This document shows, piece by piece, positions 1 through 64,000 of a stretch of 64,000 nt of DNA. Numbering within the stretch: position 1 is the stretch's first letter; every line of letters starts with the position of its first letter. The notes below the pieces were generated by a model that saw only the letters and a list, made by a program, of their open reading frames with translations, had not been told where the DNA came from and did not search any database. The position numbers were made by a program, and so were the translations under genes. The stretch is from a virus (taxonomy: Duplodnaviria; Heunggongvirae; Uroviricota; Caudoviricetes): IMG/VR virus record IMGVR_UViG_2681813233_000007; one strand, given 5' to 3'.

Positions 1-3
1 GAG

Positions 4-29
4 TTCTCTTAAACCAAGGTTTAGGATTG
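4..29. other. cix/gix-family crossover site (TTCTCTTAAACC-AA-GGTTTAGGATTG) overlapping the invertase 3-prime end
   Basis: Dyad AAACC-nn-GGTTT with TTC...GAA-like flanks, as in Gin/Cin/Hin crossover sites; sits at the stop of the invertase gene. Confidence 0.5.
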
Positions 30-581
30 AAATGATGACGCCGGAAACTTCTTATAAAGCGTGGAAACAGCCACATCATAGATGATTGCAACCTGCTTAC
101 GGGGGATGCCCTTCTCGAGCAATCGCCGCATTTGCTGCCATGTTTCTTCTTGGTATTTAGGCCGACGCCCACCTATACGACCTTCTGCGCGAGCTGCATC
201 AAGTCCAGCGCGTGTACGTTCAACGATAAGCTCACGTTCCATTTCTGCCAGCGCCCCCATTACGTGAAAGAAAAAGCGCCCCATTGGTGTACTGGTGTCG
301 ATGGAGTCAGTGAGACTCCGGAAGTTAATGCCTCTGTCACGCAGCTCTTCCACCAGCACAACTAAGTGACGCATGCTGCGCCCAAGACGATCTAACTTCC
401 ATACGACTAGGGTGTCACCTCTGGAAAGCATACGGAGAACCTTTTTTAACCCTGGGCGTTCAGCCTTTTTGCCGCTCGCCTTATCCTCAAAAATTAGCTC
501 ACATCCTGCGCTTTCAAGGGCGTTTCGTTGTAAAGCGGTGTTTTGGTCATTAGTTGATACGCGAATGTATCCAATAAGCAT
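21..581 (-). CDS. cin: Serine recombinase, DNA invertase (Cin/Gin/Pin family)
   Basis: 186 aa; N-terminal MLIGYIRVSTNDQ with catalytic Ser, C-terminal HTH, C-terminus ...YKKFPASSFQS typical of Cin-type invertases. Confidence 0.9.
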   Translation of the reverse strand: MLIGYIRVSTNDQNTALQRNALESAGCELIFEDKASGKKAERPGLKKVLRMLSRGDTLVVWKLDRLGRSMRHLVVLVEELRDRGINFRSLTDSIDTSTPMGRFFFHVMGALAEMERELIVERTRAGLDAARAEGRIGGRRPKYQEETWQQMRRLLEKGIPRKQVAIIYDVAVSTLYKKFPASSFQS

Positions 582-686
582 ATGTCCCCCCTTGTATGTT
601 AAGGGGGGAGATTTTAGAAGATGTCCTGTAAGGAAATAACAAACTGACTAAGTTAGTGGCGCATTAGATGTTATTTCTGGAGGGGT

Positions 687-1013
687 ATGTTTGCAGATTA
701 TGAAAATCTGGCTGTAGTAGTCATAACATCCCTACTAAGTGGAACCGGCGTATTCCTTCTCGGAGTTAGAGACGGGCGCATTTCTGCGTCCCTGCTCAAT
801 CTTGCGAGTGAATTGTTTACTGCGGTAACAGCCGGGCTTGCGGGGTATGGGGTGGCGGTTAGCCAAGAATGGCCTGAAGGTATCATTTTCTGCGTTGTTC
901 TGATTGCCAGTAACAACGGTAGTGAAATTTTACAGGGCTTGAAGTCCAGAGCTAGTAACGTCTTGAATCTCTTAAGCGTAATAGCGAATGGGGGAAAAGG
1001 TGGAGAGAAATAA
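687..1013 (+). CDS. Small membrane protein, holin-like (LydA-like by size and position)
   Basis: 108 aa with hydrophobic helices; first gene of a rightward operon; assignment by context only. Confidence 0.35.
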   Translation: MFADYENLAVVVITSLLSGTGVFLLGVRDGRISASLLNLASELFTAVTAGLAGYGVAVSQEWPEGIIFCVVLIASNNGSEILQGLKSRASNVLNLLSVIANGGKGGEK

Positions 1014-1459
1014 TGGGTAACTTTGGAAATTATTTCATTTTTATCATGGCATTTGTTGCCATCATTGACCGTTTCATTTTTCGTCGCAAGAGTGTTGAGA
1101 TTTTGAGTATTGGTGACGCTGTAGTGAAAGAATCCGCTATAGCATTTCCTGTTTCGCTACGTGTTAAGCGAAGCTGGGTCAGCAATGCTCAAATCGAATA
1201 TTGGTTGCAAGACCTGAAAAATCCATCTGTGGTTATTTCAGGGAAAACGCGACCAGTTGACGCCTCAAAACGCGGTGAGAGAGAAGAGTATTTGCTCATC
1301 GATACGAAATATCTTGAGCCAACGAAGTGGGATCTGAAAGTCACATTGACTAACGGTAACTGCCGACTGAATCCGCTTTATCGCATTTTCCCTATCAATG
1401 ACTGCATAGAGCGCCAGTTTACGATCGAAAAGCGTGAAGGAGACTGGGATGTCAAATAA
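1013..1459 (+). CDS. Hypothetical protein with N-terminal TM segment (LydB-like position)
   Basis: 148 aa; start overlaps the stop of the upstream ORF. Confidence 0.3.
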   Translation: MGNFGNYFIFIMAFVAIIDRFIFRRKSVEILSIGDAVVKESAIAFPVSLRVKRSWVSNAQIEYWLQDLKNPSVVISGKTRPVDASKRGEREEYLLIDTKYLEPTKWDLKVTLTNGNCRLNPLYRIFPINDCIERQFTIEKREGDWDVK

Positions 1460-2069
1460 GAATAATTATGTTCTTCTTAATTATGCTGAATTAAACGAAA
1501 AGGGGCTGGCAAAACTCGTCAAAGAAATCAGCAAAGGTGGTTACAAGATAGCGAGGGTGATCCCTGCAAGTAATGGCAGGAAGAAAGATGGGATCATGAC
1601 GCGCACGTTTACCCTTATTGGTATTGATGAACAGACAATGGAAGTTCAGGTTAACGATACCGGCGATATATCTGGGATCAAACTGAATGGTAAAACAGTA
1701 CCGTTCAAGCCAGTAAAAACAATGTCGGCTTTGGGGCAATCTCTTGCGGCTTTATTTAATCGCGGAGCAACTTCTTTCCAGAAGTCATTAGCTCGAAAAC
1801 TTGCTCGTGCAGCAAAAAATATTGATGACGGAAATAAGAAGCGGCAGGGAGTTAAATCTAACGCTCAGAAATTAGCTGAAGCGAAAGAATCACGTGATGC
1901 ACTCCGTGAAGATATCGCTAATGCTAACGACAAACTGTCTAAACTCCAGAGCAAGTCAGACAAAGTAATGCAAGATACGGGTAACGTTAAAGCTGCCTTG
2001 TCTCAGGAAGTAGCTAAGACACGTGCTCTTAAAGAAGAAATCGCGCGTCTGGAGGATGAGCATGATTAA
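1449..2069 (+). CDS. Hypothetical coiled-coil protein, likely head-associated
   Basis: AAGGAG RBS before ATG at 1449; Lys/Ala-rich coiled-coil C-terminus; sits just upstream of the DarA-like gene. Confidence 0.4.
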   Translation: MSNKNNYVLLNYAELNEKGLAKLVKEISKGGYKIARVIPASNGRKKDGIMTRTFTLIGIDEQTMEVQVNDTGDISGIKLNGKTVPFKPVKTMSALGQSLAALFNRGATSFQKSLARKLARAAKNIDDGNKKRQGVKSNAQKLAEAKESRDALREDIANANDKLSKLQSKSDKVMQDTGNVKAALSQEVAKTRALKEEIARLEDEHD

Positions 2070-4017
2070 CAATCCTTTACGAATTAATATTCAGTCTACT
2101 TTTGCTGATACGATCCCCGGCTATATGCCAAGTCGCTGGTCTTCAGAAGAATTAAGCGAAGATGACCTGATTTTTGAGGCGGCGACCTTAGAAGATATTG
2201 AGCTTGCCTATATGGGCAATGAAATTCTGGTTGTGTCTGACGAAGCTATGTTTGAGTCCATAACTACAACCAGAATTCGGTTAGCTCAAACAATGCGAGC
2301 TTTCGTCCGTGCGCTGAATCGTGGCCTGAATGGTACGAATATTATGGCAGGGACTGATGAAGCTGGGACCGATGAAAATGGACGTAATTGTATTGGTGGT
2401 GCGATTATCGGTCGTGTACGTCGGGTAGCTAATATCCCTGTTTTGACCGCGCAGATACCGCTTACTGACGGGCAGAGTACAAGCATAATTTTCCACTCTC
2501 CAACAGCTGACGGGGCAAAAATAAAGAGTAACGACGAGCTTGTTGCATTTCAGTTTTTACTTAATAAGCGTAACGTAACTCACGTTGTCGCCCCGATTGG
2601 TGGGAGAGATGTTTCTTTAAGCCAGGTATGCCAGGCGCTATCTAATTTGATTGAGCGTAACAGCGAAAAATTTAAGAAAGCAAAAGAGCGCCAGGACAAA
2701 ATGAAGGCAGATATTGAGAGTTATCTCAATGAAGCAGATAAACTGGCAGAAGAACGGTCAATAATGATTGATCAGGTGGACGTTGCGCAACGTGGGCTGA
2801 CTGAAAAGCGTGCTGCTCTTACGGAGATGCAAAAAAAACTTGATGCCCAGAAAGCTATCAATGAGGAATTACAAGCAAAACGCGATAAATTGTTGTCTGC
2901 TAAAGGTGAAAAAACGAAAGAACGAGCGTTTAGTGACCAGCTGCGACATGTAAAACATAATCTTGCCATTGACGGAAAAACAGTGCTTGATAATGGCGCT
3001 GAAGTTAATTATGTCACGTCCGGCAGTGACAATTTCGTTACGATAGTAGCACCTGAAGGTAAATTCAGTATTGATGCCAGTGCTGTCAAAGGAGGCAGTT
3101 TGGCAGATGCTGCAACCAAATTACTTAAAGCCTACCGAGAGCATAACGCAGATAAATATAAAGTTGATGTGTTACCAGGCCAGTTGGAAGACTCCGAACC
3201 ACCACAGACAGACCCCGAAACGAACCCAGTATTACAACCAGAGAGCCAAGATGTAGGTGAATACCACTATGCACTTCAATCTCGCCCGGCTGGTGTTGGT
3301 GCTGTTCCGGATGGAAATAAAGCCGTGCTTGATCGTCCTGACCAGGCTGATCAGTATTACGAATATGCTCGTCACGGTATCATTACGTATGACCGTAAAC
3401 TGACAGATGAAGAAGTCAGCCAGTACGAGTTGCTTTATCTTCCTGATGAAGATGAGCTGAAAGATTTTGCAGGCCAATTGGTTGCGTCCAGCATGTCGAA
3501 ACATATTGATGGCTATGTGGACCTGTTTGGCAGTGACCTGAAAACATTCAAGGCGCAAGTGAAAATTCTTTTCCGCAAAGCGTTTCCAAACGTGGCGTAT
3601 CCACTTAGTGATGGGGAGAACCTTTTCATTATGGACGTGTATAACGCCCTTCAAAATCATTCAAGCGAAGTAAAAACAGAGCATGTGGTTGAGCCAGAAT
3701 CACAACCACAACCACAACCACAACCACAACCACAACCACAACCAGCACCAGAACAGGAGTCGGAGCCAGAAGAAGCGGGTGAATCAGCAAGTGAAGCTGA
3801 TCAGGAAGCAGATAAAGCGCTGGAGTACCTGAAATCCGTGCCGGAGCAGTTTACATCCCGCGATCTGACGGTCATCAGTGCTGAACTTGATCATGTGCAG
3901 GAAGCAGCAAACGCTCTAATCAGTGCAGGTCGATACGACGAGAACGAAGCCACTGTGGGTGCAGCAGTTGACTACCTGATCAATATTCTGGCTGAAATTC
4001 AGCAGGGAGGTGTTTAA
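2059..4017 (+). CDS. Large head-associated protein with (PQ)n linker, DarA-like by size and context
   Basis: ~650 aa ORF with GGAGGA RBS; size and position match the P1 darA operon; no catalytic motif recognised. Confidence 0.45.
   Translation, partial: SMINNPLRINIQSTFADTIPGYMPSRWSSEELSEDDLIFEAATLEDIELAYMGNEILVVSDEAMFESITTTRIRLAQTMRAFVRALNRGLNGTNIMAGTDEAGTDENGRNCIGGAIIGRVRRVANIPVLTAQIPLTDGQSTSIIFHSPTADGAKIKSNDELVAFQFLLNKRNVTHVVAPIGGRDVSLSQVCQALSNLIERNSEKFKKAKERQDKMKADIESYLNEADKLAEERSIMIDQVDVAQRGLTEKRAALTEMQKKLDAQKAINEELQAKRDKLLSAKGEKTKERAFSDQLRHVKHNLAIDGKTVLDNGAEVNYVTSGSDNFVTIVAPEGKFSIDASAVKGGSLADAATKLLKAYREHNADKYKVDVLPGQLEDSEPPQTDPETNPVLQPESQDVGEYHYALQSRPAGVGAVPDGNKAVLDRPDQADQYYEYARHGIITYDRKLTDEEVSQYELLYLPDEDELKDFAGQLVASSMSKHIDGYVDLFGSDLKTFKAQVKILFRKAFPNVAYPLSDGENLFIMDVYNALQNHSSEVKTEHVVEPESQPQPQPQPQPQPQPAPEQESEPEEAGESASEADQEADKALEYLKSVPEQFTSRDLTVISAELDHVQEAANALISAGRYDENEATVGAAVDYLINILAEIQQGGV
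3701..3742 (+). repeat. (CACAAC)x7 hexanucleotide tandem repeat encoding a PQPQ linker
   Basis: Seven perfect CACAAC units inside the DarA-like ORF. Confidence 0.9.
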
Positions 4018-4385
4018 TGACCATCTCTGTTTTAGACCGCCTGAAATTAGGTAAAGAGCTATCAGATCTAATGCAGGCGCAGAAAACTGCGCCAGTATTG
4101 CAACGCGTCACCATTGGTAAGCAGATTGTTGATGTGATGCTGAAATTGGGCCTGGGGACTGCCGCGCAACCGGCAGCGGAACCGCAACAACAGGCTGATC
4201 CTGTTGTAGATGAAGTCCCTAAGATAGTGACTGACTTCCTGGGCGGTGTGTTCACAAAGTCCACACAAATGGAATTTATTGATGCGCTGCGTGGGATCTC
4301 AAACTATGTTGGCGAGTTCCTTACGTTGGAGCAGGCTAAAGAGCAGACCATAAGCTGGGTGAAAGCTAACGGTTATGCCGGGTAA
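4017..4385 (+). CDS. Hypothetical protein (DdrA-like position)
   Basis: 122 aa; ATG overlaps the upstream stop. Confidence 0.4.
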   Translation: MTISVLDRLKLGKELSDLMQAQKTAPVLQRVTIGKQIVDVMLKLGLGTAAQPAAEPQQQADPVVDEVPKIVTDFLGGVFTKSTQMEFIDALRGISNYVGEFLTLEQAKEQTISWVKANGYAG

Positions 4386-4467
4386 TCAAAAGGGGCTGAA
4401 ATGCCCCTTTCACTTATCTGTTCTCACATAAATCACACACTTTTTACACTCACAGCTTTCTCTATAG

Positions 4468-5865
4468 TTGGAGTGTATTTTGAACAAATCAGTTACTTCT
4501 GCGCTTTCCGAGGCCGCAGATATTAACAGCGTCATTGCTCTGGTTTCTTCATTAGAGAGGAAAGAAACACGCCTGGGGCGAAGTAGCTACGTAGTCACCA
4601 GCAAAGGTGCAGAGGTAAAGACGGCTTTTAAGGTCGTTGATGCCAGCAGTCTGATCATTTCGAACAACCTTGACGGTACGATTAACCCGGCCTTCCCGGA
4701 AGAACTCCAACCACGAGATCGTACCCGGCTATCCAGCAAACTCCAGGTTAACCGTATTGCCTCCAATTTACGCCCGGCACAATTAACGGATTCCGGTATG
4801 AGCAGCCACGGAGCGCCTATAGTTGGTCCGGACAACGTTGTTGAATCCGGCAACGGAAGGAGTATGGGTATCTGGCGTGCCTATGAGCAAGGACAGGCGG
4901 ATGAGTATCGCCAGTACCTGATCGACCATGCGAAAGAGTTTGGTCTGAATCCTGACGAAATTTCGCAAATGTCTATGCCCGTACTGGTGCGAGAAAGACT
5001 CACAGATGTAGACCGCGCTCAATTTGCCCGCGATTCAAACATTAGCGATCTGCAAGAGATGGCAGCAAGTGAAAAAGCGTATGCGGATGCGCAATTTCTC
5101 ACTGAGAGCGTCATGGCGCTATTTAATCCTTCAGATGATGGAAATCTGCTGGCGCGGTCCAATGATGCGTTTATTCGTGCGTTTTTGCGCGAAATTGGCG
5201 ATACAGCGACGGCAGGCTTGCTTACTGCCGATGGGCGTCCCACGAAACAGCTTATCGATCGCATCCAGAATGCAATTTTTGCCAAAGCGTACAAGGATGA
5301 AAGGCTTGTTCGGCTGGTGTCGGAAGAGCCAGATCCGGAAATGCGTAATATCCTGACCGCATTAAATACGGCAGCCAGCGATTTTGCGCAAATGCAGTCG
5401 CTGTCTGGCGACGCTCACCATGACGCAGTAACAGGCTTAGTGGACGGTATAGAGCAGGTTAATGGCCTGGATACACAGGCGATAGCAGCACTCCAGGAAG
5501 CAATTAATCTTGTACGTGAAGCCAAAGACAACGGTCAGGCCGTTGAAGAAGTGATCGCCCAAAGGGGGTTATTCGGCGACAGTACACCGGAAGCTGAGGC
5601 ATTGGCGCTATTCATCGTAGCAAATAATCGCAGTGCGAAGCGTATGGGGGCAGCATTCAAAAAAATGGCGCAAAAAATCAACGACGAGCTGACTCATAAA
5701 CAACAGGCATTGGGCGATATGTTCGGCGGTGGCGATGTTGATCTGCGTCGTATTTTGTCTGCTGTATCTGATGAAATTGAGGGTGAATTTGGCGAAGGGA
5801 AAGGTCTGAACTTTGCTATGTTTGAAAATTCTACGGATCTAAATAATTGCCGTACGGAAAACTAA
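4468..5865 (+). CDS. Hypothetical protein, probably virion/antirestriction-associated
   Basis: 465 aa ORF; track start is TTG, true start uncertain (possible TTG at 4480 after GGAG). Confidence 0.4.
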   Translation: MECILNKSVTSALSEAADINSVIALVSSLERKETRLGRSSYVVTSKGAEVKTAFKVVDASSLIISNNLDGTINPAFPEELQPRDRTRLSSKLQVNRIASNLRPAQLTDSGMSSHGAPIVGPDNVVESGNGRSMGIWRAYEQGQADEYRQYLIDHAKEFGLNPDEISQMSMPVLVRERLTDVDRAQFARDSNISDLQEMAASEKAYADAQFLTESVMALFNPSDDGNLLARSNDAFIRAFLREIGDTATAGLLTADGRPTKQLIDRIQNAIFAKAYKDERLVRLVSEEPDPEMRNILTALNTAASDFAQMQSLSGDAHHDAVTGLVDGIEQVNGLDTQAIAALQEAINLVREAKDNGQAVEEVIAQRGLFGDSTPEAEALALFIVANNRSAKRMGAAFKKMAQKINDELTHKQQALGDMFGGGDVDLRRILSAVSDEIEGEFGEGKGLNFAMFENSTDLNNCRTEN

Positions 5866-5929
5866 ACCAACCGCTGAAATCACATACTGATTATGCTGCC
5901 GCAAAACTGGAAACGATTTGCGGTGATTC

Positions 5930-7612
5930 ATGGCAACGAAAGACAAAAACAAAGGCTTTCTGTCAGCATTGAAGAAAGCCTTCAACGGTGGTGATGTTAC
6001 GCCCGCCGATCCGGTCGTTTTTACGAGCGGACATAGTGTCGTTGCTCGTTCCGGCCTGTCTGCTTTACGTCCAGGCATCCTGGGGAGCAATAGCGATGGC
6101 ATGACGAGTGAGGCAGATTCAATTTCTTTATCCGCTGAACTGCCCGGCGAGCGCCTGCAAAAGTACAACATCCTGGAAACGATGGCTAAAAGCCCGACTA
6201 TCTCGACGGCTTTAAACATTCACATTGCACATGCGCTTGCGCCTTCAAAAAAAACCGGACAGGCATTCATCCTTTCGCCAAAGGATGGTTCCGATGCCGA
6301 GGCAGTAAGTAGATGTGAAGAGTTAACCGCTGATTTGGGGGCGATGATTAATGACGGACTTCCTTCATGGGCCATGATCATGGCGATCTTTGGGGTGTCT
6401 TATGTCCGACCTTATGCTGAACAGGGCAGGGGGATAACAGGCATTGAGTCCAGTTATTACACTCTGCCACATTTCGTCCAGGAATTTTATCGCGGTAGCC
6501 AGCTGGTTGGATTCAGTGGTGATTACATCCTGGATACGCATAGTTTGCGCAGAGTAATAACCGAACCGTGGAATCTGGTTTCCATGAAAAATCCCTATTG
6601 GACGCCACAGCATAAAGTTATTCCGGTTAGCTACGGCACAAAAGGGTACTCACTGTTAAGTGAGCAGGCTGATAAGCCGTTAATGGAGACGCAGAATTAC
6701 GGAACTTCATTCCTGGAATACAGCTATGAACCTTACCTTAATTTATGTGCTTCGCTCGCCGCGCTGAAATCAACGCGAAATAATGCAGCCAAAATTGACC
6801 GCCTGATTGCTCTTACGACGAACACACTGGACCCGGTTAATGCGGCGAACTATACGCGTGGCGTCAGCCAGGCATTGAAGCGTCATAGTGACCTGGTGGC
6901 GCAAAGGTCGATTAATGCCAACGCTATTCCGACTGTGCTTAACCATCTGATACCTGTTATGGGAGACGGGAAGAACGGCATCACCATTGATACGCAATCC
7001 ATACCCGCAGATATCAGTGGTATCGAAGACGTTATGTTTCACCTCCGGCAGCTTGCTGCAAGCCTCGGCATTGACGCAACAATGCTTGGCTGGGCTGATC
7101 AGATGAGCGGAGGGCTTGGAGAAGGCGGCTGGCAGCAAACTGCTATCCAGGCTGCATTGCGTGCGAACTGGATCAGACAGGCCGCCCAGCGAACTATTTA
7201 TCGGCTTCTGGACATTCACCTCGCTTATAAATACGGCAAGGTTTACACCGAAACAAACCGCCCTTATGACGTGCAATTCAACTCAATGAACACTGCTATC
7301 CAGGAAGAGGAAAACCGGGAACTGGATGCACGCGCCAACTTTGTTGCTGTCATCTCCCAAATTATGGACCAGATCCAGAACAACCCGAAACTGGCTGGTA
7401 GTGACGCGTTTATGCGTTATCTGTTCACTGAGCAGTTGCACATCGACGATGACACTCTCAACACCATGATCAAAGAGTTTAAGGCGAATGAATCAGAGCA
7501 AAACAACGAGCATGGTATGTACGAATCCGCGCCGTTGTCGTCCGGTGACGATCCGGAAAACTGGACGCCAGAACAGTTAATAAACTTTGCAAAATTTGTG
7601 ATGAGCAATTAA
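5930..7612 (+). CDS. Putative portal protein (Prt-like)
   Basis: 560 aa, portal-sized, immediately followed by a protease-sized ORF; assignment by size and synteny. Confidence 0.4.
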   Translation: MATKDKNKGFLSALKKAFNGGDVTPADPVVFTSGHSVVARSGLSALRPGILGSNSDGMTSEADSISLSAELPGERLQKYNILETMAKSPTISTALNIHIAHALAPSKKTGQAFILSPKDGSDAEAVSRCEELTADLGAMINDGLPSWAMIMAIFGVSYVRPYAEQGRGITGIESSYYTLPHFVQEFYRGSQLVGFSGDYILDTHSLRRVITEPWNLVSMKNPYWTPQHKVIPVSYGTKGYSLLSEQADKPLMETQNYGTSFLEYSYEPYLNLCASLAALKSTRNNAAKIDRLIALTTNTLDPVNAANYTRGVSQALKRHSDLVAQRSINANAIPTVLNHLIPVMGDGKNGITIDTQSIPADISGIEDVMFHLRQLAASLGIDATMLGWADQMSGGLGEGGWQQTAIQAALRANWIRQAAQRTIYRLLDIHLAYKYGKVYTETNRPYDVQFNSMNTAIQEEENRELDARANFVAVISQIMDQIQNNPKLAGSDAFMRYLFTEQLHIDDDTLNTMIKEFKANESEQNNEHGMYESAPLSSGDDPENWTPEQLINFAKFVMSN

Positions 7613-7625
7613 CCGGAGGGAAATA

Positions 7626-8624
7626 ATGCAATCACTGAATACTGTTACGGATCGCTTCTCCCTGGTAGAGAAAATCCGCAAACACACACCGCAGAACAAC
7701 CGAAATTATGTCATTCAGTCGGTACGAGACACATTCAACTCGCCAGAAACAAAAGAGCGTATCGCGCTGGGTGAGATGTATGGTTATTACGGTCATGGTC
7801 GCCGGGCGATGCACTATAACAAAACGAAAAGCCTGAACTTGCCGGAAGTCTCTGTTGTGATGGTAGATGGGAAGCCTGTTGTATTGGAGAACGTGCCGTC
7901 AAACAGGACTATCGACATTTCGATTGACGACAACGGCATTGTTACGCATACGCAGGAAATACTGGATACAGACACCGGGCGTATTGTTCAGGGCATGATT
8001 AATTCTGGTGCTGGTGGTTGGTCGTGGGCTACATCTGGTCCAGATTCATCGGTATCCCTGGTAAAGTCTTTCCACGGCTTTGATTACGTAACTGTGCCTA
8101 ACTATATCAGCCTCGACAAGAAAAGCCTGATGCTTGAATCAGCAGAAGAGCGCGATGCGGCTATTCATGCAGCACTTATCGAACAAGGTTTTACCGATAA
8201 CGCTGCTACGGATCTGGTTCACCACTTTTCAGCAATGAAAAATCAGCAAGCCATGCTCGAATCTGCACATCGTGAAGCCCTGGAATCAGAATTGATGCTC
8301 CTTGAAGTGGAAAACATACAGCTTCGAGATAAGCTGCGCGCTCAAACAGCGATGATGGAAAGCCAGGGGGAAAATGCAAAGCAATGCCGCCGGATTTTGC
8401 GTGACGCTATCCAGGAAATGCCTGTTTTTATCAGCGCAGAACAGCGCCGGGCGCTCTGCCGTATGCAGTCTGAAGATGATGCCCGCATAGTGGCTGCGAT
8501 GCTTGAATCTCTTGGGGCAAATGCTACTTATGGCTTACCGGTATCAGGCAAGAAAGAACCAGAGTTATCACCGAAGGAGAACAAAAACACCACCCCGTTA
8601 CTCTTCGTTTCTAGAAGGGGGTAA
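7626..8624 (+). CDS. Putative prohead protease/scaffold (Pro-like)
   Basis: 332 aa directly after the portal-like ORF; coiled-coil C-terminal half. Confidence 0.35.
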   Translation: MQSLNTVTDRFSLVEKIRKHTPQNNRNYVIQSVRDTFNSPETKERIALGEMYGYYGHGRRAMHYNKTKSLNLPEVSVVMVDGKPVVLENVPSNRTIDISIDDNGIVTHTQEILDTDTGRIVQGMINSGAGGWSWATSGPDSSVSLVKSFHGFDYVTVPNYISLDKKSLMLESAEERDAAIHAALIEQGFTDNAATDLVHHFSAMKNQQAMLESAHREALESELMLLEVENIQLRDKLRAQTAMMESQGENAKQCRRILRDAIQEMPVFISAEQRRALCRMQSEDDARIVAAMLESLGANATYGLPVSGKKEPELSPKENKNTTPLLFVSRRG

Positions 8625-8634
8625 TCGCCTTGTT

Positions 8635-8652
8635 AAGTTAAATTTCTAACAT
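8635..8652 (-). promoter_or_regulatory. Operator-like motif ATGTTAGAAATTTAACTT
   Basis: Member of the dispersed TGTTAGAAA motif family; upstream of the 8825 ORF. Confidence 0.45.
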
Positions 8653-8737
8653 AGTGTATTTATATACACTGTTGATCCTGGTGGATGGGATCGAGTAGGA
8701 TCGCGGTCACTGCTCCGGTAGCGACTGCCAAAAAAGC

Positions 8738-8764
8738 AAAAGCCGCTGAGAAGCGGCTTTTTGG
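8738..8764 (+). terminator. Rho-independent terminator
   Basis: GC hairpin AGCCGC-tgagaa-GCGGCT followed by a T-run after the 7626-8624 ORF. Confidence 0.6.
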
Positions 8765-8824
8765 GTGTATAAATCCACTGCCATAGATTTATACGGTAGA
8801 TAGATTTTTTCACGGAACTATCTG

Positions 8825-9787
8825 GTGAGTATTTTAAATTCAGTTTCAGTAACTTTCAACACTTCTGAGTATAAAAACAACACTGAATACCACAAAAAAA
8901 TCAAAGGTCATCAGTTGAGTTTTTTTGCTCGTCATAGCGGTCTTCTTTCCCCTTCACATAGCGCCATTATTGCCGAGTTCGCCAACCTGGCAGGGTCTAC
9001 CGATGAATACATGATCCGTCGCTCATATGCTGATATGTCCGAGATTACAGGACGCAGCATTTCTACTGTGCGCCGGGCATTTGCTGAAGCGACGAAGTGC
9101 GGAATGCTTGTTAAGCAACATCAGGTAGCGAATAACAATGCCCAGGTGTGTAACGTATATCGGTTTACGACACAATTTCTCCACTTCATTCATGTAGCAA
9201 TGGAGATAGGGGGTAAGCAGGGCATCAAATTTGCCAACGCCACAAAGCTGGTTAAGCAATTGATTTCAAAGGTACGTTATTTTTTTGAAACTGGGACCCC
9301 CCTGTTCAAATTGAACAAGTCCCCCCATGTTCAATTTGAACAGCCAATAGAAAATAAGAGTCACTCTATAGCCAAAAGAAGAGAAAGATCATGCGCGGTT
9401 CAGCCAAAGGCTTCACCAGCAGATAGTTCTCAAGCGGATAATGGGGGACTGGATAAAAAAACAGTAATCAGGGAAGAACATACCAACCACTGCCTGGCGG
9501 CGGCAAAAGCGAGAGCTGCAAAGCGTCGTTCAGACGAGGGGCACGCAAAACGGCAGGCTCTGTATCGTACCGCTGAAAAGCTGGCAAAAAAATTTGCATG
9601 GATACGTAGTGCCGCTACCGCAGTGAATAAGCCTAAACAATCCAGTGCCCTGGATTTCTCAATGGATTATTCTGGCTCCCAGGGGTGTGCAACCATTGGT
9701 GAAGCCTTTGACCTGATGAAACAGCGTGGCTATCTGTCTGAATTTGACCGTGAGGATTGGTCAATCCCTGCGGGATTTAGGGGATGA
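8825..9787 (+). CDS. HTH DNA-binding protein, possible KilA/RepL-region homolog (lytic replicon candidate)
   Basis: 320 aa; HTH-like segment MSEITGRSISTVRRAFAEA; internal inverted palindrome pair at 9304-9343; GTG start uncertain. Confidence 0.35.
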   Translation: MSILNSVSVTFNTSEYKNNTEYHKKIKGHQLSFFARHSGLLSPSHSAIIAEFANLAGSTDEYMIRRSYADMSEITGRSISTVRRAFAEATKCGMLVKQHQVANNNAQVCNVYRFTTQFLHFIHVAMEIGGKQGIKFANATKLVKQLISKVRYFFETGTPLFKLNKSPHVQFEQPIENKSHSIAKRRERSCAVQPKASPADSSQADNGGLDKKTVIREEHTNHCLAAAKARAAKRRSDEGHAKRQALYRTAEKLAKKFAWIRSAATAVNKPKQSSALDFSMDYSGSQGCATIGEAFDLMKQRGYLSEFDREDWSIPAGFRG

Positions 9788-9840
9788 CCTGTGTGTCTAC
9801 AAAACATCCCAATGATCGGAAAATGCTCGCTCGATAATTT

Positions 9841-9858
9841 GTGTTAGAAAATTAATTT
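9841..9858 (+). promoter_or_regulatory. Operator-like motif GTGTTAGAAAATTAATTT with inverted partial partner at 9861-9873
   Basis: Motif family member upstream of the first icd-ant module. Confidence 0.5.
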
Positions 9859-10200
9859 GCTGTTTCTAAATCGGAATGTATGATCTGCATCATCGTCTGA
9901 AGTCATCCATTGCTGAAATTTTTAGTTGATCTTCCATGTTTTCAGGCTTATATTCATGCCGTCGTAGCAAATTCTGCGACCGGGTTTGACAGCCTGAATA
10001 CTTACGCGGACAACCGCACATTTCCGATATTGCGGTATTTTTGTGTCCGTAAAACCACGTTACGCCCGAATTATGGTGGGGCGTGATGGGGAGGCTTCGG
10101 CCTGCTGGTTTCGTAAGTGCCAGTCTGTCAACCCTGTCACGTCCTGCCACCTGTTTGACAGCGGGTCGCAGGTTGTTTATCAACTTACGAGGCCGTAACT

Positions 10201-10425
10201 ATGGTTAATGCCAATCCTTGCTCACGTCCAGAATTCATCTGGCGTTTCCACTCCCTGCAAAAACACTGCGATCACTTCGCAATTGCCGCAACCGAAAAAG
10301 AAGCCCGTTCTCTGATCCCTGATCAGTATGGTGTTCTTACTGGTCGTTTCTCTACTTCCCCACAACCAAACACTAATCCCTGGTATCGCAATATTACCAA
10401 TCCCGGAATTGCGGAGGCACACTGA
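10201..10425 (+). CDS. Icd-like small protein (copy 1)
   Basis: 74 aa, motif EFIWRF(H/Y)S.QKH shared with the paralog at 49445; directly upstream of the Ant-like gene as in P1 immI. Confidence 0.5.
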   Translation: MVNANPCSRPEFIWRFHSLQKHCDHFAIAATEKEARSLIPDQYGVLTGRFSTSPQPNTNPWYRNITNPGIAEAH

Positions 10426-11132
10426 TGGAAATCTGCATTCTTGAAAAGCCATCAATGACCAGCATTGAGATCGCGGAGCTGGTGGGAAGTCGCCCGGATA
10501 ACGTTAAACGCACTATTGAACGCTTGAGTAAATCAGGTGTTATTCCACTTCCTCCAATGGAGGTTTCCGAAAATATCAATAACTTAGGATTTAAAGTTAA
10601 AAATTCACACTACGTCTTCGAAGGCGAGCAAGGCAAGCGTGACAGTATCATTGTCGTTGCGCAGCTTTCTCCCGAATTCACCGCCCGGCTGGTGGACCGC
10701 TGGCGCGAACTGGAAGAACAAGTACGCCAGCCGTTGACCGAAATAGAGATGATCGCCGCAATGGCTGCAAATGCAGTTCAGCAGCAAAAGCGGCTTCATG
10801 TTGTTGAGTCAAAGGTTAGCCAGGTGGTAGAAACCGTCGAGCAAATCAAGAAGGGCAACATGCCGGAAGGCTACATTGGCTACCGCCAGCTGGCGGCGAA
10901 ATGTGGCCTGACTGAAGCCAAATGCCGAAACCTGGTCAACGCTTACCGGATTCCCACCGATACACATGAGTTTTTAACTCCAGAGGGGGTATTGTCGCGT
11001 CGTTCCATCGTGGCCTTATCTCCCTTCATGAATGCTTTTAACCGGATGATGTCGGAGGCTGAACACCGAGGAAAACGCTGGTATCACCCCAAAATGGGGC
11101 AATTCCAGGTGATCGGTTGGGGAGGTGAGTGA
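10425..11132 (+). CDS. Antirepressor-like protein (Ant/KilA-type), copy 1
   Basis: 235 aa; N-terminal MTSIEIAELVG..DNVKRTIE shared with the 313-aa paralog at 49660. Confidence 0.55.
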   Translation: MEICILEKPSMTSIEIAELVGSRPDNVKRTIERLSKSGVIPLPPMEVSENINNLGFKVKNSHYVFEGEQGKRDSIIVVAQLSPEFTARLVDRWRELEEQVRQPLTEIEMIAAMAANAVQQQKRLHVVESKVSQVVETVEQIKKGNMPEGYIGYRQLAAKCGLTEAKCRNLVNAYRIPTDTHEFLTPEGVLSRRSIVALSPFMNAFNRMMSEAEHRGKRWYHPKMGQFQVIGWGGE

Positions 11133-11329
11133 TGGACATCATGCAGGCGGTAAAAAAAATCAGGGAAGGACATGCTGAAGTGTGCCGCCGTAAAGCATGG
11201 AGTGTTGGTGTATGGGCCTGGCCTGATAATTACTCTACTACCGGATGGTTTTGTATTAATGGACTCCAGATCCGGGAAGTTGATTTATCGACGGCTGATA
11301 TAGTCGGTAATGATTGGATCGTGACTTGA
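11129..11329 (+). CDS. Small hypothetical protein
   Basis: 66 aa ORF overlapping the ant stop; weak. Confidence 0.25.
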   Translation: MMDIMQAVKKIREGHAEVCRRKAWSVGVWAWPDNYSTTGWFCINGLQIREVDLSTADIVGNDWIVT

Positions 11330-11337
11330 AGCGTGAT

Positions 11338-11362
11338 GCCCCGGCCTGGCCGGGGCTTTTTT
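11338..11362. terminator. Bidirectional terminator hairpin GCCCCGGCC-TGG-CCGGGGC plus T-run
   Basis: Perfect 9/7-bp GC stem with TTTTTT; nearly the same hairpin recurs after the second ant copy. Confidence 0.6.
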
Positions 11363-11847
11363 CATGCCTCATTAGTTGAGGTTGCTGCGTCTCCGACTGG
11401 TAACAGAGCGGTATTGCGTGGTTCGCCAGCAGGCCAGCGATAGCCAGACACTCTTGATGTTGGGAATGCGCGAATATTAACCGCATCCCCCTGGTTCCCA
11501 CCCAGGACAAGCAGATCGCCATTGGCGCGGCGTCCGACAACGAAGCCTACGTGCCCACCGCCTACGCGGGTAAATACAACGATACATCCGTATGCCGGTG
11601 TATCTAATTTCTCGCCCCAATCCAGATAGGATTTTGCCGACTCAAATCTTGTTGAGCGGATGCCTACACGTTCCAGCATTGCACCGACAAATGCTGCGCA
11701 CCACGGCGTTTCATCGTCTTTAATTCCGCCGCGCTTGATGTCGCGCCAGAACTGAACGATTTCAGGGTTGTGTTTAGCGCCTTTTATTTCAGTCAGGCCA
11801 ATGTGCTTACGGGCTTCAATTAGCCAGCGAGGTTCAATGTTTGCCAT
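11362..11847 (-). CDS. Cell-wall peptidase-like protein (NlpC/P60- or CHAP-like Cys/His hydrolase)
   Basis: 161 aa; conserved Cys (TPWCAAFV) and His (GGHVGFVVG) in the typical spacing. Confidence 0.5.
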   Translation of the reverse strand: MANIEPRWLIEARKHIGLTEIKGAKHNPEIVQFWRDIKRGGIKDDETPWCAAFVGAMLERVGIRSTRFESAKSYLDWGEKLDTPAYGCIVVFTRVGGGHVGFVVGRRANGDLLVLGGNQGDAVNIRAFPTSRVSGYRWPAGEPRNTALLPVGDAATSTNEA

Positions 11848-11996
11848 ATTTTTCTCCCGGTCATGGGTTAATAAGTAGGCAAACTATGGGGAGTATGTGA
11901 TTTTGACGGTAGTATCGTCCCCTGAAAATAACATTCTCCATACCCTCTCAACCGTACCGCATAGCGGAATTTTTACGGTTTAGAGGGGGAAATCCT

Positions 11997-14900
11997 TTGG
12001 ACAAACTACTTTATTCAATCAGTGAAGCCTCCAGCTTAGGCGAACTGATTGAAATTGTTAGTCGGTTGCATAAATTACGTGCTGTTGCGACCTTTGGCGT
12101 CAGGAAAGCCGATGGCGTCAGTATTCAGAAAACACGTCGTGCAGCAAACAATGCCGCAGTAAATCTTCTTAATTCCCTTCCGCCCGGCTTCGATGGGGCG
12201 AAATTAACTGACGAACAACGTCAGATTCTTGCCGGGTATACCGGTGAAGGCGGCCTGACAGATGGTGAGGGCAGCCAATACGAATACTACACGCCACAGT
12301 TTATGGCTGAAGGTATATGGGATCTGTTTGCTGACTACGGTATTGATGGCGGGCACGTACTGGAACCATCAGCGGGCACAGGTATTTTCCAGGAGACAAA
12401 ACGGCAGGGCATGATAATGACCAGCGCCGAACTGTCTCCGATTTCTGGTCGAATAAACCAGCTTTTGCACCCGGAAGACGATGTGAATATCGGGGCGTTT
12501 GAGGCGCTGGCGGCGAAAGATGCAATGTATGACCACGCTGTTGGTAACGTACCGTTTGGTGAAGGGCGTTCCGGCGTCGCCGGTCTTGATCCGGCATATG
12601 CAAACGAGAAGAACGTTGGCAATTACTTTGTGCTGCGCACGATCGACAAGGTTAAGCCTGGTGGGCTTATCGTATTGGTGGTGCCGAATGGCATGACTGA
12701 TGGTACGAAATACAAAAAATTGCGCGATAAAGTCAGCCGTAAAGCGGAATTTTTGGGCGCGCATCGTATGCCTTCCGGTACGTTCAGTGAATCAGGTACA
12801 GATACCGTGGTGGACGTATGGGTATTGCGTAAACACCCGGAAGCCTTCCTGGAGATGATCCCCGATACGGATGATTCGACGCTCAAATCGGCAAACGTCC
12901 TTTGGGATACCTTCCTCAAAGGAAAATGGTTTACAACCGAAGGGAAGCGATTTGTTTACGGCGACATGGAACGTACCAGCTTCCGCAATACCCTGGTGGT
13001 GAAAAAAGACGGTCGTGTATCCAATGAGTCGATGAAAACCGCGCTATCTCGTCGCTTTGATAGTCGCATCAATTGGGATTTGCTCGGCGTAACTACTCAG
13101 GCATGGCAGGGCGCGAAAGTGGGCGATAAACGCCTTGTAGGCGGTATCTGGCATGAGTTTGATGGTCTGAAATGGGTTAAGGACACGACAACCAAATCCT
13201 CCGCGCTTGATGTAAGTCGATATGGTGTTTCGACGTTTGGCGATCTGCAGATCGCGTTCCAGTCAACAAACGGGATTCTGGCTTTGTCATGGGACCAGAT
13301 ATCGGCGATCGCGTCCGACTATCCATCGGTTGTCAGTGATGAAGTGGCAGCAATGATTCGCTTTGCTGGCAAGCAGCGAGAAAAAGACAGGGAGCGCGTT
13401 ATGCGCGGTGCACTGATAGGTCAGTTGATCAACAAGGCACTTGATTTGCGTAACCTGGGGGTGAACGTTGATGACAAACTGGCAGATGCATCCCGCCTGG
13501 CGGCAGCAGAAGTTGCGAAGTATGGACCACCGCACGCGATTAAGCTGAATGGGCTTGCTGAAGCTGGCGCTAAAAACTGGATGACGTTCACTGGCAATGT
13601 GAAACAGGATGGTTCCACTTCTGACCTTCTGGCAGGGCGACTTGATGTAACGGATGGTGCTGCCGGTATTGACTTTACGCGTCCTGAACAAGTGATAGCA
13701 CATCTTTTTAGTGATGTAGCCCTTAATCCTATAACGCTGGGCGACTTTCGTGAGGCGTTTGCTGGTGAACTGCCAGAGGACGACGACGCGGCCCTTGAAT
13801 ACCTGGCGAAATTTGATGATATCGCTATTGATGGGTATGGCTGTCTGCTGCCGATGGACCGCGCCACCAGCGGCGATGTTGCAACCAAAACAGCACTGCT
13901 GGTGGGTTGGCGTGATGCGTCAACAGGTGAGCAGAAAGCGAACTTTGAGCGTCAGTTGGCGAAAATCGAAGAGAAACGCATTTTCACGCCACTAAATAAA
14001 GTCACCGTTAATCTGAACGCCCGCTGGCTGGATCGCCGCTTGATAAAAGAGTTCCTGGCAGAGCAGGGCTATGACGAGTTTAAGTACACTGAACCTGATC
14101 TGAAGGTCGTCGATGGCATTCTGGTATCTCCGGACGATTACGAAGGTAAGGACGGGGTATTTACCGGCTATCAGCTACGAACCGTAAACGGCAAAAACGG
14201 GAATGAGTTCAAGAAGGCCAACAATAAAGACGGCTTCCTGAACCAGTTAGAAAACTACCTGAACGGTGTTAAACCGCGTGGGCAGAACGCTAACGAGTAC
14301 CTGGATAAAATTGCTCAACTGGAAGTTAGCTTTAACGACTGGTTACGCACTCACCCGCAGGCTGATCAGATAGCCCGCGAGTATAACGACGCATTCAATG
14401 GTTTCATTCCGTTCACGCATTCTGACGCACCGCTTGGCCTGGAAGGGATTAGTGGAAAGCGCATTCCTCTGACTTATCAGAATGAAGAAGTTCGGCGCTT
14501 GTCAGAAGATGGGCGCGGCATCATGGGATTTGGTACCGGGCTGGGTAAAACCACGACCGCGCTTGCGCTTGAGGCGTATAACTTCGAAACAGGTCGCACT
14601 AAACGCACGTGTATTGTTGTTCCGAAGGCGGTTTATCAGAACTGGTATCACGAGGCACAGAGTTTCTACAGTGCTGATGCCTTCGCCAATATGATGTTTA
14701 TCGGTTTGGATGAAGTTCGTGATGACAGCGGAAATATTCTGACCGCGCCGGTGCTTGATGAAAATGGCGAACCACGCCTCGACAGTAACGGGCAGCCTCT
14801 TACCAGAAATGTTGTGAAAGAGTCCGCCAGCGCCGTTATCGTTCAGCGCATGAACATGATCCCGTCGTCAAATTGGCGAACGGTCATCATGACAAAAGAA

Positions 14901-17900
14901 CAATTCGCGTCTATCCCGCTACGAGAAAAAACCATCGAGGAGAACTCACAGCAAGCTGTCTTTAATGCTGTGGAAATGGGGCGTCTTGACCTGGCGTCTG
15001 GCAAACACCGTGATGCACAGAAGAAGAACAAGATTAAGGATCAGGCCGCGAATACCGGTACAACGAAGAAGCAGAATATCCCGTACTTTGAGGATATGAA
15101 CTTCGATAGCGTGATTGCCGACGAGGGGCATAACTACCGCAACTCCTTTAATGCCGGGCGTGAAGCGGGACAACTGGCATATTTGCCTAACCCGGCAGTA
15201 TCCAAGATGGCCCGCGACATGGCTGTAAAAGCTGCGTACATGATGAAACGCAACAACGGACGTGGTGTAGTCATGCTGACGGCAACTCCGCTGGTGAACA
15301 GTCCGATTGATGCCTTCAACATGCTGTCTACTGTCATTCCGCAGGAAGAGTGGATGCGCATGGGCATCATTACGCCTGATGATTTCGTTCGTGTGTTTGG
15401 CAAAACAGCCACAGTTCAGGTCCAGAAAATTTCCGGGGAAGTGGAAGAGAAGCAGGGGCTGGTGGGCTTCCAGAACCTTGACGGCCTGCGTGGTATTTTC
15501 CATCGTTGGACCACTCTGAAGACTGCTGCAGATGTCGGAGCGACGGTTAAAATTCCCGACATCATTGAGAACACCTTGCAGATCCCGATGACAGGGGAGC
15601 AGGAGACTGCTTATGAAGAGCTTCGTAAGCGTGCTCAGGAGTTAAGTCGCAATGATGAGCTGACAGTCGATGAAAACGGGCATATCACTAACGACAAACC
15701 AGATGATTTCATCTTCTCCATCATCCGTGACATGGACAAGGTTGCTATAGACCCGGATCTGTATGCCAGTGCGATTACATTCCAGTTCCCCGTTGAGCTT
15801 GCAGACCAGGTAAAAGCTATTGCTGATGCCTTGCCAAAAGTAGCTGGCGGTAAAGTGGCAGATGATGTTGATGAGGCCGAGGAAGACGGCGCTGGCGGGC
15901 TGGTCAGTACGCGTACCAGCAAGGTAGTGAAGACCGCTTTTAGTGAACATCCGACGCATGTTGAAATACGTGCCAGCATTGAACTGGAAGCTGAAATACT
16001 GAAGGCCATTGCGGCTGCCGGTATTGATATGCAGCAGGTATCGCACCCCATCCCGCCGAAGTATGCCGCGCTGATCGAAAATCTTCGTGAAGGTCTGAAG
16101 AACGGTAAGCAGATCGTCTTTATTGATGAAAAAGCCCAGCACCAGAAGCTGCGCCGTATTATCGCCAGTGCACTGCAAATGCCGGAGCAGGAGATTGGCA
16201 TTATCAATGCGACGACAGTTAGCCAGGCTGGCGGCATCAAGCTGAAGAAGGTGAATAAGCCGACCGAACCTACTCCAAACAAAAACGGTGAATACAAAGA
16301 AGGGGCATGGGAAACCTACTACAGCAAACTTGCACAATATGAGGATTATCTCTCAGCTAAAAATGATGCTGGCCTTGAGGGCATGGAAGGTATTGCCGCC
16401 GACTATAACGAAGGTCGCACGCGCATCATAATCTGTAACAAGAAGGCTGAAGTAGGTATTAACCTGCACATCGGGACAACCGATATCCATCACCTGACAC
16501 TACCCTGGACACCAGCCAGTATCGACCAACGAAATGGGCGCGGTGCGCGCGTAGGTTCACCGCAAGAAAAGGTCAATGTTCACTACTATTGTGGCAAAGG
16601 CACATTCGATGACTTCCGTCTGGATACGCTGAAACGTAAGAAAGACTGGATCAAGATGGTGATGACATCCGACATGTCAGAGATCGCCAATGGTGATGCG
16701 GATGATGCTGATGAACGCGCCATTATGCTGGCGGCAAACCCGGAAGAACGCCGCGCAATCATGGCTCGCCAGGCGCAAGTGCGTGAAGAACGTCTGAAAC
16801 TGAAAGCACAGCGCGAGGCCAACAATGCTCTCGATATCTACCTGAAAGCGGCAAACGCCGCCGGAAAAGATATCGGCATGATGGAGACAGAACTGAAAAG
16901 CGCGATGGAACAGATAGAGTATTACCAGCGCAATCTTGACGACCTGATAAAAGCGGGTACGAACAGGAATGGGCAAAAATACGCGCTTGAGCAGTTGAGT
17001 AGCTACAGAAAACGTGCGCGGGTGCTGCGGTTTGCGATCACCAGGGCAAAAGACGCGGATACCATAATGAAACGCTCTCGTGGTGATGTGGAGCGCGCTA
17101 TTAAGTCTGGTGTGCTGGATATCAGTATCGATGTTATTCAGAACCCACAGGAATATATGCGCACTGACAAGAATATCCTGTTGCATAAAGGTAGTTATTA
17201 CCGTGCAGTCATTGATGATCGCGAAACAACAGCGATTGTCCGGGTGGAAAAAATTGACGGTGAAAAAGCACAATACATCTGTCGTATCGCCTGGCTGGAT
17301 AGAGCAAGTCGTTACGCTCGATCACCGGGGTCAATCGTTACATTGCCGTTTGACTCTGTGATTGAAGCGGTAACTTTTGAAGAGGGGGTTGCTGAATCGC
17401 GCGCAACGGCTGCGCGTGGTGTTCAGTGCCACCAGCTATCAACAATACTTACTCGCGATCAGTTCTATGATGCTATTCGCAATGGGGTAATGAATGTTAT
17501 TGCTGGTAAACCTGGTAATGCATGGGGCGGTGGATCAGCTATTAAATACTGGGCATATCGCACAGAAGATGGTCAGATCGCGCTGTCATCGGCCTATGAT
17601 GGCGTGATAGGCCAAAAAATCGGGCGAGCATCGGATATAGCACCTGAACGATGGATATATCCTGATGGCAACGACGAGGCGCTGAAGCGTGAAGTGGCAA
17701 AAATACAAGCCAGTGATAACCCGCTGAATATCGTGGACGGAGAGGGATTCCTCCAGGCATTGTATGGGTATGATTACATCCAGGGAATGCAGGCATGGGG
17801 CGCACAGGCAACGATGGATGATGTTGCCAAGGAGTTCGAAAACTGGATGGCTGGGCGTGGTCTGTCAGGTCGTTCGCTTAATAAAGTCACTTCTGAAGAT

Positions 17901-18833
17901 ATTCTTAGCTTGTTCCGTAAACCGTCCGGAGAAGGTCTGGAATCATTCTGGAGGACCGTGCTGGCATACCGTTTATTCCAGGGCAGGATGAAAGCCTTTA
18001 GCAATATCGATGATATTGAACGGATGTTTAATCAGGTCAAGATCGCGAAAATTAAGGCGAAGATCGAAAAAACACGTTCTGCGCTGGTGGCCTGGCGCGA
18101 TGCATTGTTTGAGCAATATAAATCACTCAGTGATGCAGATGGATGGGCGGCGCTGGAACAGTTGACGAATAATGGGGTAGATGGGGCGAAACTCGCCATT
18201 GTCCAGGCTGATAACCCCCTGGAATCACCGGCAGCACAGTGGATTAAGGTGGGGGCTGTCATCAATGCATTTGATGAAAAACACATTAGTAAGGACGATT
18301 TTGCTGATGCTGTTTCTGTTAATCGCCTGGTAGAAATGGCTACCCGCCGCGCCCGTGAGTTGAAAGATGGCGACTATGTGAATGAGTTGCCGGATACGCT
18401 CAAATCGGCAACGTGGCAGGACTATGTATCGCTGAAAAACGGCGGGGCCACTGAATCAGAGATCGCGGAAAGGCTTGAGCAGGCTGAAAGCAAAAGAGAA
18501 GAGCAGGCGGCAGTGGCTGAAGCCAGAGCTGATGAAGCGGCAAATGATGACTATATCATTGTGGTTAATGATAAGCCTATTCGCGCTAAGGCGCGTGTTC
18601 GCGGGCGCTGGTGGAGCGTCAGCGAGGACGTTGGCGCGGTTTATCTCATTGCCGACCAACCAGGTTCCTCGACAATACGGAACGCCAAAGACGCGATTAA
18701 GAAGATTGGCGGGCGTTTCTGGAATTTTGAAGTGAATCCGGTCGCGGATGTGGACTTTGACCGTCCGGCGTGGATGGTATCTACGCGTTACTCGGTAGAT
18801 GAACTGCGTAAAATAATCGCCGATGCGGCTTAA
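11997..18833 (+). CDS. darB: DarB-like giant antirestriction protein: N6-adenine methyltransferase fused to SF2 helicase
   Basis: 2278 aa; SAM motif VLEPSAGTGIF, NVPFG (NPPF-like), helicase Walker A GFGTGLGKTT and DEGH box; size matches P1 DarB. Confidence 0.85.
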   Translation: MDKLLYSISEASSLGELIEIVSRLHKLRAVATFGVRKADGVSIQKTRRAANNAAVNLLNSLPPGFDGAKLTDEQRQILAGYTGEGGLTDGEGSQYEYYTPQFMAEGIWDLFADYGIDGGHVLEPSAGTGIFQETKRQGMIMTSAELSPISGRINQLLHPEDDVNIGAFEALAAKDAMYDHAVGNVPFGEGRSGVAGLDPAYANEKNVGNYFVLRTIDKVKPGGLIVLVVPNGMTDGTKYKKLRDKVSRKAEFLGAHRMPSGTFSESGTDTVVDVWVLRKHPEAFLEMIPDTDDSTLKSANVLWDTFLKGKWFTTEGKRFVYGDMERTSFRNTLVVKKDGRVSNESMKTALSRRFDSRINWDLLGVTTQAWQGAKVGDKRLVGGIWHEFDGLKWVKDTTTKSSALDVSRYGVSTFGDLQIAFQSTNGILALSWDQISAIASDYPSVVSDEVAAMIRFAGKQREKDRERVMRGALIGQLINKALDLRNLGVNVDDKLADASRLAAAEVAKYGPPHAIKLNGLAEAGAKNWMTFTGNVKQDGSTSDLLAGRLDVTDGAAGIDFTRPEQVIAHLFSDVALNPITLGDFREAFAGELPEDDDAALEYLAKFDDIAIDGYGCLLPMDRATSGDVATKTALLVGWRDASTGEQKANFERQLAKIEEKRIFTPLNKVTVNLNARWLDRRLIKEFLAEQGYDEFKYTEPDLKVVDGILVSPDDYEGKDGVFTGYQLRTVNGKNGNEFKKANNKDGFLNQLENYLNGVKPRGQNANEYLDKIAQLEVSFNDWLRTHPQADQIAREYNDAFNGFIPFTHSDAPLGLEGISGKRIPLTYQNEEVRRLSEDGRGIMGFGTGLGKTTTALALEAYNFETGRTKRTCIVVPKAVYQNWYHEAQSFYSADAFANMMFIGLDEVRDDSGNILTAPVLDENGEPRLDSNGQPLTRNVVKESASAVIVQRMNMIPSSNWRTVIMTKEQFASIPLREKTIEENSQQAVFNAVEMGRLDLASGKHRDAQKKNKIKDQAANTGTTKKQNIPYFEDMNFDSVIADEGHNYRNSFNAGREAGQLAYLPNPAVSKMARDMAVKAAYMMKRNNGRGVVMLTATPLVNSPIDAFNMLSTVIPQEEWMRMGIITPDDFVRVFGKTATVQVQKISGEVEEKQGLVGFQNLDGLRGIFHRWTTLKTAADVGATVKIPDIIENTLQIPMTGEQETAYEELRKRAQELSRNDELTVDENGHITNDKPDDFIFSIIRDMDKVAIDPDLYASAITFQFPVELADQVKAIADALPKVAGGKVADDVDEAEEDGAGGLVSTRTSKVVKTAFSEHPTHVEIRASIELEAEILKAIAAAGIDMQQVSHPIPPKYAALIENLREGLKNGKQIVFIDEKAQHQKLRRIIASALQMPEQEIGIINATTVSQAGGIKLKKVNKPTEPTPNKNGEYKEGAWETYYSKLAQYEDYLSAKNDAGLEGMEGIAADYNEGRTRIIICNKKAEVGINLHIGTTDIHHLTLPWTPASIDQRNGRGARVGSPQEKVNVHYYCGKGTFDDFRLDTLKRKKDWIKMVMTSDMSEIANGDADDADERAIMLAANPEERRAIMARQAQVREERLKLKAQREANNALDIYLKAANAAGKDIGMMETELKSAMEQIEYYQRNLDDLIKAGTNRNGQKYALEQLSSYRKRARVLRFAITRAKDADTIMKRSRGDVERAIKSGVLDISIDVIQNPQEYMRTDKNILLHKGSYYRAVIDDRETTAIVRVEKIDGEKAQYICRIAWLDRASRYARSPGSIVTLPFDSVIEAVTFEEGVAESRATAARGVQCHQLSTILTRDQFYDAIRNGVMNVIAGKPGNAWGGGSAIKYWAYRTEDGQIALSSAYDGVIGQKIGRASDIAPERWIYPDGNDEALKREVAKIQASDNPLNIVDGEGFLQALYGYDYIQGMQAWGAQATMDDVAKEFENWMAGRGLSGRSLNKVTSEDILSLFRKPSGEGLESFWRTVLAYRLFQGRMKAFSNIDDIERMFNQVKIAKIKAKIEKTRSALVAWRDALFEQYKSLSDADGWAALEQLTNNGVDGAKLAIVQADNPLESPAAQWIKVGAVINAFDEKHISKDDFADAVSVNRLVEMATRRARELKDGDYVNELPDTLKSATWQDYVSLKNGGATESEIAERLEQAESKREEQAAVAEARADEAANDDYIIVVNDKPIRAKARVRGRWWSVSEDVGAVYLIADQPGSSTIRNAKDAIKKIGGRFWNFEVNPVADVDFDRPAWMVSTRYSVDELRKIIADAA

Positions 18834-18869
18834 CAGATAAGGAGCGGCCCCAACCGGGGCCGAATTTGA

Positions 18870-19304
18870 ATGACGACACTAATTGACACTGTAAAACCGA
18901 CGGAATCCTACCTTGAGGACATTTTGCCGCAGGCGCTCAATGGCAGGAGTGAAGAGGCGTTTCTGGATGCATATCTGAATGGCATGGTGGAAAGGCTGAA
19001 ACGAGATCCACAGCTTTATCACCTTTATGGGCCGTGGTGGCCTGCGCTTAAAACGTTATTGCTGGAGCGCGGCGACATATCATTTGGACAAGTTGTAGAT
19101 AGTGATGTGGCAGAGATCTACAAAATGAGTCGCCCGGCGCTTACGGTTTTGGCTGGGCATCTGTATTCGAGCGATCGCCTGGAAAATGACGCGGTATACA
19201 ATCCTGTTCATGCTCTGGAAGTCGCACCTTATGCCGATGATACAGAGCCATACGTGTACACAAGTTACGACGAGTCTATAGAGAAATATCGAATCATGGG
19301 GTAG
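18870..19304 (+). CDS. Hypothetical protein
   Basis: 144 aa ORF 36 bp after darB. Confidence 0.4.
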   Translation: MTTLIDTVKPTESYLEDILPQALNGRSEEAFLDAYLNGMVERLKRDPQLYHLYGPWWPALKTLLLERGDISFGQVVDSDVAEIYKMSRPALTVLAGHLYSSDRLENDAVYNPVHALEVAPYADDTEPYVYTSYDESIEKYRIMG

Positions 19305-19306
19305 CC

Positions 19307-19567
19307 ATGCGAAAGAATCGTAGGTTTACGGTCGAAGACCTAAAGGAATATTCCATATCGAAGGGGTATGTCCTTGAGTTCCACCGATACAAGAAGGTTT
19401 TTACGCTGCGAAAAGCAGAAAACCCCGCGAACTGGAGCTGGGTATACTTTCCTCACACCGATGATAAGTTGGTAGAACTTGTTGATGATTTAACCTATGA
19501 AGGTTGGTTGATCGCAATCGACAAGACAATCAAAGAATTATCCGAACAGGATAAAATAACCCTTTAA
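19307..19567 (+). CDS. Hypothetical protein
   Basis: 86 aa ORF, ATG 3 bp after the upstream stop. Confidence 0.4.
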   Translation: MRKNRRFTVEDLKEYSISKGYVLEFHRYKKVFTLRKAENPANWSWVYFPHTDDKLVELVDDLTYEGWLIAIDKTIKELSEQDKITL

Positions 19568-19703
19568 AAATAACAGGTTGGGTAAATGCCATGCGATTTA
19601 CCCTCCTTGTTGATTAAGGTCACTCTTTACTCTAAAAGCAAATCCGACCTGTTGCATATAGACCATCCTTGAGTAGTATCTCTCTTGTTTTATAAATCTA
19701 ACG

Positions 19704-20198
19704 TTGTTGTTATTATTTCGCATATTTACTATCAATAGGTGTGTTAGAAAAATAGCGCGAAAGAGAAGGCGTCGCAGTGAATATTCTGAAACATCCCCAC
19801 ATGCCGCAGCTCTTAGAGAACTGGAGAAAAACCCAGATCTAATCAAAAGGAACCATGAGCATTACGAGCAGGTTCGCGTCCTGGACTGGTTGTATCGCAA
19901 TATGCGTTATGTGTATGAGCATACTCACGCCACTCCAAACGGTGGCCTGCGAGGCATAAGGACGGCAATAAAAATGGTGGCAGAGGGCCAAAAGAAGGGA
20001 TATCCCGATCTTTCTATAGACCTTGCTTGTGGGGGATACCACGGAATGCGCATTGAGATGAAACATGGGAGAAATCGCCTGACTCCCGAACAACTCGTCT
20101 GGATGACCCGCCTCACTGAAGCCGGTTACTACTGCTTTGAGGCGCGCAGTGCCGCTGAAGCCATAAAAGCTATCACGGAGTATGTTTGTCTTGATTAA
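19704..20198 (+). CDS. VRR-NUC-like (PD-(D/E)xK) nuclease domain protein
   Basis: C-terminal GYPDLSI...GGYHGMRIEMK resembles the VRR-NUC signature; track start is TTG, start uncertain. Confidence 0.45.
   Translation: MLLLFRIFTINRCVRKIARKRRRRSEYSETSPHAAALRELEKNPDLIKRNHEHYEQVRVLDWLYRNMRYVYEHTHATPNGGLRGIRTAIKMVAEGQKKGYPDLSIDLACGGYHGMRIEMKHGRNRLTPEQLVWMTRLTEAGYYCFEARSAAEAIKAITEYVCLD
19741..19758 (+). promoter_or_regulatory. Operator-like motif GTGTTAGAAAAATAGCGC
   Basis: Motif family member; lies inside the track ORF 19704, so the true start of that gene is probably downstream. Confidence 0.4.
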
Positions 20199-20212
20199 AC
20201 GGAGAAATCGTT

Positions 20213-20413
20213 TTGCGTTTACTTAACGTGGCAGAACTTATCCCTGCAGGAACTAATGCTATCGCTCGTCGTCGCTCATGGCAGCAGGCTCTATGTATTG
20301 AGATCTCGAAACGTATCAATGGAAGTTTTGAAGCTCGCAATATTGTTACTGGCGATAAGGTTCACATAACCCCGGAAAGTGCAAGCGCTGATGATTGGGA
20401 GTTTGTGCATTGA
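20213..20413 (+). CDS. Small hypothetical protein
   Basis: 66 aa ORF in operon context. Confidence 0.3.
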   Translation: MRLLNVAELIPAGTNAIARRRSWQQALCIEISKRINGSFEARNIVTGDKVHITPESASADDWEFVH

Positions 20414-20709
20414 GCAAAAAATATCATGTGAGTCTGGCGTTCGCTGACGATGCGGGGAGGACGCGGAGTATCACGTTGAGCACGCCGGTTAAGGCTGTGA
20501 CAGCGCCGTTAATCCGTGAAGCTCTCAGAGAGCTGGAATTGGGGGAAAACTCGGCACTGTTGTCGGTTAGTTGGTTAGGGAAAATGTCAGAGAAACAATA
20601 CGTGGATGGAGTTACCCCAATAACAGTAATGAGGCTACTTTCATTGCTGCAATGGGCCATCGTACCTGTATTTATCGCGTATCTTATTTATCAGGCTGCA
20701 ACACAGTAA
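20395..20709 (+). CDS. Hypothetical protein with C-terminal TM helix
   Basis: 104 aa; hydrophobic C-terminus; followed by a terminator. Confidence 0.3.
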   Translation: MGVCALSKKYHVSLAFADDAGRTRSITLSTPVKAVTAPLIREALRELELGENSALLSVSWLGKMSEKQYVDGVTPITVMRLLSLLQWAIVPVFIAYLIYQAATQ

Positions 20710-20715
20710 TTGCAT

Positions 20716-20745
20716 AAAAACCCGCCAATTAGCGGGTTTTTTGTT
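20716..20745 (+). terminator. Rho-independent terminator
   Basis: CCCGC-caatta-GCGGG hairpin followed by TTTTTT. Confidence 0.7.
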
Positions 20746-20783
20746 TATTGCATCTTCCGATACCGTCATCAAACTAATAAAAT

Positions 20784-20801
20784 ATGTTAGAAAACTAATT
20801 T
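20784..20801 (+). promoter_or_regulatory. Operator-like motif ATGTTAGAAAACTAATTT
   Basis: Identical 18-mer recurs inverted at 48627-48644; immediately upstream of the 20808 gene. Confidence 0.55.
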
Positions 20802-20807
20802 AACAAA

Positions 20808-22031
20808 GTGACGGGAACAGCAATGAGTCAACACACTGATACTTCTAATCTGGAAATTATCTCGACAGCAATTGAAACGCTGCGCACACAAATCGCTCTT
20901 ATACAGAAACGGAATCCGGGTGATGACCTGTCAAAGCGACTGCACGAGAGTGTCATTGCCACTACAGATAACCTGGTGGCGGAAATCAACAAGCTGCTTG
21001 ATGATGGGGCAGTTGATTACAATAAGCTGGTGGATCAGTTTGAGGAATACCAACAAGCCGTTAATGATGGCTTGATCCGTTTTTCACAAGTCACAGGCGT
21101 ATCAGCGACAGTTGAAAGCCTAGGTGATGCAGTTAATCAATTTGCCGCGAATATGCGTAATGAGATCGGCAATCTGGAAGCGCGTCTTGAACAGGCAAAT
21201 ACACTGCGTAAATCTGCCGAAGCCGATTTGAACCGTTACAAAAAAGACTATCCGCCAAGCCTGACAAAGCGGCTGGATGTTGCGGAGAAGGATAACCGCA
21301 CGCTGAAAAGAGAGCGCAGGGAACTAAAAGAGCGTTTAACCAAGCTCAATCAGCAATGCATTGATTATCAAGGCGAAGGCGTCACACTGCGTAAAAAGTT
21401 GGCTACAGCGCAGAGCATTATCGAAACATTAAAGCGAGAGTGCTCACAGCTTGGTCACGATCTGAACCGTGCTTGTGGCATGGGACAAAGACCAGAGACA
21501 TTTCCACTCATGTATGATGGAAGGGATGCCATTGCCTACATCCATGAGTATCCGCACGGCCTGGTTGCGGAAACAGGGCAGCGTGGCGAAGCACTGTTGA
21601 CGGCTAATTACCATCAACAAATCAGAACCAATCGCCTGTTAACGATGGATGTGATCCCATCGGTATGGGGAACGCCGCTTTACTATCGCCTGCCGGGCTT
21701 CGAAAAGGACTGGAATACCGACATAGACGAATGTCTCGCAGATAAAATTATGGCGTACCTGGAGACGGATTTTCCGCGCTTATATCGCCGGATTATGGAC
21801 TCTAAGGATGCGCCAATCGATGAATTAAAAATGCGTCCGGAGACGCTGGAGGCAATCAAGCAGACGGAGTTTGATACTGTATTCAGTGTGGCCTGCATTC
21901 CAAGCTGTTTCCATGAAAGCATCCCGTTCATGCAAGGAGATCGTCGTCAGGAAATCATTGACGCTTGCCGGGTATGGGCGAACGAATGGGATAAGAAGAA
22001 TGGGGGTGTAGAAGATCTTTATGGGAAATAA
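20808..22031 (+). CDS. Hypothetical protein, N-terminal coiled coil
   Basis: 407 aa ORF downstream of an operator-like motif; no recognised domain. Confidence 0.45.
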   Translation: MTGTAMSQHTDTSNLEIISTAIETLRTQIALIQKRNPGDDLSKRLHESVIATTDNLVAEINKLLDDGAVDYNKLVDQFEEYQQAVNDGLIRFSQVTGVSATVESLGDAVNQFAANMRNEIGNLEARLEQANTLRKSAEADLNRYKKDYPPSLTKRLDVAEKDNRTLKRERRELKERLTKLNQQCIDYQGEGVTLRKKLATAQSIIETLKRECSQLGHDLNRACGMGQRPETFPLMYDGRDAIAYIHEYPHGLVAETGQRGEALLTANYHQQIRTNRLLTMDVIPSVWGTPLYYRLPGFEKDWNTDIDECLADKIMAYLETDFPRLYRRIMDSKDAPIDELKMRPETLEAIKQTEFDTVFSVACIPSCFHESIPFMQGDRRQEIIDACRVWANEWDKKNGGVEDLYGK

Positions 22032-22032
22032 T

Positions 22033-22050
22033 GTGTTAGAAATCTAAAAT
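22033..22050 (+). promoter_or_regulatory. Operator-like motif GTGTTAGAAATCTAAAAT
   Basis: Motif family member at the start of the non-coding/tRNA region. Confidence 0.45.
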
Positions 22051-22188
22051 CACAATTCGAATGTATTGATTGTGGAGATAACTTAACATAGAATTTTCCT
22101 TGCTGGTGGGCAGTACCCACGTTTCGCTTGCTGGGCTTGATAGTCACTTATTGGTTATTGTTTGCCCACCAGCATTTAACAAATTAAA

Positions 22189-22206
22189 GTGTTAGAAAAG
22201 TATGGT
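22189..22206 (+). promoter_or_regulatory. Operator-like motif GTGTTAGAAAAGTATGGT
   Basis: Motif family member 155 bp after the previous one. Confidence 0.4.
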
Positions 22207-22685
22207 AATGCAAGAGCACGCTTTGGCACCGTGCAGGCCAAAGTTCAGCAGGTTTAGTGCGGAAAGTGGTTTCAGAGAGAGCACTTTGCGGAGTAAACGA
22301 CAATACATGTTGAGCCACGGAAGGTCTTTTTAAGGTGTTCATTGATGATGGTCCGGCAGAGAGTAACGGTACATGCTGCATCTAATCATCAATGCACATC
22401 TTCAACATTAAGGAGGCATAGGGATTTTTGTGGCGGTTACCTTTTGCCCTGAGTCTCCTTAATGTTGCGGTAATGCACCTATGCGGATGTGGCCTTGCAT
22501 TGTGTCTTGAAAGAATGGGGTAAGGCCGGGGATATCCCCAGGGGGAGGCACCCCCGCTGCAACGAACAGCCACAGACGGCAGTCGAGTGATGGAAACGTG
22601 TAAAGACTTTAAACCTCGTTACGGCTGGCGTGGCAAACGCGACAACCGAGACAGAGCGGTGACGGGCGGAGAGAGTGCCGCATCA

Positions 22686-22805
22686 AGAAAGAAGCCGACT
22701 TGTGATCCCTTTCTGCGGGCATTTGAAAGTGAATCCAGCTCAGGCAGTCGGCTTCTTTCTTGTGTGAGATGTAGCGTATTTGCCCATCTTCGGGTGGGCT
22801 TTTTT
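22686..22805 (+). ncRNA. Candidate structured RNA 3-prime end: 15-bp perfect inverted repeat hairpin plus rho-independent terminator
   Basis: AGAAAGAAGCCGACT (22686-22700) pairs with 22746-22760; then GCCCATC-TTCG-GGTGGGC and T-run at 22782-22805. Confidence 0.4.
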
Positions 22806-23265
22806 AGGGTTTTCGTCATGGTTAGCGACTTTGCGGCGGTTTAGAAACCGACCATTAAAGTAAATGCAAACGATGATCTGATGATGGTAGCGGCCTAAGA
22901 AGCCAGACGCCACGGGGTATGAGTCGTCCCCCGTCAAAAAATCGACCGCAGAGTGTCCCCGTCTGTGTATTAGGGAACGGGGAGGCATAACAGGCAAGGG
23001 CGCTGGTGTGATTAACCAGATGAATGAGAAGGGTCAGGTCTTTCTGGTCAGCGCCCTTACCTGTTACGTCCCTCCCGCGTAACAGCCATTGGTTAATGGC
23101 TTTCTGGGATAATGTCTTGTAACGGGTATATCCCGTCATGCTGAAGGCGCTAATCACGCTGGAAGCCAGGGTTATGCATCCCCTGTTACCGAATTGCAGC
23201 CAGGGCGCGGTGCGCCGAAAAGCATACGGAGGTGGAAGCCCTCGCCGGAGACGTACCCGGCAAGT

Positions 23266-23342
23266 GATGGTGTAGCTCAGTAGGATAGAGCAGCAGCCTT
23301 CTAAGCTGTCGGTCGGTGGTTCGAATCCATCCACCATCGCCA
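23266..23342 (+). tRNA. tRNA-Arg (anticodon UCU)
   Basis: Cloverleaf by hand: acceptor GATGGTG/CACCATC, D-arm GCTC/GAGC, anticodon loop CTTCTAA, T-loop TTCGAAT, encoded CCA. Confidence 0.75.
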
Positions 23343-23344
23343 AT

Positions 23345-23417
23345 GCCGGTTTAGCTCAGTTGGTAGAGCGCCTGCCTTGTAAGCAGGATGTCAGCGGTTC
23401 GAGTCCGTTAACCGGCA
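23345..23417 (+). tRNA. tRNA-Thr (anticodon UGU)
   Basis: Acceptor GCCGGTT/AACCGGC, D-loop AGTTGGTA, anticodon loop CTTGTAA, T-loop TTCGAGT. Confidence 0.8.
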
Positions 23418-23428
23418 CCGACACAACA

Positions 23429-23502
23429 GGTAAGGGTATTTTGCGACGTCGGAGATCGCCGTGCTTGGCAGAGGGTTCGAATCCCTACGAAGTACCCTTA
23501 CC
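23429..23502 (+). ncRNA. Atypical tRNA-like element (possible degenerate tRNA)
   Basis: Has GGTTCGAATCC T-loop and paired termini GGTAAGGG/CCCTTACC, but D and anticodon arms do not fold canonically by hand. Confidence 0.3.
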
Positions 23503-23649
23503 GTTGTGATGAAGTGCAGCTCTTTGAAGCAACCAGAAGATAAGCATCTGGCTTCACAACATAAACCGCATGAACGACCAATAAACGGTAGTCCGTATGG
23601 AGAACACCCCGTTGAGGAAGAGGCCTGGCCGGAACCGTAACCGGCACTA

Positions 23650-23739
23650 CAACGTTGAGAACACTGGCGTAACGGGGTCATATCCCAATCTATGAATAAA
23701 TGTTGCGTTGCAGCGTGACAACCAGTGTTCTCAACATTG
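23650..23739. repeat. 18-bp inverted repeat (one mismatch) with 54-nt loop
   Basis: CAACGTTGAGAACACTGG at 23650-23667 pairs with CCAGTGTTCTCAACATTG at 23722-23739. Confidence 0.7.
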
Positions 23740-23874
23740 TGGTGAATGCGCAGGCTGATGCGCGAAAGACATTGCAGCTATTGCGGAAAAGAGCTGTTCG
23801 GCGGGGCAATTAAACGCCCGTGAGAGTCTGAAATAACCGCAAGCCGGAGATCAGCACCGGTCGCCACAATCAGC

Positions 23875-23961
23875 GGAGAGTAGGGGGCATGGTGCTCAAG
23901 CGGTCTTGAAAACCGTCCCATTGCGCAAGCGATGATGGTTCGATTCCATTACTCTCCGCCA
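23875..23961 (+). tRNA. Long-variable-arm tRNA-like gene, Ser-like (anticodon UGA), atypical D-arm
   Basis: Acceptor GGAGAGT/ACTCTCC, anticodon arm GCGGT-CTTGAAA-ACCGT, T-arm GATGG-TTCGATT-CCATT, encoded CCA; D-stem weak. Confidence 0.45.
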
Positions 23962-24211
23962 TCGCAACGTTAAGAGTATTTGGCTAATTAAGCGAATGCC
24001 GGAAGCAGAACCGGATCATCAAATGCGTACAGGCGTCATCGCCGCCCAGCCAGCCAAGTGCTCTTACCATTGCGGTGAATGCGGCTAAGCGCACGCGGAA
24101 CAGTTAAAACAATCCTCCTTAGTGGTTAAGTCAAACATCCCGGCGTTAATTGTTAACTGGTTAACGTCACCTGGAGGCACCAGGCACCGCAATCTAATAA
24201 AGTTTCAAGCA

Positions 24212-24445
24212 ATGGGGTTTTTGTTGTCAGACTTCAGATATAGATGGTTGTGGAAGGAGAGCCTGTACATAGTGCAGTTATTTCTTCCGCTATTTGTCTG
24301 CTTTGTCATGCTTCCTGAGCTGAAATACGCAATTTCAGACACTTTAAGCACTATCGTTACTTTTGTGTTTTATCTTTACTTTGATTACTTATTGAGCACT
24401 AAAATCAATGAATTATCCGCGGAAATGCAAGGTGGCTGTAAGTGA
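24212..24445 (+). CDS. Small hydrophobic membrane protein (hypothetical)
   Basis: 78 aa from ATG at 24212, in an AT-rich patch; highly hydrophobic. Confidence 0.3.
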   Translation: MGFLLSDFRYRWLWKESLYIVQLFLPLFVCFVMLPELKYAISDTLSTIVTFVFYLYFDYLLSTKINELSAEMQGGCK

Positions 24446-24573
24446 TGGATTTTTGGGCGTTTGCCGATAAGAACCCTGGTTGGACATTTTTATTTTTGCT
24501 GGTGGTTGCATATGGGGTAGAGCAAGCGGCTAAAGCCTTACGCGGTTCTGGCAAAAAGCGTAAGCGGAATTAA
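24445..24573 (+). CDS. 42-aa peptide with a TM segment and basic C-terminus (hypothetical)
   Basis: ATG overlaps the upstream stop (ATGA); MDFWAF...GWTFLFLLVVAYGV...KKRKRN; below the ORF-track size cutoff. Confidence 0.3.
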   Translation: MDFWAFADKNPGWTFLFLLVVAYGVEQAAKALRGSGKKRKRN

Positions 24574-24582
24574 CAGTAATCT

Positions 24583-24658
24583 GGCCCTTTAGCTCAGTGG
24601 TTAGAGCAGGCGACTCATAATCGCACGGTCACCGGTTCAAATCCGGTAGGGGCCACCA
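24583..24658 (+). tRNA. tRNA-Ile2 type (anticodon CAU, lysidine-type AUA reader) or tRNA-Met
   Basis: Near-identical to the E. coli ileX-type sequence as I recall it; anticodon loop CTCATAA, encoded CCA. Confidence 0.8.
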
Positions 24659-25112
24659 TATTTGGTTGTAACACGGCGTATGGCACATGCGTCGTTAGCG
24701 GTCTGGTGTAGCTGTTAGGTACCTTACTAACACTGCATGGGCACATCAGGTAGCCGGAATGTGCAAGTCACCGCTGGAGGGATAGCGGACTCAGGGACTC
24801 ACCATCCTGGCGATTCGGTGTGACAGCCGGAATAGCACGGCGCACAACAGGAAAAGGCGTTTAATTAACGCGAGCGCCGTTTCCGTTGTGGTAATTGCGG
24901 CTATGCGCTCGTGACGAAGCCATTTTCATTCACTACGTTCTGATAAGTGACGTCGCCGGGAGTGGCTAACCTGGCAGGTGGAGGCACCACCGCCACAACT
25001 CCTCTCAATTCATCATATAGCCGCTCAGGCTGTACCTCTTAATTAATACGAAGTTACGACATCACTACCGGTACTTCCGGGGGATAGTCGCGCGTGTAAA
25101 AAAGGAGACGTT

Positions 25113-25688
25113 ATGTTAATGGCGAACGATAACGCATATGCAGAAGAAGATCTCATTTTGAGTGACTTCATAGGGAAGCGGGAACGCTGGACCCAAAAGC
25201 GAGAGGAACTTTACGCCTCATTAGTTCGCAAAGGCGTCAATATCGAAACCGCACAGAGCGGCGATATGACAGTGGTAAGCGTTGGATTGCACGGTGTAAG
25301 CGTGTCAGCAATCAATCATGAGCCATACGTTGCGTTATCCGAGTCAATGGTAAGGTTAGTTAAGTTCCTGAAGTACACAGAAGCGAATAATGTAATCATT
25401 GGCAAAAAGAATATCCCTTTTTCCTCGGCTTTTTACTGGATGATGAAAGGGCTTGATGCCCGGCGGACATCATGGCCTAAAGGGAGCTATATATCGATGT
25501 TCCGTGGCAGCATTGGCAGCAAAGAAAAGCTCTTCGAATTCTTGCCGGAAGAGGCATTCGATATTGTGGAAGGGTGCGATGTGATGGTGATGCCTCGCCT
25601 GGTAATGATGAATGGGGATTTACAGGCGCAGACAGACTGGTTTGCAACTGGTGTGGATATTATCGCGACTGACTGGGAGGCTTTCTGA
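25113..25688 (+). CDS. Hypothetical protein with C-terminal DUF2829-like segment
   Basis: 191 aa; C-terminus ...FYWMMKGLDARRTSWPKG...DWFATGVDIIATDWEAF resembles the DUF2829 pattern seen in the 33335 ORF. Confidence 0.4.
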   Translation: MLMANDNAYAEEDLILSDFIGKRERWTQKREELYASLVRKGVNIETAQSGDMTVVSVGLHGVSVSAINHEPYVALSESMVRLVKFLKYTEANNVIIGKKNIPFSSAFYWMMKGLDARRTSWPKGSYISMFRGSIGSKEKLFEFLPEEAFDIVEGCDVMVMPRLVMMNGDLQAQTDWFATGVDIIATDWEAF

Positions 25689-26080
25689 TGTACGGGACTA
25701 CCAAATTAAGCACTCAACAGGCCACCAATATGGAGTGGTCTATCGCTAACTGTAAGATCGTGTCATGCAATGCCACGCGTACTGATGTGGGCCATAAAAG
25801 CACTATAACAGGCTATCTAGTAATGACCACCAGGGGGATGAGGGTTAGATTTCGCTGGAAAGCAGAGCAAGTAACGCCATTCAGAGAGCCATCAATGCCG
25901 CTGCAGGTTGAGCAGGATTATCTATGTTTACCAGAAATAGATGGAGGAATGCTGGTGGAGTCTGATGGTAGTAAGGCTGATTTTGAAGCCAATTTGAAGC
26001 TGGCACAGGCCGTAATCAATAGTTATCGCGGAAAGTGGATCGCAAAAGTGAAACATGTTGTTCGTTTGTCTCGCTGGTAG
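25688..26080 (+). CDS. Hypothetical protein
   Basis: 130 aa; ATG overlaps the upstream stop. Confidence 0.4.
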   Translation: MYGTTKLSTQQATNMEWSIANCKIVSCNATRTDVGHKSTITGYLVMTTRGMRVRFRWKAEQVTPFREPSMPLQVEQDYLCLPEIDGGMLVESDGSKADFEANLKLAQAVINSYRGKWIAKVKHVVRLSRW

Positions 26081-26094
26081 CGTTAGATATTTAA

Positions 26095-26111
26095 TATTAA
26101 TTTTCTAATAT
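26095..26111 (-). promoter_or_regulatory. Variant operator-like motif ATATTAGAAAATTAATA
   Basis: T instead of G at position 3 of the core; upstream of the Lpa-like gene. Confidence 0.3.
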
Positions 26112-26188
26112 AATCATCTTTTTACCAGTCTATACAGTTTTAACATTCTCATTATCATCCCCTCGGTCATTTCCTGCCCGGGGGATTA

Positions 26189-26581
26189 ATGGAACAAATC
26201 AGCAGCGCAGAAATTGCGGATATCATGATCAGGGCTGACTGCTATCTGACAGTCACTGAAATTACCACTCTCGCCAAAGAAAAATACCCTCATCTCCATG
26301 TTTCACGAGTAAGTGTAACTAACATCATTCGTCATTTTGTTCGTTCAAGCAGGGCAATCTGTGAGCTGGATGATCGTGTGTATCCACGAAAATACTGGCT
26401 ACATGGTCTGAACGGATATCAGTTCAAGGTGCGCGGGCGCACGCCTGAATACGGTAGCTTACTGGTTAAAAACTGTAGCAGGAAATCAGTCGAACAGGCG
26501 CGAAAAGAGCAACGAGAGCTGGTGGACATGGCGAATAAGCTGTGGAATGCCGCCGTTAAAAAGCGTGGTGTTGCTTTATGA
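26189..26581 (+). CDS. Putative late-gene activator (Lpa-like by position)
   Basis: 130 aa, immediately upstream of pacA-like as lpa is in P1; stop overlaps the pacA start. Confidence 0.35.
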   Translation: MEQISSAEIADIMIRADCYLTVTEITTLAKEKYPHLHVSRVSVTNIIRHFVRSSRAICELDDRVYPRKYWLHGLNGYQFKVRGRTPEYGSLLVKNCSRKSVEQARKEQRELVDMANKLWNAAVKKRGVAL

Positions 26582-27942
26582 GTCTGGTTAATTGGGAGGA
26601 GCACCGCGCCCGCTTTATAGCGTTGCGTGAAGAAAAAGGGATCACTGTAAAGGAATACTGTGAGGAGCATGGCCTTAGCTTCAATACAGCCAGAAAGCAT
26701 CTCAATATGAAAAAAAATGAGGTGCGGTCGCAGGTAAAGACAACAAAAAAAAGCACCAAATCACCTGAAAAAAAACGGGCGGGAAGAGCAACAAAAAAGC
26801 TGGAAGAGGGCGCAGAAAAAACAAAATTTACAGAAATTGACAATTCGCAGGGTGCAGGTTCTTTCCGAAGTATGCCAAGAAAGAAAACTCCGGATCATGA
26901 AAGTAATACCAATAATAACAATGAGATAAAAGAATCTGTCAGGAGATCATTGCGCGAAAAAATGGCGAAAATGATCCCCGAAGAAGATAAAAGCGCCCCA
27001 AAAATTGAGGGATCTTCAGCAATGATCCCTGGCGGTGCTGTGCAACGTGCCACATTGCCCACTACGAATGTGGCTCGCGACATGATGAAGAACGGCGCAG
27101 AAGAACACCTGCGGTTAGCAATTCAAATGGCGCAAGAGCGCGCACTTCAGTATCAAAGCATTGTTGATCAGGAGGCCGAACGTCTACAGGCGGAAATAGA
27201 CGCCTTGGGCGATAAAGAGCCAGAAGGAATGCACCCTGGGCAGCGCCTTCTCGGTCTAATCAGTGACGCGGCCTACTACATGAATGATTTTATCAGTAGG
27301 TTGGCAGCTATATATCAGTCCGAACAAAAGCTGCGACAGGGGGATGAAAAGCTTCGTCAGAGCGCTCGCCAGCAAGCATTCAAAGAGGCTGAGGCCAGAG
27401 AAAAACTCGAATTAGCACGCCTACAGGCCGAACAGCGTGGCAAAGAGATTGAATATCGCATTGGCGCTGACGCACGCGCAGCCAGAGTTATCGCCGCCGC
27501 TATACGTATGCGTGAGCGCGAGGAACTGGATGATATCGGTGTTGCTGAATACATCGAGCGCCAGGGGGTCAGCGTCCCGGCTATCCTCGCGGCGCGCGCG
27601 GCGAAAGCTATCACTCTTCTCGAACCACCTGTTTCTGACGTCAATGATGTTGATGATGAACAGCTGGACAAAGAGGCAAGGGAGTTTGCGACGCTTCAGG
27701 CTAACCATCCGCAATGGCTGGCAGAGCGCCGGGCGGATGTGGCAACCATTGTTGAAGAATTGGGGTGCGGAGATTACGACCGCAATGGCGAGCGTAAAGC
27801 TGGAGAATTCGAGGCCAACGACGAAGAGCTGGATATTGACCCTTCGGCAACGGCTGAAATTTACGGTGATTATGATGCATCTGATGCAGGGTATGACGCC
27901 GGAGATGATGATATCGCGATAGAACCGCCGGAGGATGATTAA
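26578..27942 (+). CDS. Terminase small/recognition subunit (PacA-like)
   Basis: 454 aa, translationally coupled to the large subunit; contains a GATC cluster; Lys/Glu-rich. Confidence 0.55.
   Translation: MSLVNWEEHRARFIALREEKGITVKEYCEEHGLSFNTARKHLNMKKNEVRSQVKTTKKSTKSPEKKRAGRATKKLEEGAEKTKFTEIDNSQGAGSFRSMPRKKTPDHESNTNNNNEIKESVRRSLREKMAKMIPEEDKSAPKIEGSSAMIPGGAVQRATLPTTNVARDMMKNGAEEHLRLAIQMAQERALQYQSIVDQEAERLQAEIDALGDKEPEGMHPGQRLLGLISDAAYYMNDFISRLAAIYQSEQKLRQGDEKLRQSARQQAFKEAEAREKLELARLQAEQRGKEIEYRIGADARAARVIAAAIRMREREELDDIGVAEYIERQGVSVPAILAARAAKAITLLEPPVSDVNDVDDEQLDKEAREFATLQANHPQWLAERRADVATIVEELGCGDYDRNGERKAGEFEANDEELDIDPSATAEIYGDYDASDAGYDAGDDDIAIEPPEDD
26893..27027. other. Candidate pac site: cluster of five GATC within 135 bp inside the pacA-like gene
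   Basis: GATC at 26893, 26945, 26973, 27011, 27024; P1 pac is a Dam-regulated cluster of TGATCA/G elements inside pacA. Confidence 0.4.
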
Positions 27943-29450
27943 TGGCTGGAGGGCGCAAGATTAAATGCGTCACCAGCGATCCACGCTGGCGCGATATGGT
28001 AATCAAATACCGCTACAACTTTACCCAGGCTGTTGTCGATATTTTTGGGATGTTCCCCTCCCACCAGCAGCAGCAGATCATTCAGTCCGTGCAGGAAACG
28101 GGGAGTAGGACGACCGTCACGTCCGGACACGGAACGGGGAAGTCGTCCCTTACCGCGATGTTGCTGTTGATTTTCATGATCCTGTTCCCCGATGCCCGTG
28201 TCATCATTGTTGCTAACAAGATAGGCCAGGTAAAAACAGGCGTATTCAAATACGTTAAACAGTATTGGGCGAATGCAGTTAAGCGTCATGGGTGGTTGCA
28301 GACCTATTTTGTCCTCTCTGACACCATGTTTTATGAGCGCTCCCGTAAGGGGATTTGGGAAGTTCTCTGCAAAGGTTATCGACTCGGCAACGAAGAAGCG
28401 CTGGCGGGGGAACACGCGGCACATTTGCTTCTAATTCTGGATGAAGCATCTGGTATATCTGATAAGGCGATCGGCGTAATGACCGGTGCTCTTACTGAAG
28501 AAGATAACCGGATGTTGATGCTATCCCAGCCAACAAGGCCAAGTGGTTATTTTTACGATTCGCACCATTCTCAAGCAAAAACCCCAGACAACCCGAAAGG
28601 GATCTGGACAGCAATTGTTCTTAACTCGGAAGAATCACCGTTCGTCACACCACAATTCATCAAGCAGAAGCTTCTGGAATATGGGGGGCGCGATTCTATT
28701 GAGTACATGGTCAAGGTGCTTGGTCAGTTCCCACGAGAAATTAACGGCTATTTGCTTGGTCGTGATGAATGCGATCGCGCTGCTCGCCGCAAGGTGCTGT
28801 TGGAGAAAAACTGGGGATGGGTGGCAACGGCTGACGTTGGTAATGGGCGAGATAAGTCGGTCCTCAACATCTGCAAGGTATCTGGTCACAGGGATAAGCG
28901 GCGCGTTGTTAACTTTAAGGTAATGGAGATGCCTGGCACTATGGACCCATTGGCCTTTGCTGACTTCATATATAACGAATGTACGCCGGAAAAATACCCG
29001 AATATAACAATCGCGGTTGATGCTGATGGTTTTGGTTCTGATACGTGTGCGCAGTTGGTGCGTCGTGGTGCGAACCCGGTACGTATTCGGTGGGGAAAAC
29101 CCATGTTTGCGAACAAAGACAGGGAGCGATTTGTTAATCAGCGTGCCTACGCAAATATTATGGCGCGAGATGCCATAAAGTCAGGGCGTATGCGGATAGA
29201 CAGTGACCCTAAAACGGCAGAGCAAGCGTCAAAAATCCCCTTTTTACTGAATGAAGAAGGGAAAATGGCGATGATGCGCAAAGAGCACATGCGGCAAAAG
29301 CTAAACATCAAATCGCCTGACCGATGGGATACCTACTGCTTCACTATGCTGGTGGACTATGTGCCTGCTAATGAAGATATTGGTGCCGAAATGGCAACTT
29401 TCCGAGATCAGGTTCTGGCGGATATCGAAATGCCGGATCTGGATATATAA
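27942..29450 (+). CDS. pacB: Terminase large subunit (PacB-like)
   Basis: 502 aa; Walker A SGHGTGKSS, Walker B LLLILDEAS. Confidence 0.8.
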   Translation: MAGGRKIKCVTSDPRWRDMVIKYRYNFTQAVVDIFGMFPSHQQQQIIQSVQETGSRTTVTSGHGTGKSSLTAMLLLIFMILFPDARVIIVANKIGQVKTGVFKYVKQYWANAVKRHGWLQTYFVLSDTMFYERSRKGIWEVLCKGYRLGNEEALAGEHAAHLLLILDEASGISDKAIGVMTGALTEEDNRMLMLSQPTRPSGYFYDSHHSQAKTPDNPKGIWTAIVLNSEESPFVTPQFIKQKLLEYGGRDSIEYMVKVLGQFPREINGYLLGRDECDRAARRKVLLEKNWGWVATADVGNGRDKSVLNICKVSGHRDKRRVVNFKVMEMPGTMDPLAFADFIYNECTPEKYPNITIAVDADGFGSDTCAQLVRRGANPVRIRWGKPMFANKDRERFVNQRAYANIMARDAIKSGRMRIDSDPKTAEQASKIPFLLNEEGKMAMMRKEHMRQKLNIKSPDRWDTYCFTMLVDYVPANEDIGAEMATFRDQVLADIEMPDLDI

Positions 29451-29451
29451 A

Positions 29452-29468
29452 GCCCCGCGATGCGGGGC
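29452..29468. terminator. Bidirectional terminator-like hairpin GCCCCGC-GAT-GCGGGGC
   Basis: Perfect GC stem between convergent pacB and the c1-like gene; weak T-run. Confidence 0.45.
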
Positions 29469-29477
29469 CGGTTGTGA

Positions 29478-30515
29478 TTACCAGAGCTTCGCGGCGTACT
29501 GCGTTTGGGGGAATGTGTATCCGTAACGTTCTTCGATTGCTTTGCCGTATTTTTTACGAGCTTCATTCAGTTTAATGCCGGTCAGGTCGTCTCCAGAGGC
29601 CATCATTACGTCTAACAATTCCAGATCCATTTTATCCAGCCTTGCCATTGCTTCACGTGATGTACGTATCTTACGTTCAATGATATGGCGAATAGCCGGA
29701 TCGGCATCCTCCAGCATCTTAGCGGATTTCTGCTTAAGGCTTTCATTGCGAATATCGATGTTCCTTAAGATGTACGACTTCGCAACGTAGCTTGGCTGGT
29801 GTTTTTCCAGGTCACGAACACGATATAAGTTAAAATCGCCGAGAAGGCTGCAAGGTACCGATTCGACGCCAGAATAAATTGTAATGCTCCGGCGTTCACC
29901 AACATTATTGACAACGGGGATCGTTGTCTTCGGTAGTCTTGCGAAAACCAATGCGCCATGTGCGCCAACTCTAAAGCGAGAAAGGGCATTGCTGCCTTCG
30001 ATGTTTGTTGTCAGCACAACATCTGTATATGCCTCTTTACGCGCCCGGTAGATCTCGCCTTCAGGCTCAGCTTCAAAGAAGCGCTGTTCTTCTTCAAGAG
30101 CACCTACGATTTGAGAAAAAACCCTATTTTTCAGGCTTTTCTTTATGATTTTGTCGTATTTTTTTAGCAATTGTTCACGTGTAAATGTACGTGTTGTTGT
30201 AGCGCTTTGCACAACGACATGCGTGCTTTGATTGGTGTCCTCAATGATGAATGGGATCGGAGAATATACAGACTCAACAATGTTCGACGCTTTGCCGTCG
30301 GCATCGCGGCACATGTCAACGAAGGCTTTCCATTCAGCAAGACATTTTTCAGCTTCTTCTAATATGTTTTGGTCATGCGTTAATGCAACATGGCGGAATT
30401 CCTCGCCAGCATAACTGGTATCATGGAAAACAGAGTTTGCGACCACCAGCTCTTTCCACCGTTCAGCGGTTTGCAGGAACCGTTTGTACTCTTTCTCGAT
30501 CGACTTCTTACTCAT
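29478..30515 (-). CDS. Putative primary repressor (C1-like, by position)
   Basis: 345 aa, convergent with pacB and next to the lox-type site as c1 is in P1; operator-like motif 12 bp upstream of its start. Confidence 0.4.
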   Translation of the reverse strand: MSKKSIEKEYKRFLQTAERWKELVVANSVFHDTSYAGEEFRHVALTHDQNILEEAEKCLAEWKAFVDMCRDADGKASNIVESVYSPIPFIIEDTNQSTHVVVQSATTTRTFTREQLLKKYDKIIKKSLKNRVFSQIVGALEEEQRFFEAEPEGEIYRARKEAYTDVVLTTNIEGSNALSRFRVGAHGALVFARLPKTTIPVVNNVGERRSITIYSGVESVPCSLLGDFNLYRVRDLEKHQPSYVAKSYILRNIDIRNESLKQKSAKMLEDADPAIRHIIERKIRTSREAMARLDKMDLELLDVMMASGDDLTGIKLNEARKKYGKAIEERYGYTFPQTQYAAKLW

Positions 30516-30526
30516 TATTCCTACTC

Positions 30527-30544
30527 GATTTAGTTTTCTAACAT
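30527..30544 (-). promoter_or_regulatory. Operator-like motif ATGTTAGAAAACTAAATC at the c1-like start
   Basis: Motif family member overlapping the presumed promoter/RBS of the c1-like gene, suggesting autoregulation. Confidence 0.5.
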
Positions 30545-30725
30545 AAAATTACTATGACAAATTTATGTCGAATAACAGAGTGAGTAAAGGATCGAACTGT
30601 GATTTTTTGTCATCAATTTTAGAAAACCAACCGTAGAAACCACACTTCGCAAATTAAAGACCATGAAGGCAACGTGTTACTGGTCATCATCAATCTATGA
30701 TGGATTTAAAAAAATCGGCATTTTA

Positions 30726-30757
30726 TAACTTTAAATAATTGGCATTATTTAAAGTTA
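30726..30757. other. rox recombination site (14-bp inverted repeats, 4-bp spacer)
   Basis: TAACTTTAAATAAT-TGGC-ATTATTTAAAGTTA; reverse complement of the rox sequence as I recall it; 150 bp upstream of the Cre-like gene. Confidence 0.85.
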
Positions 30758-30909
30758 GGCTATAATCATGTGTAGATGAACAGTGTTGACATCACTGAAA
30801 ATACGTGCCTCGAATCAAAGGCTTGTATTTTGAAAATTAACTTATAGCTACCCTGTCATTTTTATATTTTTCGCGTAGCGTCATCTGTATATAGAGGTGT
30901 AATAGTTTC

Positions 30910-31938
30910 ATGAGTGAATTAATTATCTCTGGCAGTTCCGGTGGTTTTCTGCGCAACATTGGCAAAGAGTACCAGGAAGCCGCAGAAAACTTTATGCGGT
31001 TCATGAATGACCAGGGGGCTTATGCGCCGAATACTCTGCGCGACCTCCGGTTGGTGTTTCATTCCTGGGCGCGCTGGTGTCACGCTCGCCAGCTTGCCTG
31101 GTTTCCGATCTCACCAGAAATGGCCCGCGAGTATTTTCTTCAGCTGCATGATGCCGATCTGGCTTCGACCACCATTGATAAGCACTACGCCATGCTGAAC
31201 ATGCTGCTTTCGCATTGTGGCCTTCCGCCACTTTCGGATGATAAAAGTGTTTCTCTGGCTATGCGGCGCATCCGGCGCGAAGCGGCAACTGAAAAAGGCG
31301 AACGAACAGGCCAGGCTATACCGCTTCGGTGGGACGATCTGAAACTGCTCGACGTCCTGTTGTCCAGGTCAGAACGGCTGGTGGACCTGCGCAACCTGGC
31401 TTTTCTCTTTGTTGCATACAATACGCTGATGCGTATGTCGGAAATATCGCGTATTCGTGTAGGTGATCTGGACCAAACAGGTGACACTGTCACGCTACAT
31501 ATTTCACACACGAAGACAATAACGACCGCCGCCGGGCTTGATAAGGTGCTTTCCCGTCGCACTACCGCTGTGCTGAATGACTGGCTGGATGTTTCCGGGC
31601 TTCGCGAGCATCCTGACGCTGTGCTGTTCCCGCCGATACACCGTAGCAATAAGGCCAGGATCACGATAACGCCCCTTACTGCACCTGCAATGGAGAAAAT
31701 ATTCAGCGACGCCTGGGTGTTGCTGAATAAAAGAGATGCTACGCCAAACAAAGGAAGATACCGGACGTGGACCGGGCATAGTGCACGCGTCGGGGCCGCT
31801 ATTGATATGGCTGAAAAGCAGGTGTCTATGGTGGAGATCATGCAGGAAGGAACCTGGAAGAAACCGGAAACACTTATGCGGTATCTTCGCCGTGGCGGCG
31901 TGTCTGTGGGGGCTAATAGCCGCCTGATGGATTTGTAA
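30910..31938 (+). CDS. dre: Tyrosine site-specific recombinase Dre (Cre family)
   Basis: 342 aa; collinear with Cre (WFP..PE, SVSLAMRRIRRE, IRNLAFL..YNTL.R..EI.RIRV.D, W.GHSARVGAA.DMA). Confidence 0.9.
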   Translation: MSELIISGSSGGFLRNIGKEYQEAAENFMRFMNDQGAYAPNTLRDLRLVFHSWARWCHARQLAWFPISPEMAREYFLQLHDADLASTTIDKHYAMLNMLLSHCGLPPLSDDKSVSLAMRRIRREAATEKGERTGQAIPLRWDDLKLLDVLLSRSERLVDLRNLAFLFVAYNTLMRMSEISRIRVGDLDQTGDTVTLHISHTKTITTAAGLDKVLSRRTTAVLNDWLDVSGLREHPDAVLFPPIHRSNKARITITPLTAPAMEKIFSDAWVLLNKRDATPNKGRYRTWTGHSARVGAAIDMAEKQVSMVEIMQEGTWKKPETLMRYLRRGGVSVGANSRLMDL

Positions 31939-31955
31939 ATTAAATTTCTAACACA
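31938..31955 (-). promoter_or_regulatory. Operator-like motif GTGTTAGAAATTTAATTT
   Basis: Motif family member immediately after the dre stop, upstream of the 32012 operon. Confidence 0.5.
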
Positions 31956-32011
31956 TCTTTTTAGATTAACATCTTTGCTGTAAAGTACCCTCGCCTATTT
32001 AGGAGGGTGCT

Positions 32012-32356
32012 TTGCAGAGTCAAATCACGGAATCAAGACGCTTCAAGGTGGATGGTTACACCGTAACCTTCGCCGCTGGTGTTAAGAACAGTCATGCTGT
32101 CGTTGTGTTCGGCATCATGACCGGGCTTGAGGCCGTCCCTGTGTTTACCCTCGAAAAAAACTGGCGAAATCTGGAGGAAGCAGAAAGCTACGTCCGGAAA
32201 GTAACCATCATTGCCGCCGAAAAACTCCTGGCCCACTATCAGGAAAATTATCGCACTATGGTCGAGAAGATTAATCTCGCTTTCACTCGCCCCACTACCG
32301 GCTTTATTGCACCGGATACTAATGCAGGTCGATATCCTGCAAGGGGGCGTCGGTGA
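32012..32356 (+). CDS. Hypothetical protein
   Basis: 114 aa, first gene of a tightly coupled 6-gene operon. Confidence 0.4.
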   Translation: MQSQITESRRFKVDGYTVTFAAGVKNSHAVVVFGIMTGLEAVPVFTLEKNWRNLEEAESYVRKVTIIAAEKLLAHYQENYRTMVEKINLAFTRPTTGFIAPDTNAGRYPARGRR

Positions 32357-32829
32357 AAACTTATTACCCATCTCTGAATTGTTACCCGTCTTCCTATCCA
32401 GAATTATCCGGGAAGCTGTTAGCTCTATTAGCTAAAGCACCTACGGAATGGTTTAAGCCAGTCGTTATCAATCCACACTTCCTGGATTACGGAACTGTTC
32501 GCACTCGTAACGAACTCAAAAACCTACTGGCGCATGGATTCATTCGACACCGTGCCGGGAAAGGCTATCAGTTAGCGATTGCGCCAGAAGAGGCCGTGCG
32601 GCTATTCGCATATCGTGACAGCCAGACAAAAGCTCGGGTAATAGCTCAAATACTTCATAACGGCAGCACCTATGCCCGCCAGTTTGGCGGCGACACGTCG
32701 CAGTTCTTGCGGGCGGTGCGATCGCTGGAGGAGCAAGGAGTTATTGAAAGTTCCTGTCTTCCTGTTCCTACCGTTCCACATATCAAACGTCGGGTTTACA
32801 CCTTCACGCAGAGAGCTAAAAAACAATGA
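32353..32829 (+). CDS. Hypothetical protein, possible winged-helix
   Basis: 158 aa; 4-bp overlap with the upstream ORF. Confidence 0.4.
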   Translation: MKTYYPSLNCYPSSYPELSGKLLALLAKAPTEWFKPVVINPHFLDYGTVRTRNELKNLLAHGFIRHRAGKGYQLAIAPEEAVRLFAYRDSQTKARVIAQILHNGSTYARQFGGDTSQFLRAVRSLEEQGVIESSCLPVPTVPHIKRRVYTFTQRAKKQ

Positions 32830-33320
32830 TTTACGTAAAAGTGAAACGCCTACATCCGGCAGCAAAACTTCCAGCTTATGCCACCTCCGGATCGGCGGCG
32901 ATGGATTTTGAGGCTGTTGAAATAAAACCATGCGTCGATAGCAATGGTGCAATTTCCTCAAGCTGGTGGGTGTACACCGGACTGGCTATGGAGATCCCGC
33001 CCGGCTGGTGTCTGAAACTCTATCCGCGCTCCGGATTGGGCTGCAAAAAACATACTCGCCTGGCTAACTGCGTAGGAATTATCGACTCCGATTATCGCGG
33101 TGAAATCATGGCAAAACTGATTACTGATCCCGGCGGGGAAGGCGTTTGTCTCAAGCCTGGAATGGCTGTCATGCAAGGCATTTTTGAGCGTGTTGAACAA
33201 GTCTCACTAGTCGAGGTTGAGGAACTCAACGAAACGGAACGTGGTGCTGGTGGCTTTGGTAGCACATCGGAAGACCACTTTGAAATCAAGCGCACACCGC
33301 TTCAGTACGCAAAGTTTTAA
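32826..33320 (+). CDS. dut: dUTPase (trimeric dUTP diphosphatase family)
   Basis: Motifs PRSGLG, GIIDSDYRGE and C-terminal RGAGGFGSTS. Confidence 0.75.
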   Translation: MIYVKVKRLHPAAKLPAYATSGSAAMDFEAVEIKPCVDSNGAISSSWWVYTGLAMEIPPGWCLKLYPRSGLGCKKHTRLANCVGIIDSDYRGEIMAKLITDPGGEGVCLKPGMAVMQGIFERVEQVSLVEVEELNETERGAGGFGSTSEDHFEIKRTPLQYAKF

Positions 33321-33334
33321 GCAGAGGAAAGGCT

Positions 33335-34036
33335 ATGAATTACATGACAACGAAAGAGCTTTTTAAGTTCCTTCCCAAATACAAAGCTCACAAAAACGTT
33401 AGTGCATCGAAAATCAAAAATGTTGTTATTTTCGGAGTAACTGCTTCCCCACTTTGGGGCTGCATCGAACTCGTTGAACCAAAAGGGGCAACAGTTTGTG
33501 TTGACGCAATTTTTTTACAAAAACACCGACCAAAAACTGGCGGGTATCTGATCGTTTATGAAAACGGTTATCTGTTCTATGCCCCGGAGAAACCATTTGA
33601 GCAATGCTATGGCCTGGTTAACGACGCCTCCGAAAATGGGGTATCGCTCAGCATTGAAGGTCACAATGGGGTGACATTCATTACAGCCAGGGACGTAACT
33701 ATTTCTGCTGGCGGTATCGCTACTCTACAAGAAGAAATCGACCTTGAAGCAGCCGACTTTTCTGACGCGCTGATGTGGCTGAAGGATGGCAAGAAAGTTG
33801 CTCGACGCGGGTGGAACGGCGAAAACCAATTCTGCTGGCTGGTTCCTGACAAACAGGGTGCTTCAAGACTAACCCCTATAAAACATGCCGCAAACGGAGA
33901 GCTTGAAATCAATTTCGACTCTCCTCTTGCTCCTTATGGTGCGCATTTCGTTTTGAAAAATGCACAAGGTGTAGTTGTTCCATGGATGCCTTCTGTAGGT
34001 GACCTGCTGGCATGTGACTGGTTTGTAGTGGAGTGA
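33335..34036 (+). CDS. Two-domain protein with C-terminal DUF2829 (Tad2-like) domain
   Basis: C-terminal ~90 aa ALMWLKDGKKVARRGWNG...VPWMPSVGDLLACDWFVVE fits the DUF2829 pattern as I recall it; N-terminal ~140 aa unknown. Confidence 0.5.
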   Translation: MNYMTTKELFKFLPKYKAHKNVSASKIKNVVIFGVTASPLWGCIELVEPKGATVCVDAIFLQKHRPKTGGYLIVYENGYLFYAPEKPFEQCYGLVNDASENGVSLSIEGHNGVTFITARDVTISAGGIATLQEEIDLEAADFSDALMWLKDGKKVARRGWNGENQFCWLVPDKQGASRLTPIKHAANGELEINFDSPLAPYGAHFVLKNAQGVVVPWMPSVGDLLACDWFVVE

Positions 34037-34042
34037 TTTAAC

Positions 34043-34849
34043 GTGGAAAATACTAAAGCAATTCAATACCGCTTGCGTAATGGCCTGCTGGTGGCTGTTA
34101 ACGCCGACATGTCACTGCCGTTTGACACGATTGAACGCACCATAATGACGTATCTCGGCTTTAATGAAGAACTGAATGAAGAGCATGGCGTAGCTATATG
34201 GAGTGATGCAGACAGCGGCGTTCGTCGTTACATCACCGCCAGGGGCAAAGACTACTCTCTGGAAGAACTGTTTGCCCTTGCGCAGTCTTTCGAATGTGTA
34301 GCATTAGACCTGTTTAATGATCCTGCTATAGCGCAACGACTTATACGCGAGCTTGGGCTATCCGTTACACCAATTATCTTTAAAAATGGCAGCCTGACTG
34401 GCACATGGCGCGTAGAACGCATATCAAACTACCTTCCATATAACCGACAGTTAAATGGAGTAATCTCCGGCGTTAATCAGCCCGTAGCATGTGAAAATGT
34501 AAACCTGGTTGTCGCTGTTTTGGCAACCGCATGTCGTGTTATCGGTTTGGCTAAACAGGCATTTATTCATTTCCCAAATGGTGCAGAAGGTAGCGCAGAG
34601 ATTATCGCGTGTGATTTCGAATTTACCTGGATGCTACGCGAATATCTGGACCAAACAGTATTCCGTGCCGAAGAACTGGATATGTATATCACGTCAACGA
34701 TTCCAGACGATGTGCGAGCTGAAGCAATCGCTACAGCCAGGGCGAAATGCCGTGCGGCGATTGCAGAACAGGCCAAAGAAGAACAGTCCGATGAAGTCGC
34801 GGCAGATGTGGAGGCAGAGGTAGCGGAGGATGCTGATGCTGACGCCTAA
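34043..34849 (+). CDS. Hypothetical protein with acidic C-terminal tail
   Basis: 268 aa; C-terminus EEQSDEVAADVEAEVAEDADADA. Confidence 0.4.
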   Translation: MENTKAIQYRLRNGLLVAVNADMSLPFDTIERTIMTYLGFNEELNEEHGVAIWSDADSGVRRYITARGKDYSLEELFALAQSFECVALDLFNDPAIAQRLIRELGLSVTPIIFKNGSLTGTWRVERISNYLPYNRQLNGVISGVNQPVACENVNLVVAVLATACRVIGLAKQAFIHFPNGAEGSAEIIACDFEFTWMLREYLDQTVFRAEELDMYITSTIPDDVRAEAIATARAKCRAAIAEQAKEEQSDEVAADVEAEVAEDADADA

Positions 34850-35936
34850 AAACATCACCGAATTACCAGAGTGGAGAGAGCTGGTAAGCAAATATAGCCA
34901 TGACTGGGCATTAGCAGCAGAAGAGTTGATGGGTGTTAAGTTAACCCACCAGCAAAAGCTAATTGTTGAGGCGATTCAACAAAAAGGTTCAGCAGTCAGC
35001 GTCACCACTCCTGAAGGGATAGGCCAAAAGACGGTTATCGCTATAATTAGTATTCTTTATACAATCCTGATGCCTGAGTCTAAAACGGTTATTGTTTCCC
35101 CAAAGTTCTATAATTGTCGCAGGCAAGTTATCCAATACATAAGTACGTATTGGGATAGAGTCAGTAACAGAATCCCATTGCTGGGAGAATATTTTAAAGT
35201 CGATGGAAACGGCATCAATCATCGTTACCGGGAATATTGGGGCTGCGAAATTAAGCCATATCACCGAAATTATGAGGAAGGTTTCGGTGGATATTATGCT
35301 GAACATCTTTTAATCATTGTTACGGAGGCGGCTCTTGCTGGCGATCGGCTATTCAGCATGTTAAGAGCATCGTTAGTAAGTGACGATTCACGTATACTTT
35401 TAATGTCCGCTCCTTCAGAGGAGGAGCATGGACACTTTTACGATTCCCATCATGGTCGTGCTAAATCAGAAGAAAATCCATGTGGTATTTATACAGCCAT
35501 CAAGCTGAACGCAGAAGATACCCCCATTATTTCTCAAGGTTATCTTGATAACATTGCAGAAATATATGGTGGTAAAAACAGCGATTACTACCGTCGTATG
35601 ATTCTTGGTGAGTTTCCTGGTATTAGGGAGGCTGTTCTTGAATCAGATATGCCGAAGACAATGCGCTTTTCGATGCCTGATGGTAGTGAATGGATAATGC
35701 CATTACGAGTGATAGCCCGGCATCATGCACAGCACCACGCCAAAAAACATGGCGTTACAACATTGGAGTGGTTGAAATCGCACACCATTCCACTCTTCAC
35801 TGCAGATCACAATGCTATCGTTGAGTGGGCAAAAACAATTCCGTGGGAGAATGTTGCTGAATACGCCCACATGCTAAAACCGCCGAAAGACAGGCAAGAA
35901 ATTAGCTGGCTGACAGCAGAAAAAATCATTGAGTGA
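34830..35936 (+). CDS. Terminase large-subunit ATPase-domain paralog, truncated, degenerate Walker motifs
   Basis: Collinear with the PacB-like N-terminal ~360 aa (GHFYDSHHGRAK vs GYFYDSHHSQAK) but Walker A is GIGQKT and Walker B is LLIIVTEAA; no C-terminal nuclease domain. Confidence 0.6.
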   Translation: MLMLTPKNITELPEWRELVSKYSHDWALAAEELMGVKLTHQQKLIVEAIQQKGSAVSVTTPEGIGQKTVIAIISILYTILMPESKTVIVSPKFYNCRRQVIQYISTYWDRVSNRIPLLGEYFKVDGNGINHRYREYWGCEIKPYHRNYEEGFGGYYAEHLLIIVTEAALAGDRLFSMLRASLVSDDSRILLMSAPSEEEHGHFYDSHHGRAKSEENPCGIYTAIKLNAEDTPIISQGYLDNIAEIYGGKNSDYYRRMILGEFPGIREAVLESDMPKTMRFSMPDGSEWIMPLRVIARHHAQHHAKKHGVTTLEWLKSHTIPLFTADHNAIVEWAKTIPWENVAEYAHMLKPPKDRQEISWLTAEKIIE

Positions 35937-35943
35937 TAGTAGG

Positions 35944-35974
35944 AAGCCCGCCTGGTTGAGCGGGCTTCTTTTCA
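35944..35974. terminator. Bidirectional rho-independent terminator
   Basis: GAAGCCCGC-ctggttga-GCGGGCTTC followed by TTTT, between the terminase paralog and convergent doc. Confidence 0.65.
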
Positions 35975-36352
35975 AATATTGGAACCATATAGTTCACGTA
36001 GTTTTTCCGCTACTGAAGATACGGGGATTTCACCAGTTGCAGCCCCCACCGCAAGTTCCACCAGCACGGGAGAATCATATACCTGTATACCGTTACGGCG
36101 TAGAAATAGCAGCGCACTGTTTAGCGCGGTACGCTTATTGGCATCATTGAATATATGCCCTCTCGCAGTAGCCACCAGGTAGGTTGCGGAGACTTCGAAA
36201 AGGTCGGTGATCTCTTCGTAGGCAACTCTGGCCTGAACTCTCCCGATAATGGCCTCTGCCCTACCCGGATCTGACATTCCCGGCAGGCCGCCGTAGCGGC
36301 TTATATTCGCATCATGAAGCGCAATAAGTTCTTCCGGTGATATATGCCTCAT
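35972..36352 (-). CDS. doc: Doc toxin (Fic-family kinase)
   Basis: 126 aa, near-identical to P1 Doc as I recall it ([22 protein letters not shown]...). Confidence 0.95.
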
Positions 36353-36573
36353 TATCGGTTAACCAGTTCCTTGTTGGTGGAGTCCAGGGTGTCAAACAGG
36401 GATGCAAATTCAGCATCCAGCGCCGCCTTTTTGTAGGCTTCGAAAGTAGCCTTGCTGACAATTACTGCTGGTTCACGGCCTCTGCGGGTGATTTCAACCT
36501 CTTCCCCGGCTTCAACATTGTTGAGCAATTCAGAAAGGTTGCCGCGCGCGGTACGGAAGTTAATGGACTGCAT
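36352..36573 (-). CDS. phd: Phd antitoxin
   Basis: [15 protein letters not shown]... matches P1 Phd as I recall it; overlaps the doc start. Confidence 0.9.
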
Positions 36574-36645
36574 AAACACCTCGTGTACTCGTTATGTGTA
36601 CACAATCATAAACTTCACAGGCATAAAGCACCAGCACTTTGCAGC

Positions 36646-37035
36646 TTAAATGACCGGACAATCATCAAACTCCCCACTTCGGGCATCATTGATGACATGA
36701 GTGATCACACCAAAAACAGCATTACTACCCGTGTAACCATCGTCATCTACTGGTAACGCCTCTTTCTTCCCGGTGCTTAAATCCTCCAGGTGCTGGCGCG
36801 GATACTTTCGGTATCTCTTTATGCGATATTCACCCTCCATAGCGCACACAAGCAGCGAACCATCAACTGGAGTAAGCGAAGAATCAACCACCAGCAAAGC
36901 ACCCTGCAATATTCCCTCACGGTGATGGCTGTCTGCCGCCCGCATGAAGTATGTCGCTGATGGATGCCTGATTAGTTGCTGATCAAGAGAAATTCTGCTT
37001 TCAACATAGTCCGCCGCAGGAGAAGGGAAGCCCAT
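36646..37035 (-). CDS. humD: HumD (UmuD-prime homolog, S24 peptidase fold)
   Basis: 129 aa; gene order humD-phd-doc as in P1. Confidence 0.8.
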   Translation of the reverse strand: MGFPSPAADYVESRISLDQQLIRHPSATYFMRAADSHHREGILQGALLVVDSSLTPVDGSLLVCAMEGEYRIKRYRKYPRQHLEDLSTGKKEALPVDDDGYTGSNAVFGVITHVINDARSGEFDDCPVI

Positions 37036-37122
37036 AGCGTTTTCACCTCAATAATACTGTTCATTTATACAGTATACATTAAAGAGACACCTTTGGTGCA
37101 AACGCGTTATCGCCGGTCATCA

Positions 37123-37407
37123 TTAACTCCTACATTCAGGGCAAGAGTTCCCTTCCGCAAAATAGGGGAAACTGCTATCAAGCTCATCACACCATCTGCG
37201 ATGGTCGTAGCACCAAAACGCCTCCCACGGTGCACGGAAATACTTCATCCACCAGGACACTCGATCAGGTATATCTGCTGGTGGCAGCTCTTCTGGCAAT
37301 AATTTGCCTGATAATTCCCTTTCCGCCCGCGCCAGCATTCCTTTTAGACTCGCATTCTCTTTTTCAAGAATCTCTATGCGCGCCTGTAACTCAGCTTTCG
37401 TTGGCAT
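37123..37407 (-). CDS. Hypothetical protein with coiled coil and Cys-rich C-terminus
   Basis: ORF-track 37123..37479 trimmed to the internal Met (MPTKAELQ...) to limit overlap with the upstream gene. Confidence 0.3.
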   Translation of the reverse strand: MPTKAELQARIEILEKENASLKGMLARAERELSGKLLPEELPPADIPDRVSWWMKYFRAPWEAFWCYDHRRWCDELDSSFPYFAEGNSCPECRS

Positions 37408-38158
37408 GGTCCGCCTCATGTTTATCAGCCACCAGCGGCAATAAAGCCTTCGCCATTTCATGAACCAACATGGCATCAATGACGCCTAGCGTATGGCCCG
37501 GCTTAATCTTTAATGCGGCCTCAAGATAGCCTCTTTCCAGAGTGGTTTTTACGCTTTTCCTGGGCGCTTGTTGGGAACTATCCGGAAAATCCGGATGGTT
37601 CCCAGCCTCATAAGCTACCCGCAACCAGTGCATGAATGTTTCCGCAGACACACAACCGCAGTCCACATCGATTTTCCCGCGTTGCTGTTCCAGCCATTGC
37701 TCAAAATCTAACTTGTAAGCCTTACTTTCAGACTTAACTTTCTGAGACGCTATGCGAGCTGCTTCATACTGTTCACGAGTGACAACCGATGTAAACGCAC
37801 TGCGATCAAGGTCACTGATATCGCAAATAATGCCATCAATGGAATAATTCTTTGATGATTGGTAATTTTTATGGCGCGTACCAAAAAGAACCGTAGCGCG
37901 ACTACTACCTGGCATCGTAATGGATAGATGGCAAAAATCTTTTCCATCAGGCCATCCACGCCCCTTAGATAATTCCTTCACTAACAAGTCAATCAGTGTC
38001 ATAGCTTTACCATCCTTGCAAGGCGCTAAAGCTATTTTGGCAAGCTCCAATACTTCATCTGCTGTGTATCCAGCACCGTGACCATACATTTCGATACGGG
38101 AAATAATATCTGAAATACGCTCTTTAGTGATTCTTGTCATAGTTTTATTTCCTTGCAT
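37391..38158 (-). CDS. Hypothetical protein
   Basis: 255 aa ORF in the leftward operon. Confidence 0.45.
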   Translation of the reverse strand: MQGNKTMTRITKERISDIISRIEMYGHGAGYTADEVLELAKIALAPCKDGKAMTLIDLLVKELSKGRGWPDGKDFCHLSITMPGSSRATVLFGTRHKNYQSSKNYSIDGIICDISDLDRSAFTSVVTREQYEAARIASQKVKSESKAYKLDFEQWLEQQRGKIDVDCGCVSAETFMHWLRVAYEAGNHPDFPDSSQQAPRKSVKTTLERGYLEAALKIKPGHTLGVIDAMLVHEMAKALLPLVADKHEADHANES

Positions 38159-38346
38159 GGTTCGCCTTTACGGCAAACAGCTACACGGTCATTTCTTACA
38201 TTAACCACAGTCACCGTTCCGTCATCGCATTGAATAACGATGAAAGGGTGTTCATTCTCTTTTGTGCAATGTTGCTGTTCCCCTGCTGTAACAGTGAGGG
38301 GAATTAATAAAATAATAATTACTGCGAATTTACTAAATGTTGCCAT
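38137..38346 (-). CDS. Small secreted protein (signal peptide)
   Basis: 69 aa; N-terminal hydrophobic signal-like segment, 4 Cys in the mature part. Confidence 0.4.
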   Translation of the reverse strand: MATFSKFAVIIILLIPLTVTAGEQQHCTKENEHPFIVIQCDDGTVTVVNVRNDRVAVCRKGEPCKEIKL

Positions 38347-38370
38347 AGCAATCTTTCTTTCTGTTTTTCA

Positions 38371-38664
38371 TTATGGTTGAATCCAGTTATCTTCAATAGC
38401 AATGCTCAATCTTTGTAACCATTCTGCTAATTTCAGCATTGCTTCTCTTTCGCTTAAACCACGAGGAAAATCATCAAGCGATATTGTTGGCTTGAAGTTT
38501 CCCAAATTATCCATTTCAACGGTCAGATTTTGCTCCAGCACGGTATTCCTTACGCGGCTATTGTGCCGAAGCAAATATACTGAACGTGATTTATTGGTTT
38601 TGTGGTCGAACGTATATTCGGTAAGTATCATCTGGCTTCCGCCATGATTATTACCGCGCCACAT
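38371..38664 (-). CDS. Hypothetical protein
   Basis: 97 aa ORF. Confidence 0.35.
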   Translation of the reverse strand: MWRGNNHGGSQMILTEYTFDHKTNKSRSVYLLRHNSRVRNTVLEQNLTVEMDNLGNFKPTISLDDFPRGLSEREAMLKLAEWLQRLSIAIEDNWIQP

Positions 38665-38971
38665 AATTACTCCGTGTTAATTTTACCTTTATCGCGAACA
38701 CCTTTACCGGTTTATCGCCGAAGTGCGGGTGTGTGATTATCTTGATTTCATAGCCGTCATACGGAACATCAATTCTGCGGCTGGAATCGTCGCGCTTCGG
38801 ATATCCCTTTGTGATAATCAGGCGGTCATACTTACGGTTAACGAGGCGCTTATTCCAGTAGTCATTACACAGGCGATACTCTTCCGTTTTCTCCCCGCGA
38901 ATCATGGCATCGAAGTATTCACCTTTAACGGCAAGTTGCAGGTTAGCCATTACCTCACCTCCAGTCTCCAT
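38651..38971 (-). CDS. ASCH/PUA-like small protein (hypothetical)
   Basis: 106 aa; GEYFDAMIRGEKTEEYR resembles an ASCH-type N-terminus. Confidence 0.35.
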   Translation of the reverse strand: METGGEVMANLQLAVKGEYFDAMIRGEKTEEYRLCNDYWNKRLVNRKYDRLIITKGYPKRDDSSRRIDVPYDGYEIKIITHPHFGDKPVKVFAIKVKLTRSNYVAR

Positions 38972-39210
38972 ACCGCCTGACCAATCCGGCTGGCATGGGT
39001 ATCTTTGGATACTGTTCCGTCTTTAGCCAGCTCCATAAGAATTTTGCGCAAATCTGCCGAACGCCATTCTTCATCAGGAAATTCCTTCTCCATTGCCAAC
39101 CGCAGATTCCAGGTTGCCATCCTGAATGGATATTCCCCGCCGAGAGCTTTATCTTGCAGGGCAGCCCGGGAACGCATCACCTGCAAAACCTTCTCTTTTA
39201 CATCCATCAT
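38950..39210 (-). CDS. Hypothetical protein
   Basis: 86 aa ORF. Confidence 0.35.
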   Translation of the reverse strand: MMDVKEKVLQVMRSRAALQDKALGGEYPFRMATWNLRLAMEKEFPDEEWRSADLRKILMELAKDGTVSKDTHASRIGQAVWRLEVR

Positions 39211-39836
39211 TCCGCCTCCTGCGGCGGTTCTGGTAGCGGCATCCAGTGAGTTACTTTCGATGCCGGTTCTTCCCCATCGTCAGTAACTGCCCACCATTTG
39301 TTTCTCGACCAATCGTAATACCCTTCGAAGGTATTGCACTCAGTCCAGCCGTAAGACTTACCCCAACACCAAACATACTGTTTATCGTTCGGCATTCGCT
39401 CACTACAGCTTATCCAACTATCCGGAATTACCGGAGAGTTGCCATTTACATCGAAGTTTGGTTCTGCGTCCTGAACTAGGAGGATGTAACCATTCTTGGC
39501 TGTATCAAGTTCTAACGCCTCGGTTACGGTACCGAAATAGCGATTACCTAAATCCGCATCACAAGTGCTTACATCAATGGAAACCTCCATGCCTTCGATT
39601 AATTCTGGCAAGTTGTAAGTTTGGCTTACAGGCTCTGCTTCCAGTGATGCCAGTGCAATTCGTGCCAGCTCACGCACAACTTCAGGGGGCGCGTAACGGT
39701 CATTCAGGTCATCCCACAGGCGTAGCATGTTATCGCTACCAGGGTGAACATCCTCGTTAGTTCCGGCAAGCGCACTAATAACCTCATCGGCTGCTTCAAT
39801 AATTTTCTGTGCCTGTTCTCTGGTAATAGTGGTCAT
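39207..39836 (-). CDS. Hypothetical protein with C-terminal DUF551-like Trp-rich segment
   Basis: 209 aa; C-terminus ...WCWGKSYGW...KVTHWMPLPEPP. Confidence 0.4.
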   Translation of the reverse strand: MTTITREQAQKIIEAADEVISALAGTNEDVHPGSDNMLRLWDDLNDRYAPPEVVRELARIALASLEAEPVSQTYNLPELIEGMEVSIDVSTCDADLGNRYFGTVTEALELDTAKNGYILLVQDAEPNFDVNGNSPVIPDSWISCSERMPNDKQYVWCWGKSYGWTECNTFEGYYDWSRNKWWAVTDDGEEPASKVTHWMPLPEPPQEAE

Positions 39837-40042
39837 TTGTTAATCCTTAAAACTTTATGCCCTGGCGCAAAAGCACGTGTTTTGTCTTTGCTTATTCGCC
39901 AGCCATCCTTACGTGCCTCTTTTGCACAGCCAGCCCATGACGTACCGATATATTCACCGAAGTCTGGTACTGGATATACACCTTCCGTACACTGGCGGCA
40001 GTCACAATAGAGATGCATGGTGTAACTTGCGGCAATAGCCAT
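39833..40042 (-). CDS. Small Cys-rich protein (hypothetical)
   Basis: ORF-track 39833..40114 trimmed to the internal Met (MAIAASY...); CxC...C.C pattern. Confidence 0.3.
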   Translation of the reverse strand: MAIAASYTMHLYCDCRQCTEGVYPVPDFGEYIGTSWAGCAKEARKDGWRISKDKTRAFAPGHKVLRINK

Positions 40043-40404
40043 ATCACTCTCCTTTAGTACGCAAGTGGTTTTTCCAGCGGTTTTGCGCCGCGCTGGGCTT
40101 TTTGCAAAAACCACAATCCATCATCCCGTAATGTTTCATTAACCCCATCCGTCGGTTGCTGAGTCTCACCCACTGCCAGACGCCAGGACCGTTTCTGCGA
40201 ACTAATAGGATTTTTGCTTTACGGTTTTTCATCGCTTTGCTCTCCTGCGTTTCTTTGCTGCTCGTCGTGCCGCCGCAATACCTGTATGGCGGCGCTTTGG
40301 TGCCGGGATGATGTTGTCAGCCATCAGGACATGCGGCTTTGTAATTAGCGCAGAAGCCCAAAAACGAGTCGGATACGGTAACAAGCCGATACATGCCACA
40401 CGCA

Positions 40405-40884
40405 TTACTCACCTTCTTTGATGCGAATGCCTGCGGCGCGTGGCACATTAACTTCCACGATGCGCACTGTTGGTTTGTACATCTCAATCGCTGTCAGCCA
40501 GTCAGCGCCGGTCATACGCTTTTCTGCATCGCCATTAGTCCACTTAACCGGTACACCAATAGCCTTCATCGCAATTTCTATTTCCCCGGCAATGGCGCTT
40601 TTCCCGCAACCAGTAAAACCAGATACAACGACAAGAACTTCGCCTTTTGCTGGTTTTATTTCCCGCGCCTCCACCTCTGCAATTCGGCACATAGCATCGA
40701 TATTTGTGTCTTCCTGGCGTTTAACTTCATCCAATAATGCCAACGCGATATCTGGCGAAAAGTGCTTCATAAAATCGTTAAGCGCATTAATTCGCTGATC
40801 GAAAGGCATTACAGGCGCTTCACCAGCAATTTTTGTTTTTTCAGCAATTTCACGAAGCTTTTGATAGTCAATTTTGTTTGTCAT
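40405..40884 (-). CDS. Small P-loop NTPase (hypothetical)
   Basis: 159 aa; Walker A-like VVVSGFTGCGKSA. Confidence 0.45.
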   Translation of the reverse strand: MTNKIDYQKLREIAEKTKIAGEAPVMPFDQRINALNDFMKHFSPDIALALLDEVKRQEDTNIDAMCRIAEVEAREIKPAKGEVLVVVSGFTGCGKSAIAGEIEIAMKAIGVPVKWTNGDAEKRMTGADWLTAIEMYKPTVRIVEVNVPRAAGIRIKEGE

Positions 40885-41759
40885 GCCACTACCTCTTCGA
40901 ATTTCAACTCCAATTGGTCACCCCAGATTTCACATGATTCGGAACACGAACCAGTATCAAACCGCTTGGCCTGCACCATCGCCTGATACAAATTTCTGTA
41001 GTCGCTGTCGGCATACATTCTGGCAATCCCGTCAAGCGTCAGGTGACCACGGTACATAACGTCTTTACCTGTTCTGCGATGACCATCCCTGACGTGTTTG
41101 CCTGTAACCAGTTCATTAAAAACCCGCATCAGACCTGGTTCGTCTTTACATGCAAGCCCCAGCTTTTGCGTTGACTTTTTGATGCAAAAAACACAGTTCC
41201 CGAGGTGCTCCGGGATTTGCAAATCAAAAGGTTGTTTTCGCCACCACCGGATAACATCCGACTTATCAAAATCTGACAGCTCGGCAAGATACCGGACGCC
41301 CGGTTTCGGTTTCAGCCTACGGGGTTCGTCCGCACGAATACCCAGCCATGTGATGTAATTCCCTCGCCCAAAATGGTCATCGCAATATTTCGTGAAAGGG
41401 GTGAGTTTTAGCCTGTCAGTACAGAACGCGCCGCCGATGTATGGCGTACCGTACTTTTTAACCATGTCCATAAACGGTTTAAGCACCGGCATTCGCGTCT
41501 GAATATCCTTTGGTTCCCATTCCGTATAACCATTTGGCTGCCCAAGTTCTGGATTTATATCGACCTGCAACACCGTTAGCGGTACATTCCAGAACTTCAC
41601 AACCTCACGAATAAAGCGATACGTCAGAGGATGTTCACAGCCGGTATCCATAAAAATGAAATGGACGCTAGCGCCAGCTTTTCGCTGTGCTTCCATCAGA
41701 TGAACGAGATAAGCCGATGTTCGTCCACCTGAAAAGCTGACGACTTGATGCATACTCAC
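40881..41759 (-). CDS. PAPS-reductase-like PP-loop ATPase family protein
   Basis: 292 aa; N-terminal PP-loop SFSGGRTS; stop/start coupled with neighbours. Confidence 0.6.
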   Translation of the reverse strand: MSMHQVVSFSGGRTSAYLVHLMEAQRKAGASVHFIFMDTGCEHPLTYRFIREVVKFWNVPLTVLQVDINPELGQPNGYTEWEPKDIQTRMPVLKPFMDMVKKYGTPYIGGAFCTDRLKLTPFTKYCDDHFGRGNYITWLGIRADEPRRLKPKPGVRYLAELSDFDKSDVIRWWRKQPFDLQIPEHLGNCVFCIKKSTQKLGLACKDEPGLMRVFNELVTGKHVRDGHRRTGKDVMYRGHLTLDGIARMYADSDYRNLYQAMVQAKRFDTGSCSESCEIWGDQLELKFEEVVA

Positions 41760-41762
41760 GGT

Positions 41763-42455
41763 TTATTCCTGAACGCGCTTAAACTCGATTACCCATACCC
41801 ACGGGTTAGATAGCCAGTTATCCTGCCCGTAAATACTGCGCCAGATATCACCAAAACCAACGCGATAAACAGCTTCCGGCGGCGTAATTTTGTACATCGC
41901 CGGAGATGCGCCTTCTGCTTTAGCATCTGCCTCGCTCATATCACGCAGCCGTTCCACACGCACGTCGGTAATTTCCAGCAAAATGCGCGATGCCCAGCGC
42001 GGCATGTGAATTGATGGACGCCACCCGCCATCAAATTTTTCATTCACAGTGTGAGGTTTCCAGTCGGCATCATCGGGTATCGACCACAAGCCGTAATCAC
42101 CCGGCTTTTGCTCACAACTGGCCCGATAAATCCTTGCTGCGTTCTTCTCATCGCCACGACAAAGGTTGTCGTTCCAGTCCACACTGCAACCATCCTCATT
42201 GCCTAATATCGCCCACGCCTCACGGACCCATATGCGATCACCAACGTTACCGAACGGGCATAAACCATGTTCAGGTGCATCCATAACGTGGGTATAGACA
42301 CCATTGCGTTTCTTGGTCGGTTTACGGATAACCAGGCAGTTATCGGCCCTGACATTTTTTACAGGTCGGCGAGTCTGCGTCTTCCTTCCTTCGAGGATGG
42401 CCCTGACCATCTCATCGTTAAAAATCATCCCGCGTTCTTTCATTTTTTGATCCAC
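41763..42455 (-). CDS. Hypothetical protein with ASCH-like N-terminus
   Basis: 230 aa; MIFNDEMVRAILEGRKTQTRRP. Confidence 0.35.
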   Translation of the reverse strand: MDQKMKERGMIFNDEMVRAILEGRKTQTRRPVKNVRADNCLVIRKPTKKRNGVYTHVMDAPEHGLCPFGNVGDRIWVREAWAILGNEDGCSVDWNDNLCRGDEKNAARIYRASCEQKPGDYGLWSIPDDADWKPHTVNEKFDGGWRPSIHMPRWASRILLEITDVRVERLRDMSEADAKAEGASPAMYKITPPEAVYRVGFGDIWRSIYGQDNWLSNPWVWVIEFKRVQE

Positions 42456-42459
42456 CTCA

Positions 42460-43455
42460 TCAGTTATTGAACGTGATCACTCCGCGCTCGATGGCGAAGT
42501 CGAAAAGCTGGTTAGCTGCTACGTAAAGGCGTATGCCATGTGCTTTTTCCCATGCCCGGACATCGTTTTCTGCGCTTCTGGCGCAGTCATCGCAAAGAGG
42601 AACAGCCCAGCGGTCGTGTTCGTTTAACGAGCGGGCGCGGTACATGAATGGGTGATTAACCTTGCCGCCGCAGCCTACACACGGGCGAGACACCACAAAC
42701 CGGAGATAAGCCGGGCTTTTTCCGAGTAAGGTTTTTGGACGGCGCATATATAGGAGGCCAGAATCTTCATCGACGGACAGATTGACGATCTGCTCTGCGG
42801 AAATATCCACCAGCTCGCGGGTACTATGCTCCCAGGTAATATCCGACTCTTTCAGAGTGCCGGTAGGGATTTCAGTTTTTGGCTGACAAAATGCAATGCG
42901 ACCAGCTTCATCAGGCAGTTCGTCTTTAAGATTCCGGCGAATGGCCCAAAAGGTGAGTTCAACCATGCTCAGATCGCGATCTGGCGGAAGTTTTAACTCG
43001 CTGGCAGCCCAGTTCATAATCCAGTTGGCGCGATTCAGTGACAGTTGGTCTTCCAGCTTGCCGTATCCCTTCATCATGTATTCCGCATCATGCTTCCAGC
43101 ACAGGCGAACGGCAGAACCGTTATAGAAATGGGTGGTTAACTGGTGGCTGCAATCGCGCTTATCATGCGCCTGGCAATCGTGAATGTTGGTGCTAACCCA
43201 GTGAACGAGAGAATCCTCACCACCTAACGCGTTAAATACGCGCTCACTTTGAAAAAAGGGTGCCAGTGACTGGTTGGTAACCAGTGAATAATTCAGGTCA
43301 ACGACACCATCAGGGGTGTTTTCAGCCTGTTCACGCGGCAATGGGGATATAAGAAAACGACGTCCTGCGCCGATGTAATTGCTGGTGGGCTTATCTACAG
43401 GAAAGACAGCCACACCAGTTTCATTTACGACATATGGGGTGATTATTGCACTCAT
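42460..43455 (-). CDS. Hypothetical protein with C-terminal Cys-cluster (DUF968-like)
   Basis: 331 aa; CVGCGGK...CDDC near the C-terminus. Confidence 0.4.
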   Translation of the reverse strand: MSAIITPYVVNETGVAVFPVDKPTSNYIGAGRRFLISPLPREQAENTPDGVVDLNYSLVTNQSLAPFFQSERVFNALGGEDSLVHWVSTNIHDCQAHDKRDCSHQLTTHFYNGSAVRLCWKHDAEYMMKGYGKLEDQLSLNRANWIMNWAASELKLPPDRDLSMVELTFWAIRRNLKDELPDEAGRIAFCQPKTEIPTGTLKESDITWEHSTRELVDISAEQIVNLSVDEDSGLLYMRRPKTLLGKSPAYLRFVVSRPCVGCGGKVNHPFMYRARSLNEHDRWAVPLCDDCARSAENDVRAWEKAHGIRLYVAANQLFDFAIERGVITFNN

Positions 43456-43496
43456 AATGCATACCGACTCTGTTTTGTTCCGAGCGGTAAAATAAT

Positions 43497-43514
43497 ATGT
43501 TAGAAAACTAAAAT
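43497..43514 (+). promoter_or_regulatory. Operator-like motif ATGTTAGAAAACTAAAAT with inverted partial partner at 43520-43532
   Basis: Motif family member in the intergenic region upstream of the leftward 43455 operon. Confidence 0.5.
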
Positions 43515-43553
43515 CAATGTTCTAACGCATTTTTGAGTGCGTAAGTGATTTGA

Positions 43554-44246
43554 TCAGACTTTAAGCTGCCCTCCCTTCACCTGCATTAGCGTCAGATTTC
43601 CGCAAAAAACCGCGCCCGTGTCTATGTAGTGCTGATTCCAGTATGCTTTTGGTCTTCGTACCGGTGTGTGCCCAAAGATAAAGCGATCTGCGCCTGTAAT
43701 TTCTCCACCAATGCCATCTATCGAATCACCGACGCGACTGCGCGACCAGACAACATCAAAAAGCGACACATCCTTACCGAACTGGTACTCTCCACCTGGA
43801 TAGTCGGCATGGGCTATAACGATAGTTTCATGCCCGGTGTTCAACTCAATGATATATGGCAGACGCTTTACCAGCTCCACCAGCGCCCTGGCTAATATTT
43901 CCTGATCAGCGTCCAGCATGAAGAACCATTGTCCGCCATTCATTAGCCAGTTATTCACGTTGCCATCAGGACTTAACGCATCGATCATTAATCGCTCGTG
44001 GTTTCCCATAACCGACCGAAACCAGGGCATCTGCAATAGCTCCAGGCATTCAACATTTTCGGTGCCGCGATCGATAAGGTCGCCAACCGATATCAGTAAA
44101 TCCTGCGCCGGGTCAAAATCCACACGATGGAGTTCGGACATCAGTCTGGTGTAGCAACCATGCAGATCACCAACAACCCATATGTTTCTGTAGCCAGAAC
44201 CATCAATACGGCTATATAAATTCACTTCATGCATAGCCTGTGTCAT
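43554..44246 (-). CDS. ppp: Ser/Thr protein phosphatase (lambda PPase-like metallophosphatase)
   Basis: Motifs GDLHGC, GDLIDRG, GNHE. Confidence 0.8.
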
Positions 44247-44554
44247 GCGGCAACCTTCTCACGCAGCCAGATACAAACCGGACCATCTTCAGTGTCATGA
44301 ATAGAGCCAACAAACCAGCCTTCACCCTCTGGTCGCTCAGGTTCCCAGGCGGCAATATCGGGACCAGCTGCGTCCAGATCAAAATCATCTTCATCCATAC
44401 TGCGAATAGTCCACTGAAGATTATTTCCCTTCATCCAGGCGTCAAATTCCTCAGTGGAAATATATTCACGGCCTGCGCAAAACTTTTCATACTCCGGATG
44501 TGTCCAGCAGCCATATTCATCACGTTCTACCGGCATTTCTTTAATTGTGCTCAC
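44243..44554 (-). CDS. Hypothetical protein
   Basis: 103 aa ORF, coupled. Confidence 0.35.
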
Positions 44555-44775
44555 TCTTCATCCTCCAAATCGGCAACGGCCTCCATCACATCAGAACCGC
44601 GAATAAACTCAAAAGCACGGCAAGCCATTTCAAACACCTGTTGTTCTTGCGGATGCGGTGACTCCCAATACTTAAAACCAGGTCGATGCTCGTAACCCAT
44701 CATGGAATAAAAATCGCCAGCAAGTTCAATCGCGGCATCAACAAGTTCGCGATTTGTCATCGTCTGTTCTGTCAT
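44551..44775 (-). CDS. Hypothetical protein
   Basis: 74 aa ORF, coupled. Confidence 0.3.
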   Translation of the reverse strand: MTEQTMTNRELVDAAIELAGDFYSMMGYEHRPGFKYWESPHPQEQQVFEMACRAFEFIRGSDVMEAVADLEDEE

Positions 44776-45047
44776 TTTGTTTTCTCCTGTCTGAACATCA
44801 CTATCATCAGGTCGCCTTTTGTCGCTATCCTGGCTGTTGTGCCTGGTTCTATGCGGCTAAGTTCAAATGCGTCATAGAACGCTTCTAATGCCTTCTGGCG
44901 TAGTTCCTGTTTGCGCCGTTTTTTCCACTGTTTTAGGAAAATGGAACCCAGCCATCGCCATGTACTGGACATGATGTAAAGCCAACCGAGAAGTGCCAGT
45001 CCGGTATTTAGGGCCGTATCGATCGTTATCGTGGTGTCGATATTCAC
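44772..45047 (-). CDS. Small membrane protein (hypothetical)
   Basis: 91 aa with a hydrophobic helix. Confidence 0.3.
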   Translation of the reverse strand: MNIDTTITIDTALNTGLALLGWLYIMSSTWRWLGSIFLKQWKKRRKQELRQKALEAFYDAFELSRIEPGTTARIATKGDLMIVMFRQEKTK

Positions 45048-45292
45048 TGTGGAGGCTCCTGCTTTTCTGCCTTCAATACCATGCGAGAACCATCATCCAG
45101 CTCCCAATTAATTTCACCGCCTTCAGCCATGACTAGATGCCAAACGAGTTGTGCGGCCTCGTTGGTTACATCGCGACCGCGATCATTGCCGACACGACGT
45201 TTTGTTCCATCCCCTAAGTCACGCATTTTTGCCAACACGATTGTTTTTGATAGCGGTGAAAAACCAAGCTGTAGTCGTGCTGAATTGCTCAC
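45044..45292 (-). CDS. Hypothetical protein
   Basis: 82 aa ORF, coupled. Confidence 0.3.
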   Translation of the reverse strand: MSNSARLQLGFSPLSKTIVLAKMRDLGDGTKRRVGNDRGRDVTNEAAQLVWHLVMAEGGEINWELDDGSRMVLKAEKQEPPQ

Positions 45293-45960
45293 TGTTTGCC
45301 TCCTTTGCGAATCCGGGCGGCTAACTCGTCACATATGTGCGTCAAAGAGAAAAGTTTGATTGATGGGTGTTCGCGCATCATCTCCAATCCCTGCGCCCGG
45401 ACTTCAGCTAGGAAAGCATCAGTGGTTGGCGTTTCAGGTATCTGTCTCCTCATCCGTTCTACTGCATGATTGAACCCGAAGTCTTCCGCGAGAGATACGT
45501 CATCCATATTGTCATTGTCATCCTCAATATCCAGTGGTTCTGGAATTGCAGACTTTATTCCCGCATTCTCCGCCGCCAGCGCCGCGCGATTACCCTCCAG
45601 CTCTGCAATGCGCTGTTTTGCGGTATCAAGTTCAATCGATAATTTTTCCAACTGCTCTTTATGCTTCTTGTATTCCTGATATGCGTGCCAGGACTGACCT
45701 TTGCGCACACTATCAGTAATATCAGTAATCTGTTCTGGTGTTAGCGTAGTCAGTGGCTGTGCTGGGAAAATCAGCACTTTCCCGGAATCCCAATCAAAAC
45801 CAGCGTGAATTGACTGAACCTCAATTGAAGGTGTTGAACCAACGCTGCCAGGCGAATGAACAACGATCGTTACATCCATATCGCGACGATGGCTGTGGTT
45901 ATTGGACAAAATACGATTCACCAACTCAGAAAATTTGGAGAATTTCATGCGGAGCCTCAA
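45289..45960 (-). CDS. Coiled-coil protein, paralog of the 46364 ORF (Ead/Ea22-like)
   Basis: Shares AAENA and TDAFLAE(V/I)RA segments with 46364..46867. Confidence 0.4.
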   Translation of the reverse strand: MRLRMKFSKFSELVNRILSNNHSHRRDMDVTIVVHSPGSVGSTPSIEVQSIHAGFDWDSGKVLIFPAQPLTTLTPEQITDITDSVRKGQSWHAYQEYKKHKEQLEKLSIELDTAKQRIAELEGNRAALAAENAGIKSAIPEPLDIEDDNDNMDDVSLAEDFGFNHAVERMRRQIPETPTTDAFLAEVRAQGLEMMREHPSIKLFSLTHICDELAARIRKGGKQ

Positions 45961-46367
45961 TATGCAAAATAGACAGTTGCCACACCGTTATAGTGATCAA
46001 ACGATACGGCGTTTACTTCATAGCTGGCAGGAAGCTTCGAGCCGAGAACGTATCCGGGCCACGTTTTCCATGGAATTTCTCTACTCTCACTATCCCCATA
46101 TACCGTACATCCAAGCGAACCTACAGCCTCGTCAGAACGTTTGCCGCATGTTATGAAACCTATATTTTTCTTGCTGGCCTTAATGGCGATTGGGTGAACA
46201 CTGGCTGATGCATTGGCAGCACGCTGTGACTGTTGGTTTGCGATATTCGCAGAGTTCGCAGCAGCTACAGCAGCCGTGGTCGCGGCGGTAGATGCCACAA
46301 TAACTGCTGAAGCCTGCGCCTGTTGGGTAATGGTCAGCAATGCCGCCACAAAAATCATCTTCTTCAC
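45957..46367 (-). CDS. Secreted periplasmic protein with Ala/Thr-rich linker
   Basis: Signal peptide MKKMIFVAALLTITQQAQA then low-complexity linker and a globular domain with 2 Cys. Confidence 0.45.
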   Translation of the reverse strand: MKKMIFVAALLTITQQAQASAVIVASTAATTAAVAAANSANIANQQSQRAANASASVHPIAIKASKKNIGFITCGKRSDEAVGSLGCTVYGDSESREIPWKTWPGYVLGSKLPASYEVNAVSFDHYNGVATVYFAY

Positions 46368-46867
46368 TTGTCAGCTCCTTTGCGAATCTGTTCCGCCCAT
46401 TCTTCAAGGGATTTCTCCGCATATTCACCGGACAGGCCATCAATCGGGTGCGATTCATTAGCCAACTCTTCTTTCGCTGACAGAATCATGCGCGTAACGT
46501 CGAAAACTTCACGTAAAGACTTATTGATAAATCCGTGGTTGAAAGCAGCAGCAAGACGGCTTGCGGTATAGTTAATCCCCTCGTTGCGAGCCTCCGCACG
46601 AATTTCAGCCAGGAAAGCATCGGTGACTGGCATATTTCCTGTTGCCTTCATGGCCTCCAAAATAACCAGAACGCCATCTCTCCCTACCTCCTCGCAGATA
46701 ACCTCGGTGTTGTCGCCAACAACATCGCAGAATGCCTGAACTGCTTTACGAGCAAGTGCATTCTCCGCCGCCAGCGCAGCACACGCTTTCTCAAGTCGGG
46801 AAATTTCCGTTACATACTCAGCGTTACGCTCTGCCAGTTGTGCGGGCGTTAAACCTTCAGACTTCAT
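46364..46867 (-). CDS. Coiled-coil protein, paralog of the 45289 ORF
   Basis: 167 aa; shared motifs with 45289..45960. Confidence 0.4.
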   Translation of the reverse strand: MKSEGLTPAQLAERNAEYVTEISRLEKACAALAAENALARKAVQAFCDVVGDNTEVICEEVGRDGVLVILEAMKATGNMPVTDAFLAEIRAEARNEGINYTASRLAAAFNHGFINKSLREVFDVTRMILSAKEELANESHPIDGLSGEYAEKSLEEWAEQIRKGADK

Positions 46868-47174
46868 ACACTCTCCTTTCGAAATAAACGTACTGATTAA
46901 TCATGCCCAGGGGCATTTCGAGTTTTTCCGCGATCTCACGGCGGGGAACGCCACACTGATGAAGCTGCCGCGCCAGCTCTATATCGCTCTGCCGGTATTT
47001 GGCTGACTGGTGAAAGTCACCTTTCAGAATCATGCTGATCCCAAGCTCTCGCGCTTTAGTCCTGACGGCATCACCGGTACGACCGATCAGCTTCCCAATA
47101 CTCTCGACCGTCATAGTTCCGGCGCACTGGCGGAGTATCATGATTTCTGCCCTTCCCCATCCCCGCCAGCTCAC
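46857..47174 (-). CDS. Putative HTH DNA-binding protein
   Basis: 105 aa with two HTH-like segments; start uncertain. Confidence 0.3.
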   Translation of the reverse strand: MSWRGWGRAEIMILRQCAGTMTVESIGKLIGRTGDAVRTKARELGISMILKGDFHQSAKYRQSDIELARQLHQCGVPRREIAEKLEMPLGMINQYVYFERRVYEV

Positions 47175-47809
47175 GCAGAACTCCTTCTAACCAAAAGAAC
47201 GCCATCTTCAGAAACAACGTTGCAGGACTTCAGGTAATTCATTGCCTCTTTCGGTAATGGATTCTTTGGATCGGCGTTTGCCAGGGATTTCGATAACCTC
47301 ATGATAAATTTGATCATTACCTTCTGGCGGAGCTTGTGCTCATGAGATAAAGAAAGGTAATAGGAAATGGTATGGGCTAAACGCTCACGAAGCTGTTCTG
47401 TGCCGTGATATACAGCAGCGATATCACGCAGTGCATTGACCAGTTCCCGGTAAATATGCGGAGCAACCTGGCATTCAATGTTGGTTGGTGACTCATAAAT
47501 TACAGTCAGCCCCAGCTTTTCAGCCAGCGCGTGCTCTGCACGAGCACCAACCGATTCTTCCCATCGATTGAGCAAATAAATCGCATCAGCAGAACGCACC
47601 ATTGCCAGGCAAATATCCATGTATTCACTCTGGCAAAGGCCACCAGGTAACACCGCTGGATTCAGAACGATATGCCCTTCAGCCATCAGCTCGCTCGCTT
47701 TCGCATTAAACGCCGCACGGTTGTAATCTGGATAACCAGTCATCGGCCCCGCGATGTAAATTTTCAAAATACGTTTCACCATCAAAATTTCCCCAAAATC
47801 GTGACGCAA
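47171..47809 (-). CDS. DUF4406-like (nucleoside 2-deoxyribosyltransferase-like fold) protein with C-terminal extension
   Basis: IYIAGPMTGYPDYNRAAF...HIVLNP resembles DUF4406 proteins. Confidence 0.45.
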   Translation of the reverse strand: MRHDFGEILMVKRILKIYIAGPMTGYPDYNRAAFNAKASELMAEGHIVLNPAVLPGGLCQSEYMDICLAMVRSADAIYLLNRWEESVGARAEHALAEKLGLTVIYESPTNIECQVAPHIYRELVNALRDIAAVYHGTEQLRERLAHTISYYLSLSHEHKLRQKVMIKFIMRLSKSLANADPKNPLPKEAMNYLKSCNVVSEDGVLLVRRSSA

Positions 47810-47975
47810 AACATAAGCACTGCGAAAAGCTCAATACCAAGCTCAAGTAGCGCCAACGCCCCGAAAAACAACACATAGAACAGGCCAATCTCATTCACAG
47901 ATGGCTGGTGGATCGCACTTAAAGCTATAAGCATCATGTCCTCCAAACAGTTATCAGGAATGATATTAATGTTTT

Positions 47976-47993
47976 GTGTTAGAAAATCAATTT
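47976..47993 (+). promoter_or_regulatory. Operator-like motif GTGTTAGAAAATCAATTT with inverted partner at about 47995-48010
   Basis: Divergent promoter region between the leftward 47809 operon and ref. Confidence 0.55.
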
Positions 47994-48054
47994 TGAATAT
48001 CTAACCATTTTGATCAATCATAGAAAAATCGCTGAAAAGTAAGAGGCAGCCATC

Positions 48055-48633
48055 ATGCAGAAACAGAGCTACTGGGAGAAACAGAGACAAAAAGCCATGC
48101 AAAGATTGGCTGACCCGGCCTGGCGAGAGGAACAAAGGGCAAAGCGCCTTCAACAAGCTCAACGCCAGCAGCAGCGAGCGAGAGAAAAAGCCGCATCGCC
48201 TGAATATCGGCAAAAGAGAATTGAAAAAGCAAAGCAATATGACCAGCGGAGAAAAGAGAAAGCTGTATCCGCTCCGTCCAAAAAAACACGCACGTCACGC
48301 GGCCTGAAGGGCAGATCACTCACAGCCGATGAACGCCGGATACAGACCGCTATCGGTACTCTCCCCTGCATTGCCTGCCATATTCACGGGCAACATAGCC
48401 CAGTGGTATCCCTGCACCATATCTTCGGGAGAACGGCAGAGAACGCGCATAAATATGTCCTCCCTTTGTGTAAATGGCACCACCAGTACGCAGCGCCAGC
48501 CGAGGTCCGAGAACAATATCCCTGGCTGGTCCCTGTTCATGCTGATGGAAAAATAGGCGGAAAAGCAGATTTCATACGGCACAATGCCGATGAAATGGCG
48601 TTGTATCAGATGGCAATTGAATTGATAAATTAG
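48055..48633 (+). CDS. ref: Ref recombination enhancement function (HNH endonuclease)
   Basis: 192 aa; C-terminal half near-identical to P1 Ref as I recall it (LPCIAC..H...VSLHHI.GRTA...PLC.WHHQ.AAPAEVRE.YPWLVPVHADG). Confidence 0.85.
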   Translation: MQKQSYWEKQRQKAMQRLADPAWREEQRAKRLQQAQRQQQRAREKAASPEYRQKRIEKAKQYDQRRKEKAVSAPSKKTRTSRGLKGRSLTADERRIQTAIGTLPCIACHIHGQHSPVVSLHHIFGRTAENAHKYVLPLCKWHHQYAAPAEVREQYPWLVPVHADGKIGGKADFIRHNADEMALYQMAIELIN

Positions 48634-48644
48634 TTTTCTAACAT
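48627..48644 (-). promoter_or_regulatory. Operator-like motif ATGTTAGAAAACTAATTT
   Basis: Identical 18-mer to 20784-20801; downstream of ref, upstream of the second icd-ant leader. Confidence 0.5.
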
Positions 48645-48965
48645 TTTAAGTTGAATTGGAAATTTCTCCGATGTACATTCACTACCGATTGGCACACCGG
48701 TCAACTTTTTGAGACAAACTGTTTAGTTTTTCGTATTATTGCCGCCGCCATACCTATGGCGGTGCAATATAGGTGGCTGAAAAGCCCCCGTTGACTCACG
48801 GTGTTCCAGCCTTTATTGCGCCGCCACCAGACCGTGGAACAGTCGATGGCGGCTCCGAAAGCAAGGAGTCACTACACTATGAACAACTACAGTCTTTTCC
48901 CATCACTCGTCGTCCACCACTCACGCGATAATCTGCATTCTTTACTCGCGCTGGGGGTGTCAAAA

Positions 48966-49133
48966 TGACTGTTCGCTACCTCAACTTTCAAATCAAGAAC
49001 ATTACTGGCGGTTGCTATGACTGGTTTGTCACTCTCGGAAAAGAAGTGATCACCGGGAAGCTGGATGAAGTGAAAGCTAAAGCAATGGCCTACGCCTGCA
49101 AGCAAGCCCGGAAAAAATCCGCCAAAGCATAAA
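48966..49133 (+). CDS. Small basic protein (55 aa, hypothetical)
   Basis: ATG with upstream GGGGGTG; below the ORF-track cutoff; 100 bp upstream of a terminator. Confidence 0.3.
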
Positions 49134-49237
49134 ATACTGACTGTTGCGCCCTGGCATTATCGTGGGGTATATTTCTACGGCACCTTAGAAAAACGGGTGC
49201 CGGGATTGGAACCCCGGATAATGTCAAAGGCGACACA

Positions 49238-49259
49238 GACGCCGAAAGCGTCTTTTTTT
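49238..49259 (+). terminator. Rho-independent terminator
   Basis: GACGC-cgaaa-GCGTC followed by TTTTTTT. Confidence 0.7.
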
Positions 49260-49444
49260 GTGTCATGCCATCGCACAGCCATACGTAGCGTTTAGCTCAG
49301 AGATCAATGGTAGTGCTGGCTGGGCTGCCGAAAGGCAGGCCGGTTCCCTTTGACGCCGGTAGTTCCAACCCAGTCAGTGCTACCGCCATTGAGATTGGAA
49401 CCTCACGCGGTAGCTCCTTAACTTAGTCAAAGGAGGCTGCCAAT

Positions 49445-49660
49445 ATGGCTACTATCCCCACCCCAACTCATTCTGAATTTATCTGGCGTTTCTATTCCTG
49501 CCAAAAACACCTCTATATCTGCGTCATGGCTGCTACCGAAGCAGAAGCGCGCTCATGCATTCCCGAAGAACCCTGCATTTTTGCTGCTCGCTTCACTCTT
49601 GATGCGATGGAGATCCTCAATTACTGGAATCTGCCGATGAACTGCGTGGAGGTGCACTGA
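49445..49660 (+). CDS. Icd-like small protein (copy 2)
   Basis: 71 aa; EFIWRFYSCQKH motif; paralog of 10201..10425. Confidence 0.5.
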   Translation: MATIPTPTHSEFIWRFYSCQKHLYICVMAATEAEARSCIPEEPCIFAARFTLDAMEILNYWNLPMNCVEVH

Positions 49661-50601
49661 TGAATCTGTCCATCTCTCAAAAAGCGACAATGACCAGTAT
49701 TGAGATCGCGGAACTGGTAGGTAAGCGTCATGATAATGTGAAGCGTACCATTGAAGTATTAACTAAAGGTGGTGTCATTCAATTTCCTCAAATTGAGGAA
49801 ATTGAAAATAAACAATCAGTTGGCCCTCGTCGATTTTCCAAGGCTTACATCTTTGAAGGCGAACAAGGCAAGCGTGACAGTATCATTGTCGTCGCACAGC
49901 TTTCTCCCGAATTTACCGCCCGGCTGGTGGACCGCTGGCGCGAACTGGAGAATGCCCGGGTACAGTTAAAATCAAAAGCCGAAATCCTAGCTGAAATGGC
50001 GCAAATGCATCTTGAGCATGAACGCCGGATCAACGCCGTTAATGCCCAGGTAGCCGAAGTATCGGCACAAGTGTCCAAAGTCGCTGAAACCGTCGAGCAA
50101 ATCAAGAAAGGCAATATGCCGGAAGGCTACATTGGCTACCGCCAGCTGGCGGCGAAATGCGGCCTGACTGAAGCCAAATGTCGCAACCTTGTCAACGCTT
50201 ACCGGATTCCCACCGATACACATGAGTTTTTGACCCCCGATGGCTTGCTTGCGCGACGCTCCATTGTGGCCCTGGCCCCCTTCCGGAAAGCCTTTAAGCA
50301 GGTGATGTCGGAGGCAGAACCACGCAATAAACGCTGGTATCATCCAAAGATGGGGATGTTTCAGGCAATCCACCATCCTGTGCCTGAAAGTCCAAAGGCA
50401 AACCTGTCGTTGCATACCGCCAGAGAGAGGATTAAAACAGGGTATGCAATCGTATGCCGTCGAGCATCTTGGCCTGAAGGTGTATGGGTATGGCCCGAAG
50501 GTGGATCACGAAAGCACTGGCGCACTATCCGGGATGGGAAAATCCATGCGATTGATTTAGCTCCAGAGGATGTTGTTGCTACGGACTGGATTGTTAGTTA
50601 A
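49660..50601 (+). CDS. Antirepressor-like protein (Ant/KilA-type), copy 2
   Basis: 313 aa; N-terminal and central blocks shared with copy 1, including near-identical nucleotide stretches. Confidence 0.55.
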   Translation: MNLSISQKATMTSIEIAELVGKRHDNVKRTIEVLTKGGVIQFPQIEEIENKQSVGPRRFSKAYIFEGEQGKRDSIIVVAQLSPEFTARLVDRWRELENARVQLKSKAEILAEMAQMHLEHERRINAVNAQVAEVSAQVSKVAETVEQIKKGNMPEGYIGYRQLAAKCGLTEAKCRNLVNAYRIPTDTHEFLTPDGLLARRSIVALAPFRKAFKQVMSEAEPRNKRWYHPKMGMFQAIHHPVPESPKANLSLHTARERIKTGYAIVCRRASWPEGVWVWPEGGSRKHWRTIRDGKIHAIDLAPEDVVATDWIVS

Positions 50602-50609
50602 TTACTGTT

Positions 50610-50628
50610 GCCCCGGCCTGTCCGGGGC
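50610..50628 (+). terminator. Hairpin GCCCCGGCC-TGT-CCGGGGC (terminator-like)
   Basis: Same stem as the hairpin after ant copy 1; weaker T-run. Confidence 0.45.
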
Positions 50629-51081
50629 TTTAACTACTAAATAACCGGATTCTCCGCACGATGAAGAAAATAGATTTCACTTACTCTGCTGCCACAATCC
50701 AGCGACGTTTCAGTCTCATAAGGGAAGTGGAACTATCAAAAAACTGGTATCAAATTCTACTGGATGAAGAGTTTTCACTGATGGTTATAGCATAAAAATT
50801 GGCTATGCCGAATGACCGGCACAAGGTCATAGCCAGCCTGGATCTGGTGACAAACAGATACTGGGAATCCGAGGAACTACTTGAAGTTGGCTTGATACGC
50901 GAGATGATAGAACAGGCTGTTCCCCTCCACTTACAGCAACCATAATTGAAAGGTCTTAACGATAGTCTGCCACGAATAGTTACTTTCACTGCCTAAAGTT
51001 ATTTAATTGCATTACAAAGTGTAAATTAGTAACATTAGAATCTCACACAGCACTATAACTATATGTTTTTTATGTAAAAGG

Positions 51082-51441
51082 ATGATAATCGTGGCTACTA
51101 AAATTAAACTTGAAAACCCTCAAACTGGCGAATCAATCACCGGTTTTTATGGTTTTTCCTGGACTACATTCTTGTTTGGTGCTTTTCCAGCTTTGTTCAG
51201 GAAAGACTTTATAACTTTTATTGGGGTATTCGTAGTGATGCTGATACTGGCATTCCTCACAGCCGGAATTGGCCCGTGGATTGCCTCATTTATCTGGGCG
51301 TTCATGTATAATAAATATTTCACCGTAAATAAGATAAAACAAGGCTTCATTTTTGCTGGTTCTCACACAGAAAATGAGTTGGCTGCTAGCAAGCTAGGAT
51401 TGTCATTAAATCAAAACAACTGCAAAACTATTACCGAGTAA
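51082..51441 (+). CDS. Small integral membrane protein (DUF2628-like)
   Basis: NPQTGE...GFSWTTFLFGAF...LFRK pattern with two TM helices; start may be the GTG near 51091. Confidence 0.4.
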   Translation: MIIVATKIKLENPQTGESITGFYGFSWTTFLFGAFPALFRKDFITFIGVFVVMLILAFLTAGIGPWIASFIWAFMYNKYFTVNKIKQGFIFAGSHTENELAASKLGLSLNQNNCKTITE

Positions 51442-51481
51442 TAGCCAAAAAGCAGGCTTAATAGTAAGCCTGCTATGTCAA

Positions 51482-52366
51482 TCACGAATCTCTCTGACAA
51501 TTCAGAAACATAAACGCCCGCTTGTCTGTTAAATCCGTAACATAATACTCTCTCATGCCTGTAGGTTTTATTCTACGAGCATATACAAACTTATGAACTG
51601 GTTGTTTTTCCCCATAACTTACATCAGTCCTAAATTCATCAACCACGCTACCATCTTTTTCGACTTCCTTCCTCACCAGCTTATTTTCTAATGCTGGCTT
51701 TAATTCGTCCATGCCACTAAAAGCATCCTGGCCTGTACTATTGCCTCGATTTCCGCGCGGCAAATCCCAGGAGAAATAAGTGCCATAGTCAGTAATCACA
51801 CGATCCCAGACTCCGGTATCCCCCATATAGTTAGAGCGCTTTCCATTGTAGGTTACAGCCACTTTACAGGAGTACGTTTCTTCATTCCCTCCAGCCTTAG
51901 TCGCTGTGGTTGCAGGGATATTTTGGATAGATGCGCTTACGTCATCTTGCGTTAATTCCTCAACTGGAGCAAATTCATATATGGGTGTGCCGAGGCTATT
52001 TAAATATAACTTATATCTAACCCTAAGCGCACTTCCATCTGAGAATTCATACGTTCCCAGGCATTGGAGCTTATTTTTTTCTCTTATCTCATTGATCTGA
52101 TTATAAGCATCAATTACAGAGATTGCTTCCTGATCGTCCTTCAGCAGTTCATTATAATCATCAATTAACATCTGTCTGGTTTTAGGGGCATTGCAGTCAA
52201 TTTTGCTAAAATCATAAGCAAAGGCAAATGTGGGAACAGAGAGAGCAACAACAGTAGCAAGTATTGTTGAGGAACATCTTTTTCCATTTTTTATAAAAAA
52301 CATTTCATTAACTCCATACTTTACCATCTTAGCCGCGAGCGCGGTCCCTAAAACCATTAACTTCAC
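51482..52366 (-). CDS. Secreted/periplasmic protein (hypothetical), low-GC
   Basis: Signal-peptide-like N-terminus; AT-rich coding sequence; start uncertain. Confidence 0.45.
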   Translation of the reverse strand: MKLMVLGTALAAKMVKYGVNEMFFIKNGKRCSSTILATVVALSVPTFAFAYDFSKIDCNAPKTRQMLIDDYNELLKDDQEAISVIDAYNQINEIREKNKLQCLGTYEFSDGSALRVRYKLYLNSLGTPIYEFAPVEELTQDDVSASIQNIPATTATKAGGNEETYSCKVAVTYNGKRSNYMGDTGVWDRVITDYGTYFSWDLPRGNRGNSTGQDAFSGMDELKPALENKLVRKEVEKDGSVVDEFRTDVSYGEKQPVHKFVYARRIKPTGMREYYVTDLTDKRAFMFLNCQRDS

Positions 52367-52649
52367 TGCACCGTTCCTTCATGCAATCAAAATGACTTTT
52401 ATGTTATAAAAATAATCAGCCAAATCAACATGATTTAGGCCAAATTTCTGTCAAAAAATAAAATCCACAAAAAGTGGTTGACACTATTTTGGAAATCACA
52501 AACTGCACATAATCCATCGCGCTAACGGCTCCCGTTGAAGGTTCTTTTGACGATTAACTTTCAGCCGAAGCGCGGTAGGGAGTCATAACGCCAAAGCAGG
52601 CCGCCATGTGCGGCCTTTTTTTGTATCCGTCATCCGTGGAGGAAGGACA

Positions 52650-53303
52650 ATGGAAAAGATCGCAATATTCAGCCTGACCACCAGCAAGCCTCAAATGCTC
52701 ACTGCAATACTGAAAGACGGTGCTCTCATTATTAACGAAGTAAAACCCCTTCCCGCGTCAGCATTGGAGCAAAAGCAAAAAATTCCTCCAGCTATAGCAG
52801 CCCTGCGGAAAAGCAAATTTAAGGTACTGGTAGACGAAATTACGCCAACGATCTCCGCTGGCACCGGAGCAAGCCAGGTGACTCTCAAGACCCGTCATGC
52901 CGATGGCAGAGCAGCAATCATCGTCGGGATGGAGAGATACAGAGAGTTAAAACTCCAGAAGCTATTATCCCTGCCGCAAAATAACAAAGGTGCTTTCGAA
53001 ATCCCCGACTCCATCGTTGACACCGAATACAACGGTAACGGAGAAGAAGTCTACCGGGTGAACTGGCAGGATATCAGGCCGGAACATATTCTGATGATCC
53101 TGTGTTGCTACGCGACCGTATACCACAACGTTGCCAGTGCAGATTACGTAGAGCAGATGACCGGTACAGTCGAGAAAGAGCAAAAAACAGGCATACTCGC
53201 TTCGTTCCTTTCCATTATTGGGCATGAAAAAGTTAAAGCAGGCACCTCCCAGCCAAAGTCACTGGCCGGGAAAGAAGTTGATGAAGATACCGTGATACTT
53301 TGA
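52650..53303 (+). CDS. Hypothetical protein
   Basis: ORF-track 52608..53303 trimmed to MEKIAIF; no recognised domain. Confidence 0.4.
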   Translation: MEKIAIFSLTTSKPQMLTAILKDGALIINEVKPLPASALEQKQKIPPAIAALRKSKFKVLVDEITPTISAGTGASQVTLKTRHADGRAAIIVGMERYRELKLQKLLSLPQNNKGAFEIPDSIVDTEYNGNGEEVYRVNWQDIRPEHILMILCCYATVYHNVASADYVEQMTGTVEKEQKTGILASFLSIIGHEKVKAGTSQPKSLAGKEVDEDTVIL

Positions 53304-53631
53304 TCACATTAGTAGCTTTGTTAACTCCCTCAATACCAGGTAGAAGAGTAACAAAAATATTGACGCAAGTATTTGCGTGGTCAATGAGGCGTTCATAAAC
53401 AGATCAATAAGCTTTAACAATTCTAGAATAACATCCATGTCATTCACTCCGTTTAATTTTTAATCTAATGCCAGCAAATGAAGCTGGCCCCCGCATAAAG
53501 ATTAATGAAAGTCACTTGTCACCAGTGAGGGGATTTATGAACCACATCCCCCTGAACTGGTGGCCTGTCTGTTTCTCGCATTTCACACCCTGCATACAGT
53601 TTCCCCCAGGTTATGACTGAGAGGCTTTGTT

Positions 53632-53961
53632 ATGGGCTATAGCAGACTCGACGATAGGTACATTGAAGACGATATTTTTCGTGCGCTGTTTCACCAGGAA
53701 ATGATTAAGCGGGTATCGGAGTATCACTCTGATAATTTCCAGTACACGATAAAGATTGATGAAGTATATCGTTCAGACCTTGCAGCCTACAGGGCGTATG
53801 GCAATGCAGATTTGCGCTGGGTATTCCGGGTGCTGGTGGGCCATGAGTCAGAAATGGAAGAAATGCCCGCAGGGACCACGTTAACTCTTCCTGATGTGGC
53901 ATGGCTGAGGAACAAGATCCGTGATTACGCAAGCGCGAAACCGGAGATAGAAAATGCCTGA
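53632..53961 (+). CDS. Hypothetical protein
   Basis: 109 aa; stop overlaps the start of the next ORF. Confidence 0.4.
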   Translation: MGYSRLDDRYIEDDIFRALFHQEMIKRVSEYHSDNFQYTIKIDEVYRSDLAAYRAYGNADLRWVFRVLVGHESEMEEMPAGTTLTLPDVAWLRNKIRDYASAKPEIENA

Positions 53962-55147
53962 TTTCCTGAAAAACCAGGACGGGCGCTATATCACTGACGG
54001 CCTGTCCTCTAAGGACTTCACGCGTTTATTCGACCTTATCAGGAAAGAACAAACCCGTAAGCGCCGACAAGCTCACCGGACGCTGACGCCAGGTAGACTG
54101 AGGAACAAATCCGCCGAAGATATTCTCAAGTTAGGGAAGAAAAAAGGCGGCACGTTCTTCACGCGAGACGACCTGAAAGGTTTCGAAAAGCTACGGAGTA
54201 AAACGCGCGAAAAATATGACAGCAAGACGGCTGGCATCACATACGCCCAGCTGGTGGCATCCAGCCAGGCAATCGATATTAAGCGTGCAAATAACGCCGT
54301 GGATGACGGATCTGGTATCAAAAGAGCTACACCCGTATCTCTTCGCCACAATGTGATTAATATCCGCGTAGAAGCATCGGATATATCCGTCCACCAGCAC
54401 CATATCGTCCGGATACGCTTTGAAGAATGGGATCAGATGGTTGATGACATCGCAGAAGACGATAAATCAGCTCTCAAAATCACTAAATCACTGTGCGCCG
54501 GGCGAGTGTCTTTCGATTGTGACTGTGGTCGTCATCAATACTGGTATCGTTACATCGCCACTGCGGGTAACTTTGCCCTGGCACCGCCAAAAGAATACGC
54601 CTATCCAAAAGTTCGCAACCCGAAGCTGCAAGGCGTCGCCTGTAAACACGTGATCCACTCAATGACGCGGTTACAGTCCGCCAGTTGGCAAATGAGTATT
54701 GCTCGTGCGCTACAAAAGGCTGCAACGCAAATTGCATTTGGTGACGATCGCCGCCGTACAACTAAACACTTCTCAAAAGAAGACGAGAAGGAGTTTAATC
54801 GCAATCGTAGCAGTAAAACGAACGTTGAAGCCGCCAAACGCGAATGGAGGCTCTATCAGAAGCGCCAGGCAGCTTTAAGTACAAAACTGGCAAAGGACAA
54901 CGGCAAGATCGACAAACTACGTGACCAATTGACCAAGGCCAGAAAGTTGTCAGATGCACAGAAAAAACGGGCGGCAGCAAAAGAAGCGGCCTTGCAACGT
55001 GAGAAACAGAAAAACAAGGAGCTTCAGCAACGCCTTGCCGATCAGTTCGCACTGAAGAAGCAGGCGTTCATTGATGCGCTTGTCATGGCTGGAACACCAC
55101 CAGCACAAGCTGAAAAAATGTTCATGGAGTATGTAAAAAAAGCATAA
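53954..55147 (+). CDS. Hypothetical protein with SWIM-like zinc-finger pattern and basic coiled-coil C-terminus
   Basis: 397 aa; FDCDCGRH...VACKH (CxC...CxH); Lys/Ala/Gln-rich C-terminal 100 aa. Confidence 0.45.
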   Translation: MPDFLKNQDGRYITDGLSSKDFTRLFDLIRKEQTRKRRQAHRTLTPGRLRNKSAEDILKLGKKKGGTFFTRDDLKGFEKLRSKTREKYDSKTAGITYAQLVASSQAIDIKRANNAVDDGSGIKRATPVSLRHNVINIRVEASDISVHQHHIVRIRFEEWDQMVDDIAEDDKSALKITKSLCAGRVSFDCDCGRHQYWYRYIATAGNFALAPPKEYAYPKVRNPKLQGVACKHVIHSMTRLQSASWQMSIARALQKAATQIAFGDDRRRTTKHFSKEDEKEFNRNRSSKTNVEAAKREWRLYQKRQAALSTKLAKDNGKIDKLRDQLTKARKLSDAQKKRAAAKEAALQREKQKNKELQQRLADQFALKKQAFIDALVMAGTPPAQAEKMFMEYVKKA

Positions 55148-55180
55148 ACCACACATAGCCTAGTAGTTTATGCTGGGCTT

Positions 55181-55909
55181 TCATTTTTTTGAAAGATCAA
55201 CTCCAGTATTATCAAACAAACTGGAAATATCAGACACCAATTTATTAAAATGCTTGTCATCATTATAGAATGATGTGCTTTTTATAGCGACTATAAAATC
55301 ACATAAATCTTGCGGAGATTCAATGCTAACCCCCTTATTTTTATATAGTTCAATAATACTGCCAACATCAGTATGCAATAGTTTTATCGCGCCACAAATT
55401 TCTCGCTGTTTCGTAACCAAGTCATTAAGTTTATTTTCATTTTCATCTAAGATTTGTTTTGAATATTTAGCGTCATTGGTTGCTTGATTTAACTTTGTTT
55501 TCTTTCTTTGCAATTCTATTCTTTTATCATAATCAGCAACTTCATCTAAATATCTTATTTCAGTGTATAATTTACTTGTTAGCTTAGATATCGTCAGTGT
55601 GAGAATAGGAGCTAATACAGATGCAAATACTCCATAAATAAATGGGATTACAACGTGACAAACCCACGGGGGTACAATCCAATTATCAAAGAACGGTACA
55701 TTACCACCAACAAAAACAATAGATAATGTATATAGGATGTCGTCCTTTGACTTTAATATAATTAAAATATCCTTCCAGTTAAGGATTAGAAAAGAAATGA
55801 CAACATATGCAAAAACCTTGTTAAATATTTTATCTTTTATTATTTCAGAAAATGATTTTAGTTCTGTTTCATTTATAGACGAATTATCTTTAACTTTTTC
55901 TGACATCAT
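55181..55909 (-). CDS. Membrane protein with cytoplasmic coiled coil; candidate exclusion/abortive-infection effector
   Basis: 242 aa; 2-3 N-terminal TM helices then coiled coil; very AT-rich gene; last gene of the higB-higA-orf66 leftward string. Confidence 0.5.
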   Translation of the reverse strand: MMSEKVKDNSSINETELKSFSEIIKDKIFNKVFAYVVISFLILNWKDILIILKSKDDILYTLSIVFVGGNVPFFDNWIVPPWVCHVVIPFIYGVFASVLAPILTLTISKLTSKLYTEIRYLDEVADYDKRIELQRKKTKLNQATNDAKYSKQILDENENKLNDLVTKQREICGAIKLLHTDVGSIIELYKNKGVSIESPQDLCDFIVAIKSTSFYNDDKHFNKLVSDISSLFDNTGVDLSKK

Positions 55910-55930
55910 AGCTTATCCTGATTACTTTTA

Positions 55931-56131
55931 TTATGGATAGTTAAAAGATTCAACAGGTGATGGTGGCTGAATTGGGTAATGTTTCTTCTCGTACTCCTCA
56001 ATGAGAAGACTCATAACCTCAAAGAAATCACCTTCCGGAGTATTCATTTCCGGTTCGTTATCGAACATCGGTTCGACCGCACGCAGTGCGGCCTCATAAT
56101 CTTGTTCTGTACGGATAGGTTTAATGTTCAT
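55931..56131 (-). CDS. Orphan antitoxin-like small acidic protein
   Basis: 66 aa; MNIKPIRTEQDYEAALRAVEPMFD resembles the N-terminal segment of HTH-XRE antitoxins but has no HTH. Confidence 0.4.
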   Translation of the reverse strand: MNIKPIRTEQDYEAALRAVEPMFDNEPEMNTPEGDFFEVMSLLIEEYEKKHYPIQPPSPVESFNYP

Positions 56132-56187
56132 TAATTACAAAGGAAAGCCCACTTGCTAAGTGGGCTTTTTGTATGTGTTTTACTATA

Positions 56188-56526
56188 TCAGGCTGCTTTT
56201 TTATTCAGGTTCCGCTGAGAAATAAATTTTTCAGCAGTATTGATACGACTTAACTCTTCCTGAACGCGCATATCATTTTCGACTTCCCACAGATCTACTG
56301 CGGTCTGAAGATTAATCCAAAAATCTACAGAAGTATCGAATGCTTTTGCCAGGCGATATGCCATATCCATCGTTAGCTTACGATTATTATTAACAAGAGC
56401 ACTTACGGTGTTACGATGAACATGAAGTATTTCTGCTAACTCGTTGATCTTCAGCTCTAACGGCTCCAGGTATTCGTACAGCAGGATATCACCTACGGTC
56501 GTCGGTTTTCTGGTTGCCTGTTTCAT
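56188..56526 (-). CDS. higA: HigA antitoxin (HTH-XRE)
   Basis: VGDILLYEYLEPLELKINELAEILHVHRNTVSALVNN HTH motif; downstream of higB. Confidence 0.85.
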   Translation of the reverse strand: MKQATRKPTTVGDILLYEYLEPLELKINELAEILHVHRNTVSALVNNNRKLTMDMAYRLAKAFDTSVDFWINLQTAVDLWEVENDMRVQEELSRINTAEKFISQRNLNKKAA

Positions 56527-56596
56527 TTTTTGCCCTTACTAGCGTGCGTATTAAGTGGACTCTGGTCAGAACCCGGTCCGTAACCGGGTATCTGTT

Positions 56597-56899
56597 TTAG
56601 TATTTGTGAGGGTCGAGATACAAGTCCTCGGCCTTTCCGTTAACCCACTTAAAAATTAACCTATATTGCTTATTCACCCTTACTGATGAATAGCCATTTA
56701 GCTTCCCTGACAGTTCCTCATACCGATTACCTGGTGGTGATCTTAAATCCTTACAGGTAGTTGCGGCATTGATAATGTCCAACTTCCGTGACAATGTCAT
56801 ATGAATATCAGGAGGTATCTTTCTATGTGGTGTTGAAAATTCAAAAAAATCATCAAGCCACGCATCCCTGAAATCCTTTATGTTAATTTTTTTGGTCAT
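56597..56899 (-). CDS. higB: HigB toxin (RelE/ParE-fold killer protein)
   Basis: 100 aa; ...PPGNRYEELSGKLNGYSSVRVNKQYRLIFKW... typical of the HigB family; toxin-first order. Confidence 0.85.
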   Translation of the reverse strand: MTKKINIKDFRDAWLDDFFEFSTPHRKIPPDIHMTLSRKLDIINAATTCKDLRSPPGNRYEELSGKLNGYSSVRVNKQYRLIFKWVNGKAEDLYLDPHKY

Positions 56900-57049
56900 T
56901 AGTCATTTGATCCTCCGTGATGATTACCGAATGCCATAACTATAGCGCACCGTTGCACTGTGCGCAAGTGCATTTTATGAATTCCCCCTCCTTCATCCAA
57001 AATCACAATCTCCCGAAAATCTTCCTTTCGATACCTGACAGATCGACCT

Positions 57050-57853
57050 TTGAGGATGCTTATGGGCCGTTTTGACGAATGGTTTGCTGACGATGCAAAC
57101 CTGGCAAGTAAGGAGTCAGAACATGACAGCACGCAGAGAGAAACGCCAGCGCCGATTGAAGCGAATGCAGGAGGCGCGCCGGAACATGGCAATACCGGTT
57201 CGGATTCATTCAGCATTCTGGAAGAGCAACCCGCCGCCAAAGCTGATAGCCATGATAATTTTGCTGATAGCAACGGTGGCCTTACTCCGGATGCTGGCGA
57301 ATCAGATATAGCCATACTTCCATCTTCCCTGGCTGGCAGAGAACCGACTCCACAGTTAAAAGCACGCTATAACGGGCATAAAGCCTTTAACGACCAAATC
57401 CGCGCAGACTGGATGCTGATTATTGAATCCAGCCCAGACGCGTTTCAGGCTCTCTTATATCGACCAGATGTTGGCACATATGGGGTAGTCAGCGACGAAA
57501 CAGGAGAAGAGTCATTCACTGAACTGGATAACAACCAACGCGAACTGACTTACCAGGAACCTGAAATCGTTTATGTGCTGGATAACCCTGACGGGCGTGA
57601 CTCTTTCCATGCGATTGACGCAGACGGTGAGCAGGATGGCTTAACCGATGATGTTCTGATTCTGCGTATTGCAGCAAATAACGTCCCCGTCGGCTCAATT
57701 CTTGAATGGAATGAAGAGATGGTAAACGGCGTAGCGCGCCGCTGGTGGTACGTGCACCGTATTTTTAGCTACGGCACACAGCATGTTGGTTCGCTTTACT
57801 ACTGCATACCTGCCAGGAATTTTGATACGACTCAAAACGGAGTGATCGAATGA
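57050..57853 (+). CDS. Hypothetical virion-morphogenesis protein
   Basis: 267 aa; first of four translationally coupled ORFs ending in a spike-like protein. Confidence 0.4.
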   Translation: MRMLMGRFDEWFADDANLASKESEHDSTQRETPAPIEANAGGAPEHGNTGSDSFSILEEQPAAKADSHDNFADSNGGLTPDAGESDIAILPSSLAGREPTPQLKARYNGHKAFNDQIRADWMLIIESSPDAFQALLYRPDVGTYGVVSDETGEESFTELDNNQRELTYQEPEIVYVLDNPDGRDSFHAIDADGEQDGLTDDVLILRIAANNVPVGSILEWNEEMVNGVARRWWYVHRIFSYGTQHVGSLYYCIPARNFDTTQNGVIE

Positions 57854-58617
57854 CTTCAAATAAAACCCTCCTGGCGCGAACAGGTGAATGGCAAACCTCA
57901 CGCACAGGAAAATTCCAGACCACGGGCTTTGAAAACGTGGATAACGCGTTTGCGACGCTAATCAGCAACATTTTTTCTGATATCTTACTGGTGGCCCCCG
58001 CGCCGGAAGAAAAACGCTTTGCGTCATTCCTGAATCGTCCACCAGCAGAGCGTGTCTATGTGGCCCGTTTCGACAATGCGATCGAGTTTCTTAAAGCAGT
58101 TCGTCGCGCAAATGCCGGGCAAGGGAGAAAACCTGAAAACCAGAACATTAACCGGGATGCTCTCCCCCTGGTCAATATCTCACGCACTATGGATATCAAT
58201 TATATCAACGATGATCAGCAGATTGACCGCAAAAAAGTAGCCAGTTTTTGCGAACCGGATACCGGAATGCCTTTAGCAGAACTGGAATACACCCAGGCCA
58301 TTCTGACGTATGACGTTACGTTAATGGCAACTGATAAAGCGACCATGAGTCTGATGTGTAATTCGCTGGGCGCACGGCTTCGCCTGATGACAGGTACACA
58401 ATTTGAAGCAACCACTCACCTTGTTCGTGTCCCGGTCCCGCTGATTTGCTCGATACAGGATGCCAAAGAAGTCGGCTTTACGGATGTTTCAGCACCAATT
58501 GGAGAAGAGCGTATTTATGCCACACAAGCGCCGATAAGTGTGATTGCAGACGTGATCACAACATGGGAGTTGGACGCAAAACGTATTATTACCGAAACCT
58601 CGATATCTATGGGGTGA
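57850..58617 (+). CDS. Hypothetical baseplate/tail-assembly protein
   Basis: 255 aa, coupled. Confidence 0.4.
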   Translation: MTSNKTLLARTGEWQTSRTGKFQTTGFENVDNAFATLISNIFSDILLVAPAPEEKRFASFLNRPPAERVYVARFDNAIEFLKAVRRANAGQGRKPENQNINRDALPLVNISRTMDINYINDDQQIDRKKVASFCEPDTGMPLAELEYTQAILTYDVTLMATDKATMSLMCNSLGARLRLMTGTQFEATTHLVRVPVPLICSIQDAKEVGFTDVSAPIGEERIYATQAPISVIADVITTWELDAKRIITETSISMG

Positions 58618-58620
58618 TAA

Positions 58621-59601
58621 GTGGCCCAGGAGTTACAACAATATTTTCTACAGTCAGTGCTCATTAACGATAACAAAGTGCCACGAGACTGGATTTTTAC
58701 CGCAGTATATGTAGAAAAAACCAGCCTCAAAGCCCCTTTGCTAAAACTGGAAATTCATGACGCTACCGGCACCGTAATTGATGACTGGAAAGCCAAATAC
58801 GGTGCATCGCTGGTGGCTGAAATGGGCGATCCAAACGGTAATGCAGGCACTTTTAAAACAGATTTCTTTGTTACGTCTGCAATGCTGGCTGGTGATGTTG
58901 TTACCGTTATTGCTGTCAGTGAAGACGTGCGCAGGTTTAAGATCCCCTCCCCGCGCACAAATTTACATACCAACAAAACACCAGACGCTATATTCAAGGC
59001 ATATTCCGGCAAACTTAAAATTACCAGCAGCGTGCTAAAACGCGCAGTTACATATCATCTGAATGCCGGTGACAAACCGTCAAAAATGCTTTCTGAGATA
59101 GCGCGAGACAAAGGTGCATTGTGTTGGGTATGTCGGGGGGAATTTAACTTTTACACCCTGGCTGATCTGATGAAGCAAACGCCATCATTTACCTACGAGG
59201 GGAATAACCCTAAAGCAGAATACACTTTGTCAAAAATGCGCCTACTCCAACAGGAACATGCGACAACAGCAAAGAATCAATATCGTTTTGTTGGGTATTC
59301 CATGACCGATGGCTACGTCGAATATGGCGATAGCTCACTCCCAGTGCGTTATATATCCGACTCTGATATGGAAACTCTTCGCAATATGCAGCTGTCTCTC
59401 GTCCCCAAAATGGATATAGAAGTCGCAGGCAATCCTGATATAAAACCGGGGATGGTGATAGAGATTATCGTATACCGCTATGACCAGGAAAACCGCATTG
59501 ATGAATCAATGCCCCGTAAGCTGATAGTAAAAAATGTTGCGCACTTTGAAGACCGCGTAGGCTACACAACACGAATGATATTGGGAGTGCCGAACAAATG
59601 A
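58621..59601 (+). CDS. Hypothetical baseplate/tail-assembly protein
   Basis: 326 aa, coupled. Confidence 0.4.
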   Translation: MAQELQQYFLQSVLINDNKVPRDWIFTAVYVEKTSLKAPLLKLEIHDATGTVIDDWKAKYGASLVAEMGDPNGNAGTFKTDFFVTSAMLAGDVVTVIAVSEDVRRFKIPSPRTNLHTNKTPDAIFKAYSGKLKITSSVLKRAVTYHLNAGDKPSKMLSEIARDKGALCWVCRGEFNFYTLADLMKQTPSFTYEGNNPKAEYTLSKMRLLQQEHATTAKNQYRFVGYSMTDGYVEYGDSSLPVRYISDSDMETLRNMQLSLVPKMDIEVAGNPDIKPGMVIEIIVYRYDQENRIDESMPRKLIVKNVAHFEDRVGYTTRMILGVPNK

Positions 59602-60251
59602 AGCGTAGAGCGCAAATTGTTGGAACTGTGCACCCGGCAGGGCTTATGCGTGCTCAAGTCCGTGTTTTACCTGACTGGAATGGCGTTCCTGATGACGATC
59701 TACCCTGGGCGGAATACCTGTTACCCATCGGAAACGCTTTTGTACCCACAGTCAAAGGTGACCTGGTTTGGGTAGAGTTTCCTTATTTAGATGTTAACGG
59801 TCGAATAGACACCAGACGCCCAATGATAGTTGGTGCCGCTCAGGATGCACCGGGAGGAATTCCAAACGTTGCACCAGAAGCATCTGGCAAAGGCAACGGC
59901 TGGACGCCGCCGGAAGTAGATGGAGCACCTCCCCGCCCCCAAATCTCAGCAACGAAAGACTTCGTTATTCACCGCAACAATATTCTTGAAGTACGAACTG
60001 CTGGTGGCGGCTATGAAATTGCCAATACGGCAGCAGGCTCAAGGATTGGCATGAATGAGTCCGGGCAGATATATATCATTGGTCCGGCTGATGTAATCGT
60101 GAATGCAGGAGGGAGTGTTAACGTCAAATCAGCCAACAACATCAATGTTAAAGGGGAAAATATTGCTGTCACCGCTAACGGAGACATAGCTTTCAAGGCA
60201 GGAGGAACCTTTCAGGCCACTGCTAGCAACTTCGATTTCAAGAAAGGATAG
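59598..60251 (+). CDS. Baseplate central spike (gpV/gp45-like)
   Basis: N-terminal OB-fold-like segment (VGTV...VRV...W..P.VGD.VWV) and C-terminal beta-helical repeats (GGSVNVKSANNINVKGENIAVTANG). Confidence 0.55.
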   Translation: MKRRAQIVGTVHPAGLMRAQVRVLPDWNGVPDDDLPWAEYLLPIGNAFVPTVKGDLVWVEFPYLDVNGRIDTRRPMIVGAAQDAPGGIPNVAPEASGKGNGWTPPEVDGAPPRPQISATKDFVIHRNNILEVRTAGGGYEIANTAAGSRIGMNESGQIYIIGPADVIVNAGGSVNVKSANNINVKGENIAVTANGDIAFKAGGTFQATASNFDFKKG

Positions 60252-60266
60252 AAAATGCACCAGTTT

Positions 60267-60298
60267 GTGTTAGATAATTAATATGTATTTTCTAACAC
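60267..60298. promoter_or_regulatory. Overlapping inverted pair of operator-like motifs
   Basis: GTGTTAGATAATTAATAT on plus and GTGTTAGAAAATACATAT on minus, just upstream of rdgC-dmt. Confidence 0.55.
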
Positions 60299-60310
60299 AA
60301 ATGGTGAGAC

Positions 60311-61216
60311 ATGAGATCAGTCGCTTTCAAAAATATCTTCATCTATCGTCTTTCACGCGAAGTTAGCTGGGATACTGCAGAAGTAAATGCAGCCCTTAGC
60401 AAGTTTGTGTTTACCCCATGCGGTTCTCAGGATATGGCTAAAGCTGGTTGGACCCCCGTTCTTGGCGACAACCTCACCCATGAATACCAGGGTTTTCTTC
60501 TGATACAGCATAAACGAGAGGAAAAAATCCTACCCTCTCAAGTGCTCAAAGAAGAGTTACAGAAAAAAATCCTGACACTTGAAGAAGAGCAAGACAGAAA
60601 GCTGAAGAAGACTGAAAAAGATTCGCTGAAGGATGAAGTGCTTCACTCTCTTCTTCCTCGTGCTTTCACGAGAAAATCAGTCGCTAAAATCCTGATAGAC
60701 CGAAGCAATCATCTGGTTTTTGTCGAGGCCAGCAGTGCTAAAAAAGCAGAGGATCAGCTGGCTTTGTTACGGAAATCGCTTGGCAGCTTGCCCGTTGTCC
60801 CCTTCTCTCCGAAAGACCCATTAGAACTGACCATCACTGGCTGGATTAAAAATGGCTTCCCGAACGGTTTCCGTGCCGGTGAGGAAGCGACCTTAAAAGC
60901 ATTGCTTGATGATGGCGGCGCGGTCCGCTGCAAAAAAGTGGACCTGCTATCCGACGAGATCATGAGTCATATAGAAGCTGGTAAGGTTGCAACCACAGTT
61001 GCGGTTAACTGGCAAGACCGTGCATTTTTCAGACTGAATGACGATATGAGTATCAAGGCTTTGTCGTTCAGCGACGAATTGTACGACCAGAACGACGATA
61101 TTGATCGAGAGGATGTTGCGCAACGATTTGACGCTGACTTTATCCTATTTACTGCTGAATTATCAGCGATGTTCACCTCGCTAGTGGAGGCCGTTGGTGG
61201 TGAAGCAGAACGTTAA
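60311..61216 (+). CDS. rdgC: RdgC-like recombination-associated protein
   Basis: 301 aa, collinear with E. coli RdgC as I recall it (FKN...[59 protein letters not shown]). Confidence 0.8.
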
Positions 61217-63488
61217 CCTTCGATATGGTTCAGTTTGCAGTGGAATTGAAGCCGCGAGCATTGCCTGGGAACCGTTGGGTATGCGTCCGGCGTGGTTTGC
61301 TGAAATTGAGCCTTTTCCATCTGCCGTTCTTGCGCACCGCTGGCCTCATGTCGCCAACCTTGGCGATATGACAAAACTTGCCAAAAAAGTCCTGGCTGGG
61401 GAAATCGAATCCCCTGATGTGCTCGTCGGGGGAACACCTTGTCAGGCATTCAGTATCGCGGGATTACGTGGTGGGCTTGATGATGAGCGTGGCGCGCTAA
61501 CTTTAAAGTATGTGGAGCTTGCAAATGCAATTGACGACAAACGGGCTGAGTCATTTCTCAAACCAGCCGTTATCGTCTGGGAAAATGTCCCAGGAGTCTT
61601 GTCATCGGCAGATAACGCCTTCGGATGTTTCCTTGCCGGATTGGCTGGAGAAGATGCGCCATTTGAACCAGGTGATCGACCTGAATCAGGAAAAAGTAAC
61701 ACGTTCTGGCGGTGGGATGGCAAAACCGGTTGCCATGCTCCAAAGTGGCCGCAGTGTGGTTGTATTTATGGACCGCAGCGAAAAGTGGCCTGGAGAATCC
61801 TTGATGCCCAATACTTCGGAGTGGCACAACGACGCCGACGCGTGTTTGTTGTCGCAAGTGCTCGAACAGACCTCGATCCCGCAACGGTACTTTTTGAGTT
61901 CGAAGGCGTGCGCCGGAATATTGCGCCGAGCCGAAAAAAGAAGGAAATCGCTTCCGCCATTATTGCAAATGGCGCTGCAATCAGTGGCGAAAGCCTAAAT
62001 CCATGCCTACACGCTGACATGCCACCCGGTATGAAATCGACGAAAGCCGTAAACGCTTTCAGGATGGCAGCATTTGGGGAATATATTGACGATGAAACCG
62101 CATCGACAGTAAAGGCAAGAGATTTTAAAGATGCCACTGACCTTGCCGTTTTTAGCAGCACAGGAGCAGGTTTTTGGTCAGAAGGGCATGGTACATTGCG
62201 GGCACGTGAGCAAGAAAGCCATGAGCATCTTGTTACATTGGCTTTTCCTGAGCGTATGAGCGGTACACAACATGCTGCAACTAAGAATACTTCACCATCT
62301 CTAATGGCTAAAAATCCAACAGCTGTTTGCTATGAAGTAAGAAACGCAGAAGTAGCTGTCCGCCGTCTTACCCCTGTCGAATGTGAAAGGCTGCAAGGTT
62401 TTCCTGAGGGGCATACGTTGATCCCGACGGAAAAGCGTAAAAAAGTTTCTTCAGATGAACTGGCATACCTTCGCAATCACTATCCAGATTTAAGCGAAGA
62501 AGAGGCCGCGATGCTTGCAGCTGACGGACCGCGTTACAAAGCGATCGGCAACAGCATGGCAGTTCCTGTTATGCAATGGATAGGGTGTCGCATTCTTGCG
62601 ACCGTAGCGGATAAACAGCAAAAAACAATAAATACCATTACCTACACAAGAAAACTCCGGACTCCGGATGAATATGAACGCCCAATATTCAAATGGGTAG
62701 GCGGTAAATTCTCAGAGTTGCCTACAGTGCTTGAGCATCTACCACACGGCAAGCGGTTAATAGAACCATTCGTTGGTGGCGGTTCCGTATTTACGAATGC
62801 AGGATTTCGCCACAACCTGCTTAATGATATTAACGGTGACCTGATTAACTTCTATCAGACATTGCAGCGAGAGGGACATTCGCTCGTCACGCTGGCATAT
62901 AGTTTTTTCAAAAATTACAACAACGCTGACGCTTACCTCGAAGTGCGTGAGGCATTTAACAGAGGAAAGTATGACCAACTACATCATGCTGCTGCCTTTT
63001 TGTACCTTAATCGGCACTGTTTTAATGGCGTAACGCGGTACAACCAAAATGGCGAGTTCAACGTAGGGTATGGCAAATACAAAGCGCCCTACTTCCCACA
63101 TGCAGAGATGGAGGCATTTTTGGCTGATGACGTACTCAAAAACACTTCCTTTGTATCAGGTGACTTTGCTAGCGTCATTGAGGCGGCTGGTGAAGACGAT
63201 GTGATTTTTTGTGATCCGCCGTATGAACCGCTTCCGGATACAGAGGGATTTACCAGCTATTCAGGAAATAGCTTCCGTTTCGACGAACAGAAACGGCTTG
63301 TATCACTGTTGGTGGATGCCCACCAGCGCGGCGCTAAGGTAGTGATAACAAATAGTGGTGCTCCAAACATCCGTGAACTATATGAAGGAAACGGGTTTAA
63401 AGTACATCATATGGCAGCCAGACGGTCGGTTTCCTGCAAGGCGTCAACACGTGTAGTTGCTAACGATATAATTGCAATAATGAAGTAA
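61194..63488 (+). CDS. dmt: Bifunctional DNA methyltransferase: N-terminal C5-cytosine MTase fused to C-terminal Dam-like N6-adenine MTase
   Basis: [12 protein letters not shown] (PCQ) and ENVPG in the N-half; KWVGGK and DPPY in the C-half; start overlaps the rdgC stop. Confidence 0.85.
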
Positions 63489-63512
63489 AAAACGCCGCAG
63501 TAGCGGCGTTTA
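63489..63512. terminator. Bidirectional rho-independent terminator
   Basis: AAAA-CGCCGC-agta-GCGGCG-TTT between dmt and the convergent glnS-like gene. Confidence 0.7.
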
Positions 63513-63536
63513 CTTTTTCATGTGGCGAAATACCTA

Positions 63537-64000
63537 TTAACCTAACTTCGCCCAGGTATCACGCAGCCCAACGGTGCGGTTAAATACCGGTTTTTCCGCC
63601 GTAGAATGGCGGCTGTCGAGGCAGAAATAACCTTCACGCTCAAACTGGAATGCTTTACCCGCTACCGCTTCTTTCAGCGACGGTTCAGCAAAGCCCTGTT
63701 TGATCACCAGCGATTCCGGGTTAATCACCGACAGGAAATCATCCGCAGCACCTGGGTTCGGCACGTTGAACAGACGATCGTACAGGCGGATTTCAACCGG
63801 CAGCGCATGTGCCGCGCTCACCCAGTGAATAACGCCTTTCACTTTACGACCATCTGCCGGATCTTTGCTTAAGGTGTCGGCGTCATAAGTACAGAAGATG
63901 GTGGTGATATTGCCTTCGGCATCTTTCTCCACGCGTTCAGCCTTAATGACGTAAGCATTACGCAGACGCACTTCTTTACCCAGCACCAGACGTTTGTACT
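63537..64000 (-). CDS. glnS: Glutaminyl-tRNA synthetase C-terminal (anticodon-binding) region, truncated by the window edge
   Basis: 149 aa called plus open frame to the window end; matches the E. coli GlnRS C-terminus as I recall it (...[13 protein letters not shown]..). Confidence 0.6.

Follow-up and report, generated by a model that had tools for sequence, protein, structure and literature searches.

An asymmetric 18-bp motif dispersed over the 64,000-nt window (the whole stretch of DNA analysed here, a D6-like P1-family phage-plasmid) very probably represents the operator set of a D6-type C1 repressor, which would act as master switch of lysogeny in a D6-like plasmid prophage of the P1 family and silence its lytic genes. 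The predicted site is RTGTTAGAAAAYTAATTT, with an invariant core TGTTAGAAA and a variable, A/T-rich tail. Such an operator set is expected biology for the P1 phage family, with another DNA 'password' than that of P1.

Abundance, placement and architecture of the motif

The exact core TGTTAGAAA occurred 12 times in the window against 0.73 expected, and none of 100 dinucleotide shuffles matched this count. Consistently, the 18-mer RTGTTAGAAAWNTAAWTT was found 11 times in the window with up to two mismatches (0.12 expected). A scan with an 18-column position weight matrix (PWM) detected 15 half-sites of at least 17 bits, compared with a mean of 0.09 and a maximum of 2 in 300 Markov-1 simulations; this count is partly circular because the PWM was trained on the same sites that it scored. 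In an unbiased count of dispersed 8-mers across non-coding segments, GTTAGAAA/TGTTAGAA ranked first. A sequence-only reading of this DNA had listed at least 14 copies, on either strand and almost only in intergenic regions. All 14 listed copies were recovered where it had placed them, and sites were seen on either strand relative to the downstream gene. Of the 12 exact cores, ten fell in non-coding DNA (the window outside ORFs of at least 60 aa), which makes up 9.9% of the window (binomial P = 4.9e-9). The two exceptions to intergenic placement were 19741, within the first codons of a pmgM-like ORF provided that its TTG start is genuine, and 22189, where D6 has no annotated CDS.

The 15 strong half-sites lay at 13 loci, eight with single and five with double sites. 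Each double site consisted of two inverted 9-bp cores separated by exactly 12 bp (at 9842, 26081, 43498, 47977 and 60268), which sharpens an earlier estimate of an inverted second copy 8–12 bp away; this spacing accounted for five of the nine inverted core pairs detected when all spacings between 0 and 30 were allowed. Cores 12 bp apart are 21 bp from centre to centre, so both would lie on the same face of the helix. A copy at 26095, formerly listed as a variant, was present and belongs to one of these core-N12-core pairs. The predicted sites and the presumed repressor gene are as follows.

29478..30515, − strand: c1, encoding a D6-type C1 repressor of 345 aa, the presumed motif binder, 100% identical to phage D6 C1
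30527..30544, − strand: predicted proximal single operator, ATGTTAGAAAACTAAATC, 24.6 bits, 12 bp upstream of the c1 start codon; P1 Oc1-like (autoregulation)
30616..30633, + strand: possible weak distal operator upstream of c1, inverted, tentative; ATTTTAGAAAACCAACCG, one core mismatch, below the PWM threshold
8635..8652, − strand: predicted single operator between pro and a RepL-like lytic replication gene (8825-9787); 25.1 bits
9841..9872, + strand: predicted double operator, Oc4-like, core-N12-core, upstream of c4-a1b1, C4 RNA, icd and a Rha-type antirepressor (immI module 1)
19741..19758, + strand: predicted single operator at the 5' end of a pmgM-like gene (P1 O26/Op82 position); 17.8 bits, poor 3' half
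20784..20801, + strand: predicted single operator between pmgR-like and pmgS-like genes (P1 OpmgR/Op86 position); 28.3 bits
22033..22050, + strand: predicted single operator just past the pmgS stop, heading the tRNA/tciA-B operon (P1 Oban position); 25.2 bits
22189..22206, + strand: predicted second single operator, in the tRNA/tci operon leader; 19.3 bits; kept in D6 and in relatives L007 and L009
26080..26111, + strand: predicted double operator, core-N12-core, upstream of the late promoter activator gene lpa (P1 Olpa/Op94 position)
31937..31954, − strand: predicted single operator at the stop codon of dre, upstream of the operon orf117-orf116-dut; 27.4 bits; kept in D6, L007 and L009
43497..43528, + strand: predicted double operator, core-N12-core, between ppp and a pdcB-like gene, leftward early operon
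47976..48007, + strand: predicted double operator, core-N12-core, where ref and the leftward early operon diverge (P1 Oref position)
48627..48644, − strand: predicted single operator overlapping the ref 3' end (P1 Omat position), upstream of the orf86-orf85-isrK-C4-icd-ant module 2; 28.3 bits
52401..52418, + strand: weak candidate upstream of mat, tentative; 9.8 bits, within the background range (1–9 matches per shuffle at that threshold)
60267..60298, + strand: predicted double operator, core-N12-core, arms of 25.3 and 22.1 bits, upstream of hrdC-dmt (P1 Odmt/Op68 position)

Could the copies be repeats without a regulatory role, for example sites of recombination or packaging, remnants of mobile elements, or A/T-rich stretches alike by chance? 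No conserved flank was found around them beyond the 18 bp; they are single, dispersed over more than 50 kb and located at gene starts; and their core is invariant while the adjoining intergenic DNA falls to ~60% identity among relatives. Chance is excluded by the core counts, the intergenic bias and the PWM simulations. This explanation is therefore extremely unlikely.

The D6-type C1 repressor as the presumed binder

The gene order pacA, pacB, c1 (− strand), rox, dre places c1 between pacB on one side and the rox/dre recombinase on the other, which is the arrangement of P1 immC. The description of this gene as c1-like was upheld by its identity to D6 C1 and by its homology to P1 C1: hhalign aligned the two repressors over 227 columns (probability 95.6%, E = 1.2e-8), and tblastn matched them with E = 5e-6. 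The two are only ~20% identical. NCBIfam phage_rep_C1 was hit with E = 9e-6, but at 25 bits against an equivalog cut-off of 500, and the Pfam family PF27008 ('Phage_P7_repressor_C1') is recorded on D6-type C1 homologues and P1-type C1s alike. Judged from these alignments, the two are distant but significant homologues of the same family and not the same protein, given a score so far below the equivalog cut-off.

In the comparison with phage D6 (MF356679.1 / AY753669.1) that the sequence-only reading had proposed, every window site had a counterpart at the orthologous D6 place. In GenBank, the D6 records mark rox and cix sites and no operators, which may have been described earlier in the D6 genome paper. 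In relatives whose C1 is 68, 51 and 44% identical, the core was kept while the flanks diverged, giving a phylogenetic footprint. In alignments of the region upstream of c1 that also included the relative with 100% identical C1, the sole long invariant block was TGTTAGAAAA, and the tentative distal site at 30616..30633 had as its aligned counterpart in L009 and L010 an inverted site with the full core. The Leclercia plasmid pE1_003, with a C1 30% identical, carried sCCTTAGAATCTA... at four orthologous positions, a comparison in which the whole genome changes together with C1, so that C1 is not isolated as the binder. In these alignments, the motif tracks the C1 clade. In PLSDB, 147 plasmids had a C1 homologue of nearly full length, and in 78 of these its identity reached 95% or more; E. 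coli, Salmonella and Shigella commonly carry D6-like phage-plasmids.

The motif could instead be the site of another phage regulator, for example Lpa or a Rha-type antirepressor, since in distant relatives all phage-encoded proteins diverge alongside C1 and co-variation is not unique to it. With only 31% identity between D6-type and P1 Lpa, the box of the D6-type protein cannot be taken from P1; the P1 late box itself showed no enrichment in the window. However, the sites precede c1, lpa itself, c4-icd-ant, ref, repL and dmt, whose P1 equivalents are C1-repressed early and immunity genes, and no site was found upstream of the large structural operons lydA-darA, prt-pro, pacA, genes 26/25 and 7/24/6/5. 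The sites coincide with P1 C1 operators and not with P1 late promoters, and the one directly upstream of c1 fits autoregulation. Binding by a regulator other than C1 is thus unlikely.

We consider it still less probable that the motif is bound by a host factor or serves as an atypical promoter element common to these intergenic regions. It is A/T-rich, and its tail resembles −10 hexamers. However, P1 and the Leclercia plasmid, whose hosts belong to the same family, have unrelated words at these positions, and its occurrence on either strand relative to the downstream gene and in palindromic pairs is unlike a promoter element. In a search for the perfect double site across 185,579 species (one representative genome each), no Enterobacterales genome was among the 81 matching stretches, of which the first 80 were listed by title.

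Comparison with the P1 regulon

P1 carries 22 dispersed asymmetric 17-bp C1 operators (PMC8546580). With up to three mismatches, the P1 consensus ATTGCTCTAATAAATTT matched 17 times in P1 and not at all in the window or D6; TGTTAGAAA, present 12 times each in the window and D6, was absent from P1. The operator words are thus mutually exclusive between P1 and D6-type genomes, in agreement with the earlier remark that the sequence differs from the P1 operator. With no P1-consensus match in the window or D6, the predicted D6-type operators are of a different specificity class from P1/P7 immunity, and, given this difference from ATTGCTCTAATAAATTT, the element should be heteroimmune to P1.

The positions, by contrast with the words, are shared. 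The predicted sites fall where P1 has C1 operators that are known from experiment and marked in its record (Oc4, OrepL, Oref, Omat, Olpa, Odmt, Oban, OpmgR and O26), with flanking genes identified by tblastn and C4 RNAs downstream as in P1 (Rfam), so that the proposed mirroring of the P1 C1 regulon holds. Loci in common are c1, c4-icd-ant, repL, ref, the ref 3' end, lpa, hrdC-dmt, the tRNA/tci (ban-type) operon, pmgR/S and pmgM. The targets named beforehand (c1, ref, the dmt operon, lpa, icd-ant and the RepL-like gene) all had upstream sites, except that a supposed KilA homologue is absent.

Individual loci support this picture. The product of 8825-9787 has 29% RepL homology; the P1 counterpart of its site is OrepL, and a variant of the site is kept in D6. 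Aligned to P1, the DNA downstream of the 9841 locus, including c4-a1b1 (Rfam, 9948-10000) and C4 (10069-10154), is ~95% conserved throughout, and the operator segment is replaced. The 19741 site, at a pmgM 57% identical, is kept in D6 and L007, with another motif in its place in L008; L008 likewise has an alternative motif at the 22033 position and its own motif at the recombinase stop, corresponding to 31937. A terminator-like hairpin (20716-20741) precedes the 20784 site, and the 22033 site lies 16 bp upstream of a promoter-like sequence (22066-22094, TTGATT-17-TAGAAT) followed by tRNAs, all on the + strand. The double structure at lpa is kept in L007, L009 and L010, at the place to which P1 Olpa also aligns. 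In L007 the places of 43497 and 47976 are perfect palindromes; 43497..43528 contains a weak promoter-like match, and ref, next to the 47976 site, is 55% identical. At the 60267 locus, hrdC is 54% and dmt 85% identical. In alignment, the 48627 site corresponds to P1 Omat at every column but runs the other way. It lies upstream of the second icd-ant module, to which it had been linked, but ~550 bp from the isrK (49180-49258) and C4 (49303-49390) RNAs (Rfam). P1 has its mat operator, Omat, at the ref 3' end position; a mat site here is only tentative, the 52401 candidate being kept in D6.

The two systems thus share homologous repressors (PF27008), similarly placed by pacAB and a Cre-type recombinase, and many dispersed asymmetric sites of ~17–18 bp. 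Both also have monovalent and bivalent (inverted, overlapping at the A/T tails) operators, predicted in the case of the window; the divalent P1 Obanab, two 17-mers overlapping at their A/T tails, parallels the N12 doubles. They differ in site size (18 bp here, 17 bp in P1), in the span of double sites (32 versus 28 bp) and in the frequency of double loci (5 of 13, versus one among the operators listed in the P1 record ahead of the c1/coi region). Site orientation relative to the downstream gene also differs, for example at 8635 and 48627. C1 has 345 aa here and 283 aa in P1, with an extra C-terminal helical region, and, unlike P1, the window has two C4-icd-ant modules with Rha-type antirepressors. 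The P1 regulon members ssb, rlf and pmgT have no counterpart here. No Lxc (Bof) homologue was found in the window by tblastn or BLASTP, although analogues lacking sequence similarity may exist; the lxc position after darB-ulx holds an unrelated 86-aa ORF (19307-19567, phrog_6844, no assigned function). Between c1 and rox there was no coi-sized ORF, nor was a coi homologue found. With neither Lxc nor Coi homologue detected, the regulatory circuit appears to differ from that of P1.

We infer that C1 from 29478-30515 binds the asymmetric 18-bp site and would occupy ~13 dispersed promoter or leader regions, eight single and five double. By promoter occlusion, this occupancy would repress c1 itself (autoregulation), both C4-icd-antirepressor modules, the lytic replication gene, ref, the late activator lpa, the hrdC-dmt and tRNA/tci operons, pmgM, pmgS and two early operons. 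Against this reading, a strict sigma-70 scan of four regions gave promoter-like sites no more often than in shuffles, and none overlapped a site; the promoter-like matches that did overlap sites were weak, at the 8-of-12 consensus level only.

A possible Tus-like fold and implications

Structure models of D6-type and P1-type C1, of moderate confidence (pTM 0.46 and 0.55), had Tus as their sole significant match (TM-scores 0.32–0.47). No sequence signal linked C1 to Tus (hhalign probability 0.2%), and no helix-turn-helix domain was detected in C1. P1 C1 has been reported to bind DNA as a monomer, like Tus. E. coli Tus recognizes the asymmetric 23-bp Ter, and C1 is predicted likewise to recognize an asymmetric site of ~20 bp; Tus serves fork arrest, whereas C1 serves transcriptional repression. 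The D6-type operator ATGTT-N6-CTAA loosely resembles the Ter core ATGTT-N4-CTAA, which may be coincidence. Tentatively, PF27008 C1 repressors might be Tus-fold monomeric clamps for asymmetric DNA, used as phage master repressors, with specificity classes (operator words ATTGCTCTAAT in P1, TGTTAGAAA in D6 and CCTTAGAATCT in Leclercia) produced by re-tuning of the clamp while operator positions stay fixed. If true, this would explain both the asymmetric operators and the lack of a detected helix-turn-helix, and would be the first explanation in structural terms of how C1 recognizes asymmetric sites.

For annotation, our results supply the D6-type immunity group with a concrete predicted operator consensus and a map of the regulon. 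The map supports prediction of heteroimmunity between co-resident P1-like plasmids, as well as the design of orthogonal repressor/operator pairs beside the Dre/rox system, itself from D6. For the evolution of the family, the comparison shows that the predicted dispersed operators are replaced as a set while their positions remain fixed.

Distribution of the motif in the window

The D6 annotation and tblastn of P1 proteins show that the window is a P1-family plasmid prophage. Its segment 28000–34000 is 100% identical to the E. coli plasmid pRHB39-C21_3 (CP057047.1) and 97–99% identical to phage D6. The gene order includes prt, pro, a repL-like gene, icd, ant, darB, ulx, pmgM, pmgR/S, a tRNA cluster, lpa, pacAB, c1, rox/dre, phd-doc, ppp, ref, a second icd-ant module, mat, tail genes and hrdC-dmt. 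Chi sites (GCTGGTGG) number 43 in the window (26 +, 17 −; e.g. 22102 + and 22166 −) against ~1.7 expected under a first-order Markov model, and related loci are similarly enriched.

The exact 9-bp core TGTTAGAAA is present in 12 copies in the window, compared with 0.73 expected, and none of 100 shuffles reached 12. At up to two mismatches, the 18-mer was found 11 times (0.12 expected). Half-sites scoring at least 17 bits with a PWM built from the sites numbered 15 versus 0.09 in Markov simulations, in a test that is partly circular. A motif-blind ranking placed GTTAGAAA first among 8-mers dispersed over non-coding segments, in the window and in one relative. The counts against expectation, the shuffles and this ranking bear out the repeated motif of an earlier sequence-only reading, all 14 of whose copies were correctly placed. 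Its intergenic placement also held: non-coding DNA, 9.9% of the window, contains 10 of the 12 exact cores (P=4.9e-9). The consensus is R-T-G-T-T-A-G-A-A-A-(A/T)-(T/C)-T-A-A-(T/A)-(T/A)-T, with positions 2–10 almost invariant and a looser, A/T-rich tail.

Five loci are double sites, in which two inverted 9-bp cores are separated by exactly 12 bp (21 bp centre to centre, 32 bp in total); eight loci carry single sites.

Predicted C1 operators in the window and their P1 counterparts
8635, single site, upstream of the repL-like gene; P1 OrepL
9841, double site, ~105 bp ahead of the c4-a1b1 element and C4 RNA called by Rfam; P1 Oc4
19741, single site, pmgM 5′ end; P1 O26
20784, single site, between pmgR and pmgS; P1 OpmgRa/b
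22033 and 22189, single sites, head of the tRNA/tci operon; P1 Obanab
26080, double site, upstream of lpa; P1 Olpa
30527, single site, 12 bp upstream of the c1 start
30616, tentative site, inverted, one mismatch, ~90 bp upstream of the site at 30527; two relatives carry the full core here
31937, single site
43497, double site, core-N12-core
47976, double site, ref divergent region; P1 Oref
48627, single site, overlapping the ref stop codon; P1 Omat
52401, tentative site, upstream of mat; score within background
60267, double site, upstream of hrdC-dmt; P1 Odmt

Comparison with the P1 operators

A published summary counts 22 asymmetric 17-bp operators scattered over P1, with the consensus ATTGCTCTAATAAATTT (PMC8546580), and the P1 record annotates binding sites as 'phage repressor C1'. 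When the c4 region was aligned to P1, the c4 promoter, targets and RNA were ~95% conserved and the operator segment was swapped. P1 Olpa and the site at 26080 align at one place, and the site at 48627 aligns column for column with P1 Omat in the opposite orientation. The P1 record (AF234172.1, 2628–2645) assigns Omat to the minus strand, but the operator consensus there is found on the plus strand (cATGCACTAATAAATAT), so the annotation seems to contain a strand slip. At up to three mismatches, the P1 consensus matched P1 17 times but neither the window nor D6; conversely, the P1 genome holds no exact copy of TGTTAGAAA. Each operator word is thus absent where the other is used, confirming the difference from the P1 operator noted from the sequence alone. 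The D6 GenBank records, a comparison with which was also proposed there, mark rox and cix sites and no operators. Full-text literature searches on the motif and on D6-like C1 repressors returned nothing relevant; D6-type operators may possibly have been described earlier, for example in the D6 genome paper.

The alternative of a late-promoter or Lpa site was rejected. The sites lie ahead of c1, lpa and genes of the immunity and early classes, not of structural operons, and their positions are those of P1 operators, not of P1 late promoters. Nor is their distribution that of late operons, and the P1 late box, AAGTGACT..TANNNT, shows no enrichment in the window.

As C1 operators, the sites include one at 30527 whose position before c1 fits autoregulation. 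Promoter occlusion by C1 is inferred: a strict sigma-70 scan of four regions found promoter-like sites no commoner than in shuffles, none overlapping a site, and a lenient scan gave 8/12 matches at best. Elsewhere, a near-consensus sigma-70 promoter (TTGGCA-16-TATAAT, 11/12) lies at 30739–30766 (+), overlapping rox upstream of dre.

Several neighbouring features were recorded. The window has two immI-type modules, compared with one in P1, which carries Ant1/2. Module 1 (9948–10154) comprises c4-a1b1 and a C4 antisense RNA followed by icd and a Rha-type antirepressor; module 2 (49180–49390) comprises an isrK-like RNA and a second C4 RNA followed by icd and another Rha-type antirepressor. Downstream of the sites at 22033 and 22189, a tRNA cluster (23266–24658, all +) was read by ARAGORN as Arg-TCT, Thr-TGT, Ser-TGA and a CAT-anticodon tRNA, and homologues are labelled Asn, Thr and Ser in the D6 record. 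The CAT-anticodon tRNA may be of the Ile2 type, as in P1. In the leader that follows 22033, Rfam detected nothing but tRNAs. At 26158–26190 a GC-rich inverted repeat, CCCCTCGG...CCCGGGGG, overlaps the lpa ribosome-binding site and is kept, with sequence changes, in relatives of 68, 51 and 44% C1 identity; it may form a translational-control hairpin.

The C1 repressor and the motif across relatives

The protein encoded at 29478–30515 (−) is 100% identical to D6 C1. It had no match in a local Pfam copy and matched NCBIfam phage_rep_C1 weakly (E=9e-6, 25 bits); profile comparison with P1 C1 gave a probability of 95.6%. Homologues of both proteins are all recorded under PF27008, 'Phage_P7_repressor_C1'. 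An exhaustive profile search of 1.8 billion proteins recovered only 83 clusters at 50% identity, and a word-indexed search for a deeper alignment gained one sequence. The clusters share a core of ~245 residues, to which the D6-type proteins add ~100 C-terminal helical residues. No homologues of Lxc or Coi were found in the window. Directly after darB-ulx, at the position held in P1 by the C1 co-repressor gene lxc, lies an 86-aa ORF (19307–19567, +; phrog_6844, function unknown). Its sequence is unlike that of Lxc, of which it may be an analogue.

C1 variants were found at about 90, 80, 70, 68, 51, 48, 44, 30, 29 and 24% identity. In three relatives the orthologous places carry the core without change. 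Plasmid NZ_CP091837 (C1 68%) has 14 exact copies within 41 kb, among them perfect palindromes TGTTAGAAA-N12-TTTCTAACA; the other two are metagenomic contigs (C1 51% and 44%). In footprint alignments of the c1- and lpa-upstream regions (mean identity 57–62%), the core is the sole long invariant block upstream of c1, and the double architecture is retained upstream of lpa. This conservation against diverged flanks excludes the copies being non-functional repeats.

Leclercia adecarboxylata plasmid pE1_003 (NZ_CP042508.1), with a C1 of 30% identity, lacks TGTTAGAAA. The word sCCTTAGAATCTAttGTa is instead dispersed through its intergenic DNA (4068, 8086, 9477, 19211, 24324, 26980) at places orthologous to the D6-type operators. 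These include the stop codons of the recombinase and pmgS-like genes and the regions upstream of c1 and of the pmgM-like gene, the pmgS-like copy lying after the stop. It probably represents a third C1 specificity class. Another candidate in this plasmid, GTGATCAC, was partly coding and clustered near parM, and was dropped for CCTTAGAATCT. Counting P1, conserved positions would thus hold operator words of three specificity classes, in genomes that diverge throughout alongside C1. The P1 (reverse complement), D6 and Leclercia motifs have a TTAGA sub-core in common; since P1 and D6 carry the A/T tail and the double-site geometry on opposite sides, this was not read as homology.

Another rival reading is a host-factor site or promoter element. 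Against this, the word is swapped in relatives within one host family, and the motif occurs in both orientations and as palindromes. A scan of species-representative genomes for the perfect double site returned 81 unrelated matches, many in Sphingomonadaceae and, among the matches listed, none in Enterobacterales; it counts against a host-factor site and is otherwise little informative. The Sphingomonadaceae copies of TGTTAGAAA-N12-TTTCTAACA (Sphingomonas, Sphingopyxis, Novosphingobium, Erythrobacter; among matches L013–L090) presumably belong to an unrelated conserved regulatory palindrome.

The positional match to P1, the identity of C1 and the relatives collectively support the C1-type operator set first proposed from the sequence. 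Assignment to C1, rather than to another phage protein, would rest mainly on the P1 precedent and the site at c1.

A possible Tus-like fold for C1

Foldseek with the D6-type C1 model gave four significant matches, all to Tus (E 7e-7 to 2e-5; next E 0.05). A P1-type C1 model (pLDDT 79.1, pTM 0.55) again matched Tus alone (E ~3e-8 to 1e-7, TM 0.40–0.47; next E 0.2), a replicate not fully independent since its alignment contained D6-type sequences. At the sequence level, neither hhalign nor PDB hmmsearch linked C1 to Tus, and no literature linking them was found in the searchable library. Tus is a monomeric binder of the asymmetric Ter site; P1 C1 reportedly also binds its asymmetric operators as a monomer. 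The TerB core GTATGTTGTAACTAAAG, verified adjoining tus, and the D6-type operator both read ATGTT...CTAA with spacing differing by 2 bp, a curiosity. A Tus-like fold of the C1 family is put forward as a hypothesis, because the TM-scores lie below 0.5 and model confidence is moderate.

The evidence thus supports reading the sites as the operators of one heteroimmune member within the well-known P1 C1 system, a set useful in annotation and no surprise to a specialist. The possible Tus-like fold of the C1 family is the more interesting, less certain lead.

What the first reader, a model, noticed from the sequence alone, without database searches (positions are those of the whole stretch)
9304..9343. 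Pair of 15-bp palindromes, each the reverse complement of the other, inside the KilA/RepL-like ORF
TGTTCAAATTGAACA (9304-9318) and TGTTCAATTTGAACA (9329-9343), each preceded by a C-run, lie inside the coding sequence of 8825-9787. Such paired dyads inside a gene are unusual for coding sequence, and in P1 the lytic origin oriL lies within repL. This may be an origin or protein-binding site embedded in the gene.
Basis: partly seen in the sequence, partly recalled or inferred. Interest (0 to 1): 0.45.

Follow-up and report, generated by a model that had tools for sequence, protein, structure and literature searches.

The report
Lytic replication origin inside repL
The two small palindromes are most likely where the phage's own replication starter protein (RepL) binds, inside its own gene, and related phages and plasmids share this layout, so the still-undefined RepL binding site of phage P1 can now be tested directly.

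Summary
The dyads are TGTTCAAATTGAACA at 9303-9317 and TGTTCAATTTGAACA at 9328-9342, each after a C6 run.

The window is a D6-like phage-plasmid. ORF 8825-9787 is a RepL homologue (29% identical to P1 RepL) with no KilA domain.

Ten RepL clades carry the same module at the same aligned position:
- two units 23-25 bp apart;
- each unit is a pyrimidine run plus an N-TCA-NNN-TGA-N type dyad;
- an A-rich tract follows.

In P1 this position lies in the 88-bp fragment that Huan et al. 2023 found sufficient for RepL-dependent amplification.

Within clades the arms are almost invariant, while the 3-nt centres vary freely. Between clades the arms change symmetrically. In the D6 clade the two dyads sit in different codon phases, so the constraint is on DNA, not protein. 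The module encodes a predicted disordered linker after a winged-helix domain, as in lambda ori inside gene O.

Best reading: these are RepL recognition dyads of oriL, next to an unwinding tract. This is inferred from sequence, not shown by experiment.

The dyads being exact reverse complements is a rare allele and not a conserved feature. A stable hairpin is not conserved either.

Verdict: a new member of a known kind, of moderate interest.

The parts
8825..9787 (+). repL-type lytic replication initiator gene (320 aa, GTG start). It contains the origin module.
   Evidence: 97% nt identity to phage D6 orf20 'lytic replication protein'. 29% aa identity to P1 RepL over 92% of its length. Homologues carry the precomputed Pfam family PF26868 Phage_P1_RepL. 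PHROG 2418, E 5e-129, the same family as P1 RepL. AF2 model: winged-helix domain about aa 20-157, residues 162-214 disordered, C-terminal long helix.
9253..9265 (-). IHF-consensus match (AATCAATTGCTTA) in the most AT-rich 40-nt stretch of the gene. Possible accessory site.
   Evidence: Regex scan and AT profile. P1 has an annotated IHF site/AT1 at the equivalent side of its repeats, but it is dispensable there. This is a consensus match only.
9276..9290 (+). T-rich tract GTTATTTTTTTGAAA directly upstream of the repeats.
   Evidence: Sequence. The equivalent T-rich stretch in P1 is AT1. Function not established.
9297..9302 (+). C6 run of repeat unit 1.
   Evidence: Sequence. Identical in the E. 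fergusonii clade despite 70% overall nt identity. A pyrimidine run precedes the left half-site in nearly all clades.
9303..9317 (.). Dyad 1 (distal): TGTTCA-AAT-TGAACA.
   Evidence: Arms invariant between the D6 and E. fergusonii clades. Starts at codon position 2 (encodes LFKLN).
9321..9326 (+). C6 run of repeat unit 2.
9328..9342 (.). Dyad 2 (proximal to the A-rich tract): TGTTCA-ATT-TGAACA.
   Evidence: Starts at codon position 3 (encodes VQFEQ), a different reading phase from dyad 1. It aligns with the P1 element TGTCAGGATGACG, which is part of the minimal T5 origin fragment. The proximal dyad keeps its symmetry through double changes across 10 clades.
9343..9392 (+). A-rich, purine-rich tract (25 A of 50 nt; 66% A+T) ending in GATC (9387-9390). 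A 13-mer-like GATCTTTCTCTTC lies on the minus strand (9378-9390). Candidate unwinding element, the counterpart of P1 AT2.
   Evidence: Composition and motif scan. Aligns with P1 AT2, whose synonymous mutation abolishes RepL-driven amplification. The block around AGAGAAAGATCATGC is the best-conserved 46 nt of the gene between clades and is identical in the 34%-identity JGI clade.
8767..8794 (.). Inverted repeat GTATAAATC-N10-GATTTATAC in the repL upstream region. Candidate operator over a weak promoter-like TTGGGT-17-TAGATT read by eye. Whether it belongs to the replicon is uncertain.
   Evidence: the repeat finder I6. Unique in the window. The promoter scan did not list it.

Best explanation
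The paired dyads are the initiator-recognition elements of the lytic origin (oriL) of this D6-type phage-plasmid. The origin is embedded in the part of repL that encodes the flexible linker of RepL.

Proposed mechanism (inferred):
1. After derepression, repL is transcribed and translated.
2. RepL binds each TGTTCA-N3-TGAACA dyad through its N-terminal winged-helix domain, probably as a dimer. The two bound units sit 25 bp apart.
3. This nucleoprotein complex, helped by transcription through the site, opens the adjacent A-rich tract (9343-9392, with a GATC/13-mer-like end) or the T-rich tract on the other side.
4. The host replisome is then loaded.

The layout is that of lambda ori inside gene O, reduced to two iterons.

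Shown here: the module, its positional homology to the functional P1 fragment, DNA-level selection on the arms, and symmetric covariation.

Inferred: that RepL is the binding protein, that it binds as a dimer, and which flank melts.
For: 1. Homology. The ORF is a RepL. In P1, oriL is annotated inside repL.

2. Position. In protein-guided codon alignments the dyads align with P1 CCCCC-A-TGTCA-AAA-TGATA / CCCCCTCCCCC-TGTCA-GGA-TGACG, followed by AT2. P1's 88-bp T5 fragment, which is sufficient in trans, consists of the second element plus AT2.

3. Ten clades carry two units 23-25 bp apart at this place, followed by an A-rich tract:
- D6-like
- E. fergusonii-like
- JGI/Enterobacter/Raoultella
- Lg94
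- P1
- Vibrio and E. cloacae conjugative plasmids
- Xenorhabdus
- Pantoea
- L122
- L124

4. DNA-level constraint.
- Window vs E. fergusonii: arms 24/24 and C runs 12/12 identical, against 69% elsewhere (P about 2e-6). Other positions inside the element are 4/10 identical. Synonymous third positions are 9/9 identical against 105/186 elsewhere (Fisher P=0.007).
- Enterobacter clade: arms 25/28 invariant against 42% elsewhere (P=5e-7), centres 0/6 invariant.

5. The two D6 dyads (and those of L122) lie in different codon phases, so identical DNA encodes different peptides.

6. Symmetric covariation of the proximal dyad: 95.8% of cells paired against 75% in shuffles (0/500 shuffles as high). Four of 6 pairs have changes on both sides. 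Slid controls give 16-49%.

8. The dyad is unique in the 64 kb window. That fits a single origin rather than an operator network.
Against: - No experiment exists for the D6-type element.
- The dyads themselves have never been mutated, even in P1. The AT2* allele left them intact.
- The D6 A-rich tract is only 66% A+T and is not the most AT-rich part of the gene.
- GC skew shows no switch at this locus.
- There is no DnaA box. These boxes are dispensable in P1.
- Within-clade polymorphism is too low to show constraint.
- Rows in the covariation tables are phylogenetically related, and two dyads of one element are not independent.
- Symmetric covariation would equally fit a hairpin.
- The C runs are not explained by a symmetric dimer site.
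Confidence: 0.65

Rival explanations
1. The element works as a DNA structure (hairpin or cruciform in unwound or single-stranded DNA), for example as a priming, nicking or helicase-loading signal, rather than as a duplex binding site.
For: In the window the top strand folds into a 16-bp hairpin that pairs dyad 1 with dyad 2 (-16.4 kcal/mol, z -7.15, 0/200 shuffles as good). Symmetric covariation is what a stem would also show.
Against: - The homologous P1 region, which is functional, has no significant fold (-4.4 kcal/mol, z -0.58).
- The perfect dyad1:dyad2 complementarity is a rare allele (0 vs 22 in IMG/VR).
- Distal dyads in six clades have degenerate right arms.
- Both Lg94 copies carry the same arm mismatch.
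- Stems of 5-7 bp with 3-nt loops are weak.
- RepL has no HUH-type nuclease domain in Pfam.
Confidence: 0.1
2. The dyads bind a protein other than RepL (a phage repressor or a host factor) that regulates repL expression, for example as a transcription roadblock, or licenses the origin.
For: Dyad sites of this size are typical of dimeric regulators. The site lies inside the transcribed gene. The Enterobacter-clade dyads each contain two GATC sites, a possible Dam/SeqA target.
Against: - The half-site changes from clade to clade together with the RepL lineage, in the same hosts. A host factor would demand a constant site.
- There is no other copy in the 64 kb window, unlike repressor operators.
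- It is not a LexA box: the spacing is CTG-N11-CAG, not N10 (read from the sequence).
- There is no P1-type C1 operator anywhere in the window.
Confidence: 0.1
3. The repeat reflects a protein-level tandem peptide motif (P-x-Q-N-D twice in most RepL proteins) or an mRNA structure, and the DNA dyads are a by-product.
For: Most distant RepL proteins have a duplicated PxxQ[NS][DE] peptide at this place. Units 24 bp apart are in frame in those clades.
Against: - In the D6/E. fergusonii clade (25 bp) and the L122 clade (23 bp) the two copies are in different codon phases and encode unrelated peptides (LFKLN vs VQFEQ; TPNCH vs RQNGV), yet the DNA arms are kept.
- Synonymous positions in arms and C runs are 9/9 conserved.
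- The region is predicted disordered.
- No Rfam family matches here.
- P1 has no stable fold.
Confidence: 0.05

Closest known systems
Bacteriophage P1 lytic replicon (repL with internal oriL; AT2 region of Huan et al. 2023, PMC9948254)
   Same: - Homologous initiator: 29% identity, same PHROG and Pfam family.
- The origin module lies at the same aligned place in the gene.
- Two C-run + dyad units are followed by an A-rich tract ending in GATC.
- The P1 counterpart lies in the experimentally sufficient 88-bp fragment.
   Different: - Half-site TGTTCA (6-7 bp arms, perfect in both copies) instead of TGTCA (5 bp, imperfect).
- Units 25 bp apart, not 24, so the copies are in different codon phases.
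- No kilA upstream, no P1-type C1 operator, no DnaA boxes.
- repL sits between the head protease gene and the immI/c4 region rather than after ant-kilA.
- The A-rich tract is less AT-rich: 66% against about 80% (P1 figure from the paper).
Phage lambda ori inside gene O (four O-binding iterons plus AT-rich region)
   Same: - The origin lies inside the initiator's own coding sequence, directly after the N-terminal DNA-binding domain, in a linker.
- Dyad-symmetric repeats are spaced 20-24 bp apart.
- An A-rich purine tract of similar look follows (ACAAAAGA...AAAAGAAAAAAGAAAAGAT).
   Different: - Two repeats instead of four.
- Different repeat sequence.
- No detectable sequence homology between RepL and lambda O (hhalign probability 0.7%). 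There is only a weak link of the RepL N-terminal half to PHROG 391 'O-like' (E 9e-7), a family that lambda O matches through its C-terminal half.
- No P-like helicase loader gene next to repL.
Iteron-type theta plasmid origins (Rep_3/RepA family, e.g. P1 oriR, pSC101, F)
   Same: Repeated initiator sites lie next to an A/T-rich unwinding element, and the initiator is a winged-helix protein.
   Different: - Those origins have 3-7 direct, asymmetric 17-22 bp iterons outside the rep gene, usually with DnaA boxes.
- Here there are only two units, each with internal dyad symmetry, inside the gene and without a DnaA box.
- RepL gives no Rep_3 match.

Membership tests
P1-type lytic replicon (RepL/oriL) | Initiator is a member of the RepL protein family | tested here: met
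   tblastn gives 29% identity over 92% of the length to P1 RepL, E 1e-15. PHROG 2418 at E 5e-129, shared with P1 RepL. Homologues are precomputed as PF26868 Phage_P1_RepL. The local Pfam copy lacks this model.
P1-type lytic replicon (RepL/oriL) | Cis-acting origin lies inside repL, in the second half, around the AT2 region | tested here: met
   The dyads and A-rich tract align codon-for-codon with the P1 C-run repeats and AT2. This is positional homology only; function was not tested.
P1-type lytic replicon (RepL/oriL) | RepL-dependent amplification of a plasmid carrying the fragment | not testable with these tools
   Requires the assay of Huan et al. 2023 with the D6-type protein and fragment.
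P1-type lytic replicon (RepL/oriL) | Operon kilA-repL driven by a C1-repressed promoter (P53/Op53) | tested here: not met
   No KilA domain or gene upstream. No match to the P1 C1 operator consensus within 3 mismatches in 64 kb. A different inverted repeat lies upstream at 8767-8794.
P1-type lytic replicon (RepL/oriL) | DnaA boxes and IHF site flanking the origin (annotated in P1, dispensable there) | tested here: inconclusive
   No TTWTNCACA box in 8600-10000. One IHF-consensus match at 9253-9265 on the minus strand.
Lambda-type origin (ori within initiator gene O) | Origin repeats lie within the initiator ORF, in the interdomain linker, followed by an A/T-rich tract | tested here: met
   AF2 model: dyads and tract encode residues about 158-190, within or next to the pLDDT<50 segment 162-214 that follows the winged-helix domain. 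In lambda the iterons start right after the Phage_rep_O domain.
Lambda-type origin (ori within initiator gene O) | Initiator homologous to lambda O (Pfam Phage_rep_O) | tested here: not met
   hhalign probability 0.7%. No Phage_rep_O hit. Only a weak PHROG 391 hit.
Lambda-type origin (ori within initiator gene O) | Four iterons bound by initiator dimers (O-some) | tested here: not met
   Only two units are present in every RepL clade examined. Binding is not testable here.
Rolling-circle origin (hairpin nick site plus HUH Rep) | HUH/Rep_1/Rep_2-type nuclease and a conserved stem-loop | tested here: not met
   No such Pfam domain. The stem-loop is not conserved in P1.
LexA (SOS) box | CTG-N10-CAG spacing | tested here: not met
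   The dyads read TGT-N9-ACA in the D6 clade and CTG-N11-CAG in the Enterobacter clade (sequences). The spacing is one base too long.

The most novel reading that the evidence does not exclude
RepL-family origins are a minimal, two-iteron, lambda-ori-like module. Its half-site code (positions +-3 to +-5 around an N3 centre: TGTTCA, TGATCA, TGTCA, GGTCA, ACGCCA) co-evolves with the RepL winged helix. Natural RepL/oriL pairs would then be mutually orthogonal. The undefined P1 RepL binding site would be the TGTCA-N3-TGAC element just upstream of AT2. The asymmetric C run would be a second, unexplained recognition or structural element.
Probability: 0.4. Interest if true: 0.55.

Novelty: new member of a known kind. 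Interest (0 to 1): 0.45.

Why it matters
P1 RepL/oriL is used in PAC vectors, copy-number switches and biosensor amplifiers. Even so, the 2023 study states that the exact oriL sequence and the RepL mechanism are unknown.

The comparison started by this finding gives a concrete, testable candidate for the RepL recognition site. It also offers a family of natural variants with different half-sites. These could serve as orthogonal inducible replicons.

The result also locates the lytic origin of D6-like phage-plasmids. They are common in E. coli, Salmonella and Shigella: 118 plasmid records carry this gene.

Tried and rejected
- GC skew shows no switch near 9300. The profile follows gene orientation and is uninformative.
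- DnaA boxes are absent from repL.
- The P1 C1 operator consensus has 0 matches with up to 3 mismatches.
- The upstream inverted-repeat half-site is not repeated elsewhere above chance.
- Rfam finds nothing over the dyads. It finds only the C4/immI RNAs downstream.
- The LexA box is rejected on spacing.
- A frameshift or phase-variation reading of the C runs is rejected: no alternative + strand ORF, and the runs vary by substitution, not length.
- A conserved hairpin is rejected because P1 lacks a significant fold.
- The within-clade polymorphism test was not significant, because diversity is too low (P1 2/91 vs 38/755; D6 4/96 vs 33/867).
- RepL shows no sequence homology to lambda O.
- No solved RepL structure exists. 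Fold searches give only generic winged-helix matches.
- NCBIfam gives no hit.
- The alignment of distant RepLs was too divergent for a pattern scan.
- The metagenome scan with P0026 found nothing.
- The genome-contig scan returned only two P1-like loci.
- The D6 genome paper (Gilcrease and Casjens 2018) and the P1 genome paper (Lobocka 2004) are not held. The 1989-1996 P1 replicon papers were not looked up. I therefore cannot exclude that one of these papers already mentions the repeats.
- Four full-text searches found no paper describing the repeats.

Full report
**1. What is in the sequence**

The two 15-mers are real.

- Each 15-mer follows a C6 run (9297-9302 and 9321-9326).
- Each is the exact reverse complement of the other.
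- Both lie in ORF 8825-9787 on the + strand.

A single short dyad is not unusual. The window has 24 perfect 6+3+6 dyads, against 16.4 expected. Two dyads with the same arms 15-40 bp apart never arose in 300 first-order Markov simulations. No further copy, even with two mismatches, exists in the 64 kb window.

**2. Context**

The window is a D6-like phage-plasmid. It is 97% identical to Escherichia phage D6 over 8600-10000. The ORF itself is 100% identical to that of E. coli plasmid CP057047, and 118 plasmid records from Escherichia, Salmonella and Shigella carry it.

D6 annotates the ORF as 'lytic replication protein, similar to P1 repL'. It sits between the head protease gene and an icd/antirepressor module.

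- The protein is 29% identical to P1 RepL over 92% of its length.
- It falls in the same PHROG as P1 RepL (phrog_2418, E 5e-129).
- Its relatives are precomputed as Pfam PF26868 Phage_P1_RepL.

The family is small: 33 clusters at 50% identity among 1.84 billion representative proteins.

**3. Link to the P1 origin**

P1 oriL is annotated as lying inside repL.

Huan et al. 2023 (PMC9948254) report the following:

- Synonymous changes in a 43-bp A/T-rich stretch, AT2, abolish RepL-driven plasmid amplification.
- The IHF and DnaA sites are dispensable.
- Whether RepL binds AT2 or the preceding sequence is unknown.

Their smallest fragment that works in trans, T5, is ccccctccccctgtcaggatgacg + AT2 + about 20 nt. 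It is 88 nt long, at positions 470-557 of P1 repL.

In P1 the sequence just upstream of AT2 reads CCCCC-A-TGTCA-AAA-TGATA-CCCCCTCCCCC-TGTCA-GGA-TGACG. In a protein-guided codon alignment this is exactly where the window has CCCCCC-TGTTCA-AAT-TGAACA-AGT-CCCCCC-A-TGTTCA-ATT-TGAACA. Both are followed by a similar A-rich tract: CCAATAGAAAATAAGAGTCAC...AAAGATCA in the window and GGCAATAAAGAATAAGAAGTCAC...AAAGATCA in P1.

The window's dyads are therefore the counterparts of two P1 elements. The second P1 element is inside the experimentally sufficient origin fragment.

**4. The module is family-wide**

I collected repL loci from plasmid, phage, IMG/VR, JGI and Logan records. At the same aligned place every clade has two units 23-25 bp apart. 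Each unit is a pyrimidine or C run plus a dyad with a 3-nt centre. An A-rich tract follows.

| Clade | Dyad |
|---|---|
| D6-like and E. fergusonii-like | TGTTCA-N3-TGAACA |
| JGI / Enterobacter / Raoultella / Lg93 | CTGATCA-N3-TGATCAG |
| Lg94 | CTGCTCA-N3-TGAACAG |
| P1 | TGTCA-N3-TGAyr |
| Vibrio and E. cloacae conjugative plasmids | TGTCA-AAA-TGACA |
| Xenorhabdus and L124 | GATCA-TTT-TGATC |
| Pantoea | GGTCA-AAC-TGACC |
| L122 | ACGCCA-AAA-TGGCGT |

The dyad next to the A-rich tract is the better palindrome. The distal dyad often keeps only its left arm.

**5. The constraint is on DNA**

- *Window vs E. fergusonii clade* (70% nt, 65% aa identity). All 24 arm positions and all 12 C-run positions are identical, but only 4 of the 10 other positions inside the element. 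Elsewhere in the gene 69% of positions are identical, giving P about 2e-6 for 36/36. Synonymous third positions are conserved 9/9 in the arms and C runs, against 105/186 elsewhere (Fisher P=0.007).
- *Five sequences of the Enterobacter clade* (63-80% nt identity). The arms are invariant at 25/28 columns, against 42% for the rest of the gene (P=5e-7). The centres are invariant at 0/6 columns. The most conserved 30-column windows of the whole gene lie on the dyads and the start of the A tract.
- *Codon phase.* In the D6 clade the units are 25 bp apart, and in the L122 clade 23 bp. The same DNA arms are therefore read in two different codon phases and give unrelated peptides: LFKLN vs VQFEQ, and TPNCH vs RQNGV. 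A peptide repeat cannot explain that.
- *Covariation across clades.* The proximal dyad keeps its symmetry through double changes. 95.8% of cells are paired, against 75% in shuffles (0/500 shuffles as high). Four of six pairs have changes on both sides. Slid controls give 16-49% (with both dyads).

The sequences are related, and the G-T pairs that the tool counts as standard are not symmetric in duplex DNA. These numbers are therefore supportive, not proof.

**6. Protein side**

The AF2 model has mean pLDDT 65. It is good for residues 20-157 and shows a winged-helix domain. Residues 162-214 have pLDDT below 50. A long C-terminal helix follows.

The dyads and the A tract encode roughly residues 158-190. 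The origin is therefore written into a linker where protein constraint is weak.

**7. Hairpin or duplex site?**

In the window the top strand can form a 16-bp hairpin between dyad 1 and dyad 2 (-16.4 kcal/mol, z -7.15). The functional P1 region has no significant fold (z -0.58).

The window's perfect complementarity rests on a rare allele with centre ATT. That allele has 0 exact hits in IMG/VR, against 22 for the usual AAA allele. A stable structure is therefore not a family property. A duplex protein-binding site is more likely.

**8. Comparison with known systems**

The closest relative is the P1 lytic replicon. The initiator family and module position are the same. The differences are:

- the half-site and the unit spacing differ;
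- there is no kilA;
- there is no P1-type C1 operator;
- there is no DnaA box.

The closest analogue in design is lambda ori:

- four dyad-symmetric iterons (starts 20, 24 and 23 bp apart) lie inside gene O;
- they begin right after the N-terminal DNA-binding domain;
- an A-rich tract of very similar look follows.

RepL and O show no direct sequence homology. The only link is weak. RepL's N-terminal half matches PHROG 391 'replication initiation O-like' (E 9e-7). Lambda O matches that family only through its C-terminal half.

**9. Mechanism proposed**

RepL dimers bind the two dyads. The complex, with transcription through the site, opens a neighbouring tract. The favoured candidate is the A-rich tract 9343-9392, by homology with P1 AT2. 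The tract is only 66% A+T, and the T-rich side at 9251-9292 is more AT-rich.

These steps are inferred. The role of the C runs is unexplained.

**10. Verdict**

The element is a new member of a known kind, an origin inside its initiator gene that is homologous to P1 oriL.

The added value is a family-wide, testable prediction of the RepL recognition sequence. I found no description of it in the searchable literature. The older P1 papers and the D6 paper could not be read.

Noticed in passing
window 9948-10154 (and 10201-11132): A P1-type immI region lies directly downstream of repL. Rfam finds the c4-a1b1 target (9948-10000, 55.9 bits) and C4 antisense RNA (10069-10154, 69.6 bits). An isrK-like hit is just below its gathering score. 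An icd-like ORF and a Rha/antirepressor ORF (10425-11132) follow. In P1 this module lies upstream of kilA-repL, so the order is reversed here.
   Followed up: partly
window 8767-8794: A perfect 9-bp inverted repeat GTATAAATC-N10-GATTTATAC lies in the repL upstream region. It overlaps a direct repeat ATAGATTT (8783, 8800) and a weak promoter-like TTGGGT-17-TAGATT. It is unique in the window. It may be the operator that makes this replicon repressor-sensitive, since no P1-type C1 operator is present.
   Followed up: partly
window 8738-8761: A 10-bp GC-rich stem (AAAAGCCGCT/AGCGGCTTTT) flanked by A and T runs looks like a bidirectional intrinsic terminator. It lies between the head protease gene and repL, which implies repL has its own promoter.
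   Followed up: no
L006, L007, L009, L092, L093 (repL linker region): In the Enterobacter/Raoultella/JGI clade each dyad (CTGATCA-N3-TGATCAG) contains two GATC sites. That puts four Dam sites within about 45 bp of the putative origin, reminiscent of Dam/SeqA-controlled origins. The D6 and P1 types have only one GATC, at the end of the A tract.
   Followed up: no
L097 (Vibrio parahaemolyticus pLH214-1) and L099 (Enterobacter cloacae pWP8-W19-CRE-02_1): RepL homologues with the same two-unit module occur on conjugative (MOBC, MPF_T) plasmids, next to an Icd-like gene. These are not phage-plasmids. These proteins lack the otherwise invariant C-terminal IP-GFRG motif.
   Followed up: no
L094 2501-3508 (Lg94): Both dyad copies are identical 17-mers, including the centre (CTGCTCA-TGG-TGAACAG), and share the same arm mismatch. 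This suggests recent duplication or gene conversion between the two units. The arm is a hybrid between the D6-type and Enterobacter-type half-sites.
   Followed up: no
window 9371-9392 vs L006: The block AGAGAAAGATCATGC at the 3' end of the A-rich tract is identical between the D6-like elements and the JGI clade, whose RepL is only 34% identical. It is the best-conserved stretch of the gene between the D6 and E. fergusonii clades (43/46).
   Followed up: partly
window 11997-18833: A 2278-aa ORF is homologous to P1 DarB (SNF2/methyltransferase-type anti-restriction protein). It lies downstream of a CHAP/TIGR02594-type peptidoglycan hydrolase on the opposite strand (11362-11847). The same neighbourhood (portal, protease, repL, hydrolase, darB) is conserved in all D6-like and Enterobacter-type elements retrieved.
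   Followed up: no

Follow-up and report, generated by a model that had tools for sequence, protein, structure and literature searches.

Two icd-'ant' modules about 39 kb apart in one phage-plasmid raise the question of whether they act as separate immunity inputs, and whether their diverged coding sequences still exchange DNA. We examined them in a 64,000-nt stretch of DNA (IMG/VR record IMGVR_UViG_2681813233_000007), referred to below as the window, with comparisons that spanned 13 D6-like genomes. Judged from its sequence, the window is a D6-like phage-plasmid of the P1 family. Its identity with phage D6 was 99.1% in module 1 and 92.9% in module 2, the gene order was identical, and about 100 PLSDB plasmids contained both modules. 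Dual modules are already known, being annotated in D6 and noted in print for pYU39_89. For D6 itself, the GenBank annotation and PMC6799933 made no mention of the RNA parts, of the conversion patches, of the hypervariable segment or of a Tad2 fold in orf17. The finding is genuine and adds some detail, but it is mostly known because the pair had already been annotated in phage D6. Taken as a whole, the explanation that we consider probable comprises both modules, two independent locks and gene conversion confined to short patches.

A first-pass annotation of this DNA had placed an icd-'ant' pair in each of two regions, and the ORFs were found there, on the plus strand. Each module encoded an Icd-like protein close to the predicted 70 aa. 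The parts of module 1 were as follows.

9842..9855, plus strand: operator-like motif TGTTAGAAAATTAA before module 1, aligned with P1 Oc4; candidate operator of the D6-type C1
9926..9954, plus strand: promoter-like site TTGATC-17-TATATT from a promoter scan, aligned with an annotated P1 promoter; counterpart of P1 P1c4/P51b
9948..10007, plus strand: leader with the c4 targets a1 TTGACAG (9986-9992) and b1 ACTTACGC (10000-10007)
10069..10154, plus strand: C4 antisense RNA (Rfam C4 RF01695, 69.6 bits against a gathering score of 45), with loops b' UCGUAAGU (10111-10118) and a' CUGUCAA (10125-10131)
10155..10192, plus strand: targets a2 TTGACAG (10155-10161) and b2 ACTTACGA (10183-10190), read from the sequence
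10201..10425, plus strand: icd-like gene 1, 74 aa (NCBIfam phage_ICD_like NF033153, 40 bits against a cut-off of 25; phrog_1426)
10425..11132, plus strand: Rha-family 'ant' gene 1, 235 aa (Pfam HTH_24; phrog_63 at 2e-47)
11132..11329, plus strand: 65-aa ORF with a predicted Tad2 fold (phrog_7385; structure prediction)
11338..11362, plus strand: terminator hairpin GCCCCGGCC-TGG-CCGGGGC followed by T6 (terminator scan)

The leader matched Rfam c4-a1b1 RF03163 at 9948-10000 (55.9 bits, gathering score 46.7), and its a1 and b1 sites were assigned from the P1 a1/b1 annotation after the two sequences had been aligned. The c4 RNA was about 89-91% identical to P1 c4, with a b' loop unlike those of both P1 and P7. 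The a2/b2 region overlapped the icd Shine-Dalgarno sequence GAGG. The Icd-like protein shared 57% identity with P1 Icd, and its stop codon overlapped the ant1 start as TGATG (10423-10427). The start of the 65-aa ORF, which the first-pass annotation had overlooked, overlapped the ant1 stop in the same way (TGATG).

Module 2 had a comparable arrangement.

48630..48643, minus strand: operator-like motif, an exact TGTTAGAAAACTAA match and the nearest to module 2, just past ref
49144..49173, plus strand: promoter-like site TTGCGC-18-TATATT, read from the sequence and conserved in RCS47
49180..49258, plus strand: isrK-type leader RNA (Rfam isrK RF01394, 62.7 bits against a gathering score of 50), with targets a1 TTGGAAC (49206-49212) and b1 GTCAAAGG (49223-49230)
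49303..49390, plus strand: C4 antisense RNA (Rfam C4 RF01695, 77.1 bits against a gathering score of 45), with loops b' CCUUUGAC (49347-49354) and a' GUUCCAA (49362-49368)
49395..49436, plus strand: targets a2 TTGGAAC (49395-49401) and b2 GTCAAAGG (49426-49433), read from the sequence
49445..49660, plus strand: icd-like gene 2, 71 aa (NCBIfam phage_ICD_like NF033153, 47.2 bits against a cut-off of 25)
49660..50601, plus strand: Rha-family 'ant' gene 2, 313 aa (Pfam Phage_pRha, 37.6 bits against 29.9; phrog_63, phrog_7385)
50610..50628, plus strand: hairpin GCCCCGGCC-TGT-CCGGGGC, with just TTT after it

The promoter of module 2 is a candidate only, because the consensus promoter scan did not recover it; the start predicted from it, near 49180, fell on the base at which the isrK match begins. 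An intrinsic terminator was found within the isrK-type leader by the terminator scan (49237-49253 plus T7). The a2/b2 region overlapped the icd Shine-Dalgarno sequence AGGAGG, the Icd-like protein was 54% identical to P1 Icd, and its stop codon overlapped the ant2 start as TGATG (49658-49662). In related plasmids, PGAP called an 'ash family protein' ORF on the module 2 c4 RNA gene. The 'pseudogene' status of ant2 in RefSeq tables was rejected as an annotation effect of its C-terminal fusion. Of 12 translated copies of module 2 (a set that did not include D6), 11 had an uninterrupted ant2 ORF, and only CP088384 had a frameshift. The same hairpin closed both modules, as had been claimed, and it occurred nowhere else in the window (2 copies, with 0.02 expected). 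In module 1 it read GCCCCGGCCTGGCCGGGGC (11338-11356) with T6 directly after, and in module 2 its full form was GCCCCGGCCTGTCCGGGGC, which the terminator scan did not call a terminator.

The loops and targets of the two modules suggested how each could be controlled. In both, the a' and b' loops of c4 were perfect complements, over 7-8 nt, of the module's own a1/b1 and a2/b2 sites. The a1/a'/a2 and b1/b'/b2 triplets covaried throughout P1, P7, RCS47 and the 13 D6-like genomes. The b1, b' and b2 sites of module 1 differed jointly from those of P1, P7 and other D6-like plasmids, and both the a and the b triplets of module 2 shifted jointly in D6, RCS47 and five other plasmids. The 13 D6-like genomes held at least 3 specificity alleles per locus. 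The c4 loops of one module were not complementary to the targets of the other. Predicted duplex energies were -26 to -31 kcal/mol for cognate and -14 to -17 kcal/mol for non-cognate pairs, so that cognate duplexes were predicted to be 10-15 kcal/mol more stable. Since the loops differ and each set fits its own targets only, the two locks should be orthogonal. The earlier proposal that the modules are independent immunity inputs is thereby strengthened.

By analogy with P1 immI, each module would form a single transcription unit, whose promoter drives a leader carrying the decoy sites a1/b1. The C4 antisense RNA would be excised from the same transcript, and its a' and b' loops would pair with a2/b2, b2 lying over the icd ribosome-binding site. 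Blocking of icd translation would then shut off the downstream genes, because these appear to be translationally coupled through the overlapping TGATG stop/start codons. The genes so controlled would be those for the Rha-family winged-helix protein and the Tad2-fold domain. If the P1 analogy holds, Icd would block division and the effector would act as an antirepressor.

Candidate operator sites for the C1 repressor were less symmetrical between the modules. A recurrent motif, TGTTAGAAAAYTAA, occurred in 14 copies in the window against 0.08 expected. The first-pass annotation had set an operator-like motif before each module. This was correct for module 1 (9842-9855, aligned with Oc4), but no copy was found at the module 2 promoter itself, the nearest lying about 500 bp upstream on the minus strand (48630-48643). 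The P1 C1 operator consensus had no match in the window with up to 3 mismatches allowed, so control of the modules by a P1-type operator was rejected. The c1-like gene was located by tblastn, the query being the CP057047 protein annotated as 'phage repressor protein'.

29481..30515, minus strand: c1-like repressor gene, 345 aa

This gene lies in the 39-kb interval and is preceded by a copy of the operator-like motif at 30530-30543. Its product was 97-100% identical among six genomes. The 'ant' proteins, in contrast, carry a hypervariable winged-helix segment with many alleles, adjoining the first of the patches described below. Covariation of this segment with C1 was rejected because C1 was 97-100% identical. 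An invariant C1 together with a hypervariable Rha winged helix fits poorly with a simple picture in which Ant binds its own C1.

The downstream proteins themselves were not what 'Ant-like', the term first applied to them, would imply. They belong to the Rha family and had no detectable similarity to P1 Ant1/Ant2 or KilA (BLASTP E = 0.25 against P1 Ant1 and E = 0.5 against KilA). The Pfam ANT domain PF03374 was present in P1 Ant1, KilA and the RCS47 Ant and missing from the window proteins. Because of this lack of detectable similarity, antirepressor activity can be proposed for the Rha-type genes by position only. Pfam PF09669 Phage_pRha scored 37.6 bits for ant2 and 26.4 bits for ant1, the gathering score being 29.9; ant1, though just below the cut-off, is a clear paralogue of ant2. 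A PDB sequence search with ant2 gave no useful match. If the analogy with P1 extends to their function, the Rha-type proteins would antagonise the C1 repressor.

Both modules also end in a Tad2-like domain. Module 1 encodes it in an ORF of its own, whereas in module 2 it forms the C-terminus of ant2 (about aa 250-313) as a fusion. The two versions were 40% identical. The 65-aa ORF scored 16.1 bits against Pfam PF11195 Tad2-like (DUF2829), under the cut-off of 25; all five members of its family tested (5/5) matched PF11195 at E <= 1, with a best E of 3.6e-9. This family is tiny, with 7 matches among 1.84 billion representatives in an exhaustive profile search and 3 in a word-indexed search. A PDB sequence search with the ORF gave no useful match. 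An AlphaFold2 model of it had a pLDDT of 93.5, and in a Foldseek search of the PDB its best 11 matches were all Tad2 (probability 1.00, TM 0.74-0.77), the next having TM <= 0.38. The modelled structure thus indicates a Tad2 fold, and the domain may bind a defence signal.

These observations allow a different reading of the modules. They may be c4-gated, immediately expressed cassettes for counter-defence or host takeover and not antirepressor systems in the P1 sense. Each would deliver a Tad2-fold domain, resembling a sponge for the Thoeris signal, and a Rha-type protein, with winged-helix alleles shuffled between loci and plasmids and the conserved, Chi-containing patches serving as recombination arms. 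We think this unlikely. If true, it would describe a two-locus exchange system that generates regulator diversity while C1 stays invariant.

Whether the two ant genes exchange DNA was addressed from the similarity between them. A self-BLAST of the window, a check of the kind suggested with the first-pass annotation, returned two repeats only, both between these modules: 10830-11099 against 50086-50355 (85.7%) and 10413-10718 against 49648-49952 (77.6%). Within them lay two patches.

10618..10714, plus strand: patch A, module 1 copy, encoding FEGEQGKRDSIIVVAQLSPEFTARLVDRWRELE; Chi site at 10688-10695
49853..49949, plus strand: patch A, module 2 copy; Chi site at 49923-49930
10830..10976, plus strand: patch B, module 1 copy, encoding ETVEQIKKGNMPEGYIGYRQLAAKCGLTEAKCRNLVNAYRIPTDTHEFL
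50086..50232, plus strand: patch B, module 2 copy

The copies differed at 5 of 97 nt in patch A and 7 of 147 nt in patch B, and their longest shared exact runs were 44, 41, 35 and 29 bp. The almost identical DNA described earlier does fall into two discrete patches, but these are slightly larger than had been stated and about 95% identical. Synonymous divergence (dS) was 0.31 in patch A and 0.28 in patch B, against 2.3, 1.35 and 1.31 in neighbouring blocks of conserved protein. In the window alone, among codons for identical residues, 14 of 81 carried a synonymous change within the patches, compared with 36 of 70 elsewhere (Fisher p = 1e-5; the patch limits were set post hoc). Permutation of run lengths, likewise limited to the two window copies, gave no significant result (p = 0.2).

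Polymorphism was compared among the 13 D6-like genomes. Patches A and B had 0 fixed differences between the paralogs and 9 and 11 shared polymorphisms, respectively, while the ratio of fixed to shared differences elsewhere was 77/1 in the linker, 27/1 in antC and 87/0 in icd. Recurrent synonymous mutation may account for part of the shared polymorphism, with a rough expectation of 2-3 per patch. The mean distance between paralogs in the patches was about the same as that within paralogs, and the patch edges were sharp. The patch A haplotype of module 2 in D6 was 2 nt away from the module 1 allele of another plasmid.

A natural hybrid was found in plasmid NZ_CP047013.1 (ptetA). Its module 1 gene was of the module 1 type at 275 diagnostic sites before the linker, of the module 2 type at 77 of 77 linker sites, including a 7-codon insertion, and then again of the module 1 type at 179 sites. 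The switch points lay in patch A and patch B, in a single assembly of unknown read type. The module 2-type tract was 1 nt from the m2 alleles of D6-like plasmids. The donor is not visible in the ptetA molecule because module 2 ant has been deleted there.

Because the dS contrast, the polymorphism pattern and the ptetA hybrid agree, gene conversion between the two ant genes is well supported by these comparisons. The exchange is limited to the patches, as had been proposed, but calling it recent overstated the case, since the patches are about 5% different. The patch copies differed by 5-14 nt in all genomes sampled; since identical patches were seen in none of them, the sample contains no sign of a very recent exchange within one genome. 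The patches would act as homology islands at which ectopic homologous recombination keeps both copies homogenised, either within one plasmid or between co-resident D6-like plasmids. Such conversion may also move the heterologous segment between the patches from locus to locus.

Alternatively, the two genes could recombine repeatedly not with each other but with Rha-type genes from a third and broader source, namely other prophages. Mosaicism is notorious in phage regulatory genes, many alleles exist of the winged-helix segment beside patch A, and lambdoid phage mEp044 matched the region from antN to patch A at 72%. Yet a megablast search of 5,426 complete E. coli genomes with ant2 gave 198 matches, all 198 on plasmids and 0 chromosomal, which implies that the exchanging pool is the D6-like plasmids themselves. 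Among 50,697 phage records, D6 alone matched the ant genes at the megablast level; the others covered the c4/icd part only, save mEp044. The closeness of the ptetA tract to D6-like m2 alleles also speaks against an outside source, and we regard this explanation as quite improbable.

The patches could also be conserved because they contain an element acting in cis, for example an RNA structure, a promoter within the gene or a site bound by the Rha-type protein. This would agree with their very sharp boundaries and with the DNA-binding nature of Rha/Roi-type proteins. Patch A also has a Chi site in both copies. However, polymorphism in the patches was not reduced, with up to 8-15 differences between orthologues, mostly synonymous, and the variable sites were common to both loci. 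Chi was abundant, with 43 sites window-wide, so its occurrence in the patches needs no special cause. The probability of a cis-acting element is accordingly very low.

Strong purifying selection on the protein, acting without DNA exchange, is harder still to maintain. The protein stretches encoded by both patches were 100% identical and the least variable among 117 cluster representatives. Uniform protein-level conservation of this kind had been named beforehand as the outcome that would count against conversion. The equally conserved MTSIEIAELVG..DNVKRTIE block, however, had a dS of 2.3 compared with about 0.3 in the patches, and variation between orthologues was equal in the patches to that in the flanks or above it. 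Selection alone is also contradicted by the hybrid, whose tract ends lie inside the patches, and by the combination of 0 fixed differences with 20 shared polymorphisms. On our reading, the dS contrast and the polymorphism pattern already refute it.

Least credible of all is a recent tandem-type duplication of one immI region with the patches as its last undiverged remnants, because the two c4 parts have different outside relatives: gene order, stop/start overlaps and the terminal hairpin are alike in both modules, but identity between them is 45-55% in the c4, icd, linker and Tad2 parts, where dS is saturated, c4-icd of module 1 is 86-91% identical to P1/P7 immI and isrK-c4 of module 2 87-89% identical to the second RCS47/JL22 module, and remnants should show fixed differences where 0 were found. 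The 'duplicated' system of the first-pass annotation is therefore no recent copy. The sequence relationships indicate that the modules are old, separate c4 lineages, module 1 grouping with P1/P7 immI and module 2 with the second module of RCS47/JL22 and isrK. P1 does have a single immI, as had been noted, but its relatives RCS47 and JL22 bear a second c4 module.

Deletion of the intervening 39 kb through the direct repeats had also been anticipated. This interval contains c1, pacAB, lpa, a cre-like recombinase and phd/doc. No deletion product was seen among 72,556 plasmids, and the predicted junction, joining the left part of module 1 through patch B to the right part of module 2, had no full-length match in PLSDB. 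The 59.5-kb NZ_JBSWAN010000004.1, with a single ant, was rejected as a deletion product, its module 2 neighbours being normal.

If the two locks are truly independent, a D6-like prophage would have two separate superinfection and induction inputs, and its immunity type would be combinatorial, just 13 genomes having shown at least 3 by 3 c4 alleles. This bears on mutual exclusion and induction among widespread, sometimes resistance-carrying phage-plasmids. Conversion confined to the patches offers a clear case from nature in which short homology islands keep diverged paralogues in genetic contact, with a heterologous segment moved between loci. The Tad2-fold domain behind both locks is a lead toward an anti-defence function in the P1 family. 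Current understanding is not overturned, dual modules having already been annotated and mentioned in print.

Among known systems, phage D6 (NC_050154) is the closest. Its counterpart modules are orf19-orf18-orf17 and orf83-orf82, and the neighbours are as in the window, with repL before module 1, ref before module 2 and pmgF after it. The window nevertheless represents a separate isolate, and its module 2 differs from that of D6 in both the winged-helix allele and the a' allele.

P1/P7 immI shares with the window modules the C4 RNA, the a1/b1 and a2/b2 targets, a b2 site that covers the ribosome site of icd, a homologous Icd protein, the overlapping stop/start into the next gene and, for module 1, an operator-like site at the Oc4 position. 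Module 1 is 86-91% identical to it from the promoter to mid-icd. Specificity changed between P1 and P7 by covariation of loop and target, as among the D6-like modules. In contrast, the window effector is of the Rha family and not a KilAC/ANT-domain Ant1/Ant2, which has an internal second start, a Tad2-fold domain is added, each genome has two modules, and the operator sequence is different. In addition, repL is upstream of module 1 in the window and downstream of ant in P1/P7. The second c4 module of RCS47/JL22, between pacB and c1, has an isrK-type leader, c4 and icd start 87-89% identical to module 2. It has the same b' loop and a different a' that is matched by its own a1/a2. In RCS47 the effector behind it is a 371-aa ORF6N-KilAC 'ant' that has no relation to the window's Rha-type gene, and the module occupies another genomic position.

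Rha/Roi-type proteins bind DNA, and the N-terminal winged-helix domain of the window proteins matches Phage_pRha. Orthologues are labelled 'Rha family transcriptional regulator' by PGAP, and the D6 annotators cite similarity to HK97 Roi. The C-terminal half of the window protein (phrog_6610), which holds patch B, differs in having no Pfam family. Neither a location behind c4-icd nor fusion to a Tad2-like domain is known for Rha or Roi. In the 65-aa ORF, the predicted fold resembles Tad2 (Thoeris anti-defence 2), as in the SPO1 and Myroides phage structures 8SMF and 8V3E; Tad2 chains were its sole confident PDB matches, although sequence identity is just 12-17%.

Finally, the isrK-orf45-anrP region of Gifsy-1 in Salmonella has a leader terminator that must be read through to reach the coupled anti-repressor gene (PMC4825925). 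The module 2 leader is likewise an isrK match with an intrinsic terminator before an antirepressor-like gene, the two systems differing in the Icd-like ORF that lies between RNA and effector in module 2. PMC4825925 draws no relation of orf45/STnc1160 to c4; their equivalence is our own suggestion by analogy. In both systems the isrK leader is complementary to the processed RNA just downstream. This suggests that the short isrK-type leader RNA may have a trans role, serving as an anti-antisense decoy.

Reading of the sequence and self-BLAST of the window, which returned the two module repeats only, confirmed two modules on the + strand with the same end hairpin. Each module contains an icd-like gene followed by a gene that the first-pass annotation called Ant-like (ant1 and ant2).

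10201-10425, + strand, icd-like gene of module 1 (74 aa)
10425-11132, + strand, ant1 of module 1 (235 aa)
11132-11329, + strand, third ORF of module 1 (65 aa)
49445-49660, + strand, icd-like gene of module 2 (71 aa)
49660-50601, + strand, ant2 of module 2 (313 aa)

The icd stop codon overlaps the next start (TGATG) in both modules, and in module 1 the 235-aa gene and the 65-aa ORF are linked by the same overlap. The hairpin GCCCCGGCC-TGG/TGT-CCGGGGC was found at the two module ends only, with a T-run following the module 1 copy only. Megablast matched both regions to the P1-family plasmid prophage Escherichia phage D6, with 99.1% identity for module 1 (9700-11500), 92.9% for module 2 (48900-50800) and the same neighbour genes.

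Both modules carry RNA elements ahead of icd, and all four Rfam matches scored above the gathering score.

9948-10000, c4-a1b1 leader ahead of module 1
10069-10154, C4 antisense RNA of module 1 (69.6 bits)
49144-49173, promoter-like site of module 2, with its predicted start at the first base of the isrK match
49180-49258, isrK RNA ahead of module 2
49303-49390, C4 antisense RNA of module 2 (77.1 bits)

When module 1 was aligned with the annotated immI of P1 and P7, the promoter P51b, a1, b1, c4, a2, b2 and the icd start were collinear, where a1/b1 and a2/b2 are the target sites of the C4 RNA loops a' and b'. The position of the P1 operator Oc4 in this alignment is occupied by the 14-nt motif TGTTAGAAAAYTAA, which is present in 14 copies in the window where 0.08 are expected (8638, 9842, 19742, 20785, 22034, 22190, 26097, 30530, 31940, 43498, 47977, 48630, 52402 and 60268). 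Copies precede repL, module 1 and the c1-like gene and lie on either side of ref; given this number and placement, the motif is probably the operator of a D6-type C1. A scan of the window for the P1 operator consensus found none, and no copy of the motif lies closer to module 2 than 48630-48643. The a1/b1 sites matched by the module 2 c4 lie in its isrK-type leader, which thus seems to correspond to the c4-a1b1 leader of module 1 (9948-10007) and ends in an intrinsic terminator (49237-49253 followed by T7). In related plasmids, PGAP annotates a 39-aa 'ash family protein' ORF at 49307-49426 (+ strand), overlapping the module 2 C4 RNA gene. This ORF had no NCBIfam match in the window and may not be a real protein but the translation of an RNA gene.

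The antisense loops of the two modules are distinct. Module 1 has b' UCGUAAGU, b1 ACUUACGC and b2 ACUUACGA, with a' CUGUCAA and a1/a2 UUGACAG; its a set is of the P1 type, while its b set is unlike that of P1 (CACUAAC / GUUAGUG) or P7 (CACAAUC / GAUUGUG). Module 2 has b' CCUUUGAC and b1/b2 GUCAAAGG, with a' GUUCCAA and a1/a2 UUGGAAC. Predicted duplex energies were -26 to -31 kcal/mol for cognate pairs versus -14 to -17 kcal/mol for non-cognate pairs. Among 13 D6-like genomes, each module showed three specificity types, those of module 1 being the window type, one whose b set is that of P1, and a third that combines a P7-like a set with another b set. In every type the loop and both targets varied jointly, as they also do for a' in RCS47. 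Such joint variation of loop and two targets is good comparative evidence for both systems acting as antisense locks whose specificity is under diversifying pressure. Together with the duplex energies, it supports, at the sequence level, two orthogonal locks and the earlier proposal of two independent inputs.

The KilAC/ANT domain PF03374 is present in P1 Ant1, P1 KilA and the RCS47 'ant' but is missing from ant1 and ant2, and BLASTP of the latter two against those three proteins gave no significant match. The candidate identity with P1 Ant was thus rejected. Both proteins have an N-terminal winged-helix/Phage_pRha domain, match phrog_63 and carry the PGAP name 'Rha family transcriptional regulator'. 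Since they are of the Rha type, only their position suggests an antirepressor function, and that label was not supported as first given. The winged-helix segment (about aa 25-65) is hypervariable, with orthologues differing at 40-87 of 193 nt and an entropy peak at aa 31-60 across 117 cluster representatives. At least four alleles in module 1 and at least five in module 2 were combined almost freely among the 13 genomes, and 48 polymorphisms in the segment (10480-10617 and 49715-49852) were common to both loci. The segment does not track C1, since the C1-like repressor (29481-30515, minus strand) shows 97-100% identity across those genomes.

The claim of discrete, near-identical DNA patches was upheld, with 'about 95% identical' describing them better than 'almost identical'. 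In patch A (10618-10714 and 49853-49949) 5 of 97 positions differ, and in patch B (10830-10976 and 50086-50232) 7 of 147; the longest exact runs between the modules are 44, 41, 35 and 29 bp. Uniform protein-level conservation does not describe this pattern: dS within the window was 0.31 (patch A) and 0.28 (patch B), whereas the MTSIEIAELVG block, which is equally conserved, gave 2.3, the segment following patch B 1.35 and icd 1.31. Codons for identical residues differed at 14 of 81 positions inside the patches versus 36 of 70 outside (p = 1e-5, with patches defined post hoc), and a run-length permutation test on the window pair was not significant. The decisive evidence for the proposed gene conversion was comparative. 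Across 13 genomes the patches had no fixed paralog differences and 9 (A) and 11 (B) shared polymorphisms, versus 77 fixed and 1 shared in the linker between them, 27 and 1 after patch B, and 87 and 0 in icd. Mean between-locus distances in the patches (7.6 and 9.7) were about equal to those within loci (4.2-8.4), with abrupt edges. The D6 module 2 patch A lies 2 nt from the module 1 allele of another plasmid, versus 8 nt from D6's own module 1.

One natural hybrid, plasmid ptetA (NZ_CP047013.1), was found with an artificial junction of module 2 left and module 1 right as query. Its module 1 locus is of the module 1 type at 275 diagnostic sites, of the module 2 type at 77 of 77 linker sites and again of the module 1 type at 179. 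The tract includes a 7-codon insertion, giving 242 aa, and outside it the gene is identical to CP058619/CP035876. Because the tract ends within patch A and patch B, the patches appear to act as homology arms able to carry a heterologous linker across. A deletion of 1.34 kb at the module 2 locus of ptetA (window 49600-50942) took out the final part of icd2, the whole of ant2 and a pmgF-like gene while isrK and c4 were kept, so this molecule itself no longer carries the donor. The hybrid may be an assembly artefact. In CP088384, ant2 is frameshifted (212 aa); these two losses indicate that the module 2 effector is dispensable in nature. At the megablast level, all 198 ant2 matches in 5,426 complete E. 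coli genomes were on plasmids, which points to the D6-like plasmids themselves as the exchanging pool. Chi (GCTGGTGG) occurs at 43 sites in the 64 kb versus 1.65 expected from shuffles, including patch A of each copy (10688-10695 and 49923-49930) and 10478-10485. P1 is likewise Chi-rich. Overall, the dS contrast, the polymorphism pattern and the ptetA example supported gene conversion; its description as recent was not borne out by patches of such identity.

For the predicted deletion of the intervening 39 kb, the exact runs span 29-44 bp, lengths that are generally held sufficient for RecA-dependent recombination, so the deletion is mechanistically possible. However, no junction of module 1 left and module 2 right was present in PLSDB, and the interval holds the c1-like repressor, pacA/B, lpa, a cre-like recombinase, phd/doc, darB and tRNAs. 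The three tRNA genes lie at 23266-23339, 23345-23417 and 24583-24655. A 59.5-kb single-ant plasmid was rejected as a deletion product on its normal module 2 flanks. Some 18% of matching E. coli plasmids carry a single ant gene of the pair, as a result of other events.

Three Tad2/DUF2829-type domains were observed in the element.

11132-11329, the 65-aa ORF
33335-34036, C-terminus of a 233-aa protein adjoining dut
50404-50598, C-terminus of the module 2 Rha protein

The final ~60 residues of the 313-aa protein share 40% identity with the 65-aa ORF, and the two are homologous (phrog_7385). The family of the ORF is tiny, with 7 matches among 1.84 billion representatives. Pfam Tad2-like was matched by all five family members tested (best E 3.6e-9), with the window ORF alone below the cut-off. 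The AlphaFold2 model of the ORF (pLDDT 93.5) had Tad2 as all of its top 11 PDB matches (TM 0.74-0.77) and no other credible match, which supports a predicted Tad2 fold. PGAP flags the 313-aa gene as 'partial, missing C-terminus', seemingly as a consequence of the Tad2-like fusion. Orthologues of the 233-aa protein are annotated 'DUF2829 domain-containing protein'.

The dual modules are already annotated and published; the D6 GenBank record gives icd and 'anti-repressor' at both loci (orf19/18 and orf83/82). In PLSDB, full module 1 is in 110 plasmids and full module 2 in 92, nearly all of them ~90-kb, non-mobilizable and from E. coli or Salmonella. Some D6-like plasmids, such as NZ_CP172188.1, NZ_CP074704.1 and NZ_CP021720.1, have 3-5 separate ant2 matches, which may be extra copies or cointegrates. 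The details that appear undescribed are the orthogonal c4 allele series at both loci, the Rha-type effector with its hypervariable winged-helix segment, the Tad2-fold domains behind both locks and the patch-limited conversion.

The modules had been described as duplicated, and this was not supported as stated. Between them the c4, icd, linker and Tad2 parts share 45-55% identity, and their outside relatives differ: the module 1 c4-icd groups with P1/P7 immI (86-91%), and the module 2 isrK-c4 with the second module of RCS47 and JL22 (87-89%). A recent duplication was rejected on these grounds. In the P1-like RCS47 and JL22, a second isrK-c4-icd module lies between pacB and c1. The RNA parts of this module are unannotated in the RCS47 record (NC_042128). 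There (3001-4600) the front end drives an ORF6N-KilAC 'ant' unrelated to the Rha-type gene of module 2, so the leader-c4-icd unit behaves as a portable control unit that can sit ahead of different effector genes. A relative of the module 2 front end has been studied experimentally, namely isrK-orf45-anrP of Gifsy-1, as described in the available passages of PMC4825925. In that locus a short terminated leader RNA activates in trans an anti-repressor-like gene under translational coupling, and it also shows complementarity to a processed RNA encoded downstream. By analogy with this RNA, the leader of module 2 may serve as a decoy for its own c4. The 'orf45'/STnc1160 RNA probably belongs to the c4-like RNAs, although the passages draw no link between orf45 and c4 and the term 'phage P1' is absent from the searched text.
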